64,000 nt of DNA. Source: a virus. Positions within the stretch are counted from its first letter, which is position 1. The number at the start of each line of letters is the position of its first letter. The notes beneath the pieces are model-generated. The model worked only from the letters and a program-made list of their open reading frames with translations, did not search any database and had not been told where the DNA came from. Location of the stretch: positions 1 to 64,000 of IMG/VR virus record IMGVR_UViG_3300027749_000051. One strand, given 5' to 3'. Below are positions 1 to 64,000 of this stretch, in pieces. A program made the position numbers and the translations under genes.

Positions 1-2
1 GT

Positions 3-743
3 TCTGGTTCATCAGGAAGTTCTGGTTCAAGTGGTTCTTCAGGAACTAGTGGAACATCTGGATCTTCTGGAACATCAGGAACAAGTGGTTCGTCAGGCAC
101 AAGTGGAACTTCTGGTTCTTCAGGAACTAGTGGAACATCTGGATCTTCAGGTTCAAGTGGTTCTTCAGGTACAAGCGGAAGTTCAGGATCGTCAGGAAGT
201 TCTGGTTCAAGTGGTTCTTCAGGTACAAGTGGAAGTTCTGGATCATCAGGTACAAGTGGAACGGCAACTATTAATAATAACGTAGATAATTATGTAATTA
301 CTGCAACAGGAACTGCCGGAACCATTCAAGGTGAAACAAATATGAGATTTGATGGATCTACCTTGAGTATTACAGGTGATACCACAATGACGGGAGCATT
401 AACCGCGGCATCAAAATCATTTGATATTCCACATCCAACGAAAGATGGATATAGATTAAGATATGGTGTATTGGAAGGTCCTGAACATGGAGTGTATATT
501 AGAGGTTTTGCGATTTCAAATGTTATCGAATTACCTGACTATTGGACGGAATTAGTTCATGAAGATAGTATTACAGTTCAATTAACATCGGTAGGAAAAT
601 CAGATATTGATTACGTTGTTAAAGTTTATGAAAATAAAATATATTTAGATTCATCAACAGGAGAAATCAGTAGTTACTTCTTTGTTCAAGCAGAACGTAA
701 AGACATTGAAAAGGTTCTATTGGAATATAAACCGATAAGGTAA
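3..743 (+). CDS. 5'-truncated fibre protein: (Ser-Gly-Ser/Thr)n collagen-like repeat plus a conserved C-terminal phage fibre domain
   Basis: The frame from nt 3 is open into track ORF 342-743. It has 29 consecutive S-G-[S/T] triplets (3-263) and a C-terminal ASKSFDIPHP...LRYGVLEGPEHGVYIRG motif typical of large-phage fibre C-termini. Confidence 0.75.
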   Translation, partial: SGSSGSSGSSGSSGTSGTSGSSGTSGTSGSSGTSGTSGSSGTSGTSGSSGSSGSSGTSGSSGSSGSSGSSGSSGTSGSSGSSGTSGTATINNNVDNYVITATGTAGTIQGETNMRFDGSTLSITGDTTMTGALTAASKSFDIPHPTKDGYRLRYGVLEGPEHGVYIRGFAISNVIELPDYWTELVHEDSITVQLTSVGKSDIDYVVKVYENKIYLDSSTGEISSYFFVQAERKDIEKVLLEYKPIR

Positions 744-745
744 AT

Positions 746-775
746 AAAAAAGGGAGTCTTTAAACTCCCTTTTTT
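746..775. terminator. Bidirectional intrinsic terminator
   Basis: Perfect 12-bp stem AAAAAAGGGAGT-ctttaa-ACTCCCTTTTTT between convergent genes. Confidence 0.85.
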
Positions 776-792
776 ATTATAATTTAAACATA

Positions 793-3072
793 TTATAGGG
801 GTAATGAGTTGAAAACTTGTGATGGGGTTATTGATTTTTGGCAAATATGTTGTCTTTCTGTTCCTTTATATACAGGACACCAATCCCAATCTCCAGGATC
901 AAAAGTTAATACAGGGTCATTCCAACATTTAATACAAACATCGTTTGATACCCTTGTAACATTATGTGTACATTCATGGTTATTCTCGCTAAATCCTGCA
1001 ATCATTACTGTCTTTTTACCTAAAGCCCAATTAACCCAAGATAACCCTGAACTTAATCCAATAAAGAAGTCCGCATGAAATAAACAATTCATAACTTCAT
1101 TCCAATCTTTTGTGGTGTTGTTACGAACTCCTTCTATATTATATTCCTTTAATGATAATATCATTACTTCATATCCAATATCTTTTAACATTTTTGATAA
1201 TGACGCCCAGTTTTCAAAAGTCCATTCTTTACATCCCGCTGTTGATTGTGGACCAAATACAACATATTTGTTCTTTATTGGCCTTTTTGTTGGTTTGAAA
1301 TTTAGTTTATAATTAATCTCATTATACTCTAATCCTAATATGTCTGTTGCTAATTTTTGAAGTGGGATAAGATTAACTTGATTTGGATATGAGTCAAATT
1401 TTCTCCATTTTTGATTATCGTCTTTAAACCATCCTAATCTATAAATAACATCGCAAGGTATGGATTGTCCTGGTAATATAAATGCTATATCTTTATAATC
1501 TTCAGACCCTTTAAACCATTCATTATGAAATGTACTTAAGATGACCTTACAATTTTTTTGTTTCATTAGTTCGATTGCGTAAGGAGCCCAAGCAATAGTG
1601 TCACCGACAGCTTTGGTTTCAAAAGATATAAGGACAGTTTTTCCTTCTAATGTAAAGGTGTCAATTATTTGACCATTAACTTTAATTATCCAGGGAATAA
1701 AATACTTTTTAGAACATGATGTCCACATATTATTTGATATGGTATCTGAGAATATAACATCATTCGTTTTACGATTAATGAACTCAACAAAATATTTTTG
1801 ATTATTGTCTCCCTTAATCTCAACTCTTGGACCATCCATATAGGTTATTATGAATTCATTCTCTTTTGTTGGTTTATCTTCTAACCACGACTTCTTATCT
1901 AAAAATTCGTTAATTGTATTGATACCAATTTCGGCAATATGTTCCCAACTAAATTCAGTTCTAATTTCTTCGGATTCTACTAATGCTTTTTGTTTGTATG
2001 ATTGATAGTTTGTTACCACCTCTCTCATTTTTTTTCCTAAATCTTCAAAATCAGGTTCATAATAATTTCCAACAGAGTCGTTAAAGTGACTATACGTACT
2101 TGCATCGACAGGTTTTTCTCCAATGATTTTAACAGGAATACCTCTACCTTCGGCAAACTCTAATTGACCTGAACAATTTGAATAAATTGATGGGGTACCA
2201 CAAGCCATTGCTTCGATAAGGGGTAAGTTCCATCCTTCTGACCTTGCGCATGAAACAAATACATCACAAGATTTTAATAGTTTAATGTAATCTTCTCTTG
2301 GAGGAAAATGTAAAACCTTAATTCTATCATCTTCTAATCCATAATACTTTAATCGTTCTTCAGTTGTTTTCATATTATCTCCTGAAAAAGGATTATCAAC
2401 TGAGACAATTAAATCGACAGGTTCATCTTTATCAAATGTATTTAGGAATGATTCAATAACTTCTTTAATTGATTTTCTATAATCCCATCTGCCAGCCAAG
2501 AAGAACTTCATTCTTCCATCTGATGTTAAAGGATGTGATACTTCTTCAGGGAAAAATGTATTAACATCTACTCCTTCAGGGACAACTTTAATTTTATCGG
2601 GGTTATAACCTTGTGCGATAGAACAATCTCTTTGCCATTTAGATGGAACCCACAGTTCGTCAAATTCTTTTAGTTTATTAAAATATTGTTCTGGTTGTAA
2701 TGTTGATTCCCATACATTGTATGCAATTTTTGGACCAAAATAATTATCATAAAATAAATGATGGTTTGTTTCACATAGTATAATATTAACATCTGGTGCA
2801 AATTCTTTTGATTTGTCCTGATACATTTTATGATTGTTTCTAGATTTGTCTGAATTCCATAAAACTTGTTCATAGAGTAATTTCTTATCTATCTCGTTAA
2901 AATATGACTCTTTGTTGTGTGGTTCGGGATTCATTCCTTCCCACCCATTTCCTACTGTGAAATTTCTAACTTTAATTTGTGCGTGTTTGGATAGATGTCT
3001 AAAAAAATCCCTTGTGTGTTGGTTATATCCTGTATTTCCAACATAAGAACCGTGTGCAAATATTTTTGGCAT
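793..3072 (-). CDS. GT4 (GT-B) glycosyltransferase fused to a TibC/AAH-type (BAHT family) protein O-heptosyltransferase-like domain
   Basis: N-half has the GT4 motif RSEGWNLPLIEAMACGTP. C-half has AVGDTIAW, QSTAGCKEW, FIGLSSGLSWVNWALG and C-x2-C-x15-C-x11-C (CIKC...WCP...IC). Confidence 0.85.
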   Translation of the reverse strand: MPKIFAHGSYVGNTGYNQHTRDFFRHLSKHAQIKVRNFTVGNGWEGMNPEPHNKESYFNEIDKKLLYEQVLWNSDKSRNNHKMYQDKSKEFAPDVNIILCETNHHLFYDNYFGPKIAYNVWESTLQPEQYFNKLKEFDELWVPSKWQRDCSIAQGYNPDKIKVVPEGVDVNTFFPEEVSHPLTSDGRMKFFLAGRWDYRKSIKEVIESFLNTFDKDEPVDLIVSVDNPFSGDNMKTTEERLKYYGLEDDRIKVLHFPPREDYIKLLKSCDVFVSCARSEGWNLPLIEAMACGTPSIYSNCSGQLEFAEGRGIPVKIIGEKPVDASTYSHFNDSVGNYYEPDFEDLGKKMREVVTNYQSYKQKALVESEEIRTEFSWEHIAEIGINTINEFLDKKSWLEDKPTKENEFIITYMDGPRVEIKGDNNQKYFVEFINRKTNDVIFSDTISNNMWTSCSKKYFIPWIIKVNGQIIDTFTLEGKTVLISFETKAVGDTIAWAPYAIELMKQKNCKVILSTFHNEWFKGSEDYKDIAFILPGQSIPCDVIYRLGWFKDDNQKWRKFDSYPNQVNLIPLQKLATDILGLEYNEINYKLNFKPTKRPIKNKYVVFGPQSTAGCKEWTFENWASLSKMLKDIGYEVMILSLKEYNIEGVRNNTTKDWNEVMNCLFHADFFIGLSSGLSWVNWALGKKTVMIAGFSENNHECTHNVTRVSNDVCIKCWNDPVLTFDPGDWDWCPVYKGTERQHICQKSITPSQVFNSLPL

Positions 3073-3087
3073 TGTTGTCTGTTTTAG

Positions 3088-3117
3088 TTGAAATATAAGA
3101 TATAATGTGTATATTTT
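3088..3117 (+). promoter_or_regulatory. Possible host-type (Bacteroidota) promoter in the divergent intergenic region
   Basis: TTG-N19-TATATTTT upstream of 3136; a TATATTTC on the opposite strand precedes 3072. Confidence 0.35.
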
Positions 3118-3135
3118 AAAGATAAAAAAGGATTA

Positions 3136-4086
3136 ATGAAAGACCTAATATTAATTACAAATTATTCTCCAGATAGTAACCGGGAGCAATTATTAAGAGA
3201 TCTAGTTAATGATGTTAAAAATGAAAATTATGACATCATGATATCAACACATTCATTTGTTCCTAAAGATATATTTGATAATGTTAATTATGTTATATAT
3301 GATAAAGAAAATTTACTTTTAACTGATATTAATAGTAAAGTTGGATTTTTTTATAAAAATGATAAATTTACAATTAAAAGTACTGAAATATATGGTTTTA
3401 ATCATGCTGTTGCTGTTTTTAAATTACTTTCTTTAGGGTTAGTGAATGCTAAAAATTTGGGATATAAGAAGGTTCATCATTTTGAATATGATAGTAGAAT
3501 TTTAAAGACATTAGAAATTGAGAATAATTCTAAATTAATTGATATACATAGCGTTGTTTTTTATCTACCTACAAATTTACAATTTCCTAACTCACCAATA
3601 TCATTTAATTTAGATATGATATCGGAAGGATGGTTTGATGTTTCAAATAAGAAAATTATGTCATTTATGGAGGGAAATAATACTAAAATGTGTGAACAAT
3701 ATCAACAAACCCTTATAGATGAAATTGGAAATTATTATCAAAAAAAAGTATCTGATCTTGAATCAAATAATATATTAGTTGGAATTAATGTGGCTCCTAT
3801 TAAACATCCGTGGGTGGTATGTGTGTATAATAAAATTACAAATAAATTAATTTTATTTTGTTGGACTACAAATGAAATTAACGATATTGAAGTTAAATTA
3901 ATTGTTAATAATTCTAAATTATCTTATTATATTGTAAAACCTAATTGTTGGATAATAAGAGATATTGATGATATTGATAATATTGAAAATATTTTAATTA
4001 TAGTAAATAATGAAATAAGAAATTACTTAGATATGTCAAAGATAGACAAAGAATATTATAAACTTAAAAATCAAATTATAGAATAA
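3136..4086 (+). CDS. Putative GT-A-like glycosyltransferase; paralog of 8557-9483
   Basis: Rossmann-like start LILITNY; AKNLGYKKVHHFEYD parallels ALNLDYEQFYHMIYD in 8557; lies in the glycosylation cluster. Confidence 0.4.
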   Translation: MKDLILITNYSPDSNREQLLRDLVNDVKNENYDIMISTHSFVPKDIFDNVNYVIYDKENLLLTDINSKVGFFYKNDKFTIKSTEIYGFNHAVAVFKLLSLGLVNAKNLGYKKVHHFEYDSRILKTLEIENNSKLIDIHSVVFYLPTNLQFPNSPISFNLDMISEGWFDVSNKKIMSFMEGNNTKMCEQYQQTLIDEIGNYYQKKVSDLESNNILVGINVAPIKHPWVVCVYNKITNKLILFCWTTNEINDIEVKLIVNNSKLSYYIVKPNCWIIRDIDDIDNIENILIIVNNEIRNYLDMSKIDKEYYKLKNQIIE

Positions 4087-4087
4087 A

Positions 4088-4732
4088 ATGGCACAAGGAG
4101 TACATAGAATCACTCAAGAGTTTGAGGAAGAACTGTCAAAATATACGGGAGCACCACATGCAATCGCATTGGATAATATGAGTAATGCCTTATTTTTGGC
4201 GTTATATTATGAAAAAAACATTAAAAAATCATTGGAGGATAATGTAATTGATTGTCCGTCTAAAACATATCCATCTGTTCCTTGTGAAATTATTCATGCG
4301 GGATTGAAGGTTAACTTTACACCTGTTGAAGGCAAAACAATTAAAGGGGCGTATACCCTATCACCATCCAATGTTGTTGATTCCGCATTAAGATTTACTG
4401 CCGATATGTATGTTCCTAAAACACATATGTGTTTATCATTTACGGGACCATATAAGACTCTAAAACTAAGTAAAGGTGGCGCAATCTTAACTGATGATTA
4501 CCAAGCGATGTTATGGTTTAAACGAGCAAGATTTAGTGGTAGGAGAGAATGTTCATATCATGATGATAATTTTGATATGTTAGGTTGGAATTTCTATATG
4601 ATGCCAGAATTATCTGCAAGAGGGATATTAATGATGAATCAATTTTATAATTTAGACGGGACAAAAAAACATAATGAAGATTTGGAATTGCCTTATCCTG
4701 ATTTATCAAAATATGAAATTTATAAAAAATGA
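4088..4732 (+). CDS. DegT/DnrJ/EryC1/StrS-family PLP-dependent sugar aminotransferase (short form)
   Basis: FEEELSKYTGAPHAIAL..SNALFLAL; SFTGPYKTL (PLP Lys) followed by GGAILTDD; RFSGR and GWNFYM motifs. Only 214 aa. Confidence 0.8.
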   Translation: MAQGVHRITQEFEEELSKYTGAPHAIALDNMSNALFLALYYEKNIKKSLEDNVIDCPSKTYPSVPCEIIHAGLKVNFTPVEGKTIKGAYTLSPSNVVDSALRFTADMYVPKTHMCLSFTGPYKTLKLSKGGAILTDDYQAMLWFKRARFSGRRECSYHDDNFDMLGWNFYMMPELSARGILMMNQFYNLDGTKKHNEDLELPYPDLSKYEIYKK

Positions 4733-5505
4733 AAATAACTCAAACATTAGTCGCACCAGCTGTTAGTTTTTTTAAAAAAAATTTTATTTCAAGATATTCT
4801 TTTAAAGAATATTGTGATATTAACAAACCGTGTGTGTTTTTAGGCGGGAGAGAATTATCTACTCAAATACAAAATCATAAATCGTATAAATTTGTATTTC
4901 TCACAACACCAAATGATTTACCAAATTTTGATATAATAACTAATACCGAAAATTTGTTTATTATTAATATATCTGATGATGTTAGATTAAATTTAAAAAT
5001 ACCTGATAATGTTAAGTGTAAAAATTTGACAATAGAACTTAAAGATTATTCATTATTTCAATCTAATATTTTAGGGGATAAAATATATGCATATACTGGA
5101 TTTAAAAATGGGTGGGGTAATGAATGGAATGTTGAAAAATTAAAACAACTCCAAAAAAAGATTGATTATGAAATAATAACAACAAATCATTTAAATCTTA
5201 ATGATTATTATGACATAAATTATTTAAAAGAAAATTATTACGACAAATCTTTTCTTAATTTAAATTTATCAAATGGTAATGGAATGTCGACAGTTATAGA
5301 GCTTGGATTAATGGGTAGAAAAACAATATTGAATGAAAATTTTTATAAATATCCATGTATTTTAAATTATAAAAATGATGAAGATTTGATTAATTTAATT
5401 AATTATGAGAGTAGTAAAATAGGGATGTTACAGCCATCAATAAATTGTCATACAATAAATGATGAATGGTTAGATATTGATTTTTGGGTTAAAATAGATA
5501 AATAA
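4729..5505 (+). CDS. Hypothetical protein, possibly a GT-B C-terminal-like domain
   Basis: NGNGMSTVIELGLMGRKTI resembles the GT-B donor-binding motif; cluster context. Confidence 0.35.
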   Translation: MKITQTLVAPAVSFFKKNFISRYSFKEYCDINKPCVFLGGRELSTQIQNHKSYKFVFLTTPNDLPNFDIITNTENLFIINISDDVRLNLKIPDNVKCKNLTIELKDYSLFQSNILGDKIYAYTGFKNGWGNEWNVEKLKQLQKKIDYEIITTNHLNLNDYYDINYLKENYYDKSFLNLNLSNGNGMSTVIELGLMGRKTILNENFYKYPCILNYKNDEDLINLINYESSKIGMLQPSINCHTINDEWLDIDFWVKIDK

Positions 5506-5510
5506 TTAAA

Positions 5511-6092
5511 ATGAAAATATCATTATTCGGATATGGTGGACATGCAAGAGAAGTTGCACAACAGATTAATAAATCAATTACATTTTTTGTTGATGATGAA
5601 TATGTTAATGAATTTACTAGACCAATAAGTGAATTTGATCCTGAAGAATATGCTATTATGATAGCAGTTGCGGACTGTGAAGAAAGAAGAAATATTGTTT
5701 TAACGTTACCTAAAGAAACTAATTATTTTACTTTTATACATCCGACCGCTCTGATAATGGATACAAATATAAAAATAGGTGAAGGGAGTTTTATTGGGGC
5801 ATACTCAATTTTAACAACTAATATATTATTAGGAAATCACGCAATCCTGAATCGAGGAAATCATATTGGGCATGATTCAAAGATTGGAGATTATTTTAGT
5901 GCAATGCCGGGATCAATTGTTTCTGGAAATGTTACAATTGGAGATAATGTTTATATGGGAACCAATTCATCAGTTAAAGAAAAAATACAAATTTGCTCAG
6001 ATGTTAAAATCGGTTCAAACGCCACAGTAATTAAAGATATAACAATAAATGGAACTTATGTTGGAGTTCCTAGTCGACTTAAAACTAAATGA
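5511..6092 (+). CDS. NeuD/PglD-family sugar acetyltransferase (left-handed beta-helix)
   Basis: LFGYGGHAREV N-terminus; IHPTA; IGHDSKIGDY hexapeptide repeats; GTYVGVPS. Confidence 0.9.
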   Translation: MKISLFGYGGHAREVAQQINKSITFFVDDEYVNEFTRPISEFDPEEYAIMIAVADCEERRNIVLTLPKETNYFTFIHPTALIMDTNIKIGEGSFIGAYSILTTNILLGNHAILNRGNHIGHDSKIGDYFSAMPGSIVSGNVTIGDNVYMGTNSSVKEKIQICSDVKIGSNATVIKDITINGTYVGVPSRLKTK

Positions 6093-7966
6093 TAAAACAA
6101 ATTGCTTTAGTGGAAGTATGGTTAGGTAAGATACCTGACTATTTTCAATACCATATAGAAACAATAGGGTCATTGTCGTGTGTTGATTTTTACTTTTTTA
6201 CCGACGATAAGAATTATGATTTTTCAAAGATTACTCATAAAAATTTTCATTTAAATTACATTAGCGAAGGTGAGTTTTTGGATAGGTTTAATAGGGTCTC
6301 TAAAGTTAAGATCGATAGAATAACTCATCCAAAAAAAATAATAGATTTCAAGTTATCATATTTTGAAATGTTTTCTGATTATGTTAACTCTTATCGTTAT
6401 GTGGGAATATATGATATTGATACAATGTTTGGAGATATGAATCAAACATTGTTGGATTGTATTAATGACTATGATTTTATATCTATTGGGGATGAGGTTT
6501 TTCATAATAGATTAAGTGGTCCTTTATTGATAGTTCGGAATACTTCAGAGTTTCATGATTTAATGAAAACAGACCGATATTACGAGACATTATTAATGGA
6601 TGACATATATGGTTACGGAGAACAAGAACTATCTGTAATCGCCCATAATAATTATAAGGTTAAGATATTACATTCAATGAATACTGATACAAAGAATGGA
6701 GGTAAAACGACCTATGATGTCTGTTGGAAAGGTGGAAAATTATATTCAGGCGATGAAGAAAAATTAATTTATCATTTCTATCGTAAAGGACATACAACCT
6801 TTCAAAAAGTTGGTAACCAGATTTATGCCAGATATGATAAAAAATTTCTAAATGACTTCTTTTGGGTTTTTGGGTTTACGGAGAATTATTCGGAGGCAGT
6901 ACCACATCTGATGGATTCGATTAATAAATATTCAAATAGAAAGTGTATTATATACACAATAAATTTTGACTATAATATTCCTCAAAAGTTTTTAACTAGT
7001 GAACAGTTTATCTTTAGAAGAATTGAAATTGAGGAAGGTCATAAAGATTATAGAGGTAGAGATGAAAATATTATTAGTTGTAAGCCAAAGTTGATGATTG
7101 ACGTGGTTACTCAATATCCTGATGATAGATTCATATTCATAGATAGTGACATTTATTTAACAACATCTGCTGATGATTTATGTAAACACTTTAATGAGCT
7201 AACTACTTATCCATTAATTAACTCTCATATTCATGATGTCGTTTATCATTCAGGAATAATTGAAGGAGAAAAATGGACAAGTACCGCTCATATTTTAGCA
7301 AAGAAAATTGATGTTGATATTTGCGTATTCCCAAGAAGAAAAACAAATGTAATGCTTTTTGATAACCGGTCAAAATGGTTTTTTGAGGAACAGATTGATG
7401 TGTATGAAAAGTATAAAAATACAGAAAAGGGAATATTTGCATTACACGATGAAGATTCTGCAAATGTTATCTTATCAAAGTATAATCTATATGGATGTAT
7501 ACCTTTATCTGATATTGAGGATTGTAGTGATATTAAATTAGAAACAATTACAGATTTAAATAATCCATTTCATATGACACAGATTTCTCCATCTGTTAGA
7601 TTACCACAAACAGTTAATGATATTGCGGTCTTTCATGGAATGAAAGATATTATCAAATTCCAAGAAATCGAAGAGAATTATGGAAAAAATGTTTTAGATT
7701 GTGAGGAAATTTTAACATATTATAAGGATAATACAATTTTTTTTGAGAAAAATTCATTCTTATCGACAAAGACTTTAAGTGGTAAATTTGATTTTATTGT
7801 AAAAAATAAAGATGGTGTTATTTTACAACAATTATTAAATCAATCTTTAATGAAGTATTGGATTTTTTATATTTCTAATGTTCATTTGGATAAAGGAGAT
7901 TATATTATTGAAATAATAAAAACAAGTGATAAACAAAAAGTTTATAATAATTTAATTAGTGTATGA
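6089..7966 (+). CDS. Two-domain putative glycosyltransferase (DUF6625-like plus GT-A DxD domain)
   Basis: WLGKIPDYF...FFTD...IDFKLSY...GIYDIDTMFGD; second domain CKPKLMID...FIFIDSDIY. Confidence 0.6.
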   Translation: MIKQIALVEVWLGKIPDYFQYHIETIGSLSCVDFYFFTDDKNYDFSKITHKNFHLNYISEGEFLDRFNRVSKVKIDRITHPKKIIDFKLSYFEMFSDYVNSYRYVGIYDIDTMFGDMNQTLLDCINDYDFISIGDEVFHNRLSGPLLIVRNTSEFHDLMKTDRYYETLLMDDIYGYGEQELSVIAHNNYKVKILHSMNTDTKNGGKTTYDVCWKGGKLYSGDEEKLIYHFYRKGHTTFQKVGNQIYARYDKKFLNDFFWVFGFTENYSEAVPHLMDSINKYSNRKCIIYTINFDYNIPQKFLTSEQFIFRRIEIEEGHKDYRGRDENIISCKPKLMIDVVTQYPDDRFIFIDSDIYLTTSADDLCKHFNELTTYPLINSHIHDVVYHSGIIEGEKWTSTAHILAKKIDVDICVFPRRKTNVMLFDNRSKWFFEEQIDVYEKYKNTEKGIFALHDEDSANVILSKYNLYGCIPLSDIEDCSDIKLETITDLNNPFHMTQISPSVRLPQTVNDIAVFHGMKDIIKFQEIEENYGKNVLDCEEILTYYKDNTIFFEKNSFLSTKTLSGKFDFIVKNKDGVILQQLLNQSLMKYWIFYISNVHLDKGDYIIEIIKTSDKQKVYNNLISV

Positions 7967-8556
7967 GTAGAGAAATAATCATGAGAAAATTTCAGGAATT
8001 GTCAAATATTCCTTCTGATATAAATGAACATCTGGAAACATTTAGAAGATATACTGAAGAATGTGATATTGTTATTGAGATGGGTGTGAGAAAAATAGTT
8101 AGCACTTGGGCATTTTTGGCGGGAAATCCGAAAAAATTAATTAGTTTGGATTTATATAATCCAACACATTTTGGGGGTAATTTACAAGAAGTGTATGATG
8201 CGGTATCAACAACGGATATTGATTTTTCTTTTGTTGAACAAGATTCTCTAACATATAATATTGATACCTGTGATTTATTATTTTTAGATACATGGCATGA
8301 TTTTTTACAATTAAAAAAAGAACTAACAAGACATCATAATCAAGTTAAAAAATATATTATTTTCCATGATACCGTGAGTTATGGTTATTCTGATGAAGAT
8401 TTAAATATTTCAGGTCTTGAAAATGAAATTGAAACGAATTTACCAAAAGGATTGTGTGCTGCCATTGAAGAATTTTTATTCCATAATAAAAACTGGATAA
8501 TGTGGGAGAAAAAACCAAATAATAATGGGATAACAGTTTTGAAAAAAATTTATTAA
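7963..8556 (+). CDS. Class I SAM-dependent methyltransferase (Methyltransf_24-like)
   Basis: IEMGVRKIVST; DLLFLDTWH; YIIFHDT. Confidence 0.8.
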   Translation: MSREIIMRKFQELSNIPSDINEHLETFRRYTEECDIVIEMGVRKIVSTWAFLAGNPKKLISLDLYNPTHFGGNLQEVYDAVSTTDIDFSFVEQDSLTYNIDTCDLLFLDTWHDFLQLKKELTRHHNQVKKYIIFHDTVSYGYSDEDLNISGLENEIETNLPKGLCAAIEEFLFHNKNWIMWEKKPNNNGITVLKKIY

Positions 8557-9483
8557 ATGAAAAAAATCTCATTAATAAGTAGTTTTTGTGACACACAGGA
8601 AAAATTAGATATTCTTGAAAAGAATATTAAAATTATTAAATCACATAATATTGATGTTATAGTTATTAGCCCATTTTATTTGTCAAAAAATATCGTTGAA
8701 TTGTGTGATTATTTTTTTATGACTAAAGATAATCCTGTATTTGAATGGCCTGAACGGGCGATGTTTTATTGGCAGATGTTTTCAACAGACACTAAGAACT
8801 ATAGAGTCACAACAACATATCCTGATTATGGATATGCTGGATTATCGCAGGTTAAACAATTAAGTGAGATTGCACTTAATTTAGATTATGAACAATTTTA
8901 TCATATGATTTATGATTTAAAAATTGATGATAATGTTATTGATGGATTTAATTCAGATAAAATTTGCTCCGTTTATCCGTCCAAGAGAGAAGAAATAATA
9001 TGGACAGTTGGTTTACACTATATGATTTTTAATAAAGAAAATTTAAAAAATTTCACATCGTATATAACCAAAGAGAATTATTTAGATACTAAGGATTTAG
9101 ACGCTTTTGCTTGGTTACATAGTCATCAAAAAAATATTAATTATGCAATTGAACCAATACCTGTTGAAGATGAAATATACTATTATCAAAATCATGACTT
9201 TCTTAATTACTCGCCAATTGAAAATTTAAAATTTTTTATTGATAAAAATTATGAGATAGATACAAATGTTAAATTATTTTTCTATGGTAATGAGGAATTA
9301 AAAAATATTAAATTAACTGTGGGTGATGTTGAATCTATTCATACTGTTAATGATTGTTATATAATTGACTTAGGGTTTGATAAATTTAATATCCAAGAAG
9401 TGAAATTAGAATATGATTCAATAACTTACGATTTAACTAAAATAATTCATAAAATTAAACATAACGGACTATACGAGATATGA
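8557..9483 (+). CDS. Putative GT-A-like glycosyltransferase; paralog of 3136-4086
   Basis: Shares N-terminal layout and the NLxY..HxxYD motif with 3136. Confidence 0.4.
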   Translation: MKKISLISSFCDTQEKLDILEKNIKIIKSHNIDVIVISPFYLSKNIVELCDYFFMTKDNPVFEWPERAMFYWQMFSTDTKNYRVTTTYPDYGYAGLSQVKQLSEIALNLDYEQFYHMIYDLKIDDNVIDGFNSDKICSVYPSKREEIIWTVGLHYMIFNKENLKNFTSYITKENYLDTKDLDAFAWLHSHQKNINYAIEPIPVEDEIYYYQNHDFLNYSPIENLKFFIDKNYEIDTNVKLFFYGNEELKNIKLTVGDVESIHTVNDCYIIDLGFDKFNIQEVKLEYDSITYDLTKIIHKIKHNGLYEI

Positions 9484-10025
9484 TAGAAAATATTCATTTA
9501 TGGCACGCAGACAGGGGAACTTATTTTGACCGAAATGTTAACATAATTTCTTGGAGTGACCAATACAAAATACATGTCGGGAAATATTGTTCGATTGGAA
9601 GAGATTGTAATTTTTTCTTACATGCAAATCATAGGCCAGATTGGATAACAACATCCTCACAATTATGGGGACCAGTTACACCTGAAACTGCTGATTTACA
9701 TATGGGTATGGGACATCCTTCTTGTAAGGGTGATATTATTGTTGGTAATGATGTGTGGATTGGTGCAAAATCTACAATAATGTCTGGCGTTAAAATTGGA
9801 GACGGAGCAATTATTGCTGCAGGAGCATTAGTAACTAAAGATGTATTACCTTATTCTATTGTTGGAGGAAACCCTGCGAAACATTTAAAGTTTAGATTTA
9901 TGGAAACACAAATTGAGTCATTATTGAAAATCGCTTGGTGGAATTGGACAGAAGATAGGATTAAAACAGAAGCCATGAATATGTGGTCAGATAAAATAGA
10001 TGAATTTATTGATAAACATTTATGA
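9480..10025 (+). CDS. CatB/Vat-like hexapeptide O-acetyltransferase
   Basis: IHVGKYCSIG; KGDIIVGNDVWIG; PYSIVGGNPAK; IAWWNW. Confidence 0.9.
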   Translation: MIENIHLWHADRGTYFDRNVNIISWSDQYKIHVGKYCSIGRDCNFFLHANHRPDWITTSSQLWGPVTPETADLHMGMGHPSCKGDIIVGNDVWIGAKSTIMSGVKIGDGAIIAAGALVTKDVLPYSIVGGNPAKHLKFRFMETQIESLLKIAWWNWTEDRIKTEAMNMWSDKIDEFIDKHL

Positions 10026-10864
10026 TTAAAATAGATTATTCCGAAGGAAATATAAAAATGAATACCAGTGATTTAAGAGGGATATTCAAATCAGAACAAT
10101 TACCTTTAAAGTTCAAAATAAAAAAAGTTGTATCTAAAGAGGTGATATGGGAAACAAATTTAAATAGTAATATGTGGGCAATATTTCCATCAAATGAGAT
10201 CAATGATGTTGTTGTTGAGGATGCACAAGGAAATTTTATTTATCAATATTATTGGGATGTATTACAACATGGGTCGGTATTTTATAAATCATTGTGGATG
10301 TATTGTAAGGGACTAATTAATGATGGAAAAAAACCAAAAGGATTAGTTGTTGGAACACATGATGGAGAGTTCGGTGAATGGGTCCCATTGGTTAAAAATT
10401 TTATGTCGGATATGTTATTGGTTGAGGGGAGTGAAAAACAATTCAATAAATTATCCCAAAACTTTAAGGGAAAACAAGGTTTGTCATTTTTAAATGAGTT
10501 AATAACAACAGATGGGTCTGAAGTTGAATTTTTTGAAGGTGGCGCAGGATATACAAACTCAATTGTTAAACGGGTTATTGATCATTGGGAAACAGAAGAG
10601 ATACATTCATCGAAAAGAAAATCGACCAGCATAAATAATTTAATTAAAAATAATCTTGGTGGTAAAGTTGATTGGATACACTTAGATGTTGAAGGACTTG
10701 ATGCTAAATTATTAATGTCTTTAAACGAAGAATATATTCCTAATTTTATAATATTCGAAGACTTCAATCTATTAGTGGATGAAAATAAAGAAATAACTGA
10801 GTGGTTTAGTTTACGAGGATTTAACCTACATTCTGAGGGTGGGATTTGTATGGCAAAAAAATGA
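10022..10864 (+). CDS. FkbM-family methyltransferase with an N-terminal extension
   Basis: VVGTHDGEFGEW; LLVEG; WIHLDVEGLD; IIFE. Confidence 0.75.
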   Translation: MIKIDYSEGNIKMNTSDLRGIFKSEQLPLKFKIKKVVSKEVIWETNLNSNMWAIFPSNEINDVVVEDAQGNFIYQYYWDVLQHGSVFYKSLWMYCKGLINDGKKPKGLVVGTHDGEFGEWVPLVKNFMSDMLLVEGSEKQFNKLSQNFKGKQGLSFLNELITTDGSEVEFFEGGAGYTNSIVKRVIDHWETEEIHSSKRKSTSINNLIKNNLGGKVDWIHLDVEGLDAKLLMSLNEEYIPNFIIFEDFNLLVDENKEITEWFSLRGFNLHSEGGICMAKK

Positions 10865-10868
10865 TAAT

Positions 10869-11051
10869 TTATGGTACCATTTTAGATTTCTGATTTTCTG
10901 TTGATTTGTACAGACTCAGTAATTTTAAAGAATCACGATAATGTTTTTCTAGCCTATCCAGTTCTTCTACCGTGACACAACCGTCACATGCGGAGTTATA
11001 TTGTTCTTCCGATTCCTGAATAATTTTCTCTATTGTTTTTAAAAGTTTCAT
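10869..11051 (-). CDS. Small hypothetical protein, candidate packaged head protein
   Basis: Lies on the minus strand (the track label + is wrong). Starts MKLLKTIEKIIQE; TATTTATA at 11057-11064 sits directly upstream. Confidence 0.6.
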   Translation of the reverse strand: MKLLKTIEKIIQESEEQYNSACDGCVTVEELDRLEKHYRDSLKLLSLYKSTENQKSKMVP

Positions 11052-11056
11052 ATACA

Positions 11057-11064
11057 TATAAATA
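11057..11064 (-). promoter_or_regulatory. TATTTATA putative late promoter
   Basis: Same motif as upstream of other structural genes. Confidence 0.5.
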
Positions 11065-11134
11065 TACTTCTGTCCTAACTTTATTTAGTTTTCGATAAAA
11101 CTATATTTGATTTGAATAAAAACTCAAATCTTGT

Positions 11135-11142
11135 TATTTATA
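11135..11142 (+). promoter_or_regulatory. TATTTATA putative late promoter
   Basis: 58 nt upstream of 11200, at the head of the structural cluster. Confidence 0.5.
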
Positions 11143-11199
11143 TGTATAGAAAAGATAAATGGAATTTTGTTCTAAAAAAATTGAAAAGTAATATAGATA

Positions 11200-14004
11200 A
11201 TGTATAGTATAAGTTGGTATTTTGATAGTGGTGGTGTTGGTGATTCTCTTGTAGTAGAACAAAATGGGATTGTTGTTCTTAATTGGACAGCAACAGGTTC
11301 AGGAGTACTAACAGGATGGAACCCTGGAGATACTATTGACATAACGGTTAATCCTGGTAATAGAAATTATTCTCATCTTATATATAACGACTATACGGAG
11401 ACTCAATTCGAGCCAACAGCCTGTTATTTTGGAGGAACGGTGAGTGGAGATGGAAATATTTCTGCGGCTACTGATAATAACGACTATCTTCCAACTCCAA
11501 CTCCAACTCCAACAAATGCTGCATCACCAACACAAACTCCGACCAATACTGCGACACCGACTATTACTCCAACAAATACTACAACACCGACTATTACTCC
11601 AAGTGCCGGCAACCTTCTTCAATTCCAAGATTGTGCGAATAATCTAAACATATTTAGATTTGCTGATGTAAATTTATCTTTAACTTTAGGTGAAACCTAT
11701 TTGATTACAAATAGCAATGAATTTTCTGGATGTGCTACGGTTGTTAGTGATACAGGAGTAGGGTTAATTTATAATGGAGCGGGTGTATATTTTACTTTAA
11801 CGTCAGGGTGTGCAGACAATATGTGTCCACAAAATAGTAGTATTGCTGCTGAATTATATAAATGTTCTGATGGGTCAATATTTTATGGACTTGTCCAACA
11901 AGACACTGCATTTGTTGGTGCTGCCTATGTCTATAATGATGAGTGTTATAGTTTTGTTGAGTTTTCGGGACCAGGTGGGCCTGATTTAGGAAACCCTGAT
12001 TATAATGATTGTCTCCGTTGTAATGCTGTTCCAACGCCAACACCTAATCCTACGCCAACAGTTACACCAACGGTATCGAGTTCTCCTATACCTTGTGCAT
12101 ATAGTTCTTTTTGTTTTTATACTTCATTACCATCATTATCAGGATATAACGGTAACTATTCTATTGCAGGAACTTATGGGTCGATGTTTTATTATACTGG
12201 TGACAGTATTGATGATTCTGTTATTTATTATACAGGGGATTATTGGTGTTTAAGTGACACATATACACCGGGAGGAAGTTGTATTTTAAGGGGAGCATCT
12301 CCTTGTTATTCAGCATGTCCTGATATTTCAGTTAATGATTTTACGGGAGGTATTTGTCCGACACCAACACCTACTCCGGTAGATTGTAATACTTTTGATT
12401 TTAACGCCTATTTTGATTGTGATTGGGAACCTCTTCCAACACCAAGTGTAAGTATAGATTGCGCAGATGCTGCATTTGATTATTATGTTAATACATTAAC
12501 ACCAACTCCTACTCCGACTAATGGTTCTTGTGGTAGTGTTTCAGTCTCATTTGGTATGACTGCATATACACCAAGTATTACTGCTACTCCTACACCAACA
12601 AGTACAAGTTCAATTATACCTGTACCTGTGGCAGGACAAGTTACTTTTGAAATGTTAAATGAGACCTTTAATTGCGTTTCAGTAAAAGTCTTAACAAATT
12701 GTGAGACAGGTGTTGAATACTATGTATGTGGAGGATTGGTGTATAACAATACACCAATTGTTGTTGGTATTACAATGTTAATGTTAATTAATGGTCAAAC
12801 AGTTTGTGTGACTTATACAAGAAATGATAAAAACTTATCATCAAATTCTCTTATTGGGGAAATAACACAAATCTACGCAGCTTGTGGTTCATGTTCGACA
12901 GTTCCTACACCAACACCAACGCCAACAAATACTACTACTCCAACAATGACTCCGACTACAACACCAACAAATACTATGACACCAACTCCATCTGCAACTG
13001 TTGGTACAATAGCATTAACACCAACGCCAACAAATACTACCACACCAACTATGACTCCAACACCATCAGTAACTCCGAACTATGTTTATGTTTATCAGAG
13101 TTGTGCACCGATTTCTCCTAATGTTAATCCAACTCAAGTTGTTCAAACACAACCAGTTTCATTTAACGCATATCCTGAAAATGTCTTTAAAGATAGTTCA
13201 GGAAATTGTTGGAGATATGTTGGTAGATATTCAAGTAACTATATTGCACCATCAGGAATTGTTGTTATAACTTATAGTGGTAATTACTTTGCAAGTGCGC
13301 CTAATTACATATACTCATCGTGTATTATTTGTCAGGGTGGAGCTCGTCCAGTGGTAGATGTTCCAGAAGTAGTTACAGGAGTATTCACAGATGTGACTGT
13401 GTTTAGTGCGACATTATATGGTGCGGTAGTTAGTGATCATAACTCACCTGTAACAGAGTGGGGAATTCTTATTGGTATATCACCAGAATTAACATATGGG
13501 GCTGCGGGTGTTACCTATATAAGTGCTCCGAGTCCTGGAATTGGAACATATTCTGTTGACGCAACAGGACTTGTTGAAGGTGTTACCTATTATTATAGGG
13601 CGACAGCCGTTAACAGTGTTGGTAGGGGATATGGGTTTACTGTTGGTTCATTTACGACACTTAATTTAAATAGTTGGGCAACTATTAATGTTAATAATAA
13701 CAGTTCGTCTTATAGTGACAATATGTTTAACATTCTCGTTGGTGGACAAACAGTGATGGGAATTCCGGCAACAATACATGGCGGAGAAACGGCTATTGGG
13801 TCAACAATTTATGTTGGATCGACAACTCTTACTCTTGGATATATTACATTGTACACCTTTGACGGACAAATTACAATCACTGATAATTCAACTAATCTTG
13901 TGATTTATAGTAGGACAATATCAAGAAATGGGACTATCAATACTAATCTAACCATTCCATATCCTCAGGGTATAACAATAACAATGTCGGATATTCCACA
14001 ATAA
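11200..14004 (+). CDS. Large virion-type protein with Pro/Thr linkers, Cys-rich modules and an FN3-like domain
   Basis: Repeated PTPTPT/TPTNT linkers between Cys-rich blocks; SATLYG...GLVEGVTYYYRATAVNSVGRGYG is FN3-like. Confidence 0.65.
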   Translation: MYSISWYFDSGGVGDSLVVEQNGIVVLNWTATGSGVLTGWNPGDTIDITVNPGNRNYSHLIYNDYTETQFEPTACYFGGTVSGDGNISAATDNNDYLPTPTPTPTNAASPTQTPTNTATPTITPTNTTTPTITPSAGNLLQFQDCANNLNIFRFADVNLSLTLGETYLITNSNEFSGCATVVSDTGVGLIYNGAGVYFTLTSGCADNMCPQNSSIAAELYKCSDGSIFYGLVQQDTAFVGAAYVYNDECYSFVEFSGPGGPDLGNPDYNDCLRCNAVPTPTPNPTPTVTPTVSSSPIPCAYSSFCFYTSLPSLSGYNGNYSIAGTYGSMFYYTGDSIDDSVIYYTGDYWCLSDTYTPGGSCILRGASPCYSACPDISVNDFTGGICPTPTPTPVDCNTFDFNAYFDCDWEPLPTPSVSIDCADAAFDYYVNTLTPTPTPTNGSCGSVSVSFGMTAYTPSITATPTPTSTSSIIPVPVAGQVTFEMLNETFNCVSVKVLTNCETGVEYYVCGGLVYNNTPIVVGITMLMLINGQTVCVTYTRNDKNLSSNSLIGEITQIYAACGSCSTVPTPTPTPTNTTTPTMTPTTTPTNTMTPTPSATVGTIALTPTPTNTTTPTMTPTPSVTPNYVYVYQSCAPISPNVNPTQVVQTQPVSFNAYPENVFKDSSGNCWRYVGRYSSNYIAPSGIVVITYSGNYFASAPNYIYSSCIICQGGARPVVDVPEVVTGVFTDVTVFSATLYGAVVSDHNSPVTEWGILIGISPELTYGAAGVTYISAPSPGIGTYSVDATGLVEGVTYYYRATAVNSVGRGYGFTVGSFTTLNLNSWATINVNNNSSSYSDNMFNILVGGQTVMGIPATIHGGETAIGSTIYVGSTTLTLGYITLYTFDGQITITDNSTNLVIYSRTISRNGTINTNLTIPYPQGITITMSDIPQ

Positions 14005-14007
14005 TAG

Positions 14008-14014
14008 TATTTAT
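14008..14014 (+). promoter_or_regulatory. TATTTAT putative late promoter
   Basis: Ends 5 nt before ATG 14020. Confidence 0.5.
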
Positions 14015-14019
14015 CTAAA

Positions 14020-14226
14020 ATGACAACTCAAGTAACGATAACATCAGTAACTGCAAATACTCCAGTGGATATATTCTATTGTGATTCTATGGGGGCGAGC
14101 TGTGTTAATGTCGCAACTGTCTCAACATTTCCGTATGTTTTTTTAGTCCCATCTCCATATTCTGAAGAAAATTTTATTATTAAGATAGCGGATACTCAAG
14201 GGTGTGTTGTTGAAGAACAGGTATAG
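14020..14226 (+). CDS. Small beta-rich structural protein; paralog of 20948-21169
   Basis: TPVDIFYCD...C...FPYVFLVP...IKIADTQGC aligns with SPYNIYVCQ...C...IPYQFDVP...LKVIDANNC. Confidence 0.6.
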   Translation: MTTQVTITSVTANTPVDIFYCDSMGASCVNVATVSTFPYVFLVPSPYSEENFIIKIADTQGCVVEEQV

Positions 14227-14316
14227 TCCCTATGTTACCTTGTTGAGAACTTGTCACTAAGTAATTTCCTTCTTTCAAATAAATTTTCGTAATCTGAAAA
14301 TAAGTGTTATTTCATA

Positions 14317-14323
14317 TATTTAT
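14317..14323 (+). promoter_or_regulatory. TATTTAT putative late promoter
   Basis: Ends 16 nt before ATG 14340. Confidence 0.55.
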
Positions 14324-14339
14324 GATTAAATAGAACTTT

Positions 14340-15335
14340 ATGGCAACGACTAGAGCATTTGCATATAATATAAGCTCACCAATTTTGGGAACTCAACAAG
14401 TTGGGGATTTGGCAATTGGAGTACCAACAAGTGGATTTGCATCAACTGGATTACCTTGGTGGGAAGGCCCTGATGAGGAGTTAGGGTATGTCATTGCAGA
14501 GCCTGTTTCAGGGAATACACAACCAACACCAATATCAGGAGTTACAGCCTCTTTGGGATTCTATAGGTCAGATTTTCTAACCGATAATTCTTTTGTTGAA
14601 CTTGCAAATGTTGTTTCAGGACAAAATTTTACTGGAGCAACCGAAGCAAGTATATGGTTAACAAATCACGGATATTGGAATTCATATCCTGCTCCTGTTT
14701 TGTATTTGGATGCTGGTGATATTAATAGTTATCCTGGCACAGGAACTGTTTGGACTGATTTAATTGGAGGAAAAGTATTTGACTTAATAAATGGACCAGG
14801 TTATGATCCAGGAAATGGAGGTAAGATTTACTTTTACGCCGCAGGTGGACAATATGCTAATTGTTCAACAAGTTTACCGTCATTACCGACATTTACAACA
14901 TCTGTTTGGCATTATTGGGATGGTACTAATACAGGATCATTACCTTGTCTATTATCTGAAGTGTATATTGGAGGTGGAATTAACTTCCTTCTTGGTGCTC
15001 CTGGAGGTGTTGTTGCTCAAGGAGGGTATTTCAATGGCAATTTTCAACTCTCACCTCAATTTAGTTTAACACCAAATACTTGGTATAATATTGTTGTTAG
15101 TTGTGATTCGAGTCAAGTTGTTAACATTTATTTAAACAATACATTAATTAGTTCAACATCTACAACAGGTCCTCAACCATATTCAAGTGGGGCAGGAATA
15201 AACCTAATGAAGAGATGGGATGGTTCTGAGAATTGGGGTGGTTACTTATCAACCGTTGGAATATATGATAAAGCATTAACATCAGGACAAATTTCTGGAA
15301 TTTATAACACAACTAAATCAAGATACGGATTGTAA
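14340..15335 (+). CDS. Virion protein: shared N-terminal module plus LamG/concanavalin-A-like lectin domain
   Basis: MATTRAFAYN...WWEGPDEELGYVIA; VLYLDAGD..SYPGTGTVWTDL; WYNIVVS; IYDKALT...YNTTKSRYGL. Confidence 0.75.
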   Translation: MATTRAFAYNISSPILGTQQVGDLAIGVPTSGFASTGLPWWEGPDEELGYVIAEPVSGNTQPTPISGVTASLGFYRSDFLTDNSFVELANVVSGQNFTGATEASIWLTNHGYWNSYPAPVLYLDAGDINSYPGTGTVWTDLIGGKVFDLINGPGYDPGNGGKIYFYAAGGQYANCSTSLPSLPTFTTSVWHYWDGTNTGSLPCLLSEVYIGGGINFLLGAPGGVVAQGGYFNGNFQLSPQFSLTPNTWYNIVVSCDSSQVVNIYLNNTLISSTSTTGPQPYSSGAGINLMKRWDGSENWGGYLSTVGIYDKALTSGQISGIYNTTKSRYGL

Positions 15336-15340
15336 TATAA

Positions 15341-16981
15341 ATGGCAACAACAAGACCTTTTGCATATAACCCAATACCACCAAATTCTCCAATTTCGGGA
15401 ACAACGCAACTTGGTGACATAGCAATTGGTGTTTTAACGGAGCCATATACTAGTAATTATGGAGGTGTTGTATGGTGGGATGGTCCTGATGAAGATTTAG
15501 GTTATGTTATTGCGATTCCTATTAGTGGGAACACACAACCAACACCAATATCTGGTGTTACGGCATCTGTTGCTTTTTATGGTACTGAAATTTTACCAAA
15601 TCCGTTTAGTGAATCGTCATTTCTTTATATAACAAATAGGGCGTTCAAACAGAATTTCACTAATGGTAATGACGCGTCAACTTGGTTGACAAATAATGGG
15701 TATTGGAACACATGGAATTCAATAACGCCAACTCCGACACCAACTCCAACATCTACGCCTATTCCAATATATGTACCAACTTGTTCACTCATATTTAATT
15801 CAATTGACGCTGGAATATACGGTTATGACTCGTCAACTAACACAAGTACTTTCTTATATAATTCAGGATTTGTAAGTAGTGACATTGCAAATACTCAAAC
15901 TAAATTATGGATATATAATTCAAGTATACATGAATATGATATTACATTAAGTCCTTGGTCTATAACCTTTAATAGGACTATTGATTTATCGGTTGGGTTA
16001 GGCGCTGGTTTGGGGGCAATCAATAATACAACTTTAATTAGTACTGATGGCGGGTCAGATATTATCACATTAGATATAACAACATCTGCTGCATCGGCAA
16101 CAGTTATTGGAAGTTTACCTCCAGGTAGAATTGTTTCAGGAGATATTTTACAAACAACAACAACACCTCTAAAAATAATTGTAACAAATCAAGGTGGTGA
16201 TGGTTATTTCTTATCTCAATATGTCGTGGTGGGAGGACTTGCGGTATTTGAAACTGAGATTAATATAGGGGCATATTCAACATCTGCGTACGGTTTATAC
16301 GAGGATAATAGTTTATTGTATTTTGTTGATGGATATACTGGTCAAATATTTAATGTTGATTTAAATCCTCCATACGACATTACTGGTACAACTGGATACA
16401 CAGCTTATGTGGTATATGGTGCGTCCCAAGTACCAAGTTGTTTAAATGTAAGTTTAATTTTACCAACACCAACTCCGACACCGACTCAAACTGTGACGCC
16501 GACTAATACTGAAACTTCTACACCCACTGTTACTCCTACCAATACTCAAACGCCAACAAATACTACAACCCCTACCAATACTGCAACTCCGACTAATACT
16601 GCAACCCCAACTAATACTATTACACCTACCAATACTGAGACTCCGACTAATACTCCGACCAATACTCAAACGCCAACTAACACTGTTACTCCTACCAATA
16701 CTGCGACTCCGACTAATACCGCAACTCCAACGGTAACACCAACTAATACTATTACGCCAACTAATACTTCAACATCAACTCAAACACCCACTCCAAGTAT
16801 TACGGCAAGTCAAACTGTAACCCCAACACCTACTCAAACTCCGACTAATACTCTTACACCTACTAACACCACAACACCTACTCAAACACCAACTCAAACA
16901 CCCCAATTCTTCTTATTATTTGAGGATAGTTCAATTGCTACGGCAGAAAATAACAATAATATTGAAATAGATATAATATAA
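15341..16981 (+). CDS. Virion protein: shared N-terminal module, beta-rich domain and long TPTNT stalk
   Basis: [10 protein letters not shown]...[14 protein letters not shown]; roughly 150-aa Thr/Pro repeat near the C-terminus. Confidence 0.7.
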
Positions 16982-16995
16982 AAAAATAGATTAAA

Positions 16996-17493
16996 ATGGC
17001 AAATACAAAAATTAGTGCATTACCACTATACACAGGAGATACCACGGGTGCTTATCTTGTTATGGATAATAGTGGACTTACTCAAACTTATAAAGTTACT
17101 AAAGAGACCTTATTGGGTGGAAGTCCAATTGTACCAGTAACAGGAAGTTGGACTTTATCAACAGGTGCAAATACTGTTAGTTTTACAGTTACTGCAGGTC
17201 AATCATATGTAATGTGGGTAAATGGAAATATTCCAAACGGTATTGTTAATTGGAATGCAACATTAACACTATCAAACTCAAACGTACCTGTAATAGGTGT
17301 ACAATATGGTTGGTATTATGTTGCAGGAAACGCTTTGGTGTTAACATCAATACCAAGTCAGATAGTTGGGACTGCGGGAACTATTAGTACCTCATCACCA
17401 GCGGTTTCAAATTCAAACACCTTTACATTTGGTATAACAAACAACAGTGGTACATCTCAAGTAGTTTACTACGGATATACTAAAGTAAGTTAA
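16996..17493 (+). CDS. Small fibre-associated structural protein
   Basis: MANTKISALP N-terminus common to phage fibre proteins; beta-rich, Ser/Thr/Gly-rich. Confidence 0.55.
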   Translation: MANTKISALPLYTGDTTGAYLVMDNSGLTQTYKVTKETLLGGSPIVPVTGSWTLSTGANTVSFTVTAGQSYVMWVNGNIPNGIVNWNATLTLSNSNVPVIGVQYGWYYVAGNALVLTSIPSQIVGTAGTISTSSPAVSNSNTFTFGITNNSGTSQVVYYGYTKVS

Positions 17494-17494
17494 T

Positions 17495-17590
17495 TTGAGA
17501 GTAGTATCTTACTATATGGGATTCGGTGCGGGAACAGGAGGTTCTACTGATAATCAAGAATTACTTTCTTGGAGTTTAACCTTCACCTAA
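17495..17590 (+). pseudogene. Relic C-terminal fragment of a legume-type (L-type) lectin domain
   Basis: Frame reads LRVVSYYMGFGAGTGGSTDNQELLSWSLTFT*, matching the YxGFxAxTG...LSWS end of L-type lectins; an in-frame stop lies at 17486. Confidence 0.55.
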
Positions 17591-17603
17591 TTAGATTACT
17601 AAT

Positions 17604-17632
17604 AAAAAGAAGACCTAAAGTCTTCTTTTTTT
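17604..17632 (+). terminator. Intrinsic terminator
   Basis: AAAAAGAAGAC-ctaaa-GTCTTCTTTTT. Confidence 0.8.
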
Positions 17633-17642
17633 GATACCAATG

Positions 17643-17650
17643 TATTTATA
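17643..17650 (+). promoter_or_regulatory. TATTTATA putative late promoter
   Basis: Just after the terminator, ending 12 nt before ATG 17663. Confidence 0.6.
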
Positions 17651-17662
17651 ATTAAATAGAAA

Positions 17663-18964
17663 ATGTCCACATCAAGACCCTTTGCATATAATCCTGTTCC
17701 ACCAAATTCTGCCATCTCTGGCACAACGCAATTTGGTGACTTGGCAATCGGAGTTTTAGATGAACCATACGCCGATAATTATGGTGGAGTTACATGGTGG
17801 AACGGACCTGATGAAGATCTTGGATATGTAATTGCATTACCTGTCAGCGGAAACACACAACCAACATCGGTTCCAAGTAGTTGGAATCTATTTTTAAACC
17901 CATCTTATAAGGGTACAGATATTGTTATTAGTAATGGTGATAAAACAGCCAGACAAATTTTTGGATATCAACAATCAGTATTAGGAACACAAGTAATCAC
18001 AAGTAGTGATGTTATAATGTATAGCGTCGTAATTACATCAGCATCAACAAATAACACAGGTGTTGTTGTCGGTTTTGGAACCACCACAATGAATTATGGA
18101 TCTACTTACGGAGCATACCCCGGAAATGATAATCAAAGTTTTGGATTTGCTGGTGATGGTAACTCCTATTTTAATGGAGCCGTTGTTCAATCAGGATTAC
18201 CAACCTTCGGAGCAGTTAATGATGTAATAAGCGTTATTTGTCGGGGAACCTCATTCTATGTTAGAGTAAATGGGGGTTATTGGAATGGTAGTCCATCAGC
18301 AAATCCATCGACAAATACTGGTGGAGTATCGGTAGCAGGATGGGGGGCAATAACATCTTGGTACCCAGCAATATGTCCTTGGGGTTTTGCGGTACAGGGA
18401 GCGATGACAATATTGGATAGAGCGGTAAGTTCATTTCCATGTGGATCGTGTTATAGTGTCCCGGCAGGTGTTACATTTTTAGGTAATCTAACAGCATCCG
18501 TTAAGTTTTATCGGTCAGCAGGATTTACTGACCAATCTTTTGTTGATGTGGTTAATTGTATACCAGGACATTCACCATTTACCACATCAGGAGATTCATT
18601 ATCTTGGTTATGCGCTAATGGATATTGGACAAACTATGGAGTGTGTCCACCAAATTGTGCATTTGGGGCTTCCTTTACGGAAAAGAGTGGACCAATACCT
18701 ACACCAACACCAACTCCGACAGTATTCTATGAGTATGTTTTAGCGTTTAGTAATACTAGTAAACTTGACGCATGTTCTAATTATCCTGGAAGTACATTAC
18801 ATGTGTGGTCTACTACGAGTTCATTTGTTTCAGGTATGGCATTATATTACTATGCGAATTTTAATAATCCAGTTTCAGGATATGCATGGGTTGTAAACGG
18901 ATCTGACGCGTTCTTTATAAGTGGAAACATTGTTGGGTCATCAGATGGACCTTGTCCTCCTTAA
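17663..18964 (+). CDS. Virion protein: shared module interrupted by a SPRY/B30.2-like domain
   Basis: MSTSRPFAYN...[14 protein letters not shown]; ISNGDKTA, VVGFG, SFGFAGDGNSYFNG, FYVRVNG, WYPAICP; second half of the module (ASVKFYRS...GYW) follows the insert. Confidence 0.65.
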   Translation: MSTSRPFAYNPVPPNSAISGTTQFGDLAIGVLDEPYADNYGGVTWWNGPDEDLGYVIALPVSGNTQPTSVPSSWNLFLNPSYKGTDIVISNGDKTARQIFGYQQSVLGTQVITSSDVIMYSVVITSASTNNTGVVVGFGTTTMNYGSTYGAYPGNDNQSFGFAGDGNSYFNGAVVQSGLPTFGAVNDVISVICRGTSFYVRVNGGYWNGSPSANPSTNTGGVSVAGWGAITSWYPAICPWGFAVQGAMTILDRAVSSFPCGSCYSVPAGVTFLGNLTASVKFYRSAGFTDQSFVDVVNCIPGHSPFTTSGDSLSWLCANGYWTNYGVCPPNCAFGASFTEKSGPIPTPTPTPTVFYEYVLAFSNTSKLDACSNYPGSTLHVWSTTSSFVSGMALYYYANFNNPVSGYAWVVNGSDAFFISGNIVGSSDGPCPP

Positions 18965-19024
18965 TGAATATGAGTTAGTGACGTTTAATTTAAATTAATA
19001 AAAAATAAAAATTATAAAAAATAA

Positions 19025-20521
19025 ATGGCAAGGTATTTTGACATAAAGATAACAGGAGGAACCGCAGCAGGACCATATAGTATTTACTATGATTCTGTAA
19101 ATCCGGTTACAGTTGCGTTAATAACGTCGAGTAGTTTACCTGCGACAGGTCTCACATATAGTGATATGACAACGGGTGATGGCGTTAATGTGACAATACC
19201 AAATGATGCAAATAGTTTATTATGTTATAATAATAGATGTTTTACAGCAGATACCTATAATGTTATTCCACTATCTCCTACACCAACTCCTACTAACACA
19301 CAAACGCCAACCAATACTGTTACTCCTACTAACACACAAACACCTACTAATACCACTACTCCAACTAACACACAAACACCTACTAATACCGCTACTCCTA
19401 CTAACACACAGACACCTACTAATACCACTACTCCAACTAACACACAAACTCCAACTACAACAACTACGTTGACTGCTACTCCTACTAATACACAAACACC
19501 AACCAATACTGCTACGCCTACTAATACTATGACACCAACTAACACTACTACTCCTACTAACACACAAACACCTACTAATACCGCTACTCCTACTAACACA
19601 CAGACACCTACTAATACCACTACTCCAACTAACACACAAACTCCAACTACAACAACTACGTTGACTGCTACTCCTACTAATACACAAACACCAACCAATA
19701 CTGCTACGCCTACTAATACTATGACTCCGACCAATACTATGACTCCGACTCATACTATGACACCAACTAACACTACTACTCCTACTAATACGCAAACACC
19801 GACTAATACAATAACCGCAACACCAACAGTGACACCAACACCTACAAGATCGTACTACTTATATGTTGTTGATGCATATGACTGTAATTCTGGACCAACT
19901 TGTACACCATCAGCAACAAGTCAAATATTATTTGACCAGAATAATAGTGGAATCCTTAGTAACGGAAGTTATTATACTGATAATGGAGATACTGGTGGAC
20001 AAGTATTTAACATATTAAGTCAATATTTAGGATCGTCAGGTCCAAACTATGTTACTTATGTGGTACATACGCCTTATGGTAGTTGTGATGCTGCATGTTC
20101 TGCATTATTCCCGCCTACACCAACACCAACCCCTACTCAAACACCAACACCAACAAATGTTCCTACATCATATAGTGTTGATGTTTACGCTGGAATGTCA
20201 TCATCAATACCTTTTGGGTCCAATTTCTATGTATATTATCAAATTGACAATAATACTGTGGTACTACTTGCAATTAAAACAACGAATACTTGTGAATATT
20301 TGGGAACAATTAATGTTGACCCTGGATCGACGCTTTATTTGACTATTTTAGTAGGTGGGGCGGATGTTGAGTATCAGGTGAATAATTTAACTGATTGTAA
20401 TGGTGGAGGAACAATTTATTGTGGACAGGTAGTTCCATATTCTATGATTGCATATGGGGGATCATATACTAGATCATTAAATCCAATAATATCTGGCGGT
20501 AATTATGTACAATGTCCTTAA
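19025..20521 (+). CDS. Virion-type protein with a long TPTNTQ mucin-like stalk
   Basis: Residues of about 84-275 are almost entirely T/P/N/Q/A/M repeats, flanked by Cys-containing domains. Confidence 0.7.
19364..19725 (+). repeat. In-frame tandem duplication: two identical 170-bp copies, 192-bp period
   Basis: 19364-19533 and 19556-19725 read identically. Confidence 0.85.
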
Positions 20522-20543
20522 TTAATTATAATATAAAAATAAG

Positions 20544-20816
20544 ATGGATATAAGTAATATAAGTTTTAATGTGGCACCTAACGGTAATAAAGTTGGAGAT
20601 CTATTTTTTCCAAATAGTTATGGGTTGACAATATTAGAGACTAACGGATCTCTTACATATGATGTGTCGTTTTTACAGAAAGTGAGTGATGGAGCTTGGT
20701 TAACCGAGATGGATGGTAATATGAGAACCATAACAGAAATAAACCATTTAAAAGATGTAACTGAAGAACAAGTTAATACCTATATCTTACAAGTGGAAAA
20801 TTTACCAAATAAATAA
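20544..20816 (+). CDS. Hypothetical protein
   Basis: ORF with clean boundaries, followed by a terminator. Confidence 0.5.
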   Translation: MDISNISFNVAPNGNKVGDLFFPNSYGLTILETNGSLTYDVSFLQKVSDGAWLTEMDGNMRTITEINHLKDVTEEQVNTYILQVENLPNK

Positions 20817-20834
20817 ACTAATATTTGGTATAAT

Positions 20835-20868
20835 AACCCCCTTCTTTCAAATAGATGGGGGTTTTTTA
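20835..20868 (+). terminator. Intrinsic terminator
   Basis: AACCCCC..TCT-ttcaaat-AGA..GGGGG followed by a T run. Confidence 0.75.
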
Positions 20869-20899
20869 TTGTCCCTTGAAAAAGAAATGTTTGTTCTAA

Positions 20900-20906
20900 T
20901 ATTTAT
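20900..20906 (+). promoter_or_regulatory. TATTTAT putative late promoter
   Basis: Between the terminator and ATG 20948. Confidence 0.45.
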
Positions 20907-20947
20907 TTAGAGATTTAATAATCTCAAATCTTTAATATATTAGATGT

Positions 20948-21169
20948 ATGGCAATAAAAACAATAATAAACGGTATCACGGGTCAGTCGCCATATAATAT
21001 TTATGTCTGTCAACCAAACGGGTCTGGATGTTATTTTATTGCGACAACAAGTGTAATACCTTATCAATTTGATGTACCACCACCGGGTAATACTTCATCT
21101 GCATATATGTTAAAAGTTATTGATGCGAATAATTGTACCATAACAGGAGTTACCAGTGTGGTATCATAA
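20948..21169 (+). CDS. Small beta-rich structural protein; paralog of 14020-14226
   Basis: See 14020. Confidence 0.6.
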   Translation: MAIKTIINGITGQSPYNIYVCQPNGSGCYFIATTSVIPYQFDVPPPGNTSSAYMLKVIDANNCTITGVTSVVS

Positions 21170-21189
21170 TAATTAAATAATCATAAATA

Positions 21190-23310
21190 ATGCCAGTTAC
21201 ATCTCCGACACCAACGCCAACGATTACTAATACTCCAAGTACCACACCAATTATTTGTGGTAGTGGTGCAACGACTGGTAATTATTATTATTCAGATTGT
21301 TGTGGTAATTTCATTCAAGGAATATCAGGAGCATCGATTAATGTTATTTATGATTATACAAAACCATCTAATGGTATTGCCCGATTAAATATACCTGTTG
21401 CAACAAATTGCCCAACTCCAACATCTACTCCAACACCAACAATAACTCCAACAAATACTATTACGCCAACAATAACTCCAACAAGTACATTAACACCTAC
21501 TCCGACATCGACGCCTACTTCAACACCAACTGCGAGCGGAGTTTATGGATTAAAAAATGAATGTGAAGTTTTCACATTATTTGACATGGGAATTTCGTGT
21601 AATCCGTTACTTCTACCCTCAACCGCCACATCAACAGATGGTATATTATCAATAAATGTAACGGGAGGAACCTCACCATATTCTTATTATTGGGCAGGAG
21701 GACAAAGATCACAAACATTAATCGGAGTTCCTGCAGGTTATTATGAGGTTACGGTTGTCGATTATTATGGAGACTATACCGCAAATACTGTCTGTAGTTT
21801 AGTTATACCAACGCCTACTCCAACAACAACGACAACACCAACTATGACTCCAACACCATCTGCAGTTTATCCTCAACTTTGTCTAATTGCCGTTAGTTCA
21901 CAATCAACAGTTGGTCCGACACAATTTACATATGTTGGAGTTTCTAATGGAAAACCAGCTTGGCAATATAATTCAACTCTATATATTGTATGGTCTCTAT
22001 CTAAGAGTCGATGGGAAATTCTAACATCAGATATGGTTACACCATATATTATTCCTGGTGGTGGTATTTTGGCTAGTACTACAACAAACTCTATTCCTGA
22101 TGCGGGATGGGCAGCAATTGGTGGAACACAAACTTATGCCGTAACTATGACTCAAGGAACATGCCCAGCCCAAATACCTTTACAGGTAATACTTAGTTCA
22201 GAAAATACCACTTGTAATTCACAAACTAATTGTAATGGAAGTATTACCGTTACATCACTTTATGGAGTTGCCCCTTATAGGTATTCTATTAATGGTGGTG
22301 TTACATATCAAACTTCAAATATTTTTGAGGGATTATGTCCAAATACTTATAGCGTGATAACACAAGATAGTAGTCTAACAACTCAAACAAATTCAATTTC
22401 AGTTGGATTTAATAGTGCTCCTGTAACATATCAATTACAATTACAAGCCATACCAGCAGAAACTGTTACAGTTAATAATCCAAATTATTCTTCTAATAAA
22501 ACGGTCTTACAAGTTATTTCAACACCAGCATTACCTGCGGGAGTGACAATAAACTTTGATTTATCAACTTCAATTATTAAAACATATAATGGACCGGGAA
22601 CAGGATCGGTAAATTATGTTCTGAATGTTAACCAAGCGGGAGTACCTCAATCACCAACAACAACTACAACACCTATTACACAAACAAGTACACGACCTTA
22701 TTGTAGTCCTGAAGAAACAACAACAGTTAATGAGACTGATACATATAGTTTACAACTAAGTAGTGTTTCACCAGTAATATTGACTGGTACAACAGTTCTT
22801 ATTATAACAGACGGACAAATTTCAACAAATAGTTGTGTGACTAACTTAACCGAAACTATATATGGACAATTTACAAATGTGTTTATAAATGGATGTAATT
22901 GTTGTAGTGTAGTTCCTGATACTTCAAACAATCAACTTAACTATAATACATTAAATTATAACTCAAGTGCACCAATAATACCAGTACCTGTTCCAGGTGT
23001 GTATTCAGTTAACTGGTCGTTTACAAGTGGTGGATCTAAAGATTCGTTTGAACTATTAAAAAATAATGTTTCAGTAGTTGGTCCTAGAAGCTTAAGTGGG
23101 TCAGGTTCATTTGCAGGATGGACATCAAGTGATTCTATTAAAGTGATACAATATATCGATCCTGAGGGATCACTTACAAATTCAGATTTATCATTGACAA
23201 TGGGAAGTACTCCTTATATTAGTAATGTTCAATTACCTGATAGTGATACATCTTTAATTGGCCCTATTTTTATGGAAGGTGATGTTACAATCTACGGGAC
23301 AACTTATTAA
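21190..23310 (+). CDS. Virion-type protein with Pro/Thr linkers and two SprB-like repeats
   Basis: DGILSINVTGGTSPYSYYW...GVPAGYYEVTVVD and NGSITVTSLYGVAPYRYSING...GLCPNTYSVITQD. Confidence 0.65.
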   Translation: MPVTSPTPTPTITNTPSTTPIICGSGATTGNYYYSDCCGNFIQGISGASINVIYDYTKPSNGIARLNIPVATNCPTPTSTPTPTITPTNTITPTITPTSTLTPTPTSTPTSTPTASGVYGLKNECEVFTLFDMGISCNPLLLPSTATSTDGILSINVTGGTSPYSYYWAGGQRSQTLIGVPAGYYEVTVVDYYGDYTANTVCSLVIPTPTPTTTTTPTMTPTPSAVYPQLCLIAVSSQSTVGPTQFTYVGVSNGKPAWQYNSTLYIVWSLSKSRWEILTSDMVTPYIIPGGGILASTTTNSIPDAGWAAIGGTQTYAVTMTQGTCPAQIPLQVILSSENTTCNSQTNCNGSITVTSLYGVAPYRYSINGGVTYQTSNIFEGLCPNTYSVITQDSSLTTQTNSISVGFNSAPVTYQLQLQAIPAETVTVNNPNYSSNKTVLQVISTPALPAGVTINFDLSTSIIKTYNGPGTGSVNYVLNVNQAGVPQSPTTTTTPITQTSTRPYCSPEETTTVNETDTYSLQLSSVSPVILTGTTVLIITDGQISTNSCVTNLTETIYGQFTNVFINGCNCCSVVPDTSNNQLNYNTLNYNSSAPIIPVPVPGVYSVNWSFTSGGSKDSFELLKNNVSVVGPRSLSGSGSFAGWTSSDSIKVIQYIDPEGSLTNSDLSLTMGSTPYISNVQLPDSDTSLIGPIFMEGDVTIYGTTY

Positions 23311-23337
23311 AATTAAAAAATAAAAGAAAAGGGAGAA

Positions 23338-23344
23338 TATTTAT
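23338..23344 (+). promoter_or_regulatory. TATTTAT putative late promoter
   Basis: Ends 6 nt before ATG 23351. Confidence 0.55.
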
Positions 23345-23350
23345 CAAGAT

Positions 23351-25594
23351 ATGGCTTATATAATAAAAAATACTGCTGGGTTAATTAACACAAGACTTAC
23401 AGATGTTGGAAGAAGATATCTGTCTGAGGGTAACTTTAATATATCCTATTTCCAAGTTGGAGATAGTGAAGTAAGTTATACTGCGGTACCAAACTATAAT
23501 CAAACGAATAACAATATTTTAATGCCTGCGTTTAATGCTCAGAATGACTCAGGATCGCCACAATCGAATAAAGAAAATATTAAATATCCATATTATGTTG
23601 CGGGAAATGCTGGTAACACTTATGGTATACCTTTTATGAATAGTGATATTCAACCCGTCTATAATGCTGCAGGACCTAAAGGATTTTTTGTTACAGGTGG
23701 TACACAGGGAAATTGGGTTGCTCAAACAAGCTCGGCATATACAATAACATCAAACTACCAAGTGGATATGACAGACCTATCAGGTCAGACTAATATTGAT
23801 ATTACTTTAGATTTTTGTTCAACAACAACAGGGACTCCATCAATTGGAGATTTTGTTACAATAATTTATGATGGAAATGGTGGATGTGGTGATATTTCCA
23901 CATTTCCTGTGTTAACATATAAATTACAAGGACTTAGTCCGTCAACAGGAACAACAGCAACAACCTTTACAATAACTTTAGATAGACCTGTTCCTGATTA
24001 TACAGGATTGGTTACCGCAGGAGAGATGGGTCGTGTTCTGATTTATCCATCAGGTATGACTGTCTTATATGACTTTATAACACCGGCACCTTATTGGCAA
24101 ACAGACACCTTAAACTTTGAGTCACCATGTGATGTGACAAATCGTGAGAATACTTTAATTTGGAATATGAACATACCTTGGACTGAGAATCCTGCGGGTG
24201 TTTATAGTAGTACATATGAAGATTACACACAATATGGGTCAGTAAGTTACATAGGGACAAAAGAATATTTGGGTTATAATGAACCATCAGGTCAAACATT
24301 TTATGTTAGCGCTACGAAACCTGCTGAGGTGACGGACACATATTATTATAATTCTTTTGACGAAACGGTAAAAGTTTATCCTAAAGAACAAAAAGCCATT
24401 GCGATTATCCATTATACGAATCAAGATATTGATAATGTATATGGAGAAAAATTCTCAACACAACCTTATGATCCACAAAATCCAACAGACGATATTGGAT
24501 TGGCGAGACATTTCAAATTGACAATACCAACATTAATGTGGCATAAGTCAACGGGTACAAGTATAGGTGAGACCTTTTGGATTGATCCTCCTGGATATGA
24601 TTTATGTTATCCCGCCTACATTAAGTCGACCAAGAATATTGATATGAATGATCCTGGTATCAGGTATTTCCATTTATGGGATACTAATACTGATGATAAT
24701 GGAAACTTAAATAGAATCGGAAAAGTTTTTCCTGATCAACAAACTGTTATTATCGATGATGAAGAGGTTATTGCGGCACTTTCATATAAGGCAAATAGAA
24801 ACTGGACATTACCAGCGCCTAAGTTATCATTATTAACACCAAATGCTTGTTTTAGTAATAACTCAACGGCAACAGGTGTATTTACAGATCCAAGTCAGAA
24901 AATGTATATGACTTATAGGTTTGATTCAACAGGGTTCACAAATTCTTTACATTGTAATTACTATTCAACTATTTCTGCCACCTCAACAGTGACGGGAGAT
25001 AGTCAGAATGTTGCGGTAAGATTTGGTCCTGAATTTGGATTTTTAAATCAACCATCAGGATCTTTAACGGTCTCTGATTTAAGTGGATATACCGCAAACT
25101 CAATAAAACTTTTATGTCAAATTGTTACAGGAGACACAAGACCAAGTTCAACAGCTTGGAAAGAAATTGATGTAACATCCGAAATAAGCGGAAGCTCCAT
25201 AAATGGTTATTTAACTATGAGTGGTTTAACGGGAACAACTTTCCAAATTGATCAAGACTCATATAATAACGCAACCAGTTATAATTTAGGCCCTATCTTA
25301 GATTTACCATTAAATGGTCAGTCAACTCAATTAAATTTCGGGGAAGAATTTTATTTTTATGGAATGTTGGATACTGACATTAGTGCCACCATCTATGAGA
25401 TGAAGTATCTTATTAATCTTGGTAGAAATCAATTTTCTAATACATCCAACCCTACTTGGACTTCGGGAACGACCTCATATGTAACAGAAATAGGGTTGTA
25501 CAATACCCAAAAGGATTTATTACTTATCTCAAAGTTACAATCTCCAGAGTTACGGCAGGGGATTCAACAGTATGTGATAAAGTATGACTGGTAA
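23351..25594 (+). CDS. Conserved large-phage structural (baseplate/tail-like) protein
   Basis: TRLTDVGRRYL...YFQVGDSEVSY N-terminus and YVTEIGLYN..DLLLISKL C-terminus, typical of jumbo-phage baseplate-region proteins. Confidence 0.5.
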   Translation: MAYIIKNTAGLINTRLTDVGRRYLSEGNFNISYFQVGDSEVSYTAVPNYNQTNNNILMPAFNAQNDSGSPQSNKENIKYPYYVAGNAGNTYGIPFMNSDIQPVYNAAGPKGFFVTGGTQGNWVAQTSSAYTITSNYQVDMTDLSGQTNIDITLDFCSTTTGTPSIGDFVTIIYDGNGGCGDISTFPVLTYKLQGLSPSTGTTATTFTITLDRPVPDYTGLVTAGEMGRVLIYPSGMTVLYDFITPAPYWQTDTLNFESPCDVTNRENTLIWNMNIPWTENPAGVYSSTYEDYTQYGSVSYIGTKEYLGYNEPSGQTFYVSATKPAEVTDTYYYNSFDETVKVYPKEQKAIAIIHYTNQDIDNVYGEKFSTQPYDPQNPTDDIGLARHFKLTIPTLMWHKSTGTSIGETFWIDPPGYDLCYPAYIKSTKNIDMNDPGIRYFHLWDTNTDDNGNLNRIGKVFPDQQTVIIDDEEVIAALSYKANRNWTLPAPKLSLLTPNACFSNNSTATGVFTDPSQKMYMTYRFDSTGFTNSLHCNYYSTISATSTVTGDSQNVAVRFGPEFGFLNQPSGSLTVSDLSGYTANSIKLLCQIVTGDTRPSSTAWKEIDVTSEISGSSINGYLTMSGLTGTTFQIDQDSYNNATSYNLGPILDLPLNGQSTQLNFGEEFYFYGMLDTDISATIYEMKYLINLGRNQFSNTSNPTWTSGTTSYVTEIGLYNTQKDLLLISKLQSPELRQGIQQYVIKYDW

Positions 25595-26459
25595 AATGGA
25601 AACCAAAAAATGTAGTAAATGTGGGCAAGTAAAAGATGTATACTTTTTTTCCAAAAATAATAAAACTAAAGATAAGTTACATTGTTCCTGTAAGGAATGC
25701 GACAAAGAAAAATACTTTAAAAATAGAGAACATAATATTGATCGTATGAGGGAATATAAGAAAAATAATCCCGAAAAATTAAAAGAATATTATTTAGATC
25801 ATCAAGAGAACTACAAACAATATAGAGAAAGTAAGAAAGATGTTATGAAAGTTTATTTGAAGAATTATTATCAAAATAACCTTGAAAAAAGAAAAGAATA
25901 TTTAGACACAACCAAAGAAGAAAGAAAATTAAGGAGAAAGGGATATAATGAGAAAAATTCGGAAATAATAAAGGAAAAAAGAAAAGAATACTACGATAAA
26001 AACAAAGAAAAACTGTCAATTTATAATAAAGAATATAGAAAGAATAATATTGAAAAAGAAATAGATAGATATAAGAAATTTTATGAAAAAAATAGAGAAG
26101 ATCTAATTCGTAAATCTGTTGAAAGTTCATTAAAAAAAAGAAGAGAAATACCAATTGAAAGATTAAAACATAATGTTAGAAATAGGACTAGGGAAATCTT
26201 TAAATATTTTAACACAGAAAAAAAAGATAAAACATTTGAAATAGTTGGATGCTCACCTCAATACTTAAGATTATTTTTAGGACAAAAATTCACTGAAGGG
26301 ATGTCTTGGGATAATCAAGGGAAATGGCATATAGACCATATAATACCATTAGCAAGTGCAAAATCGGAAGAAGAACTTTACAAATTATGCCATTTTACTA
26401 ATTTACAACCAATGTGGGCTGTAGATAATATAAAAAAAGGCTCTAAAATACTACAATGA
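25584..26459 (+). CDS. Freestanding HNH homing endonuclease
   Basis: N-terminal CSKC...CKEC zinc ribbon; K/E-rich helical linker; WHIDHIIPL...HFTNLQPMWAVDNIKKG. Overlaps both neighbours. Confidence 0.85.
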   Translation: MTGKMETKKCSKCGQVKDVYFFSKNNKTKDKLHCSCKECDKEKYFKNREHNIDRMREYKKNNPEKLKEYYLDHQENYKQYRESKKDVMKVYLKNYYQNNLEKRKEYLDTTKEERKLRRKGYNEKNSEIIKEKRKEYYDKNKEKLSIYNKEYRKNNIEKEIDRYKKFYEKNREDLIRKSVESSLKKRREIPIERLKHNVRNRTREIFKYFNTEKKDKTFEIVGCSPQYLRLFLGQKFTEGMSWDNQGKWHIDHIIPLASAKSEEELYKLCHFTNLQPMWAVDNIKKGSKILQ

Positions 26460-27058
26460 GTAAAAATATAAGAAAAGATTCGCCTAAGATATTAGGACTA
26501 GATGTATCGACCAAAGTTATTGGAGTTGCATTATTTGACATTCAAACAAAAAATCTATTAGAATTAACTCACGTCTCCCCGGTCTCTAAAGTAAAGGTGG
26601 AGAGTAAAATTGAAGAACTTATTCTTAAGAGTCAGATCTTTAGAAAGAAACTTGAAGAGTATGTTAATTTTGGGATTACTTATGTGGTTATTGAAGAACC
26701 CCTCCTCAACTCTAATAATGTTTATACTGTTGGTACTTTATTAAGATTTAACACTCTTATTTGTAAAGAAGTTTATGATGTGTTGGGTGTTATTCCAGAA
26801 TTCATTTCAACTTATAACTCAAGAAAGTTTGCATTTCCACAATTAGTTCAAAAGAACGATAAGGATAAGTTTGTATTATTTGGTGGATTACCAAAGGATA
26901 TAGATAAGAAAGTTATGATATGGGAGCAGGTTGCCAAACTGGAGCCCCAAGTTATGTGGCAATATACGAAGAACAATACCCTTAAAAAAGAAAATTTCGA
27001 TCAGACTGATGCTTATACTTGTGCATTAGGGTTCTTGAAGATGAAAGAAATTTGGTAA
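26456..27058 (+). CDS. ruvC: RuvC-like Holliday junction resolvase
   Basis: ILGLDVST; VVIEEP; DQTDAY acidic catalytic set. Confidence 0.75.
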   Translation: MSKNIRKDSPKILGLDVSTKVIGVALFDIQTKNLLELTHVSPVSKVKVESKIEELILKSQIFRKKLEEYVNFGITYVVIEEPLLNSNNVYTVGTLLRFNTLICKEVYDVLGVIPEFISTYNSRKFAFPQLVQKNDKDKFVLFGGLPKDIDKKVMIWEQVAKLEPQVMWQYTKNNTLKKENFDQTDAYTCALGFLKMKEIW

Positions 27059-27082
27059 TTCAAATTTTTATTCGTATCTTTG
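27051..27082 (+). promoter_or_regulatory. Bacteroidota-type -33/-7 promoter
   Basis: TTTG-N20-TATCTTTG ending 4 nt before ATG 27087. Confidence 0.75.
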
Positions 27083-27086
27083 CTTT

Positions 27087-27455
27087 ATGGGAAGGTATGT
27101 AATTCGAGATAATCATTGGAAATCGGTTAAAAAGTGTTTATTAACATTCAACGAAATTAGTGTAAATACTTATGACGTTGTGGGAAAGGTACGCATTTTA
27201 AATTATCGTAAATACGAAGATCGTAATGAGGTTGATATTTCCTTTATTGGTAAGATTCGGACTTCTTTAAGGAATGATGAAGAACTTTATGGTCCCAACA
27301 TTACAATGGATCCTAGATTATCAATATGTATGGCACATAGTTATATCGTCTCACAAGTATTTTCTTCTGTGAAAGGTAGGATGTCATATTTTTCTGTAGA
27401 TCTTGATCTTCCATGTCGTATTACAAAGATTAAATGGGAGTCTGATGGTGAATAA
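27087..27455 (+). CDS. Hypothetical protein, tandem paralog 1
   Basis: RYVIRDNHWKSVKKCL...GKVRILNYRKY...RMSYFSVDL...KIKWESD shared with 27479. Confidence 0.7.
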   Translation: MGRYVIRDNHWKSVKKCLLTFNEISVNTYDVVGKVRILNYRKYEDRNEVDISFIGKIRTSLRNDEELYGPNITMDPRLSICMAHSYIVSQVFSSVKGRMSYFSVDLDLPCRITKIKWESDGE

Positions 27456-27478
27456 TCAAAATAAACTATTATTGTAAG

Positions 27479-27853
27479 ATGACAAGATATGTAATTCAGG
27501 ATCAACATTGGAGATCGGTTAAAAAATGTCTATCAAAGTTTGGGGAGATTGATGTGTCGACTAATTTTGTTCAAGGAAAGGTTCGGATTTTGAACTACAG
27601 AAAATATAAGGGAAGGGCTGAAGTTGATGTATTATTTACGGGTAAGGTTAAAGTGCGTTATCCTATAAACTCGGGATTTTGTGATAGTTCTATATTAAAT
27701 CATCCTGGCATTTCAAAGACAAGAGTGAATCATATTTTGAGAAATTATCTATTTCCTGAGATAAAACATAGAATGTCTTATTTCTCTGTGGATCTTAATT
27801 ATTCAGGTCATATAAAAAAAATAAAATGGGAATCCGATGCAACAAGAGACTGA
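27479..27853 (+). CDS. Hypothetical protein, tandem paralog 2
   Basis: Same motifs as 27087. Confidence 0.7.
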   Translation: MTRYVIQDQHWRSVKKCLSKFGEIDVSTNFVQGKVRILNYRKYKGRAEVDVLFTGKVKVRYPINSGFCDSSILNHPGISKTRVNHILRNYLFPEIKHRMSYFSVDLNYSGHIKKIKWESDATRD

Positions 27854-28760
27854 AGTTGAAGTATTAGTTGATTTATTGACCGATTTTTTGGGTAAACCTC
27901 ATGCCCATTATGAGTCAAAGTTTCAAATATCGTTTGATTGCCCTTGCTGTTCTGATGAAAAGGGGTTAGATGGTGGTGATGGTAAGGGAAACCTTGAGAT
28001 CAACTATGGGAAGCATGTGTACAAATGTTGGGTATGTGGGGAATCAGAAGGGACACACGGACCTTTGGGTAAGTTATTTGATAAGTACGCCACCAAAAAA
28101 CAGAAGAAGGTATATAACCTTATTAAACCTGAGGAACTTAAACAGGAGGAAGCCAAAAAGACAATCTTGAGATTACCTGAGGGTTATACAACCTTTAAAG
28201 ATTCCAACGCCAGGTTTATCCCCCACATTGAAGCCTATAGATATTTGCAATCACGAGGTATTAATGATGATATTATTGAGAAATATAAGATCGGTTATAC
28301 TGCGAGTGGTGATTTTGCATATCGTATTATTGTTCCTTCATTCGACAAGGATGGTCGTTTGAATTATTTTGTTGCTCGGGCTTGGACTCCAAGATCAAAG
28401 ATGAAATATAAGAATCCAACTGCGGAGAAAGATCAGATCATCTTTAACGAGGGGATGATTGATTGGGATAAGGACATATACCTATGTGAAGGTGTGTTTG
28501 ATTCGTTCTTCTTGGACAACTCCATTGTTATGTTGGGTAAGAGGATGAGTGATTTAATGTTTTCAACATTATATAATAATGCGAATGGAAACATTATAAT
28601 ATGTCTGGATGAAGATGCTTGGAGTGACGCTTTAAAATTGTATCATACTCTTAATGGTGGAAAGTTGTATAATAAGATAAAGATAATTAAACCTCCAAAG
28701 GATATGGATGTGGCGGATTTACGAGGACAAATAGACGATTATTACTTTGAGATAAAATAA
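27837..28760 (+). CDS. DNA primase (zinc finger plus TOPRIM)
   Basis: CPCC...CWVC zinc finger; YLQSRGI; YLCEGVFD and CLDEDA TOPRIM motifs. Confidence 0.9.
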   Translation: MQQETEVEVLVDLLTDFLGKPHAHYESKFQISFDCPCCSDEKGLDGGDGKGNLEINYGKHVYKCWVCGESEGTHGPLGKLFDKYATKKQKKVYNLIKPEELKQEEAKKTILRLPEGYTTFKDSNARFIPHIEAYRYLQSRGINDDIIEKYKIGYTASGDFAYRIIVPSFDKDGRLNYFVARAWTPRSKMKYKNPTAEKDQIIFNEGMIDWDKDIYLCEGVFDSFFLDNSIVMLGKRMSDLMFSTLYNNANGNIIICLDEDAWSDALKLYHTLNGGKLYNKIKIIKPPKDMDVADLRGQIDDYYFEIK

Positions 28761-28771
28761 ATTACTTTTTA

Positions 28772-28803
28772 TTTGGTAGCATCAAATAATGTTCTTATAT
28801 TAG
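28772..28803 (+). promoter_or_regulatory. Bacteroidota-type promoter (one mismatch)
   Basis: TTTG-N20-TATATTAG upstream of 28832. Confidence 0.55.
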
Positions 28804-28831
28804 CGCTTTATTATTAATAAAATATTATAAT

Positions 28832-29668
28832 ATGAACTTAAAAGAAACCGCACAAGAAATTAGAGAATTGATCTCAAAAAGACAAGAAGAAATTGGGCTT
28901 ACCTTTGTTGAGGAAAACCATATCTATACTATGAACGGAAAGAATGATTATCCTTCAGTATCTGGTGTGTTGAAAAAGTTTTTCAGGGCATTTCCATCTG
29001 TTGAAGCTGCTTATAACAAAGCGGGAGGCAATCCAGAGAAACAACAACAATTGTTGGAAGAGTGGGCTGCCGCTGGTACTTATGCCACCAATATGGGTAG
29101 TCGAGTACATTACTTCTTAGAGAAAGATGTTATTGAAAGAAATGGTGAGTATAAAGAAGTAAGACAACCTATCTTTGAATGTGACGCATCTCAAATACTA
29201 AAGGCTGATGGAATGATTAAGGGTGGAAAGAAATATCTTGATCTAATGGAAGCGCGGGGAGCTGTTCTTTTGGATACTGAAATTGTTATGGGAGACCCTG
29301 AATTGGGATACACTGGCGCCCCTGATAAAGTTTGGTTGATGGAAAATAAGGACAAGACCGAGTTTGGAATTGTAATTACTGACTGGAAGACAAACAAAAA
29401 GAAGAACTTCCAACAGAGTGAGTTTACTGAACGGATGTATCTTCCATTCCAAAAATATCCAAATAATGCCTTGGGTCACTATTATGTTCAACTACCTCTT
29501 TATGGCAAGTTGCTTCTTAAGATGTTAGAAGGGACAAAATACGAGAATGTTAAACTTTATGGATGTGTTGTAACACATTTAAATGGTGATGGAGAATTTG
29601 AGGAGTATAGAGTTCCTGGTGAAGTTGTTTCGACAGTTCTTGATATGAATATGAAAGATTATTTGTGA
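28832..29668 (+). CDS. PD-(D/E)XK exonuclease (RecB/Cas4-like superfamily)
   Basis: GSRVHYFLE; GAPDKV; ITDWKT; YYVQLPLY. Confidence 0.8.
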   Translation: MNLKETAQEIRELISKRQEEIGLTFVEENHIYTMNGKNDYPSVSGVLKKFFRAFPSVEAAYNKAGGNPEKQQQLLEEWAAAGTYATNMGSRVHYFLEKDVIERNGEYKEVRQPIFECDASQILKADGMIKGGKKYLDLMEARGAVLLDTEIVMGDPELGYTGAPDKVWLMENKDKTEFGIVITDWKTNKKKNFQQSEFTERMYLPFQKYPNNALGHYYVQLPLYGKLLLKMLEGTKYENVKLYGCVVTHLNGDGEFEEYRVPGEVVSTVLDMNMKDYL

Positions 29669-30555
29669 TGTCAAAAGTTAATGAGTTAAGAGAGAAATAT
29701 AAAAGTGTTAGACCAAGTACATTTGATGTATTTGTGAAGGGAGATACTACACCCACTAAAAAATATCTTGAATTCTTATTAAAAAAATGGGTGGAGAAAC
29801 AACAGAATTCATATCCAATAACATCCAAGTCATTAATTGATACTGTTAATAAGTTTGATGATCTATTACCTTACATTGAAAACAAAGACATTTATTCAAG
29901 TGAGTATAATAAGATTGAAACTTTATTGGTGACCATCATTAATGCCACAAAACTCAAAGAAGAGAAAACATTCGTTAGAGAGGAGCACGTCAATGTAATC
30001 CTTGAGACGGATGATTATCTCTTTGTTAATCCAAAGACATTAAGAGGGTCGTTAAAATATGGTGCAAACACAAAATGGTGTACCGCATCGAAGAATGAGC
30101 CAGGGAGCTTTAAATCTTATAGTGATAAAGGTATTATTGCATATTTGATAAAAAAGAACGATGAGAAAGATAATAACTTAAGTAAAATCGCTTTTTATTT
30201 TGACATCTACTTTGATCCATTGGATCATCTTCTTCAGATTTATAATACTCAAGATATTCGTATTAATCTTATGAATATGGTTGATGGTGGATGGGATGAA
30301 GACGATATATTTGAAGTTAGTACTGTATTTCGTCTTTTTTGTCTAAAGATGAAAAGGAAAAAAGAAAATAGAAAATATGTGGACTCATTTTTACAAACTC
30401 TGAAAAGATTAGACTTCGATAGACTCCAATTAAGTATTAAAAATCTTGATGATGGGGGAGAAATTTCTTATATTTCTGAAGTAAAAGAATCAGTGAATAA
30501 TTTTCTTAATACAATTAAAATTAAAACAAATGCAATTAGAGAAACCAAAGATTAA
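29668..30555 (+). CDS. WCT-motif (PcfJ-like) domain protein, paralog 1
   Basis: KKYLEFL...NKF...KDIY; YLFVNPKT..SLKYGANTKWCTA shared with 49440 and 61313. Confidence 0.55.
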   Translation: MSKVNELREKYKSVRPSTFDVFVKGDTTPTKKYLEFLLKKWVEKQQNSYPITSKSLIDTVNKFDDLLPYIENKDIYSSEYNKIETLLVTIINATKLKEEKTFVREEHVNVILETDDYLFVNPKTLRGSLKYGANTKWCTASKNEPGSFKSYSDKGIIAYLIKKNDEKDNNLSKIAFYFDIYFDPLDHLLQIYNTQDIRINLMNMVDGGWDEDDIFEVSTVFRLFCLKMKRKKENRKYVDSFLQTLKRLDFDRLQLSIKNLDDGGEISYISEVKESVNNFLNTIKIKTNAIRETKD

Positions 30556-30772
30556 TTTAAAGGATTGTAAAACAATCAAATGTGAAAAATGTGATGGTAT
30601 CTATTTCAGAGAAGTTATTTATCTGAAAAAAGTATCTAAACTAATGACGGGGTCTTTAGAGGACACAACAGTGCCGTTCCCAATTTATAAATGTGATGAA
30701 TGTGGTCACGTTAATAAAGAGTTTAATCCGTTTGAAGAAGACGAGAATACCAAAGAAATTATTACCGAGTAA
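30530..30772 (+). CDS. Small zinc-ribbon protein
   Basis: CEKC...CDECG. Confidence 0.65.
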   Translation: MQLEKPKINLKDCKTIKCEKCDGIYFREVIYLKKVSKLMTGSLEDTTVPFPIYKCDECGHVNKEFNPFEEDENTKEIITE

Positions 30773-31554
30773 TGATTCACAGACTAATTCACTTTTCTGA
30801 CTTACACCTCAGGCTATTCAAGGATCACGAGTTATATCGTGGCATTCTTGGATCTGCCTTGAAGGAGTGGACAACACTTAAACCAGATAGAATTGTGTTT
30901 ACGGGAGACCTCGTACATTCAAAGAACCAGTTAACACCTGAACTAATTGAATTAACAAGTTGGTTGTTAACTGAATGTTCACAAATTGCCAAGACAATTA
31001 TCATTCCTGGTAATCACGATGCCTTGATGAATAACACGGAAAGGTTAGATTCATTAACACCGATTATCAATTCATTGAATAACTCTAATATTGTTTATTA
31101 TAAAGACAGAGGGATTTATGAGGATGAGAATGTTAGTTGGTGTGTTTACTCACAATTTCAAGGAAACATTCCACCAGATATTGATACGGCAAATGGGTTT
31201 AAGATAGGGTTATTTCACGGACCGATATGCGGATTAAAAACTGATTTAGGGTTTGACTTCGGTGAGGAGGCTTACGACACCAATAAGTTTAAAGGGTTGG
31301 ATATTGTTTTATGTGGTGATATACATAAAAGATCCACATTTAATATTCCAAATGGAAAACGAGGAGTTATGATTGGTTCAACAATCCAGAATAATATGGG
31401 TGAAAGTATTTCAAGTCATGGATATGGTGTTTATGATATTGAAACTGACCAATATGATTTTGTTGACTTACCTAACATTAAACCATTTCTAAAGTTCCAG
31501 ATAAAATCTATTGATGATCTGGTTGAAGGAAAAGAAAGACTATTAAATTACTAA
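30772..31554 (+). CDS. sbcD: Mre11/SbcD-like metallophosphoesterase nuclease (nuclease domain only)
   Basis: HFSDLH, GDLVH, PGNHD, LFHG, GDIH; upstream of a Rad50/SbcC gene. Confidence 0.85.
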   Translation: MIHRLIHFSDLHLRLFKDHELYRGILGSALKEWTTLKPDRIVFTGDLVHSKNQLTPELIELTSWLLTECSQIAKTIIIPGNHDALMNNTERLDSLTPIINSLNNSNIVYYKDRGIYEDENVSWCVYSQFQGNIPPDIDTANGFKIGLFHGPICGLKTDLGFDFGEEAYDTNKFKGLDIVLCGDIHKRSTFNIPNGKRGVMIGSTIQNNMGESISSHGYGVYDIETDQYDFVDLPNIKPFLKFQIKSIDDLVEGKERLLNY

Positions 31555-31555
31555 A

Positions 31556-32530
31556 ATGGGAAAAACAATATCGTTATCTTCAAGTGAGTATAAAGACTTG
31601 CAATCATATTGTAAGTTAAATAAATTCGATGAAGATGAGATCCTTAAAAAATCTTATTTGGAGGGATTTCGGATTGAACGATATGGTCTATTATCAGGAT
31701 CTGCAGGAGTTGTTGAGAAAGAGGTCATCAAGGAAGTTATTAAGTATGTTGAAGTCCCTTTGATTGAGGAGAAAGAAGTTGTCAGAATTGAGTATGTTGA
31801 GATTCCGATAATTCAAGAGAAGGAAGTTGTTAAAATCGAGTATGTTGAAGTTGATAAGATTGTCGAGGTCATCAAGGAAGTACCCGTTGAAAAGATTGTT
31901 GAAGTCATCAAGGAAGTACCCGTTGAAAAGATTGTTGAAGTCATCAAGGAAATACCAGTTGAAAGAGTTGTTGAGAAGATAGTTGAAATAACCAAAGAAA
32001 TTCCTGTTGAGAAAGTAGTAATTAAAGAGGTTATTAAAGAAGTTCCTGTTGAAAAAGTTGTCACAAAAATAGAATATATTAGTGACAATACTCAGATAAA
32101 TGAACTACTATTAAAAATACAAGAGTTGGAAAACGCACCACCTAAGATAGTTGAGAAAATTGTTGAGGTGGTAAAAGAAGTTCCTGTTGATAAGATTATT
32201 GAAGTAACGAAGGAAGTAATTGTTGAAAAGATTGTTGAGGTAGTAAAAGAGGTTCCTGTTGAGAAGATTGTTGAGGTAATAAAGGAAGTGATTGTTGAAA
32301 AGATTATTGAGGTTACAGTTGAGAAAATTATTACCCAACAAGATGATGGATTAAAACCTAAACTTGACGCACTTCAGAAGACAGTTATGAAGTTGAAACA
32401 AGACAACATAGATAAAGACAATAAAATTAAAGAATACGAGAAGACGATTCAGGATATACAGAACTTCCAATCAGAAACGAAAGCGATGTATTTAAAGGGA
32501 TCCAATTTGGATGATAAATTATATAGATAA
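31556..32530 (+). CDS. VEKIVEVIKEVP-repeat protein (alveolin/articulin-like composition)
   Basis: Many 12-aa EKIVEVIKEVPV units (36-bp DNA repeats at about 31855-31960); C-terminal coiled coil. Confidence 0.75.
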   Translation: MGKTISLSSSEYKDLQSYCKLNKFDEDEILKKSYLEGFRIERYGLLSGSAGVVEKEVIKEVIKYVEVPLIEEKEVVRIEYVEIPIIQEKEVVKIEYVEVDKIVEVIKEVPVEKIVEVIKEVPVEKIVEVIKEIPVERVVEKIVEITKEIPVEKVVIKEVIKEVPVEKVVTKIEYISDNTQINELLLKIQELENAPPKIVEKIVEVVKEVPVDKIIEVTKEVIVEKIVEVVKEVPVEKIVEVIKEVIVEKIIEVTVEKIITQQDDGLKPKLDALQKTVMKLKQDNIDKDNKIKEYEKTIQDIQNFQSETKAMYLKGSNLDDKLYR

Positions 32531-32534
32531 AATT

Positions 32535-32888
32535 ATGACAATTAAAGTTTTAGTGTGGTTTATTCTAAGCTATGGGCTTATGAGTATTATGGTCTTCGGA
32601 TCAATTTTTAAAGGGTTGAGGAATACAATAAAGGAGTGGGGAGAATCAAAATTGCCGCTTCATTCATTTGGTGAATTTCTATACGGGATATTGAGTTGTC
32701 CACTTTGTTTTTCAACATGGGGTGGATTCTTTCTTGGAATTTTTGTATATTCACCAGTACACCAGTTATTTGATGTTAGTTGTTTAATATCTTGGTTCTT
32801 TGATGGTATCTTATCTTCAGGGGCGGTATGGGCAATCAATGCAATAATTGAATGGTTCGAGGTTAATCGACCAGAAAATAAAGATTAA
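32535..32888 (+). CDS. Membrane protein, DUF1360-like
   Basis: Hydrophobic segments around GILSCPLCFSTW; start reassigned to ATG 32535. Confidence 0.55.
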   Translation: MTIKVLVWFILSYGLMSIMVFGSIFKGLRNTIKEWGESKLPLHSFGEFLYGILSCPLCFSTWGGFFLGIFVYSPVHQLFDVSCLISWFFDGILSSGAVWAINAIIEWFEVNRPENKD

Positions 32889-32905
32889 ATTAATTTAAAA
32901 ACATT

Positions 32906-33043
32906 ATGAAAGGATTAGTCGCATTATTTTTATTACTTTGGTGTACAATTACAATTGTCCCAATGGTGGTTTTATTGTTGGAGTTAGTGGTCAGTGGTAA
33001 AGATTGTTTACTAAATGATCTTGTATCAGAAATCAATCGTTAA
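32906..33043 (+). CDS. Small membrane protein (45 aa; not in the track)
   Basis: MKGLVALFLLLWCTITIVPMVVLLLELVVSG..., fills the operon gap. Confidence 0.5.
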   Translation: MKGLVALFLLLWCTITIVPMVVLLLELVVSGKDCLLNDLVSEINR

Positions 33044-33055
33044 TAATTTAGAACA

Positions 33056-33223
33056 ATGGGTATTAGAAAAAAAGAACACAGAAAAAAAGTTGAGTTAAGA
33101 AATCAAAAAATCAAAGGAGCAAAAAACGCAATGCAACGATTATTTGATGAAACAATGAAGAAGCAAATCGAAGAGCTTAAGAAAAAACAAGAATTATCAG
33201 GTCAGACTGAAAACCAAAATTAA
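33056..33223 (+). CDS. Small basic helical protein (55 aa; not in the track)
   Basis: MGIRKKEHRKKVELRNQKIKG...; stop codon 2 nt before the sbcC ATG. Confidence 0.6.
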   Translation: MGIRKKEHRKKVELRNQKIKGAKNAMQRLFDETMKKQIEELKKKQELSGQTENQN

Positions 33224-33225
33224 TA

Positions 33226-35607
33226 ATGAAATGGGATTTATTTAATCCGCCGCCAATTTTTAATTACAAAAACATGCCCACAAAGTTAGATGTTTCAACT
33301 TTGGAGAATCCTTACATTCAAGTAGTTTGGGAGGACATTCCAGAAAATTTCACACAAGAGAGGATTAAGTCGGTTCGACAATACTTTATGAAGAAGTATG
33401 TATCAACCAATATCAATGTTATCACAAAGTTAAAATTAACCGATGATGATACACAACAAACGGTTGATGTCGCTTCCAACATTATGGATAAGAATTATCA
33501 AAAAGAATTGATAAACTCTCTGCTCCAATCCAAAAACCATGATCAATATTTCGATCAAATTATGGCTATTGATACATCAGTTGAAAATCGAATGTTGGCA
33601 AATGAAGTTGAGATAACTCCATTCAAACGATGGTATATTAAAAAAATTGAATTCAGTAACTTCTTATCCTATGGTGAGAACCAAGTTATTGATTTTGATA
33701 AATGTAATGGAATTACGGTTGTTGAGTCAAATCCTCCAAATTTCGGTGGTAAATCAGTATTAACTGTGGATCTATTGTTATATCTATTCTTTAACACAAC
33801 GACCAAAACTCAAAAGGCAGAAGAAATCTTTAATAGGTTTACAGACAAAAATGTGGTTAGTGTTAAGGGGGAGATTATAATAGATGGGGAAGAATATATT
33901 ATCGCCCGCAAAATAGAGAGAAAGAAATCCAAAACAGGAGAATGGAATGTAAAAACTGAATTGGATTTCTTTAAGAAACTTGCCGATGGACAATTACAAA
34001 ATTTCACAGGAGAACAACGAAGGGAAACTGAGAACTTTATTAAGACATCCATTGGAAGCATGGACGATTTTTTGATGACCATTGTCACCACAGGGTCAAA
34101 TTTGGAGGATCTGCTCGATGCCAAGCCAACTGCTCGCGGACAGGTATTGAGTCGATTCTTGGGGTTGGAGTTCCTTAAGAAGAAGGAAGAAACGGGGAAA
34201 GAGATTTATTCGGAGTTCTCAAAAGGGATGATGTCAAATGTTTATAACACCGAGACATTAAACCAGGGAAATGAGACAGCAAAAACTGATATTCAAAGTC
34301 TAACAGATGAGATTAAATTGTTAGATATTAAGATTGAGGATGTTGATAAACGACAACAGAGAGGACAAGAATATAAGGAGAATCTCCTTAGTTCAAAGTA
34401 CACCGACATTGACCACGAATTACTTGTTCTAAATCCTGATAATCTAAACTCAACCATCTTTGATCTGGATAATAATTGCAAAACAGTCAAGAATCAAATT
34501 GATGAAATAAAACTGGTTGAACCATCAGAGTTTTATCACGAAGACAAGCATGATGAAGTTAAGGAATTGTTAACCAACGCCAAGATAGAACATGCGGGAG
34601 CCACCACTAAGGTTGAAGATATTGATGCGATGGTTAAAAAGTTTGGTGGGGGAATACAATGTGAACATTGTGGAATTAAACTTATTGAAGCCGAGATAAC
34701 CAAGAAAAGAATTGGTGAACTTGAAGAATGGAAACAAAAAGTTTTAGATTTAGGTAAGGATGTTATTGAACTGGACAAGAAAGAAAAATCATTTGTCCAG
34801 TTGAAAAAGGAGTTTGATGAATATGAGAAAAACAAACTAATCAAGGAGAAGTTTGAAATTTCATTGGAGTCGAATGAGATAAAGTTATCCCAAGCAAAAG
34901 ATAAACTTAAACGGTACCAAGAGGTTCAGGATAAGATTAAAAAGAACAATGAGATTGAATCCCAATTGATTAAAGCTAACCTACGTATTGACGAGTTAAT
35001 ATCCGAGAAACGAGGTTATGAAAGAACTCAGGCAAGCAATCAAACACAGATCGTTAATCTACAATCCAAGATTGAAAAGAATAATGATATCATCTTGAGA
35101 ATTGCTGAAGAGTTTGAACGAGAAAAGTTGTTTAAGATCTATATTGAAGTATTTGGTAAGAACGGAATTACCAAAGTTATTATGAAGACTATGATGCCAT
35201 TAATAAACTCTGAACTTCAACGACTACTTCAGGACTCTTGTTATTTTAACTTGGAGATTCGGATTAGTGATAAGAACGAGGTGGAGTTTATTATGATTGA
35301 TAATTCAACAGGTATTGAGAAGTTAATGGTTTCAGGATCTGGATATGAACGGACAATTGCATCGTTGGCGTTAAGGGCGGTCTTATCAAAGGTGTGTTCA
35401 TTACCAAAACCAAATATCGTGGTTATGGACGAGGTCTTCGGTAAGATAAGTAATGATAATCTTGAAATGGTTGGTGAGTTTTTTATAAAGATTAAGGATT
35501 ATTTTGAAAAGATTTTTGTGATAAGTCATAATCCTTTAATAAGTAATTGGGCGAACAATGTGGTTAAAATAACAAAGACCGATAATATTTCAAAAGTCTC
35601 TCAATAA
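33226..35607 (+). CDS. sbcC: Rad50/SbcC-like ABC ATPase with a ~135-aa N-terminal extension
   Basis: IKKIEFSNFLSYG; GGKS; coiled coil with CEHC zinc hook; VMDEVFG; ISHN. Confidence 0.9.
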   Translation: MKWDLFNPPPIFNYKNMPTKLDVSTLENPYIQVVWEDIPENFTQERIKSVRQYFMKKYVSTNINVITKLKLTDDDTQQTVDVASNIMDKNYQKELINSLLQSKNHDQYFDQIMAIDTSVENRMLANEVEITPFKRWYIKKIEFSNFLSYGENQVIDFDKCNGITVVESNPPNFGGKSVLTVDLLLYLFFNTTTKTQKAEEIFNRFTDKNVVSVKGEIIIDGEEYIIARKIERKKSKTGEWNVKTELDFFKKLADGQLQNFTGEQRRETENFIKTSIGSMDDFLMTIVTTGSNLEDLLDAKPTARGQVLSRFLGLEFLKKKEETGKEIYSEFSKGMMSNVYNTETLNQGNETAKTDIQSLTDEIKLLDIKIEDVDKRQQRGQEYKENLLSSKYTDIDHELLVLNPDNLNSTIFDLDNNCKTVKNQIDEIKLVEPSEFYHEDKHDEVKELLTNAKIEHAGATTKVEDIDAMVKKFGGGIQCEHCGIKLIEAEITKKRIGELEEWKQKVLDLGKDVIELDKKEKSFVQLKKEFDEYEKNKLIKEKFEISLESNEIKLSQAKDKLKRYQEVQDKIKKNNEIESQLIKANLRIDELISEKRGYERTQASNQTQIVNLQSKIEKNNDIILRIAEEFEREKLFKIYIEVFGKNGITKVIMKTMMPLINSELQRLLQDSCYFNLEIRISDKNEVEFIMIDNSTGIEKLMVSGSGYERTIASLALRAVLSKVCSLPKPNIVVMDEVFGKISNDNLEMVGEFFIKIKDYFEKIFVISHNPLISNWANNVVKITKTDNISKVSQ

Positions 35608-35612
35608 AATGG
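35580..35612 (+). repeat. 33-bp direct repeat, copy 1 (includes the sbcC stop)
   Basis: CGATAATATTTCAAAAGTCTCTCAATAAAATGG; 32/33 identical to 36546-36578. Confidence 0.9.
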
Positions 35613-35622
35613 GACTTTTTTT
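35592..35622 (+). terminator. Terminator after sbcC
   Basis: AAAAGTCTC-tcaataaaat-GGGACTTTT followed by a T run. Confidence 0.6.
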
Positions 35623-35660
35623 GTTGACACATCAACGAAAAAATCAAAAAAGAAAAGTTT

Positions 35661-36551
35661 ATGATTAAAACACCTATAAGGTATGCGGGAGGAAAAAGCA
35701 AGGCGATTAAGATAATAACGCCATTTGTTGAGGGTATTGATAAAATAGTTTCACCATTTATTGGTGGGGGATCTTTGGAGGTTCATTGGGCATCAATGGG
35801 AAAACAAGTTATTGGATATGATTTATTTGATGTTCTTGTTAATTTTTGGAATGTTCTATTGAATAATAAGGGAGAATTGGTTGAGAAGTTAAGACAAATT
35901 AATCCAACATCTGGTGAATATACCCGAATCAAAGAGATATTGATGAAATGGGATAATACACAGGATATGTTGAAAGATTGGAAGACGGGATATTATAAAA
36001 GAGATGATGTAATTTCTTTGGATAGTATAACCGCGGCAGCTTATTATTATTTTAATCACAACACATCTTATGGTCCTGGTTATTTGGGTTGGGGATCATC
36101 TGTTTATTTACAACCTAAGAAATGGGATGATATGATTAGTAAGATATCCAAATTTGAATTACCTACTCTATCAGTGAATCAAGGAAGTTTTGAATCTATA
36201 TTACCGAACCATACTAACGATTTCTTATATTTGGATCCTCCATATTTCTTAGAGAAGGATGCTGACAATAAAATGTTCACAGGGATTTATCCGATGAGAA
36301 ATATACCAGTCCATCACAATGGATTTAATCACGAATTATTGAGAAATATGTTAAAGGATCACAAGGGCGGATTTGTCTTGTCTTATAATAATTGTGAAAC
36401 GATTAGAGATTATTATAGTGAGTTTGAGTTCCATTATCCAACATGGAATTACTCTATGGGTAACGGAGAAAAACGAATAGGTAAGAACAGAATAGAGGCG
36501 GGAATTACAAATACTAAAGACTCACATGAAATTTTAATCGTAAAACGATAA
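35661..36551 (+). CDS. dam: Dam-like (D12 class) N6-adenine DNA methyltransferase
   Basis: RYAGGKS; PFIGGGS; YLDPPY; VLSYN; HEILI. Confidence 0.9.
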   Translation: MIKTPIRYAGGKSKAIKIITPFVEGIDKIVSPFIGGGSLEVHWASMGKQVIGYDLFDVLVNFWNVLLNNKGELVEKLRQINPTSGEYTRIKEILMKWDNTQDMLKDWKTGYYKRDDVISLDSITAAAYYYFNHNTSYGPGYLGWGSSVYLQPKKWDDMISKISKFELPTLSVNQGSFESILPNHTNDFLYLDPPYFLEKDADNKMFTGIYPMRNIPVHHNGFNHELLRNMLKDHKGGFVLSYNNCETIRDYYSEFEFHYPTWNYSMGNGEKRIGKNRIEAGITNTKDSHEILIVKR

Positions 36552-36578
36552 TATTTCAAAGGTCTCTCAATAAAATGG
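36546..36578 (+). repeat. 33-bp direct repeat, copy 2 (includes the MTase stop)
   Basis: CGATAATATTTCAAAGGTCTCTCAATAAAATGG. Confidence 0.9.
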
Positions 36579-36616
36579 AGGAGGGGTTATTTTAAATGTT
36601 TTTTTATATTTTATAG

Positions 36617-37039
36617 ATGAAAAAGATTGTTTGTTTTGAGTGTGGTAATGATGACGAAATACACAATCATCATGTGGTTCCAAAAATATTGGGTGGAACA
36701 AAGACCATTCCATTATGTTTAAGTTGCCATGGTAAAGTTCATGGGGTTGATTTTATTAATCATAAGAAATTAACAAGAGAAGGATTGGCAAATGCAAAAA
36801 AACGAGGGGTAAAATTAGGTACCCCAAATAATTTAAATGGGGAAGCGAGAAAAAAGGGCCTAAATAAAGTTATTGAAAATAGGATATCTAATGCTAATTG
36901 GAATCGGGCTAAAGATTTTATATCTAAAGTAAAAATTAAAAAATTATCAACATTATCCTCGATGCTTAATGAAAATGGGTATAAAACAAGGCAAGGATGT
37001 TTTTTTACTGCGGCAACTGTTAAAAGATTGATTAATTAA
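36617..37039 (+). CDS. HNH nuclease fused to a serine-recombinase C-terminal-like DNA-binding region
   Basis: CFEC...HHVVP..LGG...LCLSCHGKVH; TREGLANAKKRGVKLGTP; LNENGYKTRQG..FTAATVKRL. Confidence 0.65.
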   Translation: MKKIVCFECGNDDEIHNHHVVPKILGGTKTIPLCLSCHGKVHGVDFINHKKLTREGLANAKKRGVKLGTPNNLNGEARKKGLNKVIENRISNANWNRAKDFISKVKIKKLSTLSSMLNENGYKTRQGCFFTAATVKRLIN

Positions 37040-37061
37040 ACAATATTAGAATTAGTTTTAT

Positions 37062-37069
37062 TATATTTG
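37062..37069 (+). promoter_or_regulatory. Bacteroidota -7 element (TAnnTTTG)
   Basis: TATATTTG ending 4 nt before ATG 37074; no clear -33 element. Confidence 0.5.
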
Positions 37070-37073
37070 TCGA

Positions 37074-37688
37074 ATGATGAAAGGATATTTATATTTGGCG
37101 ACAGATGGGGTTGGTGATTTCAAAAAATTTGGAATAGCTTCCAATCCCAATATACGATTAATTAATTATAATACTACGGAACATTTAAGACCGATATATT
37201 TCGAGAAAGTATTTGGGTTTAAAAGTTATTCTGATGCCAGAGATGCTGAGACACAACTCAGGAGAGAATTAAAGCAATATATTATTCAGACCCATCACAT
37301 TGAGACTTTTGTATGTAATGAGATCACAGAGAATATTTTTAACGAATCAACCAAAGAATACGTAGTTATTGACTTTACAAATGATTATGCCGGAAACATA
37401 CAAAACAAAAGATTTCCATATTATAAGGAGTTATTAAAATTAATTAACTTCGCATTAGATGTCGGAATGTGTAAAATTGTTTTAGAGAGATTGATTATTA
37501 AACATAAGGTCGGTTATTATCGTGAGAATGCACCACCAAGAGTTATTATGGAGGATAGGATTAAACATTTAATTCAACTTGGTAATAAAGAGTTATGTTG
37601 GGATAATAAACCAAGAATGTTGGATAGGATGCAAAAATTCTATTGTTTGGAGGAAGAAATTAAATCACTATTAGTTAATTTACAATAG
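37074..37688 (+). CDS. GIY-YIG / T5orf172-like nuclease domain protein
   Basis: YLYL...KKFGIASNPNIRL...AETQLRREL. Confidence 0.55.
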   Translation: MMKGYLYLATDGVGDFKKFGIASNPNIRLINYNTTEHLRPIYFEKVFGFKSYSDARDAETQLRRELKQYIIQTHHIETFVCNEITENIFNESTKEYVVIDFTNDYAGNIQNKRFPYYKELLKLINFALDVGMCKIVLERLIIKHKVGYYRENAPPRVIMEDRIKHLIQLGNKELCWDNKPRMLDRMQKFYCLEEEIKSLLVNLQ

Positions 37689-37740
37689 TTGGGTTAGGAA
37701 AGTTTATTTTTTTGTATTACCTTTATAAAAAATTATATCA

Positions 37741-38256
37741 ATGAAGAATTATATCTTAACAGTTGTCGGTTCATTTGAATCCGAAGAAATGTGTAAACAA
37801 ATTGCGTTATCAATAACTCCAATTGTTGATTCGCCGAATCTAAAATTCCAATACATGGGAGGAGTGTTGTTATTTCATTTTGCAACAGAGGTTCCTAAAG
37901 ACGAAGTCTATTTTTATGTCTTTGACGCATTATTTGATGTCAGTGAAACATTCATTTTGACAGAGATAACTGACGAAGTGTCAGTTTCTATGACACTTGA
38001 GCTTGAAAAACATTTACTTGATTTAGATAATATTGGTGATGATGTGACTATGTTATTGGATATGAACCAGATAAAGTATGGTCAGTATAACTCAGAGGAG
38101 GAAGAGGAAAGTTTTGTGGCATTACTTTTGGAGGAAGTAAGTCAATCATCTAAAAAACCAGCATTAGATGAGATTTTAGAGAAAATTTATAAGCAAGGAT
38201 TTGACTCCTTAAGTTTATTTGAAAAAAATGTATTGGACACTTACAGTAAAACTTAA
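37741..38256 (+). CDS. Hypothetical protein
   Basis: Acidic ORF; C-terminal LDEILEKIYKQGFDSLS helix hairpin. Confidence 0.55.
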   Translation: MKNYILTVVGSFESEEMCKQIALSITPIVDSPNLKFQYMGGVLLFHFATEVPKDEVYFYVFDALFDVSETFILTEITDEVSVSMTLELEKHLLDLDNIGDDVTMLLDMNQIKYGQYNSEEEEESFVALLLEEVSQSSKKPALDEILEKIYKQGFDSLSLFEKNVLDTYSKT

Positions 38257-38259
38257 TCT

Positions 38260-39057
38260 ATGAAAGAAAAATCGGTTATTCCTATTAATCAAGACGAGAT
38301 CCGTCATTACTTGAAAGACTTAAGAAAGTTAAAAGTAATGACTCCTGAGAGAGAACGAGAACTCTCCAGACGTATGTTATCCAACGAGATTTCTGATGAA
38401 GAAAAGGTTGAGATACATAAGGAACTTTTAGAAGGAAATCTTAGGTTTGTGATTACTGTTAGTAAGCAATATCAGAATCAGGGATTAGACCTGTCTGATT
38501 TAATTGCTGAGGGTAATCTTGGACTAATGAAGGCAATTGAGAATTTTGATTGGTCTAAAAAACTAAGATTTATCTCATATGCGGTATGGTGGGTAAGACA
38601 ATCGATCTTCCAATCATTGAATGAAAATGCAAGAACAATTCGATTACCAGTAAATGTTGTACAAGAACTTCACAAGGCGAAGAAGGAGTTAGATAAAGCA
38701 GGAGTTGAACTACCTGACAAGTTTGTAAATCTACCTTATACTATTAATTTAGATAAACCCTTGAATGAAGAAGGAGATACCTTAATTGACATTCTTAACA
38801 ATCCAAATGCTGACTTAGCTGACGCAGGATTTTCAACTGAGCAAACATTGAAGGATAAGTTGATTAGTATGTTGAATATACTGGATGACAGAGAGAAAGT
38901 TATTATTCAAGACTATTTTGGGTTGTCAGGATCAACAAGAACCTTAGAGGACATTGGTAATGATTTTGATCTAACAAAGGAAAGGGTTAGACAGATTAAA
39001 GAGAAAGCCCTTAGGAAATTACGGAACGAGACGGGTATTCTATTTGATTATCTGTAA
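38260..39057 (+). CDS. Sigma-70 family RNA polymerase sigma factor (RpoD-like, no region 1.1)
   Basis: NLRFVITVSKQYQNQGL...EGNLGLMKA...FISYAVWWVRQ; TIRLPVN; TLEDIG..FDLTKERVRQIKEKALRKLR. Confidence 0.95.
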   Translation: MKEKSVIPINQDEIRHYLKDLRKLKVMTPERERELSRRMLSNEISDEEKVEIHKELLEGNLRFVITVSKQYQNQGLDLSDLIAEGNLGLMKAIENFDWSKKLRFISYAVWWVRQSIFQSLNENARTIRLPVNVVQELHKAKKELDKAGVELPDKFVNLPYTINLDKPLNEEGDTLIDILNNPNADLADAGFSTEQTLKDKLISMLNILDDREKVIIQDYFGLSGSTRTLEDIGNDFDLTKERVRQIKEKALRKLRNETGILFDYL

Positions 39058-39061
39058 AATG

Positions 39062-39098
39062 ATATAAAAGGTGTATTTATTAAGTACACCTTTTATAT
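39062..39098. terminator. Perfect 14-bp hairpin after sigma, overlapping a TATTTAT motif (39074-39080)
   Basis: ATATAAAAGGTGTA-tttattaag-TACACCTTTTATAT. Confidence 0.75.
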
Positions 39099-39127
39099 TT
39101 TATATAATAAACTAAAAATGTTTTGAT

Positions 39128-39409
39128 ATGAAAAAATTTATTGAAAATAATTTTACGATTATTGTTTTGGTTGTTGCAATATTAGGACTTCTTAAAAGTT
39201 GTAATGATTCAAAAGAGATATCTAAAATAAAGAGAGAGATTGCTGCTATTAAAGACTCAACATATACTAAGATTGAACTTAAAAAAGAATTGGTAATAAG
39301 TGGGCTAGAAGCGGAGAAAAGAATGATTCAAGCAACCGATAGAAAGTTATTGGATGTTAGACGACAAACTGAAATTGAAGAACAAATAAAAAAGCTTAAA
39401 GGAGAATAA
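39128..39409 (+). CDS. Membrane-anchored or possible lipoprotein coiled-coil protein
   Basis: N-terminal hydrophobic helix ending LLKSC. Confidence 0.5.
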   Translation: MKKFIENNFTIIVLVVAILGLLKSCNDSKEISKIKREIAAIKDSTYTKIELKKELVISGLEAEKRMIQATDRKLLDVRRQTEIEEQIKKLKGE

Positions 39410-39410
39410 T

Positions 39411-40286
39411 ATGAATTGGTTTCAAAGAAATTTTAATACAATAATTTATACATGTTTCTTAGTCCCAATTTTGACTGTTGCATTTGTATCTATTTCTCAT
39501 GTCTCAAAATGGTATGGTATCTCCAACCCAATGAGTTGGGCGATCTACTTATCAATTGGTATTGAGATTGCTGCCCTTTCAGCCTTGGCAGCAATATCTG
39601 CTCAGATGGGAAGAAAGGTATATTTTCCTTTTGGTATCGTAACCTTAATCCAATTCATTGGTAATATTTTCTTTGCATATCAATATATTGATGTGACTTC
39701 TCAGTCGTTTAAAGACTGGATGGATATGGTAGATCCTCTTGTGAGCTTTTTAGGCGTTGAGTCAGGAGATGTAGTTGGACATAAACGATTCCTGGCATTA
39801 TTCGCTGGAGGTATGTTACCAATTATCTCACTTTCATTTTTACATATGTTAGTTAAATTTGAAGAAGAGGAGAAGAAAAAGTCTAAGGATAAAAAACCGA
39901 ATGATGTTGATATTGATGAGTTAAGTATCGCAGCAGGTAAGAAGGAATTTGAGAATGATAACTTAAAGTATACTCCGACGGAAAACGAATTACAACAAAT
40001 TGAAGAACAATTAAAACGACTTAATGATTTGAAATTTGGTAAGACCATTAAGGATGAGATTGTACCTGAGGAAGTAATCGAGGCACCAATAGAAAATATA
40101 TCCCAAGAAGATGATTGGAGTAATGAAATGGAAGAAGAATATTGGGCTTCACAAATTCTTGAACCATTTATTGAAACAGAAGATGTTCCAGAAATTGTGG
40201 AAGTTATTATAGAAAGTGAACCAGCACCTGAGGAAACACCAGAACCTCAAATAAATAGGTTGAGTTATTTAAGAAGAGATGCGTGA
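39411..40286 (+). CDS. Multi-pass membrane protein with an acidic tail (holin candidate)
   Basis: About four hydrophobic segments in the N-half; directly upstream of an amidase. Confidence 0.45.
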   Translation: MNWFQRNFNTIIYTCFLVPILTVAFVSISHVSKWYGISNPMSWAIYLSIGIEIAALSALAAISAQMGRKVYFPFGIVTLIQFIGNIFFAYQYIDVTSQSFKDWMDMVDPLVSFLGVESGDVVGHKRFLALFAGGMLPIISLSFLHMLVKFEEEEKKKSKDKKPNDVDIDELSIAAGKKEFENDNLKYTPTENELQQIEEQLKRLNDLKFGKTIKDEIVPEEVIEAPIENISQEDDWSNEMEEEYWASQILEPFIETEDVPEIVEVIIESEPAPEETPEPQINRLSYLRRDA

Positions 40287-40884
40287 AATTTGTAAATATG
40301 GGAATTTTAAACCTATAGGAAAACAAAAAAGAAAACGACAGATTATTTTATGTCACACCTCAAGGGAGTCCGAAGAATATTTGGCCTCCCTTAAATTTAG
40401 GTATAATGGTAAGTTTAATCGAATACCTAACTATCTGATTAAAAAAGATGGTGAGATATTACAACTATTAACTGACAACGGGTACAATGATTTTTTTGAT
40501 GATGAGAACATTAATAAAAACTCAATCGTCATTTGTTTAGAAAATTTAGGTTGGTTAGAAAAGAAACCTTTGTCTACGGATTACATTAACTGGAAAGGAA
40601 GTATTTATAGTGGACAGGTATTCGAAAAAAAATGGAGAGACTTCTTTTTTTGGGACCCATATACACTACCTCAATTAAAATCAACGGCTGAGTTATGTGT
40701 ATCACTAACCGATTCTCTCCAAATAGAAAAAAGATGTATTGGACATAATACGAAAGTAGATGGTGTATCCAATTTTGATGGAATAGTTACTAGGAGTAAT
40801 TTTAGTGGCAATTTTACAGACCTAAACCCATCTTTTGATTTTGAAACTTTTATAAAATTTTTTGAAAATGAGCAATTTGCATAA
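40279..40884 (+). CDS. N-acetylmuramoyl-L-alanine amidase (Amidase_2-like), endolysin candidate
   Basis: IILCHT; YLIKKDGEILQL; NKNSIVICLEN; QLKS; IGH; DLNP. Confidence 0.7.
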   Translation: MREICKYGNFKPIGKQKRKRQIILCHTSRESEEYLASLKFRYNGKFNRIPNYLIKKDGEILQLLTDNGYNDFFDDENINKNSIVICLENLGWLEKKPLSTDYINWKGSIYSGQVFEKKWRDFFFWDPYTLPQLKSTAELCVSLTDSLQIEKRCIGHNTKVDGVSNFDGIVTRSNFSGNFTDLNPSFDFETFIKFFENEQFA

Positions 40885-41440
40885 TGACAGGTACGATGAG
40901 ATTAAATCTCTAATTAAGAGATCTAAATTGTTGTTTGAACAAGACGGCCAATTAAATGTTGCCGATGATGTTGAGAGTAGAATAAGCCAAGATATGGATT
41001 ATGAAACTGCTGAAGATGATATGGAACAGGGTAAGAAACCAAGTCCTAAAGATAAGACACAAAAATATAGAATTTCTGGTGGTATATTATCTCTTCACGG
41101 AAAGAATAGAAATGAATTAGATATAACAACTGATGAGAAGGTTGCATTCCAAGAGACTATGGATGAATTCGTTAATGAGGTTTCTGACTTGGCGGATTTC
41201 AACACATTAAATGTCTATACCAATAGTGTTGAATGGTCTGGTAAATTGATTGATGAGGATATAGACTTTATTTTTGCCATAGGTGAAGATAGTGGAATAT
41301 ATATCAATGGACAAATGATTAAGGTTGACGCTGAATTCTTGGATGTTATCGATAAACTACAGAAATACTATCAGAAATTTAAATCTAAATGGGGTAAAGT
41401 TCTTGCTAGTAGAAAGAAAACAAAAGAATCACCATTATAA
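40868..41440 (+). CDS. Hypothetical protein, putative head-associated
   Basis: Start reassigned to ATG 40868; N-terminal IKSLIKRSKLLFEQ. Confidence 0.6.
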   Translation: MSNLHNDRYDEIKSLIKRSKLLFEQDGQLNVADDVESRISQDMDYETAEDDMEQGKKPSPKDKTQKYRISGGILSLHGKNRNELDITTDEKVAFQETMDEFVNEVSDLADFNTLNVYTNSVEWSGKLIDEDIDFIFAIGEDSGIYINGQMIKVDAEFLDVIDKLQKYYQKFKSKWGKVLASRKKTKESPL

Positions 41441-41441
41441 T

Positions 41442-41810
41442 ATGATAGGATTAATTTTAGGAAATTTCAAAATAATAAAGAATGTGTTAATTGTTCTTGC
41501 AATTTCTGCATTGATTTGGTTAGTTTCTGAAAGAATAACTAAGATTGGAATGCCAGACTCTAGTCGTACTAAAATAGATTCATTGAATACTGAGATAAGT
41601 AAAATTTATCAGAATCAAAAAAAGATTGATAGTAGTATTGTGAATTTTAATAAACAGGTTAGTAATATTGATAATAACATATCTAATATTAAAAATCAAA
41701 AAGAAACAATTAAAGAAGTTTACTATGGTAAGATTAATCGTGTTAATGAGTATAATGATGCTCAGATTGACAGCTTTTTCACAAACCGCTACGGATATAC
41801 AACCCGTTAA
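41442..41810 (+). CDS. N-terminal TM plus coiled coil (i-spanin-like)
   Basis: Start reassigned to ATG 41442; VLIVLAISALIWLV then heptad repeats. Confidence 0.45.
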   Translation: MIGLILGNFKIIKNVLIVLAISALIWLVSERITKIGMPDSSRTKIDSLNTEISKIYQNQKKIDSSIVNFNKQVSNIDNNISNIKNQKETIKEVYYGKINRVNEYNDAQIDSFFTNRYGYTTR

Positions 41811-42138
41811 GAGTTTTCCAATTCCTGTTGTTAAACTTATTATTAAAGACTTAATAAGTGGTGACATGGCTAAAGTGGAGTTAAAGTTAACTGAACAACA
41901 ATTACGAGAAACAGAAAACAAAGTATCACTTAAGGATAGTATTATTGGATCGATGAGATTGAAGGAATTAGGGTATACTCAAATTATTGGTGATCAGAAT
42001 CAAAAATTTGGTGTTCTTGAGGATTATACTAAGAAAGTAGAATTGAATCTCAAGAAAGAAAAATTTAAGAGTAAATTTAAGTCTATATTGGGTGGAGCCG
42101 CAATTACGGCATTAACAGTTTTTTTAGTTACAAAATAA
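41725..42138 (+). CDS. Signal-peptide, coiled-coil, C-terminal TM protein overlapping the upstream gene
   Basis: ...LRLTAFSQT signal-like N-terminus (start 41725, 41755 or 41758); ends ILGGAAITALTVFLVTK. Confidence 0.5.
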   Translation: MVRLIVLMSIMMLRLTAFSQTATDIQPVKSFPIPVVKLIIKDLISGDMAKVELKLTEQQLRETENKVSLKDSIIGSMRLKELGYTQIIGDQNQKFGVLEDYTKKVELNLKKEKFKSKFKSILGGAAITALTVFLVTK

Positions 42139-42383
42139 TGGCACTTACAAGTACAGAAGTAAAAGAAATCGAAGTATTGATTCGTAAAGAAATAAAAAAC
42201 TTTATGGAGGTTAGTACTATTAAACAATACGAGGACAAAATAATGGATCGTATTCATAAAGAAATGGTAAAAGGTAAATTAGAAGGTGATGTTAAAGAGA
42301 TAGCCCTAAGAATGTTCCGAGAATTCTATCAGTTTATGTGGATGAATAGAAGTTATTGGGAGCCAAGATTAAAAAACGCTTAA
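42138..42383 (+). CDS. Hypothetical protein
   Basis: Translationally coupled ORF. Confidence 0.6.
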   Translation: MALTSTEVKEIEVLIRKEIKNFMEVSTIKQYEDKIMDRIHKEMVKGKLEGDVKEIALRMFREFYQFMWMNRSYWEPRLKNA

Positions 42384-42384
42384 T

Positions 42385-43368
42385 ATGGAACAGACATCTG
42401 GCGACTTATTTAAAAAATCACTTCAAAAGGCATATACTTCTGATCCATCAATTAAATTAAATGATGCAACTCTTTTTGATGTAAACCAATATACTCAAGC
42501 AATGAAAGAAGAAAATTTGGAGGGAGGACTTGCTGATAATGAAAATTTGGAGGATATTGCTAAAAAGTATGTAACAAAGAAATCTTCTTTGGAACAAATC
42601 ATGTTTAAGTTGAAGAAACAGTTAAAAAAAGGAATTAAAAAAGAAATGGATCATACTAATAGTGTGAAAACCGCAAGAGAAATTGCTATGGATCATTTAT
42701 CGAAGATTCCAAATTATTATGATAGGTTGAAGAAAGTTGAACCAAATGAGGCGACAGGTTCAGGATCTTCTGGAGTATTTTCAGGACCAATTGCGTTTAA
42801 AGAACAAGAGAATGAATTTAGTGAGGAGTGGAGTGAAAAATATAAAAAATCTATAGACTGTTCTAATCCAAAAGGTTTTAGCCAGAGAGCTCATTGCCAA
42901 GGACGTAAGAAGAAAGAAACAAAAGAAACTACAGGTTCAGGTTCGTCTGGAGGATTCTCAGCACCTATTGGATTTAAAGATAGTGAGTTCTTAAGAAAAA
43001 GTTTTGCTGAGACACCTAATAGTCCAATTAAAGAACAAGAAGAAAAGGTTGAAGCGACAGAAGCCACAGGTTCAGGGTCAGTTGGAGGATATTCATCACC
43101 ATCAATGTGGGCGAAATCGACAAAGAAAAAAGATTGGGGACCAAGTCGTAAGACTCAATATAAAGGGGGATCTTTTGTGTCTGTTAAGAAGAAATGTTCG
43201 AAGTTTCCTTATTGTAATCAGGGGGACATTAAAGCATTAAACATAACTAAAAATGAGTCGGTACAAGAAGCGATTAAGAATGTTTCAAGAAAATTAAATT
43301 TGGGTGAGAACATTATCTCGACAATTTTAGAGAATGAGTACAAGAAATTGAATAAAAGAGGGAAATAA
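42385..43368 (+). CDS. Mosaic micro-domain protein (putative internal head protein)
   Basis: EMDHT...AREIAMDHLSKIPNYY; three E[AT]TGSGS[SV]G motifs; WSEKYKKSIDCSNPKGFSQRAHC; KCSKFPYCNQG. Confidence 0.55.
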   Translation: MEQTSGDLFKKSLQKAYTSDPSIKLNDATLFDVNQYTQAMKEENLEGGLADNENLEDIAKKYVTKKSSLEQIMFKLKKQLKKGIKKEMDHTNSVKTAREIAMDHLSKIPNYYDRLKKVEPNEATGSGSSGVFSGPIAFKEQENEFSEEWSEKYKKSIDCSNPKGFSQRAHCQGRKKKETKETTGSGSSGGFSAPIGFKDSEFLRKSFAETPNSPIKEQEEKVEATEATGSGSVGGYSSPSMWAKSTKKKDWGPSRKTQYKGGSFVSVKKKCSKFPYCNQGDIKALNITKNESVQEAIKNVSRKLNLGENIISTILENEYKKLNKRGK

Positions 43369-43371
43369 AGA

Positions 43372-43378
43372 TATTTAT
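43372..43378 (+). promoter_or_regulatory. TATTTAT putative late promoter
   Basis: Ends 14 nt before ATG 43393. Confidence 0.55.
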
Positions 43379-43392
43379 TATAAAAACTTAAA

Positions 43393-44994
43393 ATGGATAA
43401 TTTCAAAAAAAATATTGATAAATTAGTTTCAAGAATTCTTAACGAAGAAATTGAAAACAAAGTTAAACAAATTGCTGAAGAAATGGGTGAATGGACAGAG
43501 ATTAAAGTTGACGAAGACCTTACAGGTGGTCAAAGTAAATTAGATGTTGCTGAGCCAAAAGGTAAATTAACTGCCGCAGACTTTAAAAAATTAAGGGATT
43601 CGAAATCTTCTAAAAAAGAAGTTGATGAATTTTTCTTTGATGATGATGAAAATGAAGAAGAAGAGAATGCTGAGGAACTATCTTCACAAGAACCAACTTA
43701 TGTTGGAAAAGGTCTTGAAGGTAAAAAACCAAGAATGATTGGATCATTTGATGATGACCATGGATGGTTTGACCATAGGGACAAACAGATTCATCCTGAT
43801 GAACTTGAAGATTATGATGAAGAAAATTTTCCTGATGTTGAGTCATTACTTGCAAAACATGGTAATAGACAACCATGGTTTAGTGGTGATAATGCGAGAG
43901 AAATGTTTAGGTCGTATCAGAATAAGTTTGGAGGAAAGCCATTTAGAGTGAGAATTCCAAAATTAGATGTTGAAGAACAAGAATGTGACGAATGTGGTGG
44001 TAAGATGTATGAATCTAAAGACGAAAAGTGGATTCAAAAGACTGACATGAAGAAAGGTTCTTTACATAAAACATTAGGCGTTCCTGAAGGAGATAAAATT
44101 CCTGTTGCTAAATTAAAATCATTAAAGAAAGAATTGACCAAAAAATCTGAGGGTGATAAAAAATTGTCGGCGGCTGATTCAAAATTACTTAAACAAGTTA
44201 ATTTGGCGTTAACCCTTAAAGATATTAAAGAGAATAAGGATACATTAAAATTAACAGAAGACGAATTAATTGACATGATTGAAAAAATTGTGTTGGAACA
44301 AAAAGTTAAAGATAAGGCTGAAATTGATAATATTAGTAAAAAAGAACCTGAGGGTTTAAAAAAGACTAACAAAGTTTTAGAATTGAATAAAAAAGAAAAT
44401 GAGGATTACTCAAAAGAAGTTGTTAAAAAAATGAAGGATTATTTAAAAGACGCTACTAAGGCGGAATATGATGAGAATCCTGAAAGATTTCCTGAGAGTA
44501 ATTACACTTTAGATAAAGATTCTAAGATTGCGAAATACGACCCATCTGAAGCTGTTGATGAGTATATTGAAGCATTTGCATATCCAGGTCAAACTAATAT
44601 CGTTTTTGATGAGATAAAACCTGATGACAAGAAGATTACAAAATATTTAGAGGGTGATAGTACTACAGGCAATGCTGTGGTGGATAAAAAAGGAAAGGCG
44701 TTAGGAAATGTTGTTCCAAGTAAAGCTGGAGAAAGATTCAAAAAGAATTACGATGAAAACCTATATGGCGCAGAACAAATGAAAGCTTCTTATAAAAGAC
44801 AATCACAACCAGTTGATATTGCTGGAGGAGAAAAAATAAAAGGAAGTCTTAAAAACGCGAAAAAGAGCTCAATTGATAAGGCAAGTAGTATATTAAACCA
44901 ACTTGAATCTACAGAAGATAAAGCGTCAAAAATTATCTCTGAGGAAATGGTTAAAATGAAAGATCTTATTTCCTACAATAGAAAAACTCAATAA
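43393..44994 (+). CDS. Charged mosaic protein (putative internal head protein)
   Basis: LVSRILNEE N-terminus; CDECGG; KWIQK..KKGSLHKTLGVPEG; LTEDELIDMIEKIVLEQ. Confidence 0.55.
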   Translation: MDNFKKNIDKLVSRILNEEIENKVKQIAEEMGEWTEIKVDEDLTGGQSKLDVAEPKGKLTAADFKKLRDSKSSKKEVDEFFFDDDENEEEENAEELSSQEPTYVGKGLEGKKPRMIGSFDDDHGWFDHRDKQIHPDELEDYDEENFPDVESLLAKHGNRQPWFSGDNAREMFRSYQNKFGGKPFRVRIPKLDVEEQECDECGGKMYESKDEKWIQKTDMKKGSLHKTLGVPEGDKIPVAKLKSLKKELTKKSEGDKKLSAADSKLLKQVNLALTLKDIKENKDTLKLTEDELIDMIEKIVLEQKVKDKAEIDNISKKEPEGLKKTNKVLELNKKENEDYSKEVVKKMKDYLKDATKAEYDENPERFPESNYTLDKDSKIAKYDPSEAVDEYIEAFAYPGQTNIVFDEIKPDDKKITKYLEGDSTTGNAVVDKKGKALGNVVPSKAGERFKKNYDENLYGAEQMKASYKRQSQPVDIAGGEKIKGSLKNAKKSSIDKASSILNQLESTEDKASKIISEEMVKMKDLISYNRKTQ

Positions 44995-45032
44995 AATTCA
45001 CATTTGAAATCATTTTACTATATTCTCCATAG

Positions 45033-45500
45033 ATGAACTCTATGGAGAATTTTTTTAATTGGATGATTACACCAATATCAAAAGAAGAAGTTATTTTGTG
45101 GTTTAATGCTCATAATATGTTTTATGAGAGAATTGAATTATATGGCGATATATTTAAATCATTAAATATTGTCATTATAGACACCTATATGGGTGATGAA
45201 ACAAGTGAAACCAAGATATCCTTGTCCCAAGAGGATAAAAATTCACATTTTGAATGGTGTTGGAACCGTGTAATTGATGATTTCCAAAAAGAAAATGTTA
45301 TAATTAAACTTAATGGTGAACATAGAAATTATGTTAGATCATTTTTTATGGACACATTTTATAATCAATCTGAAAAAAAATTCAAAAACTCGATTTCTAA
45401 ATTTTTAAATGATATGTTTGACATGGAAAAACCATTTAGCAAATCTGATTTAGATATTTTAACTGAGATATATAAGTTAATGGAAAAAAACATAGAGTGA
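45033..45500 (+). CDS. Hypothetical protein
   Basis: ORF with clean boundaries. Confidence 0.55.
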   Translation: MNSMENFFNWMITPISKEEVILWFNAHNMFYERIELYGDIFKSLNIVIIDTYMGDETSETKISLSQEDKNSHFEWCWNRVIDDFQKENVIIKLNGEHRNYVRSFFMDTFYNQSEKKFKNSISKFLNDMFDMEKPFSKSDLDILTEIYKLMEKNIE

Positions 45501-45581
45501 AAAAAGTCCTTATTCTATTTACACCAGGATAAAAAAACTTAATATTCCACTATAAACAATAAACAAAAATAAATTTAAAAA

Positions 45582-45764
45582 ATGGAAACATTAGAAAAAA
45601 TCAAAGAATTGACTGAATCGCTTTCACTTGACGCAGCAAAATTCTACAAAGGTAATAAGAGCGCTGGAACAAGAGCACGGAAAACTGCACAAGAATTAAA
45701 AGCATTACTTCAAGTGTTCAGAGGTGAGATCCTAGGAAACAAAAAGACTGAGGATAATGCATAA
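45582..45764 (+). CDS. Histone H1-like (Hc1 family) nucleoid protein
   Basis: KFYKGNKSAGTRARKTAQELK matches the Bacteroidota Hc1-like family. Confidence 0.75.
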   Translation: METLEKIKELTESLSLDAAKFYKGNKSAGTRARKTAQELKALLQVFRGEILGNKKTEDNA

Positions 45765-45945
45765 TATTGGATCAATATATCTTTTTATATTTGTATTCGC
45801 AATATTAGTGGTATTGAAGAATTCCACAAAATTTATAAGCGCCCTGTTACAAAAAGAACCAAAACCTTTGGTTTATAGTAACGGGGAGCTTATAACCCTC
45901 GGGTTATCAATTAGTTATATCATAACATATCTTTTATCAAAATGA
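45757..45945 (+). CDS. Small membrane protein
   Basis: Two hydrophobic segments. Confidence 0.55.
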   Translation: MHNIGSIYLFIFVFAILVVLKNSTKFISALLQKEPKPLVYSNGELITLGLSISYIITYLLSK

Positions 45946-46379
45946 GCCTATATAAAGAACTTTTACCATTTGTAGATTATATCCATTCGATCAGGAAGTT
46001 GAAAACATATCTAAGTTTCGATATGGTTTTTCCTAATAAGTGGTCAATGCCAAAAAACATAACAGAAGAAGGGCAAATAGTTGGATTTGAATCTGAAGAT
46101 CCAAATATGAAAGGAGTGTCTTTCGTTGCCGCAATAGATGAAAAAGAAGTTTCATTAATTGTCGGCAAGATTGGTAAGATAATTAAAATGAATAAAGAAC
46201 GGGAGTTAAAAGAAAAACTTTTTAAACAGACCGTTGATCAACTAAAACAAACATTCGAAAAGAATGGGTTGGATAAACTACAAAATCTTTACTTTGATTT
46301 TGAGGAAACAGAACCAGAAATAGAATTAATTAATCAAAATGAACAGGAATCAACATCTATTGAATTGGTTGACGAGTGA
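45942..46379 (+). CDS. Hypothetical protein
   Basis: ATGA-coupled ORF. Confidence 0.6.
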   Translation: MSLYKELLPFVDYIHSIRKLKTYLSFDMVFPNKWSMPKNITEEGQIVGFESEDPNMKGVSFVAAIDEKEVSLIVGKIGKIIKMNKERELKEKLFKQTVDQLKQTFEKNGLDKLQNLYFDFEETEPEIELINQNEQESTSIELVDE

Positions 46380-46524
46380 AAAACTAAAAGACGATAAGGA
46401 ATTAAATCGTACTAAAATTAATTATGCAAAAGATATTGTAAAATTAAAAAAAGAACAAATGTTTCCTGAAAAAAAAGAACTCACCTTATGGCAGAAAATA
46501 AAAATATTAGTATTGGGGAATTAG
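46339..46524 (+). CDS. Hypothetical protein
   Basis: Overlapping ORF chain. Confidence 0.5.
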   Translation: MNRNQHLLNWLTSEKLKDDKELNRTKINYAKDIVKLKKEQMFPEKKELTLWQKIKILVLGN

Positions 46525-46718
46525 AAAAATTAGCATTAATTGCTCAATCAGTACAATCCATTTTTAGTGGTAAATCAACAATTATATTCGAACTACCTAA
46601 GGGAGAGTATGGTAGTGTTATTAATCATTTTAGAGAGGTTGATAGACATCACAAGCAATTCTCTATTGATATCTCAGGAACAGAATTTCATTTTATTTTG
46701 GTTGAGGTAGAGTCGTAA
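46488..46718 (+). CDS. Hypothetical protein
   Basis: Overlapping ORF chain. Confidence 0.55.
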   Translation: MAENKNISIGELEKLALIAQSVQSIFSGKSTIIFELPKGEYGSVINHFREVDRHHKQFSIDISGTEFHFILVEVES

Positions 46719-47334
46719 ATTTCCGATACAATATCTTTTTATCTATTCCTGAAGACTCCAGTAAACTATAAAGGTATTTTCTTTGCGGAGAAGAGTAATC
46801 TTTAATAAAAAGACAATCTCCTCGTTTAATCTTAAAGAAGTATTTTGAGAGGCAATCAACAAATCTTGATGCCTCTTCTTCTGTTTTAAGGGTAAATAAA
46901 TTTAGTTTTTCTTCTTCCTGTATTAGTATTTTATTATTCAAAACAGAAACCATCTTTAATCCATCTCCCTTCAAATAAAGTCTGATTAGTTCCTGAACGG
47001 TGATTTTCTTACTCTTCTTAATATCAAATATTGTTTCTTCTTTTCTATATGGCGCTATATGACTAATGCTCATTCCGTCTTCTTCCAACTTTATTTTGAT
47101 ATTTCTACCAAAATCATCATTTATATAAACTGGCGATAGTTGAATTGATGATGTGATTATTGCGACTTCGTAACTACAAGACTTACCATTTTCAAATTCG
47201 GAATTAAAGATTACCTCTCCAGACTTTTTTATTAGGTCATCATAAAACGATTTTGCTCGTGATAGCGTAATAAACTCCTTTATTATTTTTTTCTTTTTTT
47301 TATTCTTGAATAATACGATAATGTAGTTTCCCAT
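46693..47334 (-). CDS. Hypothetical protein
   Basis: Minus-strand ORF; its start lies 2 nt from the dnaJ ATG (divergent). Confidence 0.6.
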   Translation of the reverse strand: MGNYIIVLFKNKKKKKIIKEFITLSRAKSFYDDLIKKSGEVIFNSEFENGKSCSYEVAIITSSIQLSPVYINDDFGRNIKIKLEEDGMSISHIAPYRKEETIFDIKKSKKITVQELIRLYLKGDGLKMVSVLNNKILIQEEEKLNLFTLKTEEEASRFVDCLSKYFFKIKRGDCLFIKDYSSPQRKYLYSLLESSGIDKKILYRKFTTLPQPK

Positions 47335-47336
47335 AT

Positions 47337-48260
47337 ATGAAAGATTATTATAAAATCCTAGAAGTTGAAGAGAAAGCGAGTACAGAAGAGATAAAAAAAA
47401 GTTTTAGAACGCTTTCTAAGAAATATCACCCAGATAGAAACCCTAATGGGGATGAAAAGTTTAAAGAAATTGCCGAGGCTTATGAAGTCTTAGGTAATAA
47501 AGACAAAAGACAAAAATACGATAATTCAAAGAATAATCCTTTTCAAGGGACTAACTTTGAAGACTTCTTTAGTTCAATGTTTAATGGACAAAATAATGGG
47601 CATCCACAACAAAGAAGAAATGCAGTACCTGATAAAGTAGTTAAACTTCAGATCACACCAATTGACTCATATAAAGGAGCGACGAAATCAATCCAATATA
47701 TGAAGGAAAATCATTGCCCTGTATGTAGTGGCTCTGGTGGAGAACAACAGATCTGTGGGACTTGTAATGGGGCTGGATTTCAAATTAGAACCTTAGGTAC
47801 TGGATTTATGGTACAACATGTAAGAACTGTTTGTAATGGTTGTGGGGGACAAGGATATACATTAGTTAATAGATGTTATCATTGTGATGGTAGGGGTACT
47901 AAATCAAGTGTTAACAATGTTGATATTAAACTCCCTGTTGGTAGTGATAGTGGACAGTTCCTAAAGTTAGAGAAATATGGGGATTTTAAGAATGGGGATT
48001 ATGGTAATTTAATAATTCAAATAGAATTGTTAAATAAAGATGGGTTTGAAAAGATTAATAATGATCTGGTTTATAACCTGTTCTTGGACTTGGAAGCGTT
48101 AAAACGAGATAAGTACTCGATTCCTCATCCTGATGGGGAATTAAACATTGATTCACCAAGAATTTTTGATACTTCAAAACCCTTAAGATTAAGGGGTAAA
48201 GGATTTCCAGGTGGGGATATGTATATTAAGTTGAATGTTAAGTTTGAAAGACCTATTTAA
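47337..48260 (+). CDS. dnaJ: DnaJ chaperone (J domain, zinc finger, C-terminal domain)
   Basis: DYYKILEV; KYHPDRN; four CxxCxGxG repeats; LRLRGKG. Confidence 0.95.
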   Translation: MKDYYKILEVEEKASTEEIKKSFRTLSKKYHPDRNPNGDEKFKEIAEAYEVLGNKDKRQKYDNSKNNPFQGTNFEDFFSSMFNGQNNGHPQQRRNAVPDKVVKLQITPIDSYKGATKSIQYMKENHCPVCSGSGGEQQICGTCNGAGFQIRTLGTGFMVQHVRTVCNGCGGQGYTLVNRCYHCDGRGTKSSVNNVDIKLPVGSDSGQFLKLEKYGDFKNGDYGNLIIQIELLNKDGFEKINNDLVYNLFLDLEALKRDKYSIPHPDGELNIDSPRIFDTSKPLRLRGKGFPGGDMYIKLNVKFERPI

Positions 48261-48399
48261 ATAGGGAGATCAACTTTCCAAATAGTACAACTGTTCCGTA
48301 GATTGAGGACGCTAGTAGATATAGTCCTAAAATGATTCCTCCTATTTGAGTTTTTGAAGGACCTTTTTGTTTACACGATTTACATTCTTTTTCTGACAT
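48253..48399 (-). CDS. Small CxxC plus TM protein (48 aa)
   Basis: Start reassigned: MSEKECKSCKQK...GGIILGLYLLASSIYGTVVLF. Confidence 0.55.
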   Translation of the reverse strand: MSEKECKSCKQKGPSKTQIGGIILGLYLLASSIYGTVVLFGKLISLFK

Positions 48400-48444
48400 T
48401 TGTGTTTGAATTTTTAAAATAATAATGAGATATTTGTTGAAAGT

Positions 48445-48472
48445 AAACTCCACATATTTCTGTGTGGAGTTT
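48445..48472. terminator. Hairpin / possible terminator
   Basis: AAACTCCACA-tatttctg-TGTGGAGTTT. Confidence 0.55.
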
Positions 48473-48500
48473 GTTTTTATGTGAAAAAAAATTATATTTG
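48470..48500 (+). promoter_or_regulatory. Bacteroidota-type -33/-7 promoter
   Basis: TTTG-N19-TATATTTG upstream of the second MTase. Confidence 0.75.
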
Positions 48501-48553
48501 ATGAAGTGATTAAAATAATTAATGATAAAAAAAAATATAGAAAAAAATAAATT

Positions 48554-49396
48554 ATGGCAATGAGTTATATTGGTGGCAAGAGCCGCATTGGCCGGTGGAT
48601 AGTTCCATTCTACCCACAGGACATGGAAACATACGTTGAGACATTCGGAGGGATGTACTGGTGTTTCTTTAATATGGATTTGAGTCAATACCCGAATCTA
48701 AATAAGGTTGTTTATAATGACTTTAATCCTTTGAATTATAATCTATTCAAATGTGTTCAGAATCCATCGGAGTTACAAAGGGTATTAGATATGATACCAG
48801 TTCAACAGATGGGAGTGGAAACTACTCCAATAGAGTTTAAAGAGAAATTCAAGACTTTTCAATCAGAAGTATTTAATTCAGGGTTTACGGTAAATGTTCC
48901 TGATTATGATATTGCTGCAAAGTATGTTTATGTCCTCACACAAGTGTTTAGTGGTAGCAAGCCTGAGACATCATCGTTTATTGATTTGAAGGGGAAATAT
49001 AGGTCCAAATACCTATCATTTAGGGATAAATTGAGTAAACCTACTTGGGTAGATCACTTTCTAAAGATAACTGATGTTGAGAATATGGATTTTGCTGATG
49101 TTATTCAGAAGTATGATTCTCCATCGACTTATATCTATCTGGATCCTCCCTATTGGCGGACGGAAAACTATTATAATAACCATGATTTTGATAGACAAGA
49201 TCATGAAAGACTCGCAAATGTGTTAAATAAGATACAGGGTAAGTTCAGTTTATCTTATTATGATTTTGATTTATTACACGAGTGGTTTCCTGAAGATAGG
49301 TTTAGATGGGAGTCTAAAGAATTTGCTAAAGCGGCGGCGGCAAAAAAAGGAGTGAAACAAAATATGGGAAAAGAATTGTTAATTCTAAATTATTAG
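48554..49396 (+). CDS. Second Dam-like adenine DNA methyltransferase
   Basis: SYIGGKS; VETFGGMYW (atypical motif I); VYNDFN; YLDPPY; LSYY; ELLILNY. Confidence 0.85.
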   Translation: MAMSYIGGKSRIGRWIVPFYPQDMETYVETFGGMYWCFFNMDLSQYPNLNKVVYNDFNPLNYNLFKCVQNPSELQRVLDMIPVQQMGVETTPIEFKEKFKTFQSEVFNSGFTVNVPDYDIAAKYVYVLTQVFSGSKPETSSFIDLKGKYRSKYLSFRDKLSKPTWVDHFLKITDVENMDFADVIQKYDSPSTYIYLDPPYWRTENYYNNHDFDRQDHERLANVLNKIQGKFSLSYYDFDLLHEWFPEDRFRWESKEFAKAAAAKKGVKQNMGKELLILNY

Positions 49397-49416
49397 TTAT
49401 TTTTGCATCCTTAATA

Positions 49417-49423
49417 TATTTAT
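49417..49423 (+). promoter_or_regulatory. TATTTAT putative late promoter
   Basis: Ends 16 nt before ATG 49440. Confidence 0.55.
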
Positions 49424-49439
49424 TATAAAATTCTTTAAC

Positions 49440-50765
49440 ATGAAATTTACACCAATACTAAGAACAATAATTACTGAACAGACAAGAGTTGAAGTACTTT
49501 ATAATGCTTTGACTGAGCCAAGAAAAGATAAGGAGGGAAAAAAATTAAAACCTTTTCTAACTAAAGATGAATTCGTTACTTTAGTTGGGGCTGATCCAGA
49601 CACTAAATTAAATGATGTGGACATTCAAAACGCAAACAAAGCAGAGTTGTCAAAAGTTAAGGCTGGAAAATATGTTCAATGGTTAATTAAAAATTATTTA
49701 AATCCTCAAACAGAAACCCAAGCAGGTGAACATGGACATAATAGAGAAGTTGCACAACTTAAAGAAAGATTTATTGAGGACTTATATAAAATAACTGACG
49801 ATCTTAAAAAATTTGAAAGATTTAAATCAAAGATTAAAGGTGAAAGAGATATTAATAAGTTAACACCTCGACAATTATATGATACGGTTAAAGACTTTGA
49901 CTTAACGGTTGCCACAACAACAAAGGCGGAAAGAAAACAAGCTCCTGTTCATCCTGGTGCAAAAATAGTTTATGATGGAAATAATTGGAGAGTAATTGAG
50001 ATTGAGGATAAGGGTAGTCTTGGAAAAGAGGCGGCATGTTTTTACGGAGGTAATAATCAAGAGACTAGATGGTGTACATCTGCACCAGGTGGGTCTCAAT
50101 TTGAAAGACATATTAATCAAGGTCCATTATATGTGGTTTTTAATCCTAATGATCCTAATGTATCGCCAACAACAGGTCTTCCAGTTCAAAGATGGCAATT
50201 CCATTTTCCTACAAACCAATTTATGGATTATCACGATCATCCAATTGACTTAGTTCAAATGTTGAATACGGATATGTCTGAATTAAAAGACGTATTTAAA
50301 CCTGAGTTTGCAAAGGGGTTAACAATTGGTGGTGGAACAAAATTTGTTGTTGATAGTTTCACTAATGGGGCAATAGGTAAATTTATTGCGTTATATGGGT
50401 TAGACGATTTAATTAGTAGTCTTCCAGAAACTTTAATAGAGTTTCAAATCACCAATAGAGATTCTAATAAAAACATTGACATTAGAATTCCTGATGATAT
50501 TTCAAGATTTAAGAATTTAGAGATGATTGGATTAGATAATGTTATTTCTAGTATACCAGATTCAATATGTAATATTAAGACATTAAAATTTATTGGGTTA
50601 ATGAATAATCAGAATCTAAAAACTGTTCCTGAATGTTTGGGAGATTTACCAAAACTTGTATTTTTAAATACCAACGGGTCTCCTAATTTTAAACTACCTA
50701 AGAAATTGGAAGAAAGAGGAAATGTTCTTGGTGATGGTTTATGGGATTTTAATGAGGAAAATTAA
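49440..50765 (+). CDS. WCT-motif protein, paralog 2, with C-terminal leucine-rich repeats
   Basis: ACFYGG...TRWCTSA; IPDDISRFKNLEMIGL, IPDSICNIKTLKFIGL, VPECLGDLPKLVFLN. Confidence 0.65.
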   Translation: MKFTPILRTIITEQTRVEVLYNALTEPRKDKEGKKLKPFLTKDEFVTLVGADPDTKLNDVDIQNANKAELSKVKAGKYVQWLIKNYLNPQTETQAGEHGHNREVAQLKERFIEDLYKITDDLKKFERFKSKIKGERDINKLTPRQLYDTVKDFDLTVATTTKAERKQAPVHPGAKIVYDGNNWRVIEIEDKGSLGKEAACFYGGNNQETRWCTSAPGGSQFERHINQGPLYVVFNPNDPNVSPTTGLPVQRWQFHFPTNQFMDYHDHPIDLVQMLNTDMSELKDVFKPEFAKGLTIGGGTKFVVDSFTNGAIGKFIALYGLDDLISSLPETLIEFQITNRDSNKNIDIRIPDDISRFKNLEMIGLDNVISSIPDSICNIKTLKFIGLMNNQNLKTVPECLGDLPKLVFLNTNGSPNFKLPKKLEERGNVLGDGLWDFNEEN

Positions 50766-50778
50766 ATCTGTTAATAAT

Positions 50779-51057
50779 ATGAGTGTTGATGTTGAAATTT
50801 ATTTAAATAACATCATTAGGTTCTTCAAACAAAATCCTCAGGATCTTTTGAATTTAGTTCCTGAAGAAAATGAACAAGAATTTTATGATAAATTACGGGA
50901 AGTTGCATTTAAGAATTACAATAAGATTGGAGAGGCAAATTTAACTCAATCTCAAATTATAAAAATTTGTGAAGAATTAATTTCAAAGAAAACAATACAA
51001 GAGGAAGTTAGAAAACTTTTTGGTAAGACGAGTTTCGGATATTATGGATTAAATTAG
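50779..51057 (+). CDS. Hypothetical protein
   Basis: Start reassigned to ATG 50779 (MSVDVEIYL). Confidence 0.55.
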   Translation: MSVDVEIYLNNIIRFFKQNPQDLLNLVPEENEQEFYDKLREVAFKNYNKIGEANLTQSQIIKICEELISKKTIQEEVRKLFGKTSFGYYGLN

Positions 51058-51090
51058 ATCATATTGTTTATGATAATTAAGTGGGGGGCA

Positions 51091-51122
51091 ATTGTCCTCC
51101 ATTTTATTTTTTACTATATTTG
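51091..51122 (+). promoter_or_regulatory. Bacteroidota-type promoter
   Basis: ATTG-N20-TATATTTG ending 4 nt before ATG 51127. Confidence 0.65.
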
Positions 51123-51126
51123 TTTT

Positions 51127-52797
51127 ATGAAAGAATTGTTGTTTAAAGAGAACTTCGAGAAATACGAAAGCACTGAGTATCATAATTTTAATTTATATGA
51201 TGATTTATCTTATGATGGACGAATTAATCTTTTGGAGTATCAATTGAATATTGCCAAAGATAAAAAGGCTAAACCTGTTTTTGTTATTTCCAAATTTCAT
51301 CAGGATAAGGAGACGTATATGGAAAATTATGGTAATCCTTTTTATTCTTTAATAAAGACCTATCTTATGATAGTTGTCGAGAAAAACGAGAACAAAGTCT
51401 CATTAAAGTTTTTCGAAGGTTTAAGACGACGAGATGTAGGAAAACAATGGTTCACCACTAAGAAGATGATAGATTTTATAACTGTTAATGTTAAAACAGG
51501 TAATATCTATCATGGACATATCTATGATTATCAGTTAAAGAAAGGCGCCAAAAAATCAATTCGTAAGAATACATTTATTAATGAGCCCTTAAATGATCTT
51601 ATGAGTAAAATTAAACATCGTCTTGGTCTATATGGGGATCATTCTTATGATACATTAATGAACGCAGTATCAAAATTTATGAATGAGGTGGATGGTAAAG
51701 ATAGTTCTAATCAGGACACATTATCATTTAGCCAAAGATTATTCCAATATTATCTTGAAAGAAAACGAATAAAATACCCAAATAATTTTTATGTCTACCA
51801 TTCTCAACTTTTTGGACCTTTAAGAAAAGTTTTGAATAAACACAATAATAAATTGATTGAATCGTTTATGGTTTACAATAAACTTTCAGGTAAAAAGATT
51901 AAGAAGGCTCTTCATAATTGTAATAAACTGAATATCTCTTTGTTATCAGAATCTAAAAGATTATTTGGTGATGATTGGATTAATCAAGATGAAGGGGTTA
52001 TAAGTAAGTTACTGGATTCTAAGTTACCATTTCAACCTTATCCTGAAGAATTTAAAAACATGGTTTCACAACAGGAACTTAAGAAAGTGTATGATCTTTT
52101 TAAGGAAGTCTATATTAATAATCAATTAGATGCTTATACATTTTTTGATCATATCCGATTATATACCGAACTTAAGATTTATGGGGAGAACGATCTTAGA
52201 TGGCATTCAACTGATAATAAAGGAACATCATTTCGAGAGGAACACTTGGACTGGTCAGATAAAATACAATATTATAAACAAGGAATATATAAAAGGATTT
52301 ATCCTGATCATTTTTATAAGACTATCCAAAAAGAAATTGATGGATATTTTCCAATCTTACTTGATAATAGTTTTTCTTATAATGGGGAAAGTTCGGTTCA
52401 ATCAAATTGTGTTAAGACTTATATCTCAAGACCAAATTCTTTAATTATTTCATTACGAAAAGGTAGTGGGGATTCTGAGGAACGAGCAACAATTGATTAT
52501 AAATTAACTTTAGATAGAAAGCATAATTTAGTTAATGCTGAGAGGATACAGAGTTTAGGTAAGTTCAATAAGTCACTTGACCCTAGTTGGAATGTGGTGC
52601 TATTTAAATTGGATTTAATTGTCTTATCTTGTGTTATGACAAAATTTGAACCATTTAAAATAGTAAAGGAAACCAAATCAGGGTTTATCTTTAATTCTGA
52701 ATCAGATTGGGATGAGAATGGTAATTTAGTTTGGAATAATGACCTGAGGGCTAATATGGTATTAAATGAACTTGGGATGTTTAATGATTATTTATGA
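51127..52797 (+). CDS. PcfJ-domain-containing protein
   Basis: C-terminal YNGESSVQSNCVKTY...IISLR...ATI resembles PcfJ; start reassigned to follow the promoter. Confidence 0.55.
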   Translation: MKELLFKENFEKYESTEYHNFNLYDDLSYDGRINLLEYQLNIAKDKKAKPVFVISKFHQDKETYMENYGNPFYSLIKTYLMIVVEKNENKVSLKFFEGLRRRDVGKQWFTTKKMIDFITVNVKTGNIYHGHIYDYQLKKGAKKSIRKNTFINEPLNDLMSKIKHRLGLYGDHSYDTLMNAVSKFMNEVDGKDSSNQDTLSFSQRLFQYYLERKRIKYPNNFYVYHSQLFGPLRKVLNKHNNKLIESFMVYNKLSGKKIKKALHNCNKLNISLLSESKRLFGDDWINQDEGVISKLLDSKLPFQPYPEEFKNMVSQQELKKVYDLFKEVYINNQLDAYTFFDHIRLYTELKIYGENDLRWHSTDNKGTSFREEHLDWSDKIQYYKQGIYKRIYPDHFYKTIQKEIDGYFPILLDNSFSYNGESSVQSNCVKTYISRPNSLIISLRKGSGDSEERATIDYKLTLDRKHNLVNAERIQSLGKFNKSLDPSWNVVLFKLDLIVLSCVMTKFEPFKIVKETKSGFIFNSESDWDENGNLVWNNDLRANMVLNELGMFNDYL

Positions 52798-53135
52798 TGA
52801 AGACACCAAAATTAATTAACGCATTAGAGAAAGTTGGGGGTGTATTCTCCGAAACAAATTATGGTCTTTGTAATGGAAATCTTGCGGAGTATCTAAACGG
52901 AAAGAAATTAGATAGGGTTTTTGAGAAGGGAGATTTAAATCAGAGAGGTAAACTTTCTTTTCATGAAATTATTTATAAAAGTCGACAAGACTTTTATCTT
53001 TACATAAAATTAGTTCCAGGAATTGACGAAGTTTGGTCTCTGACTATTTATTATAAACCTGAACAACAGAATGAATTAGTGTTGTTCATAACACAACTTT
53101 TAAAACCATTTATAAATGCAACAAATAACAACTGA
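52794..53135 (+). CDS. Hypothetical protein
   Basis: ATGA-coupled ORF. Confidence 0.55.
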   Translation: MMKTPKLINALEKVGGVFSETNYGLCNGNLAEYLNGKKLDRVFEKGDLNQRGKLSFHEIIYKSRQDFYLYIKLVPGIDEVWSLTIYYKPEQQNELVLFITQLLKPFINATNNN

Positions 53136-53439
53136 TGAATTAAAAGAAAAAATAGCAAATAAAGAAAGTTTTGTTCTCGATCTTTTTGCGACTTGGTGTG
53201 GTCCGTGCAAGATGATGCACACAAGTATGGTTCATGCTGAACAATTAACAGAACAAAGAGCAAAAGGAAAACCAACTCATAATTTCTATCAATTAGATAT
53301 TGAAAGTGATAGGGAGTATGTTATTGGGGAGTTAGGGATCAGGAGTGTGCCAACACTAAAAGTTTTTACTGAAGGACAAGAAACTTATTCGAAGGCTGGA
53401 GTTTTAACTACGAATGAAATTTATGATTTAGTTAAGTAA
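53116..53439 (+). CDS. Thioredoxin
   Basis: LFATWCGPC; IRSVPTL. Confidence 0.9.
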   Translation: MQQITTDELKEKIANKESFVLDLFATWCGPCKMMHTSMVHAEQLTEQRAKGKPTHNFYQLDIESDREYVIGELGIRSVPTLKVFTEGQETYSKAGVLTTNEIYDLVK

Positions 53440-53440
53440 T

Positions 53441-53746
53441 ATGAAAGATTTAAATATTATCGTGTATACTATGAAGGGGTGTCATCATTGTACTAACTTT
53501 AAGGAAATGTTGGTAAATGAAGGGATTGAGTTTTTTGATCGAGACATTGATGAGTACCAACAAGAATATGATATGTATTGTGAAGTTGCCGAGAATGATT
53601 TAATTCCGGCATTATTAATAATTGAGGGAGACGATAGTAACGATGATCGTAAAACTTTCATATATGCGCCAGACAGGAACTATAATGAGTTGACTGAGGC
53701 ATTAGAATTAATTAACAATCATCGTAGAAACGTCGGAATAATTTAG
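53441..53746 (+). CDS. Glutaredoxin-like protein
   Basis: VYTMKGCHHC; IPALLI. Confidence 0.8.
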   Translation: MKDLNIIVYTMKGCHHCTNFKEMLVNEGIEFFDRDIDEYQQEYDMYCEVAENDLIPALLIIEGDDSNDDRKTFIYAPDRNYNELTEALELINNHRRNVGII

Positions 53747-54498
53747 ATTATAATAAAGTTTTTATTAATTTTCTTTAAAAAATCGTAATCTTTAAGTGGA
53801 TTTGTGAGTTCAACACTCCAATCCACTTTTTTTATTTCTTTTTCCATCGAGCTCATATCAAAATCAAAGACATCTAATATTGCAGATTTTAAGGTTTTAT
53901 CCTCAGAGTTTGTCTTATGGTTAAAGATTGAGAAATTGGATTCATCCTCATCAATCTTATTACCTGTTAATTTCATTGTAAGGGTGGTAAATGGATAGAT
54001 AGGGGATATGTTATATATGAGGTGTTTGAAGTAATAATAATGTAACCTGCCTTGTCCTAATGAATATCCGTGAGGGAATTCAGAACAATTAATCATATTT
54101 TGGTTATCAACCTTAATTGGCCTTAAATTATAGTCATAAGAACATTTATCTTTAGATAACGATTCGATTTGATCTGGATGATAAGAACAATTAGATGAAT
54201 TAAAGAATGAGAAGATGTATTCTGTTGGTTTATTAATGTCACAATTATACTCAATAAGGTCTATGGTATGGGAAACTTTAACACCTTCAACTAATATGTC
54301 GAATTTTTTAATGAATTCTCCGACAATTTTAGGTAAGTCCAATACTTCATTATGTGAGGTCTTCCCTTTTATAATGTAAAAGTTTATACAGTCTACAACT
54401 TGTATTATTGATTCTTCATCTTGTGGTATTTTATTTAATATAAAATCTGTCAATAAATTTGTTATTGATATTCTGCTTCCAATTTCTTTTAAAATCAT
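53743..54498 (-). CDS. Hypothetical protein, possibly a degenerate MetK-like fold
   Basis: NLLTDFIL...IIQV...IKGKT..VLDL..IV resembles the MetK N-domain; KSAILDVFDF resembles its C-terminal region. Catalytic motifs absent. Confidence 0.35.
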   Translation of the reverse strand: MILKEIGSRISITNLLTDFILNKIPQDEESIIQVVDCINFYIIKGKTSHNEVLDLPKIVGEFIKKFDILVEGVKVSHTIDLIEYNCDINKPTEYIFSFFNSSNCSYHPDQIESLSKDKCSYDYNLRPIKVDNQNMINCSEFPHGYSLGQGRLHYYYFKHLIYNISPIYPFTTLTMKLTGNKIDEDESNFSIFNHKTNSEDKTLKSAILDVFDFDMSSMEKEIKKVDWSVELTNPLKDYDFLKKINKNFIII

Positions 54499-54593
54499 TT
54501 TTAATTAGTACTTATTGTTTATTGTTTGATGAATTATAGTAAAATTAAATAAAAAAACGAATACAAGGTTTCAGTAATAAACCAAATTACTTG

Positions 54594-54601
54594 TATTTAT
54601 A
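54594..54601 (+). promoter_or_regulatory. TATTTATA putative late promoter
   Basis: Ends 19 nt before ATG 54621, at the head of the collagen operon. Confidence 0.6.
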
Positions 54602-54620
54602 ATTAAGAGTAAAAGTTTTC

Positions 54621-56411
54621 ATGGCAAAAGATATTCTAATTGTACCTAGTAATAGTATTTCACAAACTTCCGATAGAATACCCTATATTAATTTTATTAA
54701 TAATGCGGGTAGTACTCCAATCGCTTTAAAAGTCTTATCAGGCGCAAAAATAACATTCTCTTCTTCAACACAAGCAGACATATTAGTAATAGATCCATCT
54801 AACCTATTGATTTCAGTAGGCTATACTCTTAATGTCCGAAGTTATTTTGCGATTAATGGGGTTCAAATTATTAATGGAACATTAAATTGGGTTGGTCCTA
54901 CTACGAATATTGCTGGTGCACAAGGGGCTCAAGGAACTGCAGGTACGACTGGAGCACAGGGTAATGTTGGAACTGCAGGAGCCCAAGGAGCTGCTAGTAC
55001 AACTACGGGAGCACAAGGGGCTCAAGGAAATACGGGAACTACAGGAACACAAGGATCGATTGGGGCACAAGGAAATACTGGAACTGCGGGATCACAAGGC
55101 GCCACGGGTAATACTGGAGCACAAGGGTCAACAGGAAATATCGGAACCACGGGGCCACAAGGCGCCCAAGGACCTAAAGGGAATCAAGGAGCTCAGGGCG
55201 CTACAGGAACTACGGGATCACAAGGAGCTACAGGAAATACTGGAGCACAAGGATCAACAGGTAATACGGGAACTGCGGGACCACAAGGAGCGACAGGTAA
55301 TACTGGTGCACAAGGGGCAAAAGGTAATACAGGAACTACTGGACCACAAGGGGCACAAGGAAATACTGGATCACAAGGTGCCACAGGAAATACTGGTGTT
55401 GCAGGATCTCAAGGAGCTCAAGGAACTAAAGGACCTCAAGGCGCCACCGGAACTACGGGATCTCAAGGTGCTACTGGAACTACGGGATCTCCTGGACCAA
55501 CAGGCGCTACTGGAACTGCAGGATCTCCTGGACCGACAGGGTCACAAGGGGCGACAGGAACAGCGGGAACTACCGGACCACAAGGAGCACAAGGGTCTCA
55601 AGGGTCTACGGGAACAAAAGGTCCTCAAGGCGCCACAGGAAATGCTGGAGGAACTGGACCAGCCGGACCAACAGGGGCAACAGGAACTAAAGGTCCACAA
55701 GGGGCGACAGGAACTGCTGGAACTGCGGGACCAACAGGATCACAAGGAGCAAAAGGACCTCAGGGATCAACAGGTGCTCAAGGTGCGGTTGGGCCATCAT
55801 CAATTACTTGTTATTCTAATACCACTATGTGGGCGGGTACTTCTAAATGTACCTTCACTTGCCAGTACGCTAAAGGAACGATTGTTTACCCATATCAACA
55901 AACTAGTTATTTGAATTATGCTGCGAATATGTATAGAACAGCAACTAATTGTAGTAATAGTACTTGTGATTTTGCTAGTTGGTGGGCAACTGCAACTGAT
56001 TATAATGATAATACATATTGTCAAGTTCCGAATACAACATGTGGATATTCTACTAGTACCACATTATGTACAAGTTATTCTGATATTAGATTAAAAGGCG
56101 GTATTGAAACCATTGAAAATGCTTTAAATAAGATAATGCAAATCGAAGCGGTTGAATATGATTGGAATAAAAATTTAGATCCTGGATTATATGAATATTT
56201 TGAAAAACAAAAAAAATTACATACAATTGGACTTATAGCACAAAATGTTAGAATGATTTTTCCTGAGGTTGTAAGAATGAATCTTGACGGATATTACTCA
56301 ATCGACTACAAGAAGCTAAATGCTGTCTTAGTGGAAGGTATCAAACAACAGGTAGTATTTGTTGATGAAATTGATAAAGAATTAGATTATTTAGAGTTAA
56401 CTATTAATTAA
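54621..56411 (+). CDS. Collagen-like fibre 1 with a Cys-rich domain and Peptidase S74 intramolecular chaperone
   Basis: G-X-Y run about 54913-55797 ([12 protein letters not shown]); YSDIRLK; HTIGLIAQ; IDYKKL. Confidence 0.85.
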
Positions 56412-57940
56412 TGGCGAACATTATAATATATCCACAAGGTAACGTAGGTAATACGGATCCTAATATTGTTTTTAACGATGGAACAAATCTATTGGCTCTT
56501 AACACTAAGGATCAATATCTATCGTTATCTTCCACGACGGTATCGGCTGGAGTACAAATTGGGGCACAGAATGTTATTGTTTCAGGCGCTACGATTACAG
56601 GACCTACTTCGGGATTATATGTTGGGGCATCTCAAACAAAATGGGTTGATGCTTCAGGTGTGTGGGTTGGATCAACAACAGGTATTAAAGGACCTCAAGG
56701 TGCAATAGGAAATTCAGGAACTGCGGGATCACAAGGAGCTCAAGGTACAGGACCTGGAGCACAAGGAGCTCAAGGTATTGCTGGATCACAAGGGGCGCAA
56801 GGTGCTCAGGGGGCGACAGGTACAGGACAACAAGGTGCTCAGGGCGCACAAGGAAATATTGGTGTTGCGGGATCTCAAGGTGCTCAAGGTACAGGTGTTG
56901 GTGCACAAGGCGCTCAAGGTAATGTTGGCCCTGATGGGGCACAAGGTGCTGGTAGTAAAAGTGCTGGAGCTGTAGGTGCTCAAGGGAATATTGGAATAAC
57001 AGGGGCACAAGGTGCTCAAGGTGCTAATACGGGAGCACAAGGTGCTCAAGGTAACGTAGGACCTACAGGAGCACAAGGTGCTCAAGGCGCCAACACAGGA
57101 GCACAAGGGGCTCAAGGTAATGTGGGTCCGATATCATCCACAGGTGCTCAAGGTCCTACGGGAGCTCAAGGAGCCCAAGGTAATGTGGGAATTGCGGGGG
57201 CACAAGGGAATATAAGTGTAACACAGGGGGCTCAAGGAAATGTGGGACCTACAGGGGCACAAGGGAATATTGGAACTGCTGGATCGACAACTGGTGCGCA
57301 AGGTGCTACAGGTACTGCAGGCGGACCAGGATCTACAGGTGCACAAGGAAACCCAGGTACCAATGGAGGGGCAGGATCGCCAGGGGCAACAGGTAATGCT
57401 GGAAGCGCTGGAGCAACAACTGGAGCACAAGGAGCGACAGGAAGTTTAGGACCTCCAGGTGCAACAACAGGGGCTCAAGGTGCTGTTGGACCGACAGGTG
57501 CGCAAGGTAACCCAGGAACTGCGGGTTCACCTGGACCAACCGGGGCTCAGGGTGCCACAGGATCACAAGGAGCACAAGGTTCTCAAGGTCCTTCTTCAGA
57601 TAGAAGGTTAAAGGATAATATTAAAAAACTTGAAAATGTTTTAGATAAAACAAAACAGATTCAAGGTGTTCAATTTGAATGGAATCACGATCATCCAAAA
57701 ATTAAACAAAAAGAATCTATTGTTTTTCAATCGGCATTTTCTGGAGATGCAATTGGATTTATAGCCCAAGAATTGGAGAAAGTATTACCTGAAGTTGTCT
57801 TTACAGATGAAGATCAGTTTAAATCTGTTGAATATGGACAAATGGTTAGCTTGGGTATTGGAAGTATCCAAGAAGTACAGACTCGTATTGATTCAATAAA
57901 TGAGAGAATAAACAAATTAAAAAAAGTAATCGGTGGCTGA
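56411..57940 (+). CDS. Collagen-like fibre 2 with S74 chaperone
   Basis: Interrupted GAQ repeats; SSDRRLKDNI; IGFIAQELEKVLPEVV; VEYGQM. Confidence 0.85.
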   Translation: MANIIIYPQGNVGNTDPNIVFNDGTNLLALNTKDQYLSLSSTTVSAGVQIGAQNVIVSGATITGPTSGLYVGASQTKWVDASGVWVGSTTGIKGPQGAIGNSGTAGSQGAQGTGPGAQGAQGIAGSQGAQGAQGATGTGQQGAQGAQGNIGVAGSQGAQGTGVGAQGAQGNVGPDGAQGAGSKSAGAVGAQGNIGITGAQGAQGANTGAQGAQGNVGPTGAQGAQGANTGAQGAQGNVGPISSTGAQGPTGAQGAQGNVGIAGAQGNISVTQGAQGNVGPTGAQGNIGTAGSTTGAQGATGTAGGPGSTGAQGNPGTNGGAGSPGATGNAGSAGATTGAQGATGSLGPPGATTGAQGAVGPTGAQGNPGTAGSPGPTGAQGATGSQGAQGSQGPSSDRRLKDNIKKLENVLDKTKQIQGVQFEWNHDHPKIKQKESIVFQSAFSGDAIGFIAQELEKVLPEVVFTDEDQFKSVEYGQMVSLGIGSIQEVQTRIDSINERINKLKKVIGG

Positions 57941-59402
57941 AAATATTATAATTACCCCATCAGGTGCAACCATAAATTTTTATGATTCGGCATCCACATT
58001 GACGACATTGGTTATTACATCAGGTGCGCTAAATTTTAAAAGATCTGGTACGACTTATCTTGCGGTGGATAATACTTATCCGAACTTTAGGACTAATGGT
58101 GGTTCAAATCTATGGGTTAAAAATACTTTAATTAATGACGCTGGAACCTTAATCACAAATAGTGGGTGGGGTGGAACAGCACAGCCAACAGGAGCGCAAG
58201 GCGCTCAAGGTACCGTAGGATCACAAGGTGCTCAAGGTACTGCAGGTTCACAAGGTGCTCAAGGTACTGCGGGACCAACAGGTGCACAAGGAACAACAGG
58301 AGCACAAGGTTCAGTTGGCGCTCAAGGTTCTCAAGGATCACAGGGAGCTCAAGGGACAACTGGAGCACAAGGTTCTCAAGGGGGTCAAGGTGCACAAGGT
58401 TCTCAGGGATCACAAGGAACAACTGGCGCTCAAGGTTCTCAAGGAGGACAAGGTGCTCAAGGTGCCCAAGGATCACAAGGAACAACTGGATCACAAGGTG
58501 CTCAAGGAGGACAAGGCGCTCAAGGAGCTCAAGGATCGCAAGGAACAACTGGATCACAAGGTGCTCAAGGAGGACAAGGTGCTCAAGGAGCTCAGGGATC
58601 TCAAGGGGCTGCTAATGGGGTACAAGGTGCTCAAGGTGGCCAAGGAGCTCAAGGAGCTCAAGGATCGCAAGGAACAACTGGATCTCAAGGTGCTCAGGGA
58701 GGACAAGGTTCTCAAGGTGCTCAGGGAGGACAAGGTTCTCAAGGAGCACAAGGATCGACAGGAGGACAAGGAGCACAAGGATCACAAGGAAGTGGTGGAG
58801 GTAGCGGACCTCAAGGTGCTCAAGGAGCCCAAGGATCTGCAGCAGGAAGTGGACCAACTGGAGCACAAGGAGCACAAGGTGCCGCGGGTGGCCAAGGATC
58901 ACAGGGTGCGCAAGGATCAACGGGACCGGCAGGTCCTCAAGGATCACAAGGTGCTGCGGGTGGTCAAGGATCACAAGGAGCTCAAGGATCTGCTGCAGGT
59001 GCGGGACCAACAGGTGCTCAAGGTGCTACAGGATCACAAGGAGCTCAAGGAGCCACAGGATCACCAGGTCCATCAGATGCACGACTCAAACGTAATATTA
59101 GATCAATTGAGAATCCATTATCTAAAGTTAAGAAGATTAGAGGAGTTTCTTTTATATGGAATGATAAGAGTGTAAATGAATCATCCGAGAGAGATATTGG
59201 ATTTATTGCTCAGGAACTTCAATATGTGTTACCTGAATTGGTGTTTAAAAATAATAAAGAAAATTCGTTCTACCAAGTTAAATATGGAGATATTATTGCA
59301 CTTTGTTTGGAGGCAATTAAAGAACAATCTGAATTACTTATACTTAGGGAAGAAAGATTGGGAAGAATAGAAACAAGAGCAAAAGAAAAGGGACTAATTT
59401 AA
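57933..59402 (+). CDS. Collagen-like fibre 3 with S74 chaperone (GTG start)
   Basis: GAQ/GSQ/GGQ repeats with 63-bp units; PSDARLKRNI; IGFIAQELQYVLPELV; VKYGDI. Confidence 0.85.
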   Translation: MAENIIITPSGATINFYDSASTLTTLVITSGALNFKRSGTTYLAVDNTYPNFRTNGGSNLWVKNTLINDAGTLITNSGWGGTAQPTGAQGAQGTVGSQGAQGTAGSQGAQGTAGPTGAQGTTGAQGSVGAQGSQGSQGAQGTTGAQGSQGGQGAQGSQGSQGTTGAQGSQGGQGAQGAQGSQGTTGSQGAQGGQGAQGAQGSQGTTGSQGAQGGQGAQGAQGSQGAANGVQGAQGGQGAQGAQGSQGTTGSQGAQGGQGSQGAQGGQGSQGAQGSTGGQGAQGSQGSGGGSGPQGAQGAQGSAAGSGPTGAQGAQGAAGGQGSQGAQGSTGPAGPQGSQGAAGGQGSQGAQGSAAGAGPTGAQGATGSQGAQGATGSPGPSDARLKRNIRSIENPLSKVKKIRGVSFIWNDKSVNESSERDIGFIAQELQYVLPELVFKNNKENSFYQVKYGDIIALCLEAIKEQSELLILREERLGRIETRAKEKGLI

Positions 59403-59411
59403 GTCCCTTTT
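59386..59411. terminator. Bidirectional terminator
   Basis: AAAAGGGACT-aattta-AGTCCCTTTT between convergent genes. Confidence 0.85.
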
Positions 59412-59415
59412 TTTA

Positions 59416-60399
59416 TTAGATATAGTCACTAAAAAACTCGTTAACATTTTTTTCAACCTCACGATAATCGGGATAGTCAGGTGGACTTACACTTATACAG
59501 TCAATAGACTCCTTTAATATAGATAGGTATACTGGATCATAGTCTAAGCTATATGAATGCTCGCTGGATAGGAAATCATTTATAATACCTTCAAAATTTA
59601 TGATTGGTAGTCTATAGGTGTAAACTGTTGTGTTTGCGTGAAATTTATGGGGTCTTGATAATGTTTCACCACGACCTTCAAAATAGTCGTTTATTTCACT
59701 CCATATACTATTATAAATTTCGGATTCATATGCATTTTGATAGGCATTACCATGAATAGAATATAATTCACTTTTCAAATCTGCAAGTTCGTCATTTAAT
59801 AAACGCTTCATTGTTTTTTCGTCCTTCACGATTCGTTCAACATTAGATTCATTCACCTCAACATAATCATCATGTCCTTGTTCTTCGGCTATGGATTCTA
59901 GTTCATCAGTTGTAGGTTCAATCTTTATCCCATTTAAATTATCTATAATGTAGGTGAATAATGTTTTTTGATTTTTAGGGTTAAGTTCTTCAATTACATC
60001 TCGGTATACATCATCAGTTGTATCATATCCATAATCACTATCGTACTCACCACTTAGAATTGATTCAATAGTGTCTTGTGCAATGTCATTTCTTCCATCA
60101 CAGAATAGTTTAGCAATATCTCCTAAATTATCTATTTCTAAATAAGGTTTTCCATCTATAAATTCAACATCATATAAAATGTCTGATAAAGTTTTATAGT
60201 ATAATGGTTTGTCATTTTCGTATGCCCATAAAATAAATTGATTTTGCCATTCTTCTGAATCTTTTGATGCGGGATCTATTTCAGAGATTAAACCTTTTCT
60301 TTTAACAAAATTAAAAAAGTTTTGGTAACTTCCAATATATGGAAGATATTGATTAAAATCGCCATTATTTAAGGCGTCTATAAGGTATTTGATATCCAT
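59416..60399 (-). CDS. Acidic hypothetical protein
   Basis: Lies on the minus strand (the track label + is wrong); TATTTATA upstream. Confidence 0.65.
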   Translation of the reverse strand: MDIKYLIDALNNGDFNQYLPYIGSYQNFFNFVKRKGLISEIDPASKDSEEWQNQFILWAYENDKPLYYKTLSDILYDVEFIDGKPYLEIDNLGDIAKLFCDGRNDIAQDTIESILSGEYDSDYGYDTTDDVYRDVIEELNPKNQKTLFTYIIDNLNGIKIEPTTDELESIAEEQGHDDYVEVNESNVERIVKDEKTMKRLLNDELADLKSELYSIHGNAYQNAYESEIYNSIWSEINDYFEGRGETLSRPHKFHANTTVYTYRLPIINFEGIINDFLSSEHSYSLDYDPVYLSILKESIDCISVSPPDYPDYREVEKNVNEFFSDYI

Positions 60400-60403
60400 A
60401 ACT

Positions 60404-60411
60404 TATAAATA
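60404..60411 (-). promoter_or_regulatory. TATTTATA putative late promoter
   Basis: Ends 4 nt before ATG 60399. Confidence 0.55.
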
Positions 60412-60415
60412 TAAA

Positions 60416-60443
60416 AAAAGGGACAAATATATTTGTCCCTTTT
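60416..60443. terminator. Perfect 28-bp palindrome / terminator
   Basis: AAAAGGGACAAATATATTTGTCCCTTTT, downstream of the 60466 gene. Confidence 0.75.
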
Positions 60444-60465
60444 AAAAAAATGAATAACTTTGTGA

Positions 60466-60639
60466 TTAGATTGTTTTTTTATTCACATTGTAATATTTTT
60501 CAACAGTTTTTTTGATTGCCGCTTTGATTCCTTCAGTTTGAGCTTGTTTACCGGCTGCTTGAGCCTGTTGTACTTGTTCTTGTGTTTGAGCTTGTGTTTG
60601 AGCATCATTATTACTACCTTTACATCCACATCCTGCCAT
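60466..60639 (-). CDS. Small protein with a MAGCGCK N-terminus and Q/A-rich helix (57 aa; not in the track)
   Basis: MAGCGCKGSNNDAQTQAQTQEQVQQAQAAGKQAQTEGIKAAIKKTVEKYYNVNKKTI. Confidence 0.7.
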   Translation of the reverse strand: MAGCGCKGSNNDAQTQAQTQEQVQQAQAAGKQAQTEGIKAAIKKTVEKYYNVNKKTI

Positions 60640-60659
60640 GATAATTGTTTTTTTTTTGT

Positions 60660-61247
60660 TTAGTTTATTATTTTAAAAATATGTTTATAACAAGTTTTTC
60701 TTATTGATCCTGTGCTTCCATTATGGACTTTTTTACCTCTTAATGAATATGATAACTTCATTCTAACATAAGACGGTTTACCTTTAGTAAATCCATTACT
60801 AATTAAGTAATTTGCTCCATCGACTAATGTTTCAAATATAAGTTCCTGTTTAGTTTCTATGTTTATTAATGAAAATTTACTAAAATTTCCATTTTTATTT
60901 TGATTGTATTTTGATAATTTAATTTTAACTTCATCATTGTAACAATTTCTTCGAAACTCATTAACAGTTGCTAAATTATAACCAAAATCTAGTTGATTAG
61001 ATTTATATTGGTTAATATAGTAGTTTTCTCGTTCAATCAATAGTTTTGGTTCACAATATTCGAGACATTCAAATATAAAAGAGTCTTTACCAAATTTATT
61101 ATATGAATTTTGTAAATAATCATTATCGTGAATATTTTTATTTAACATCCAAAAATGTTTAGACTTTCGTTTTTTAATTTTTAAAGAACTACCTATATAA
61201 ACCTTATTATTTATGATGTTAGTTATTTTATATATTCCACATCCCAT
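60660..61247 (-). CDS. GIY-YIG homing endonuclease
   Basis: Lies on the minus strand (the track label + is wrong). GIYKITNIINNKVYIGSS; LQNSYNKFG; ERENYYI; GYN. Confidence 0.9.
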   Translation of the reverse strand: MGCGIYKITNIINNKVYIGSSLKIKKRKSKHFWMLNKNIHDNDYLQNSYNKFGKDSFIFECLEYCEPKLLIERENYYINQYKSNQLDFGYNLATVNEFRRNCYNDEVKIKLSKYNQNKNGNFSKFSLINIETKQELIFETLVDGANYLISNGFTKGKPSYVRMKLSYSLRGKKVHNGSTGSIRKTCYKHIFKIIN

Positions 61248-61289
61248 AATAATAAGTATTCTCTTTATTGAAATATAGAGATAAATGAC

Positions 61290-61296
61290 TATTTAT
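61290..61296 (+). promoter_or_regulatory. TATTTAT putative late promoter
   Basis: Ends 16 nt before ATG 61313. Confidence 0.55.
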
Positions 61297-61312
61297 TAAA
61301 TAAAAAACACTC

Positions 61313-63055
61313 ATGAATTTTTTAGAATTATTAAAAGAAGGTAAAGTTGAGGACTTTAAAGAGAAGTATGGTAGGAAATTTTCGACAGATCATCTCAATA
61401 AAATTACATCCTCAGTTCCGAAGAAATACTTGGAATGGGTTGGAAAAGTTATTGATGATGTTAATTTTGATGAGAATATTCAAAAATTAGTTGATGGTAT
61501 TAATAAATTTGAAAAGCATTCAACGAATCTTCCATTAACGGATATCAACCAATATAAAAGTTTAGATCAACTTCTTAAAGGAATTTCTGATTATGAGAAT
61601 AAGCCAAGAAGAGATTTTAAACAAGTTAAGGGTGGAATTGTTGTTTATGATGATGGAAGATACTTTGTTGTAAACCCATCAGATCATGAGACATCGTGTT
61701 ATTATGGTAAAGGAACGAAGTGGTGTACAGCTGCGGATAGTGATATTCATTTTAAACAATTTAATGAAGATGGTAAGTTATTTTACATTTTAGATAGGAG
61801 TAAACCAACAAATGATCCGACATATAAAGTTGCCTTATTAAAGAAGTTTGATGGTAATGAAACTTTTTATGATGCAAAAGATGAAACATTTAATGTTAGT
61901 AACGCAAAGATATTATTTGGAACTGATGTTTATGATAAGATTATGGGTTCAGTTAACGATTATTTGAAACAAGAATTTTCAGAACAACTGAAGATATATG
62001 GTGATAAAGAATTGGCAAAAAAAGAAAAAGAAAGAATTGAAAAGCTAAGACAACGAAGAATACTTTTGGAAAAAGAGGTTGCCGCTCAGTTAAGAAGAGA
62101 TAATTTTGAATGGGAGTTAGGCCCTGATTGTCCTGAAGTGGGATTGAAGGCACATGCTTTATTAAAGTCTTTGGACGATCTTGGTGAGGTTGAAGCAAGA
62201 ACATCTGAAGATAATCAGGAAATATCTAAAATTAAAACTCAAATTGAAGGATTACAAAATGAGGGTGGAGATAACACAGAAGAAATTGAAGAATTAGAAC
62301 AAGAATTGGAGGAGTTAATAAATAAGATTGATGTTTATAATATTATTCCAATAGGATCTTATTATGATACAACAGAGTTTGAGGTTATAAATTCCTCAGT
62401 AGATGGTAATACATATGCAGTTGGTGATGAGGGTGAGATCGATTCAAGTGCTTATGAAAGTGTTGAGCAATTAGTTGACGATATTGGATATGAAGGATTC
62501 AGTAGAAATTTTGTTATGAATTATTTGGATACTGATGCAATTGAGGGCACTGCTGAGGATATCTATAACCAAGATGTTTATAATTGTCCTGAATGTTATC
62601 TTTCTGAAGATCAAAGAATGTTATCAAGAGAACAAGAGAGTGAGATTGATCGTCTTGAAAATAGAGCTGAAAAACTTAAGGCAACAATCGAGCAACTTAA
62701 AAAAGAAAAGGCTCAACATGATAATGAACTAATTGATGAGAAGATTGAAGAACTAACTGATTTAATTGATGAGATTGAAACAGAGATTGAAGAAATACGT
62801 AATGATCCTGATGGGGACTGGCCTGATGATTTATTAGAGGAAGCAATTAAAGATAGAGTTAGTGAAGCGATGGATGATCCAGAATCGTTTTTGAATGAGA
62901 TGGGATTTTCATTTAGTGATTATATTGACAAAGATGAGTTTATAAAGGCGGTTATTGATGAGGATGGATATGCACATACATTAGCTAGATATGATGGAAG
63001 CGCCGATGAGGTTTCGGTTAATGGTGTATCTTTTTATGTGATGAGAATTGATTAA
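61313..63055 (+). CDS. WCT-motif protein, paralog 3, with an acidic coiled-coil C-half
   Basis: KKYLEWV...NKFEK...DINQY; YFVVNP..SCYYGKGTKWCTA; very D/E-rich C-terminus. Confidence 0.6.
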   Translation: MNFLELLKEGKVEDFKEKYGRKFSTDHLNKITSSVPKKYLEWVGKVIDDVNFDENIQKLVDGINKFEKHSTNLPLTDINQYKSLDQLLKGISDYENKPRRDFKQVKGGIVVYDDGRYFVVNPSDHETSCYYGKGTKWCTAADSDIHFKQFNEDGKLFYILDRSKPTNDPTYKVALLKKFDGNETFYDAKDETFNVSNAKILFGTDVYDKIMGSVNDYLKQEFSEQLKIYGDKELAKKEKERIEKLRQRRILLEKEVAAQLRRDNFEWELGPDCPEVGLKAHALLKSLDDLGEVEARTSEDNQEISKIKTQIEGLQNEGGDNTEEIEELEQELEELINKIDVYNIIPIGSYYDTTEFEVINSSVDGNTYAVGDEGEIDSSAYESVEQLVDDIGYEGFSRNFVMNYLDTDAIEGTAEDIYNQDVYNCPECYLSEDQRMLSREQESEIDRLENRAEKLKATIEQLKKEKAQHDNELIDEKIEELTDLIDEIETEIEEIRNDPDGDWPDDLLEEAIKDRVSEAMDDPESFLNEMGFSFSDYIDKDEFIKAVIDEDGYAHTLARYDGSADEVSVNGVSFYVMRID

Positions 63056-63082
63056 TGATTTGATTAAGTTTATTATTATGAT

Positions 63083-63859
63083 ATGGGAAGAAAAAAGAAA
63101 ATATTATTCAAATTAAGCCCCGAGTGGATGCTCAAAGCACCAGTTGATTTTGAATATAACAAATATACTTTGTTGGACTATTTGCAGAAGTGTGAGAAAA
63201 GGTTTGATAAGTTAGAGATTTATCCTGACTTTGTTGAGTTATCTTTACATCTTGCTAATCTACAATCTTTGGCGAAAGAGAATACTTTACTACTAACTAA
63301 TAAGAAGTTTGAGTCCTGTGATGATGAGATCTTATTACGAGAGTTGGTTCCAAAGAAAACCCGAGATTTAACGAAGGAAGAAGAAGATGAGTTAGAGAAA
63401 ACAATTAAGTTCTCTGGTAACAAATTGTTTGATGCGTTTAATATTGCGAAATCAATATGGAATCTGGCATATGATAATTTGGATGTCTTCATTAAGAAGA
63501 ATCGGAAGTTCTTGGATAGTGGATGTGGATTTATTTATTTCTACAAAAAAAGTGAAAGCCTTTTATATGTTTGGGAATATGAAATAAAGAAACAAAAGGG
63601 TGAAACATATGTTGAGAAGACTTATCTAAGACCATTATATACAGGACCATCCGAAGAAACATTAAACACAATCATTGATAGTTTCTCCACATGGAAAGAT
63701 AAGACTGGATGTAAAACTCTACCGATATTCGAATTAAGATCATCACAAGACTTTCCAATGGAAGAAACTTTAATCCCAATAATGAAACGGAAAATTATGT
63801 CATATGTTATTCAATCTGGAAATGTTGAAAAGGTTAATAATTTTGACACTAACAATTAA
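63083..63859 (+). CDS. Conserved hypothetical protein resembling a Bacteroidota family
   Basis: W...PVDFEYNKYTLLDYLQ...YPDFVELSLHLANL; recognised from memory only. Confidence 0.5.
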   Translation: MGRKKKILFKLSPEWMLKAPVDFEYNKYTLLDYLQKCEKRFDKLEIYPDFVELSLHLANLQSLAKENTLLLTNKKFESCDDEILLRELVPKKTRDLTKEEEDELEKTIKFSGNKLFDAFNIAKSIWNLAYDNLDVFIKKNRKFLDSGCGFIYFYKKSESLLYVWEYEIKKQKGETYVEKTYLRPLYTGPSEETLNTIIDSFSTWKDKTGCKTLPIFELRSSQDFPMEETLIPIMKRKIMSYVIQSGNVEKVNNFDTNN

Positions 63860-63878
63860 TTTATTAATTATTTAAATT

Positions 63879-64000
63879 ATGAAATCAAGATTAATTATTT
63901 TGGCGTTTATTACAATTCTATTCAGTTCTTGTTATGTGATGGATATTCCATCGTATAACTCTTATCCGTCTTACCATAGTTATTATAGTTATCCGTCTTA
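63879..64000 (+). CDS. 3'-truncated putative lipoprotein with Tyr/Ser-rich repeats
   Basis: MKSRLIILAFITILFSSC lipobox, then PSYNSYPSYHSYYSYPS. Confidence 0.6.
   Translation, partial: MKSRLIILAFITILFSSCYVMDIPSYNSYPSYHSYYSYPS

Follow-up and report, generated by a model that had tools for sequence, protein, structure and literature searches.

The window, as the whole 64,000-nucleotide stretch analysed here is called, carries ten genes in a row (793-10864, from its ORF listing) that resemble sugar-modifying enzymes. The question raised by this locus is whether an uncultured lake jumbo phage uses these enzymes on its own virion and, if so, on which protein, or on the surface of its host. The reading favoured here, to which a probability of about two in three is assigned, is that the enzymes of the island work in the cytoplasm to glycosylate the collagen-like fibre of the phage itself.

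Composition of the island and the adjoining fibre gene

Nine genes of the island (3136-10864) form a tight plus-strand operon in which stops and starts overlap or abut, and g1 (793-3072) alone lies on the minus strand. The fibre gene to its left is convergent with g1, the two ends being 50 bp apart.

3-743 (+): fibre, C-terminal 246 aa; gene cut by the contig start; proposed glycan acceptor
3-285 (+): proline-free (GSS/GTS)n triplet tract of the fibre, 94 aa within the window (translation, DNA)
288-740 (+): distal fibre knob domain, a conserved beta-sandwich (relatives, AF2 model)
793-3072 (-): g1, GT4 glycosyltransferase fused to a TibC/Aah-type protein O-glycosyltransferase (BAHT)
796-1860 (-): g1 C-terminal module (aa 405-759), BAHT; proposed to start the glycan on fibre Ser/Thr
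1861-3072 (-): g1 N-terminal module (aa 1-404), a retaining GT4 glycosyltransferase that would lengthen the glycan
3136-4086 (+): g2, weak paralogue of g8 and, judged from it, probably a transferase of GT-A fold
4088-4732 (+): g3, miniature DegT/PseC-like PLP aminotransferase (214 aa versus about 370)
4729-5505 (+): g4, soluble protein
5511-6092 (+): g5, NeuD/PglD/VioB-type amino-sugar N-acetyltransferase
6089-7966 (+): g6, DUF6625 N-terminal domain and a 375-aa C-terminal part
7963-8556 (+): g7, class-I SAM methyltransferase of the Methyltransf_24/CmcI sugar-O-methyltransferase type
8557-9483 (+): g8, nucleotide-sugar transferase of GT-A fold, with a beta domain at its C-terminus
9480-10025 (+): g9, Vat/CatB-type hexapeptide acetyltransferase, probably an O-acetyltransferase
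10022-10864 (+): g10, probable FkbM-type methyltransferase (weak)

The SGS/SGT fibre that the original prediction had placed on the left flank was recovered as 94 aa of pure GSS/GTS triplets followed by the conserved knob. The product matched Pfam Collagen (E=1.6e-13) and PHROG tail-fibre families (phrog_17490/28536). Full-length relatives measure 1067-3343 aa, with up to 369 triplets without interruption, and relatives of the knob are encoded in 370 viral loci. The AF2 model of the knob (pLDDT 80) gave its best matches with distal domains of tailspikes and tail fibres, at modest structural scores (7eea, Z 7.6; 4mtm, Z 6.1; 6cu2, Z 5.7).

All ten island genes had been taken for glyco-enzymes. 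Their consecutive arrangement was confirmed, and 8 of the 10 were supported in that role. The searches yielded no assignment for g4 or for the C-terminal part of g6: g4 gave no hit and had a homologue in a single relative (L036, 79% identity), while searches with the C-terminal 375 aa of g6 returned no match. The N-terminal domain of g6 matched PF20330 (E=1e-19). The number of GT-like domains, put at up to seven, came down to four with direct support (two in g1, one each in g2 and g8), to which the N-terminal domain of g6 may add a fifth. For g8, an AF2 model (pLDDT 89) retrieved glycogenin and the GT domain of LH3 in Foldseek (E~3e-5, probability 1.0), with GT25/WavE as the Atlas lead (0.89-0.90). 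Neither Pfam, NCBIfam nor PDB sequences yielded a match for g2, which was linked to g8 by BLASTP (22% identity over 129 aa, E=3e-5).

The expected aminotransferase, two acetyltransferases and two methyltransferases were all encountered, at different levels of support. The short aminotransferase g3, the most conserved gene of the island (73-91% identity in relatives), matched PF01041 (E=5e-13), strongly only at profile positions 26-98, and was also matched by PseC/LegC models. It appears to retain the Schiff-base Lys motif, the region of which aligned weakly with 8vr5, and appears to represent a cut-down DegT fold of uncertain activity. The acetyltransferase g5 contained PglD_N and Hexapep and scored 149.3 bits against TIGR03570, just below the subfamily cut-off of 160.8; g9, also with Hexapep, matched NF000490 and NF000311 at E~1e-40, under their equivalog cut-offs. 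Comparison of g7 with Methyltransf_24/CmcI-type clusters gave ESM Atlas feature scores of 0.97-0.98 and structural TM values of 0.8-0.9, and the FkbM match of g10 was weak (PF05050, E=0.002; TIGR01444, E=3.5e-4; both under cut-off). No tailoring set of the lineage is richer than this one, in which an aminotransferase is joined by acetyltransferases and methyltransferases, two of each, and by additional GT-A enzymes, which makes the window suited to seeking an unusual sugar. The core conserved among relatives consists of the GT4-BAHT gene and the fibre; the rest of the island differs from one relative to the next, its genes being present, missing or attached as fusions (FkbM, GT32-like, GT25, PIG-L).

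The GT4-BAHT enzyme and its repeat-protein partner

TIGR04414 matched g1 with 215.1 bits (cut-off 200), aligning aa 411-756 with positions 16-370 of the 374 in the model, and relatives of g1 scored 199-333 bits. Residues 405-754 matched the TibC structure (PDB 4RAP) with E=8e-39 over 350 aa. Residue roles established for TibC, including the catalytic base and the phosphate and sugar contacts (PMC4358343), could be transferred to the alignment. D491 of g1 corresponds to the catalytic base D110 and is Asp in all 34 unique phage homologues; T611, K615 and W679 correspond to T226, K230 and W305 and are conserved in 33-34 of the 34. The iron-finger cysteines C339/342/358/370 align with C713/C716/C732/C744, kept in 33/34 phage homologues as putative iron ligands. 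By enzyme homology as judged from these alignments, and not by substrate class, g1 aa 405-756 is a member of the BAHT family. TibC R286, which specifies ADP/adenine, is V660 in g1 and is replaced in 33/34 phage homologues (Arg in 1/34). A heptose pathway is not encoded either (PfkB, SIS_2 and CTP_transf_like genes were not found in the contig or in complete relatives), so that the donor may be a compound other than ADP-heptose.

The N-terminal module of g1 matched PF00534 (E=4e-17) and has an EX7E motif at E279-E287. A GT4 domain preceded the BAHT module in 8/8 long architectures tested, and the GT4-BAHT proteins of relatives carry fused FkbM domains.

Co-occurrence of the island with Ser/Thr-repeat fibres across related genomes had been suggested as a check on a glycosylated coat, and for the SGS/SGT (GSS/GTS) fibre the outcome was strongly positive. 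In the forward direction, G-[ST]-[ST] repeat ORFs made up 16/384 ORFs in BAHT loci versus 1/636 in BAHT-less phage loci (p=1.5e-6). In the reverse direction, 79 loci were fetched via the fibre knob domain. A BAHT gene was present in the same fetched locus for all of the ~24 GSS/GTS-triplet fibres, at distances of 26 bp to 7.1 kb, as well as in 2 knob loci with a GAQ/GPQ/GPT collagen, and in 0 of ~50 related fibre loci without collagen repeats, a comparison partly confounded by shared ancestry since the latter loci belong to more distant fibre lineages. The convergent fibre-BAHT order, with gaps of 26-800 bp, persisted at BAHT identities of 41-83%. No Ser/Thr collagen was seen on the BAHT contigs L003 (full +/-10 kb flanks), L011, L015 and L026, which are fragments 6-17% complete.

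Cellular BAHT homologues (TIGR04414, 256-333 bits) from Proteobacteria and Bacteroides MAGs, in a gene context unrelated to that of the phage, were located 8-130 bp from genes for small secreted proteins or lipoproteins with (G-S/T-S)n tracts. Such tracts were flagged in 20/132 near ORFs and in 6/344 far ORFs of these loci (Fisher p=1e-7). Beside the cellular homologues no autotransporter domain was found, the partners being the small G-S/T-S proteins, and on a complete Methylobacter chromosome the BAHT context consisted of ordinary chromosomal genes. We found no paper describing a pairing of BAHT with G-S/T-S fibres.

Proposed glycosylation of the fibre and alternative readings

Enzyme identities, conserved catalytic residues, gene adjacency and co-occurrence across genomes are shown by the analysis; the glycan itself, most likely carried by the fibre, is proposed throughout from comparative evidence. 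The infected cell would produce the fibre, whose (Gly-Ser/Thr-Ser)n chain is very long, lacks proline and bears a knob at its distal end. BAHTs modify proteins in the cytoplasm, the sole compartment in which virion proteins are available. The TibC-like C-terminal module of g1 would place a first sugar onto triplet Ser/Thr hydroxyls, and the fused GT4 together with two to four GT-A enzymes (g2, g8, perhaps g6) would extend the glycan. The products of g3, g5, g9, g7 and g10 could build or decorate an N-acetylated amino-deoxy sugar bearing O-methyl or O-acetyl groups, from a 4-keto-6-deoxy precursor made by dehydratases encoded elsewhere in the genome or by the host. NDP-sugar 4,6-dehydratase/SDR enzymes are encoded by complete relatives of 176-321 kb. 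The outcome would be dense, bottle-brush-like glycosylation of the fibre, in which the sugars plausibly stiffen or stabilise the putative proline-less helix and shield it from proteases or recognition. A point against this reading is that the TATTTATA motif, which precedes the first GAQ collagen gene (54621) as well as t1 and t5 in the region 11200-23310, was not found in the island promoter region, so that co-expression of the island with virion genes lacks support.

A broader virion glycocalyx, in which many virion proteins are glycosylated, is compatible with fibre glycosylation. Its chief acceptors would be found in two further regions of the window:

11200-23310 (+): t1-t7, seven genes for modular proteins, five with Thr-Pro linkers (composition, domains); possible secondary acceptors
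54621-59402 (+): three collagen-like fibres of the GAQ/GSQ/GAT type, terminating in S74 chaperones and of a class different from the GSS/GTS fibre

Every [TPT] tract of the 125 kb contig falls in five ORFs of the first region, directly downstream of the island, and weak PHROG matches of t1-t7 were to virion proteins. Within the lineage, loci with BAHT contained TPT-rich ORFs more often than loci without it (33/231 versus 20/636), the transferases may outnumber those that one glycan needs, with two GT-A enzymes lacking a known acceptor, and in two related lineages (L016, L055/56) the island adjoins GAQ/GPQ/GPT collagens. Against these points, TPT-rich proteins also occurred in 15 loci without BAHT, in just 4/33 BAHT-ascertained phage loci and in 0/508 ORFs of cellular BAHT loci, so that Thr/Pro tracts track BAHT weakly, and no island enzyme is known to act on them. 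The description of this region as 12 kb of Thr/Pro mucin-like proteins was overstated: Thr/Pro/Ser tracts account for 813/4360 residues (19%), resemble linkers that join the globular domains (LamG, SPRY-like, SprB repeats) and are absent from t4 and t8. The collagens at 54.6-59.4 kb are real, but their Thr content is moderate (15% in the first, 9% in the second) rather than rich, and a specific tie to the island found no support. An O-glycosylated coat as originally envisaged is retained for the phage's own Ser/Thr-repeat fibre, on the grounds of BAHT family membership, co-occurrence and the lack of every membrane step of the host-surface alternative, and not for a whole-virion glycocalyx centred on modular Thr/Pro proteins; the broader version is considered unlikely, at perhaps one chance in a few.

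Host-surface conversion, in which the island would alter LPS, capsule or surface glycoproteins of the host and, for example, block superinfection, is decidedly improbable. Sets of aminotransferase, acetyltransferase, methyltransferase and GT genes are typical of O-antigen and capsule loci, and cyanophage GT sets are usually read in this way (PMC12801897). A host-type TAnnTTTG-like motif lies at 3061-3068, upstream of the operon. Every membrane step is missing, however. Host-surface conversion is disfavoured because no island protein has a membrane segment (0 TM-like segments; maximum 19-residue hydropathy <1.6 throughout), and no Pfam or NCBIfam match to an initiating phosphoglycosyltransferase, flippase, polymerase or ligase was obtained among the island proteins. 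Moreover, g1 belongs to a protein-glycosylating family, and the gene with which it is conserved as a neighbour encodes a phage fibre and has no part in polysaccharide synthesis.

Of similarly low probability is a lineage artefact, in which a single group of large aquatic phages merely inherited fibre and island together as accessory neighbours, without any enzyme-substrate link between them. The positive loci came mostly from related freshwater phages, and the BAHT-negative fibres are more distant in the knob (50-60% identity), but the two genes stay paired where BAHT identity has fallen to about 40% and where the fusion architecture differs, and the pairing recurs in Proteobacteria and Bacteroides MAGs with a small secreted repeat partner in unrelated context. 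Least probable of all is that the TibC-like module acts as a non-catalytic ring chaperone that threads or trimerises the long fibre while the sugar genes serve another purpose: TibC assembles into a dodecameric ring, with the elongated substrate lodged in its channel and bound by the iron finger (PMC4358343), the cysteines of which are conserved in the phage proteins, but the catalytic Asp, the beta-phosphate-binding Thr/Lys and the sugar-contacting Trp are invariant in 33-34/34, as is unexpected for a non-enzyme, and an intact GT4 domain always accompanies the module in the same protein.

Relation to known systems and significance

Among characterised systems, TibC-TibA and Aah-AIDA-I of E. 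coli (bacterial autotransporter heptosyltransferases, BAHT; TIGR04414; PDB 4RAP/4RB4; PMC4358343) have enzymes homologous to g1 over all 350 aa, from the N-terminal beta-barrel through the GT-B core to the iron finger. Conserved between them are the catalytic Asp, the Thr/Lys that contact phosphate, the Trp that contacts the sugar, and four Cys. In both cases a cytoplasmic enzyme is encoded beside a long, repetitive, Ser-rich substrate with many sites, putative in the phage. The TibC/Aah partner is an autotransporter beta-helix with strand-loop-strand repeats, whereas the partner is a (G-S/T-S)n fibre in the phage and a small secreted repeat protein in the bacteria described above. Unlike TibC/Aah, g1 is virus-borne, and the phage BAHT always stands behind a GT4 domain, often with a methyltransferase or further GT domains.

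SgtA of C. difficile, encoded immediately upstream of bclA3, O-glycosylates Thr/Ser of collagen-like GPT repeats (PMC7157674). The SgtA-BclA3 pair of Clostridioides difficile and BclA of the Bacillus anthracis exosporium nap (PMC7157674, PMC10470788) share with the phage fibre the design of a hair-like, collagen-type filament with Gly-X-Thr/Ser triplets, which are O-glycosylated in these proteins and proposed to be so in the phage. The GT gene directly adjoins the collagen-like gene (50 bp in the phage, 26-800 bp in most relatives), and a Gly-X-Y tract with Thr/Ser is followed by a C-terminal globular domain, in the phage the knob. SgtA accepts Ser as well as Thr. In contrast, SgtA has a GT-A fold and TPR repeats and is not related to BAHT, and the BclA3-type repeats are GPT, contain proline, are far shorter than those of the phage and belong to a spore surface rather than a virion.

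Giant viruses such as Mimivirus have their own pathways for rare amino and methylated sugars and GTs that decorate surface fibrils without host machinery; they are eukaryotic viruses with enzyme families and fibril proteins different from those of the phage island. Virion glycosylation of the mycobacteriophages Che8 and Rita was reportedly described by Freeman et al. in 2023. As summarised in PMC11256854, mycobacteriophage capsids carry glycans, and phage-encoded GTs of Che8 and Rita modify the phages' own structural proteins, which leads to a glycan shield, a likeness to the proposal made here. The same summary gives major capsid proteins as acceptors, actinobacterial hosts and GT genes near the 3' end of the genome, not beside the acceptor gene, and describes neither a BAHT-type enzyme nor a collagen-like fibre (PMC11256854).

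A wider generalisation is put forward tentatively, at somewhat less than even odds. In large aquatic phages, free-living Proteobacteria and Bacteroidota, a whole branch of TibC/Aah enzymes may serve collagen-like proteins with proline-free (Gly-Ser/Thr-Ser)n chains instead of autotransporters. Dense O-glycosylation from a donor other than ADP-heptose could give such chains the rigidity of fibres that extend over hundreds of nanometres, onto which the variable operon would write a strain-specific sugar code.

To our knowledge, phage virion glycosylation has been documented experimentally for a few actinobacteriophages only, and we know BAHT enzymes solely as virulence-associated modifiers of E. 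coli-type autotransporters. If the proposed fibre glycosylation is correct, a well-studied enzyme family would extend to viruses and would gain collagen-like repeats as a new class of substrate, and many genes now annotated automatically as 'autotransporter heptosyltransferase' would need correction. It would also account for the way in which proline-free Gly-Ser/Thr-Ser chains of thousands of residues serve as fibres, and would mean that glycosylated virions in lakes and oceans can be told by a genomic signature that is both widespread and easy to recognise.

The triplet-repeat fibre and its pairing with BAHT genes

The source contig, a 125,154-bp IMG/VR virus with a CheckV completeness of ~42%, was considered to be a fragment of a ~300 kb jumbo phage, because relatives that have both the fibre gene and the enzyme genes are up to 317-321 kb long, with terminal repeats in one of them. 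The remaining window genes are of large-phage type (primase, SbcCD-like nuclease, two Dam methylases, a sigma-70 factor and DnaJ), and collagen-like fibres with S74 chaperone ends are also encoded. Megablast of positions 1-25000 against deposited phages returned nothing beyond one 250-bp repeat match, and a search for tRNA genes found none.

The gene at 3-743, which is cut by the contig start, encodes the final 246 aa of a fibre, in which 94 aa of pure GSS/GTS triplets are followed by a conserved domain. Full-length relatives (1067-3343 aa) have a short N-terminal domain, triplet runs (at most 369 uninterrupted) separated by small globular domains, and a C-terminal knob. The knob was predicted to form a beta-sandwich (pLDDT 80). 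A Foldseek search with the knob gave no match below E=0.04, and an exhaustive structural aligner gave modest Z scores of 5-7.6, with distal domains of phage tailspikes and tail fibres as the best matches (Pam1, Z 7.6; AP22 gp53, Z 6.1; R2 pyocin fibre, Z 5.7). The knob was therefore termed "fibre-tip-like" rather than a family member. From the predicted structure, the left-hand gene product is read as a putative virion fibre.

Relatives of the TibC-like (BAHT) module of the island gene g1 were found in 33 IMG/VR loci, ~24 of which share its fusion to a GT4 domain. A giant (GSS/GTS)n collagen-like protein (up to 2030 aa, 32-47% Ser) was encoded less than 5 kb from the BAHT gene in at least eight independent lineages, with gaps as small as 28 and 199 bp. 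For the reverse test, about 80 loci were fetched via the non-repeat C-terminal domain of the fibre. All ~24 GSS/GTS-triplet fibres had a BAHT gene in the same fetched locus, as did two GAQ/GPQ/GPT-collagen fibres; the loci of the ~50 fibres that lack collagen repeats contained no BAHT gene. The link between island and Ser/Thr-repeat fibres drawn in the original prediction was thus recovered in both directions for the GSS/GTS fibre and BAHT. G-[ST]-[ST] repeats were present in 16/384 ORFs of BAHT loci versus 1/636 in BAHT-less phage loci (p=1.5e-6), and the convergent fibre/enzyme layout, with gaps of 26-800 bp, held at BAHT identities of 41-83%. Locus L003, with full flanks, carried BAHT but no G-S/T-S fibre; this locus and three others with BAHT in which no such fibre was seen (L011, L015, L026) are on contigs that are 6-17% complete. 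In L030, a seeming exception, the repeat lay just outside the fetched flank.

In every long architecture the GT4 module was N-terminal to BAHT, with optional fusions to an FkbM or class-I methyltransferase, GT32-like, GT25 or PIG-L domain. Other island genes were found in some relatives and missing from others, so that fibre and GT4-BAHT constitute the conserved core and the operon a variable tailoring set. In the cultured Microcystis phage Mel-JY01 (L001; PP395634), a 1226-aa gene at 4750-8430 annotated "methyltransferase FkbM" is a GT4-BAHT fusion that matches g1 at 44% identity over 99% coverage; it adjoins a "structural protein" gene, and 3 kb downstream of it is a gene labelled "cytidylyltransferase like protein".

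Shared ancestry alone could also account for the association of fibre and BAHT in phages. When 185,579 species genomes were scanned with a profile, 34 BAHT loci at ≤40% identity were obtained, besides two phage-like scraps in archaeal MAGs. The cellular BAHT genes (Methylococcales, Burkholderiales, Arenicellales and Bacteroides MAGs), whose products scored 256-333 bits on TIGR04414, were located 8-130 bp from small (G-S/T-S)n proteins with a signal peptide or lipobox. Such repeats occurred in 20/132 ORFs within 1.5 kb of BAHT versus 6/344 farther off (p=1e-7). In a complete Methylobacter chromosome, the BAHT gene was flanked by ordinary chromosomal genes, and no autotransporter domain was found near it. 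This recurrence of the pairing in bacteria weakened the shared-ancestry objection and also suggests that the TIGR04414 family name is too narrow.

The two scraps, L116 (3.9 kb, Woesearchaeota bin) and L125 (13 kb, Pacearchaeota bin), are low in GC. Both carry the phage-type GT4-BAHT fusion together with DegT-like and PglD-like genes, at 57-89% identity with those of the window, and both probably come from phages and were placed in archaeal MAGs by a binning error. Three small neighbours of cellular BAHT genes, all predicted lipoproteins (L134:11194-11841, L136:8636-9058 and L140:8563-8976), have an LxxC lipobox and a (GSS/GTS)n tract, and their poly-Asp/Glu tails are strongly acidic. To our knowledge, this type of protein has not been described.

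Right-hand genes and other collagens

All Thr-Pro-Thr tracts of the entire contig fall in five ORFs at 11200-23310. Such tracts were thus present where 12 kb of mucin-like proteins had been predicted, but "mucin-like" was an overstatement: they link globular LamG, SPRY-like and SprB-repeat domains and make up 19% of residues across the eight genes at 11200-25594 (t1-t8). The proteins at 54.6-59.4 kb were indeed collagens, but of GAQ/GSQ/GAT type, which sets them apart in class from the left-hand fibre. A broad glycocalyx, in which the Thr-Pro-linker proteins and these other collagens would be modified too, was weakly supported, since Thr-Pro-rich proteins also occurred in 15 BAHT-less loci, in just 4 of the 33 BAHT-ascertained phage loci and in 0/508 ORFs of cellular BAHT loci.

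Three right-hand genes, t2 (14340-15335), t3 (15341-16981) and t5 (17663-18964), share an N-terminal domain of ~70 aa (MATTRxFAYN...WWxGPDExLGYVIA...SGNTQPT), and their distal parts diverge (LamG, a domain without assignment, and SPRY-like). They look like one virion-attachment module with exchanged receptor-binding heads. Beyond the window, 102965-103936 encodes a 323-aa Thr/Ser/Gly-rich protein with a C-terminus like that of t2, probably a further LamG-type paralogue of this family. ORFs of 159 aa (Val/Gly-rich) and 174 aa (Ser/Arg/Cys-rich) at 19255-19795 on the minus strand, inside t6, were rejected as genes because they are mirror-frame artefacts of its repeated ACN-CCN Thr-Pro codons. 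Directly after the structural block, 25584-26459 encodes a Lys/Glu-rich 291-aa protein with a C-terminal HNH-like motif (HIDHIIP...N), probably a homing-type endonuclease.

Copies of TATTTATA close to gene starts (the first three lie 20-65 nt upstream)
11135-11142, upstream of t1
17643-17650, upstream of t5
54594-54601, upstream of the first GAQ collagen (54621)
60404-60411, minus strand, just upstream of the gene at 59416-60399 (minus strand)

The motif was not enriched in the window (10 observed versus 13.7 expected). It was not found in the divergent promoter region of the island (3073-3135), and the island was therefore not assigned to the late class.

Island enzymes and the catalytic module of g1

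The predicted run of ten consecutive genes at 793-10864 was borne out as one minus-strand gene and a plus-strand operon of nine, in which stops and starts overlap or abut. Sugar-enzyme support was obtained for eight of the ten.

Island genes with assignments
g1, 793-3072, minus strand: GT4 domain and second GT-B domain
g2: weak paralogue of g8
g3, 4088-4732, plus strand: short (214 aa) DegT/PseC-like aminotransferase, Schiff-base Lys motif region kept
g5: NeuD/PglD-type N-acetyltransferase (149 bits; cut-off 160.8)
g6: N-terminal DUF6625
g7: class-I SAM methyltransferase, Methyltransf_24/CmcI type (ESM Atlas match)
g8: GT-A transferase by predicted fold (pLDDT 89), resembling glycogenin and the LH3 (lysyl hydroxylase) glycosyltransferase domain
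g9: Vat/CatB-type hexapeptide acetyltransferase
g10: FkbM methyltransferase, weak match

Sequence searches of Pfam, NCBIfam and PDB gave no match for g2, g4, the C-terminal part of g6, g7 and g8. Subsequently, g7 was assigned via a structure/feature atlas and g8 via its predicted fold; g4 and the last 375 aa of g6 remained without a match in these databases. Up to seven GT-like domains had been proposed, of which four were supported, with one more possible. Both proposed acetyltransferases (g5, g9) and one methyltransferase (g7) stood, the proposed aminotransferase corresponds to the shortened, DegT-like g3, and the second methyltransferase depends on the weak FkbM match of g10. The best-conserved island gene was g3 (73-91% identity; homologues in L003, L004, L036-L039 and L057). 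Its product lacks ~40% of the normal DegT fold; it may be an aminotransferase reduced to a minimum, or else a PLP domain that has taken on another role. At 3061-3068, ~70 nt before g2 begins and where the opposite strand encodes the 5' end of g1, TATTTTTG fits the Bacteroidota-type TAnnTTTG -7 box, a possible host-type promoter of the tailoring operon.

Residues 405-756 of g1 scored 215.1 bits on TIGR04414, the Aah/TibC "autotransporter O-heptosyltransferase" equivalog (cut-off 200), and 350 residues aligned with the TibC crystal structure 4RAP (E=8e-39). In TibC, Asp110 is the catalytic base, Thr226 and Lys230 contact the beta-phosphate, Trp305 contacts the sugar, Arg286 contacts adenine N1, and Cys339/342/358/370 form an iron finger (PMC4358343). 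The g1 equivalents of the first four are D491, T611, K615 and W679, and those of the iron-finger cysteines C713/716/732/744; these Asp, Thr, Lys, Trp and four Cys residues were kept in 33-34 of 34 unique phage homologues. The Arg286 position is V660 in g1 and Val, Thr, Ser or Leu in 33 of the 34. By its conserved residues, the module belongs, with its catalytic site intact, to a cytoplasmic protein-glycosylating family, and its nucleotide specificity is probably unlike that of TibC. The GT4 half of g1 retains its EX7E motif. A domain search of the 125 kb contig found no PfkB, SIS_2, CTP_transf_like or NTP_transferase domain, and heptose-pathway kinase (PfkB) and isomerase (SIS_2) domains were not found in three complete relatives; g1 was therefore not called a heptosyltransferase. 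A DNA-glycosylating role for g1 was rejected on account of its protein GT family and its conserved partner, a fibre gene.

Alteration of the host surface instead of the virion, the alternative raised in the original prediction, is unlikely: the island encodes no membrane step, with TM-like segments in 0/10 of its proteins, and its lead enzyme, g1, is a protein transferase. The invariance of the catalytic residues argues against a purely structural TibC-like ring without catalysis.

Proposed fibre glycosylation and its precedents

In the preferred reading, glycosylation of the triplet fibre, the BAHT module of g1 would begin a glycan on triplet Ser/Thr in the cytoplasm, and the GT4 module and GT-A enzymes would lengthen it. 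The products of g3 and g5 may turn a 4-keto-6-deoxy sugar nucleotide into an N-acetylated amino sugar; 4,6-dehydratase/SDR enzymes are encoded by complete relatives (one at 400 bits), and none was found in this contig. O-methyl groups would be added by g7 and g10, and O-acetyl groups by g9. The sugars would stiffen and protect the proline-free fibre chain.

In Clostridioides difficile, the gene for SgtA lies directly upstream of bclA3, and the enzyme places O-GlcNAc on Thr of the GPT collagen repeats of BclA3, a spore-surface filament, and also accepts Ser (PMC7157674). SgtA/BclA3 is the closest functional precedent for the proposed enzyme-substrate pair of BAHT and collagen-like fibre. For mycobacteriophage capsids, self-glycosylation by the phage has been documented (summarised in PMC11256854). 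In a literature search, no paper was found that connects TibC-type enzymes or heptosyltransferases with phages or collagen-like proteins. BAHT enzymes, glycosylated collagen-like filaments and phage virion glycosylation are each of a known kind; their combination and the substrate class would be new.

What the first reader, a model, noticed from the sequence alone, without database searches (positions are those of the whole stretch)
793..3072. Phage-encoded TibC/AAH-type protein O-glycosyltransferase fused to a GT4
Seen: the C-half (about 793-1860) carries AVGD, STAGCKEW, FIGLSSGLSW and four Cys spaced C-x2-C-x15-C-x11-C. Established: the E. coli autotransporter heptosyltransferases TibC/AAH are iron-binding dodecamers that heptosylate Ser residues of adhesins, using a catalytic Asp, a Lys and four Fe-binding Cys with (as I recall) this same spacing. 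Inference: this phage protein glycosylates phage proteins, and the fused GT4 could extend the first sugar. It lies tail-to-tail with a fibre whose repeat is all Ser/Thr/Gly, an obvious candidate acceptor. The donor sugar is unknown; no ADP-heptose genes are in this window.
Basis: partly seen in the sequence, partly recalled or inferred. Interest (0 to 1): 0.88.

Follow-up and report, generated by a model that had tools for sequence, protein, structure and literature searches.

The report
Phage TibC-like enzyme beside collagen-like fibre
A large uncultured phage encodes a true relative of TibC, the E. coli enzyme that sugar-coats adhesins, fused to a second sugar transferase and placed next to a proline-free Gly-Ser/Thr collagen-like fibre gene; it most likely sugar-coats that fibre, but nothing has been tested at the bench.

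Summary
ORF 793-3072 (-) encodes a 759-aa fusion. Residues 1-400 are a GT4 glycosyltransferase with an intact EX7E motif. Residues 405-759 are a genuine TibC/Aah-family (BAHT) domain: TIGR04414 scores 215 bits (cut-off 200), PDB 4RAP matches at E 8e-39, and the AF2 model matches TibC at TM 0.86 against about 0.5 for WaaC/WaaF.

The catalytic Asp, the Thr/Lys/Trp donor contacts and the four iron-finger Cys are invariant in 197 phage-type homologues. Two TibC features are missing. The adenine-contacting Arg-286 is always V/I/T/A/S. The dodecamer-forming thumb is about 10 residues shorter.

On a tree the protein sits in a branch separate from the autotransporter enzymes. Members of that branch, in phages and in ordinary bacterial chromosomes, lie next to Ser/Thr-rich collagen-like genes in 22 of 31 loci. 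Classic loci do so in 0 of 8 (Fisher p = 0.0004). The neighbouring fibre is therefore the probable acceptor.

The donor is open. This 125-kb record (about 42% complete) has no heptose genes. Two relatives carry operons resembling the ADP-heptose pathway.

I found no paper on this pairing. This scan has already noted the same system on other DNA (at least 83 genomes).

The parts
793..3072 (-). Whole gene: 759-aa GT4 + BAHT (TibC/Aah-like) fusion; stop codon at 793-795
1873..3072 (-). N-half (residues 1-400): GT4 retaining-type GT-B glycosyltransferase; EX7E motif SEGWNLPLIE at residues 279-287 (nt 2212-2238)
   Evidence: Pfam Glycos_transf_1 62.6 bits. AF2 pLDDT 90.5. Foldseek top hits are GT4 enzymes: 3OY2 (TM 0.70), MshA, GlgM, PglA and SdgB. 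Motif position.
796..1860 (-). C-half (residues 405-759): BAHT-family domain with N-terminal beta-barrel, GT-B catalytic core and Cys4 finger
   Evidence: TIGR04414 215.1 bits against a cut-off of 200. PDB 4RAP E 8.2e-39. AF2 pLDDT 95.9. Foldseek match to TibC TM 0.86.
1600..1602 (-). Asp-491, aligned to the TibC catalytic base Asp-110
   Evidence: invariant in 197 of 197 phage-type sequences
1228..1242 (-). Thr-611 and Lys-615, aligned to TibC Thr-226 and Lys-230 (beta-phosphate contacts)
1093..1095 (-). Val-660 at the position of TibC Arg-286 (adenine N1 contact): not conserved
1036..1053 (-). Ser-674 (position of TibC Pro-300 / Aah Ser-294, contact to heptose O6/O7) and Trp-679 (TibC Trp-305, contact to heptose O4)
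841..936 (-). Cys-713, 716, 732 and 744, aligned to the TibC iron-finger Cys-339, 342, 358 and 370
3..743 (+). 3' part of a collagen-like fibre gene, cut by the contig end. 28 Pro-free Gly-[ST]-[ST] triplets (nt 3-263) followed by a 160-aa C-terminal domain. Proposed acceptor.
   Evidence: The homologue in relative L002 has at least 357 such triplets.
3136..10864 (+). Divergently transcribed low-GC (27.5%) sugar-modification island (context). It holds a PseC/DegT-like fragment, a PglD-like and a second hexapeptide acetyltransferase, DUF6625 and several unknowns. Its content varies between relatives.

Best explanation
The gene encodes a cytoplasmic, two-domain protein O-glycosyltransferase of a large tailed phage. 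The C-terminal domain is a bona fide BAHT (TibC/Aah) family member, an inverting GT9-type fold with a Cys4 metal finger. It uses Asp-491 as the base to transfer a sugar from a nucleotide-sugar donor onto Ser/Thr hydroxyls. The donor is most likely a nucleotide-activated heptose. The acceptor is most likely the proline-free Gly-Ser/Thr-Ser/Thr collagen-like repeat of the fibre encoded next door, modified in the host cytoplasm before virion assembly. The fused GT4 (retaining) domain either extends that first sugar or glycosylates further sites. The variable neighbouring sugar genes supply or tailor later sugars. Shown here: family membership, fold, conservation of catalytic and metal residues, and gene-neighbourhood association across phages and bacteria. 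Inferred: acceptor, donor, order of action, and the biological role (stabilising or shielding the fibre).
For: Family and fold. TIGR04414 scores 215 bits, above its curated cut-off. TibC is the top PDB hit by sequence (E 8e-39) and by fold (TM 0.86, against about 0.5 for WaaC/WaaF).

Functional residues, as defined in PMC4358343. D110, T226, K230, W305 and the four Cys are conserved in the window protein and in all 122 fusions; the 74 stand-alone homologues show a few exceptions, including at the Cys positions.

Acceptor. The window's only Pro-free S/T collagen-like ORF in 125 kb lies 50 bp from the gene. Among 13 IMG/VR relatives with at least 7.5 kb on both flanks, 11 have a large collagen-like ORF within 8 kb, in differing orientations. 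In genome contigs, 22 of 31 non-classic BAHT loci have an S/T collagen-like ORF, often directly adjacent. These include the Methylobacter and Arenicellales chromosomes. The figure for classic autotransporter-type loci is 0 of 8 (Fisher p = 0.0004). The tree separates the two classes with 100% SH-aLRT support.

Donor. Relative G002, whose enzyme is 78% identical, has an operon of three adjacent genes. Their best NCBIfam hits are rfaE_dom_I, rfaE_dom_II and ADP-heptose 6-epimerase. The 93%-complete 252-kb relative G001 has kinase-like and epimerase-like genes too. Both enzymes carry Val at the Arg-286 position.

GT4 domain. The EX7E motif is intact and invariant, and the fold is GT4.
Against: There is no biochemical evidence of any kind.

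Arg-286 is the residue that PMC4358343 uses to explain ADP specificity, and its Ala mutant loses activity. It is V/I/T/A/S in all 197 phage-type sequences.

This record has no GmhA, PfkB, cytidylyltransferase-like, rfaE_dom_II or heptose-epimerase gene. The complete Microcystis phage Mel-JY01 genome has no SIS_2, rfaE_dom_I-like or heptose-epimerase-like match. The heptose-like genes of relatives score below the curated cut-offs, and no GmhA was found in them.

Gene adjacency is not proof of a substrate. Two of the 13 well-flanked viral loci and 9 of the 31 non-classic genome loci show no collagen-like ORF. The window also holds Pro/Thr mucin-like proteins at 11.2-23.3 kb that could be acceptors instead. 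In one sister clade the neighbouring collagen is Pro-rich, not S/T-rich.
Confidence: 0.6

Rival explanations
1. Same enzyme and same fibre acceptor, but the BAHT domain transfers a sugar other than ADP-heptose, from a different nucleotide or a different sugar. The nucleotide-base pocket has been remodelled.
For: Arg-286 (adenine N1 contact) is replaced by V/I/T/A/S in every phage-type sequence. No heptose-pathway genes lie in this 125-kb record. The complete Mel-JY01 genome has no SIS_2, rfaE_dom_I-like or heptose-epimerase-like match. The record does carry other sugar-nucleotide genes, such as UDP-galactopyranose mutase at 77445-78551.
Against: Trp-305 (heptose O4 contact) and a Ser at the Aah Ser-294 position (heptose O6/O7 contact) are retained. 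Two relatives whose enzymes also have Val at position 286 carry heptose-pathway-like operons. The record is only about 42% complete, and the host may supply ADP-heptose.
Confidence: 0.3
2. The acceptors are not the collagen-like repeat but the Pro/Thr-rich mucin-like stalk proteins (11200-23310) or other virion proteins. Adjacency to the fibre gene would then reflect only a shared 'fibre module' location.
For: Five ORFs at 11.2-23.3 kb have windows of 55-60% Ser/Thr. In a sister clade the gene sits beside tail sheath and tube genes and a Pro-rich rather than S/T-rich collagen.
Against: Bacterial members of the same branch sit in two-gene cassettes with a small S/T collagen-like protein and no phage or mucin-like genes, for example Methylobacter. 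The association survives changes of order and orientation.
Confidence: 0.15
3. The enzyme acts on the host rather than on the virion. It would modify host surface proteins or LPS core, for superinfection exclusion or receptor masking, like an LPS heptosyltransferase or a moron.
For: Pfam also reports Glyco_transf_9. PHROGs files the GT4 part under 'moron, auxiliary metabolic gene and host takeover'.
Against: WaaC/WaaF are far weaker matches (TIGR02193 scores 24.5 bits against a cut-off of 185; TM about 0.5). The TibC-specific beta-barrel and Cys4 finger are present. No autotransporter lies nearby. Linkage to fibre genes is consistent.
Confidence: 0.05

Closest known systems
TibC-TibA and Aah-AIDA-I of E. 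coli (bacterial autotransporter heptosyltransferases, BAHT; TIGR04414; PDB 4RAP/4RB4; PMC4358343)
   Same: Same family by curated HMM and by fold. Same beta-barrel + GT-B + Cys4-finger architecture. Catalytic Asp, Thr/Lys phosphate contacts, Trp sugar contact and all four Cys are conserved. The enzyme is encoded next to a long, repetitive, Ser-rich surface protein that it would modify in the cytoplasm at many sites.
   Different: About 30% identity. It lies on the other side of a 100%-supported split in the tree. Arg-286 is absent. The thumb hairpin that builds the dodecamer is shortened by about 10 residues. It is fused to a GT4 domain and encoded by a phage. The neighbour is a collagen-like Gly-Ser/Thr repeat, not a beta-helical autotransporter.
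LPS core heptosyltransferases WaaC/WaaF (GT9)
   Same: GT9-type GT-B catalytic core (Pfam PF01075 hit).
   Different: Weak matches only. They lack the N-terminal barrel and the Cys4 finger, and their acceptor is a lipid-linked glycan.
GT4 enzymes that O-glycosylate Ser-rich repeats (SdgA/SdgB of S. aureus; GtfA/GtfB of serine-rich repeat adhesins). Their biology is from my own knowledge; SdgB structures appear among the fold hits.
   Same: GT4 fold, with a dense Ser-repeat acceptor. This shows that a GT4 domain can itself initiate protein O-glycosylation.
   Different: They are only generic GT4 matches (ranks 41-47). There is no specific sequence relationship, and they are not fused to a BAHT domain.
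Glycosylated collagen-like proteins: BclA of the Bacillus anthracis exosporium (Thr-linked oligosaccharides on GXT triplets) and Mimivirus collagen modified by L230 (own knowledge, not checked here)
   Same: A microbial or viral collagen-like fibre carries dense O-glycans installed by dedicated enzymes encoded nearby.
   Different: Unrelated enzyme families. Those repeats contain Pro or hydroxylysine, whereas here the repeat is Pro-free with Ser/Thr at both X and Y.
Virion O-glycosylation in actinobacteriophages (mycobacteriophage capsid and tail-tube glycosylation; own knowledge, not found in the held library by my searches)
   Same: Phage-encoded glycosyltransferases modify the phage's own structural proteins. 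GT4-like genes of Streptomyces and Rhodococcus phages are the next tblastn hits of the N-half.
   Different: No BAHT domain, no collagen-like acceptor, and different hosts.

Membership tests
BAHT (TibC/Aah autotransporter O-heptosyltransferases, TIGR04414) | Scores above the curated family HMM cut-off | tested here: met
   215.1 bits against a cut-off of 200, E 1.4e-63, covering profile positions 16-370 of 374
BAHT (TibC/Aah autotransporter O-heptosyltransferases, TIGR04414) | Protomer fold: N-terminal beta-barrel + GT-B catalytic domain + inserted metal finger | tested here: met
   AF2 pLDDT 95.9, with eight N-terminal strands followed by a Rossmann-like core. Foldseek match to TibC TM 0.86, E 2e-31, over 385 columns.
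BAHT (TibC/Aah autotransporter O-heptosyltransferases, TIGR04414) | Catalytic base Asp-110 and donor contacts Thr-226, Lys-230 and Trp-305 | tested here: met
   D491, T611, K615 and W679. Invariant or near-invariant in 197 phage-type sequences.
BAHT (TibC/Aah autotransporter O-heptosyltransferases, TIGR04414) | Arg-286 contacting adenine N1 (the basis given for ADP specificity; conserved in BAHTs) | tested here: not met
   Val-660 here. V/I/T/A/S in 197 of 197 phage-type sequences. Arg in all 12 classic bacterial sequences.
BAHT (TibC/Aah autotransporter O-heptosyltransferases, TIGR04414) | Four Cys of the 1Fe-0S iron finger (C339/342/358/370) | tested here: met
   C713/716/732/744 with identical spacing. 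Actual iron binding cannot be tested with these tools.
   The K230-W305 interval is 63-64 residues, against 74 in classic BAHTs. The second thumb strand (IPWGAEDFTG) is deleted. No hairpin appears in the model at that place. Oligomeric state itself was not testable.
BAHT (TibC/Aah autotransporter O-heptosyltransferases, TIGR04414) | Paired with an autotransporter adhesin substrate gene | tested here: not met
   The neighbour is a collagen-like fibre. 0 of 8 classic loci, against 22 of 31 loci of this branch, have S/T collagen-like neighbours.
BAHT (TibC/Aah autotransporter O-heptosyltransferases, TIGR04414) | Transfers heptose from ADP-heptose to Ser | not testable with these tools
   Indirect evidence only: heptose-pathway-like operons in two relatives and none in this record.
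GT9 LPS heptosyltransferases (WaaC/WaaF) | Family HMM above cut-off, and best structural match | tested here: not met
   TIGR02193 scores 24.5 bits against a cut-off of 185.3. TM 0.44-0.51.
GT4 glycosyltransferases (N-half) | Pfam Glycos_transf_1 above cut-off, GT-B fold, EX7E motif | tested here: met
   62.6 bits against a cut-off of 26.4. Foldseek GT4 hits at E 1e-13 to 1e-15. E279 and E287 are invariant in 27 relatives.

The most novel reading that the evidence does not exclude
BAHT-like enzymes of this branch form an unrecognised, widespread protein-glycosylation system, shared by large aquatic phages and diverse bacteria, that is dedicated to proline-free Gly-Ser/Thr-Ser/Thr collagen-like repeats. 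Dense O-glycosylation (heptose plus GT4-added sugar) would take the place of hydroxyproline in making such a repeat fold into a stable, protease-resistant triple-helical fibre. The rod-like substrate would be modified processively by an oligomeric enzyme, as TibA is by the TibC ring.
Probability: 0.25. Interest if true: 0.85.

Novelty: new variant of a known kind. Interest (0 to 1): 0.7.

Why it matters
BAHTs are known only as virulence-associated partners of proteobacterial autotransporters. Here a sister branch with thousands of metagenomic members is tied to a completely different acceptor class, proline-free collagen-like repeats. It occurs in phages, usually fused to a GT4 domain, and in free-living bacteria.

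If confirmed, this would show three things. First, many abundant aquatic phages glycosylate their own fibres. Second, there is a testable answer to how Pro-free Gly-Ser/Thr triplets can form stable fibres. Third, there is a compact two-domain enzyme for dense O-glycosylation of a simple repeat.

It also bears on phage-host recognition, and on the resistance of virions to proteases and grazing in natural waters.

Tried and rejected
Neighbourhoods were taken from IMG/VR and GTDB contigs instead.
- Megablast of 20 kb of the window against isolate phages found nothing.
- PHROG scans of 20 large ORFs gave no usable taxonomy and no terminase or capsid call. The host remains unknown.
- Literature searches found no paper on a phage or collagen-associated BAHT. 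The terms were TibC + phage, autotransporter heptosyltransferase + bacteriophage, collagen-like + heptosyltransferase, a phage virion O-glycosylation set, and Mel-JY01. The library lacks most subscription journals.
- A PDB sequence search with the fibre's C-terminal domain gave only chance-level hits.
- WaaC/WaaF-type LPS heptosyltransferase was rejected.
- I first read the loss of Arg-286 as evidence against heptose. I lowered that reading after finding heptose-pathway-like operons in relatives whose enzymes also have Val there.
Full report
**What is there.** ORF 793-3072 on the minus strand encodes 759 residues. Pfam finds GT4 families over residues about 100-390 (Glycos_transf_1, E 4.4e-17). 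Over residues 412-706 it finds Glyco_transf_9 plus a weak TibC_1st hit. NCBIfam TIGR04414, 'autotransporter strand-loop-strand O-heptosyltransferase', scores 215.1 bits over residues 411-756, above its curated cut-off of 200. The LPS heptosyltransferase I model reaches only 24.5 bits against a cut-off of 185. By sequence, the only strong PDB relative is TibC (4RAP E 8.2e-39, residues 405-754 against TibC 23-380).

**Context.** The window is the first 64 kb of a 125,154-bp IMG/VR virus record at 32.6% GC, which CheckV estimates to be 42% complete. It carries collagen/Peptidase_S74 fibres, an SbcC-like nuclease and other phage genes. In relatives the gene lies next to tail sheath genes.

**Fold.**
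- With an 89-sequence alignment, the C-half folds at pLDDT 95.9.
- Foldseek ranks TibC chains first (TM 0.86, E 2e-31).
- WaaC, WaaF and another GT9 follow at TM 0.44-0.51 and E 1e-8 to 1e-10.
- The N-half folds at pLDDT 90.5 as a GT-B GT4 enzyme. The nearest structure is a chlorella-virus glycosyltransferase (3OY2, TM 0.70), followed by MshA, GlgM, PglA, BshA and SdgB.
- Its EX7E motif (E279...E287) is invariant in 27 relatives.

**Functional residues.** The TibC paper (PMC4358343) names these residues:
- Asp-110 as catalytic base;
- Thr-226 and Lys-230 on the beta-phosphate;
- Trp-305 on heptose O4;
- Arg-286 on adenine N1, given as the basis of ADP specificity;
- Pro-300 (Ser-294 in Aah) at heptose O6/O7;
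- Cys-339/342/358/370 holding the iron;
- a beta-hairpin thumb (Phe-265/Val-266) that links dimers into the dodecamer.

I aligned the window protein with 121 other fusions, 74 stand-alone metagenomic homologues, Mel-JY01 and four annotated bacterial BAHTs. This gives D491, T611, K615, W679 and C713/716/732/744, conserved in the window protein and in all 122 fusions; the stand-alone forms show a few exceptions, including at the Cys positions. S674 is as in Aah.

Two features fail. The Arg-286 position is Val here and V/I/T/A/S in all 197 phage-type sequences, while it is Arg in the classic bacterial enzymes (12 sequences). The segment between K230 and W305 is 63-64 residues instead of 74, because the second thumb strand (IPWGAEDFTG) is deleted. 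The protein is thus a true family member by HMM, fold and catalytic apparatus. Neither ADP specificity nor the dodecameric ring can be assumed.

**Distribution.** The fusion is abundant. 3010 proteins of 417-1329 aa match the C-half at E <= 1e-10, most of them about 756-760 aa with the same GT4 + GT9 Pfam pair. A further 1035 shorter proteins match, including stand-alone forms on contigs of 100-173 kb. The closest isolate is Microcystis phage Mel-JY01. Its 1226-aa CDS, deposited as 'methyltransferase FkbM', aligns at 44% identity over 99% of the query and has GT4 and TibC-like halves with an insert between them. Some relatives carry an FkbM methyltransferase domain between the halves (982 aa).

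**Acceptor.**
- *In the record.* The window's gene is convergent with ORF 3-743, 50 bp away. The visible part of that ORF is 28 Gly-[ST]-[ST] triplets followed by a 160-aa C-terminal domain. It is the only Pro-free S/T collagen-like ORF in the 125-kb record.
- *In viral contigs.* 11 of the 13 IMG/VR relatives with at least 7.5 kb on both flanks have a large collagen-like ORF within 8 kb. It lies upstream on the same strand, or downstream and convergent, depending on the lineage. Many are Pro-free S/T arrays of 100-640 triplets (S about 75%, T about 18%).
- *In genome contigs.* I sorted the BAHT homologues of GTDB genome contigs by the Arg-286 position and thumb length. 22 of 31 non-classic loci contain an S/T-rich collagen-like ORF, frequently directly adjacent. 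All eight classic loci (Arg present, 74-residue segment; Paraburkholderia, Acetobacter, Bradyrhizobium and others) contain none (Fisher p = 0.0004).
- *In bacterial chromosomes.* In a complete Methylobacter chromosome the pair is a two-gene cassette. A 281-aa protein with an apparent N-terminal signal peptide (read by eye, no predictor run) and GTSGTNGTSG repeats is followed by the enzyme, among housekeeping genes.
- *On the tree.* A maximum-likelihood tree puts the 12 classic enzymes on one side of a branch with 100% SH-aLRT support. All collagen-associated bacterial and phage forms fall on the other side, and the window protein lies deep inside a phage-fusion clade. The rows are related, so the counts are not fully independent.

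The association persists across phyla, across phage and cell, and across rearrangements. This makes the collagen-like repeat the best-supported acceptor.

**Donor.** The 125-kb record has no SIS_2/GmhA, PfkB, cytidylyltransferase-like, rfaE_dom_II or heptose-epimerase match.
- Relative G002, whose enzyme is 78% identical, has an operon of a cupin, a 101-aa ORF, a 133-aa nucleotidyltransferase, a 246-aa PfkB kinase and a 272-aa epimerase.
- Best NCBIfam hits for the last three are rfaE_dom_II (104 bits), rfaE_dom_I (133 bits) and ADP-glyceromanno-heptose 6-epimerase (182 bits). All are below the curated cut-offs.
- The 252-kb, 93%-complete relative G001 has rfaE_dom_I-like and epimerase-like genes within 6 kb of each other.
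- The G002 operon region has no counterpart in this record, although flanking regions are syntenic.
- Both relatives' enzymes carry Val at the Arg-286 position, so loss of Arg-286 does not exclude a heptose donor.
- No SIS_2, rfaE_dom_I-like or heptose-epimerase-like gene was found in the complete Mel-JY01 genome.

I put nucleotide-heptose at roughly even odds for this particular phage, supplied by the host or by the missing part of the genome.

**Mechanism proposed.** During infection the fibre protein and the enzyme meet in the cytoplasm, where nucleotide sugars are available. This is how TibC acts on TibA before secretion (PMC4358343). The BAHT domain (inverting) places the first sugar on Ser/Thr of the triplets. 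The GT4 domain (retaining) then adds a second sugar or modifies further sites. The divergent, low-GC, highly variable island at 3136-10864 may tailor further sugars. It holds a PseC/DegT-like fragment, two acetyltransferases, DUF6625 and several unknowns. The order of action, the oligomeric state and the role of the glycan (helix stabilisation, protease shielding or adhesion) are inference.

**Novelty.** No paper in the held library links BAHTs to phages or to collagen-like proteins, though that library is incomplete. Public annotation pipelines already name these proteins 'autotransporter strand-loop-strand O-heptosyltransferase', so family membership is not new. The acceptor class, the separate branch and the phage setting are new. 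This scan has already flagged and followed up the same system on other DNA: 118 notes in at least 83 genomes, with concordant verdicts. My conclusions rest on the tests cited above, not on those notes.

Noticed in passing
L024:218-14471 (also L007, L028, L047, L053): A sister clade of the fusion gene sits in a different module. The order is: a Pro-rich collagen-like gene (P 25-37% of X/Y), a 786-aa GT4 + GT25 + OGFOD2-like protein, a 204-aa 2OG-Fe(II) oxygenase (PF13640), two unknowns, sometimes an FkbM methyltransferase, the fusion, a methyltransferase, then tail sheath and tube. It looks like a collagen hydroxylation-plus-glycosylation toolkit.
   Followed up: partly
L154:5490-8088 (record G002, 40.5-43.1 kb): An operon resembling the ADP-heptose pathway in the closest large relative: cupin, 101-aa ORF, rfaE_dom_II-like, rfaE_dom_I-like PfkB and heptose-epimerase-like. 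All scores are below curated cut-offs and no GmhA or GmhB was recognised. The cupin might replace the isomerase. The region is absent from this record.
   Followed up: partly
G000 75033-78551 (L070:11033-14548): A second sugar locus outside the window: a GT2-like 415-aa protein, a 391-aa unknown and a UDP-galactopyranose mutase (about 60% identical to Glf of Streptococcus phages). At the syntenic place, relative G002 has different genes, including a glycerol-3-phosphate cytidylyltransferase-like protein.
   Followed up: partly
L090:6938-9122 (Methylobacter sp. complete chromosome); also L088, L089, L095: Bacterial two-gene cassettes of a small collagen-like protein and a BAHT-like enzyme, among housekeeping genes and with no prophage context visible. 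In L090 the collagen-like protein has an apparent N-terminal signal peptide (read by eye) and GTSGTNGTSG repeats.
   Followed up: partly
window 4088-4732 (+): A 214-aa ORF matches only the N-terminal quarter of DegT/PseC-type aminotransferases (profile positions 26-98 of 360). It is 91% conserved in relative L002, so it is a kept short form and not a random fragment.
   Followed up: no
L006:1112-4257 and L048:8001-11145: The match to the fusion protein spans about 3.1 kb instead of 2.3 kb. In L048 the reading frame closes after 250 aa. This may be an insertion (intron, intein or extra domain) or a split gene.
   Followed up: no
L073:4542-4615 (G000 about 124.5 kb): ARAGORN calls a tRNA-Phe with the unusual anticodon AAA.
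   Followed up: no
window 11200-23310 (+): Five ORFs have Thr/Pro stalks (TPTNT-type, up to 60% Ser/Thr in 40-aa windows). They are alternative O-glycan acceptors next to the sugar island.
   Followed up: no
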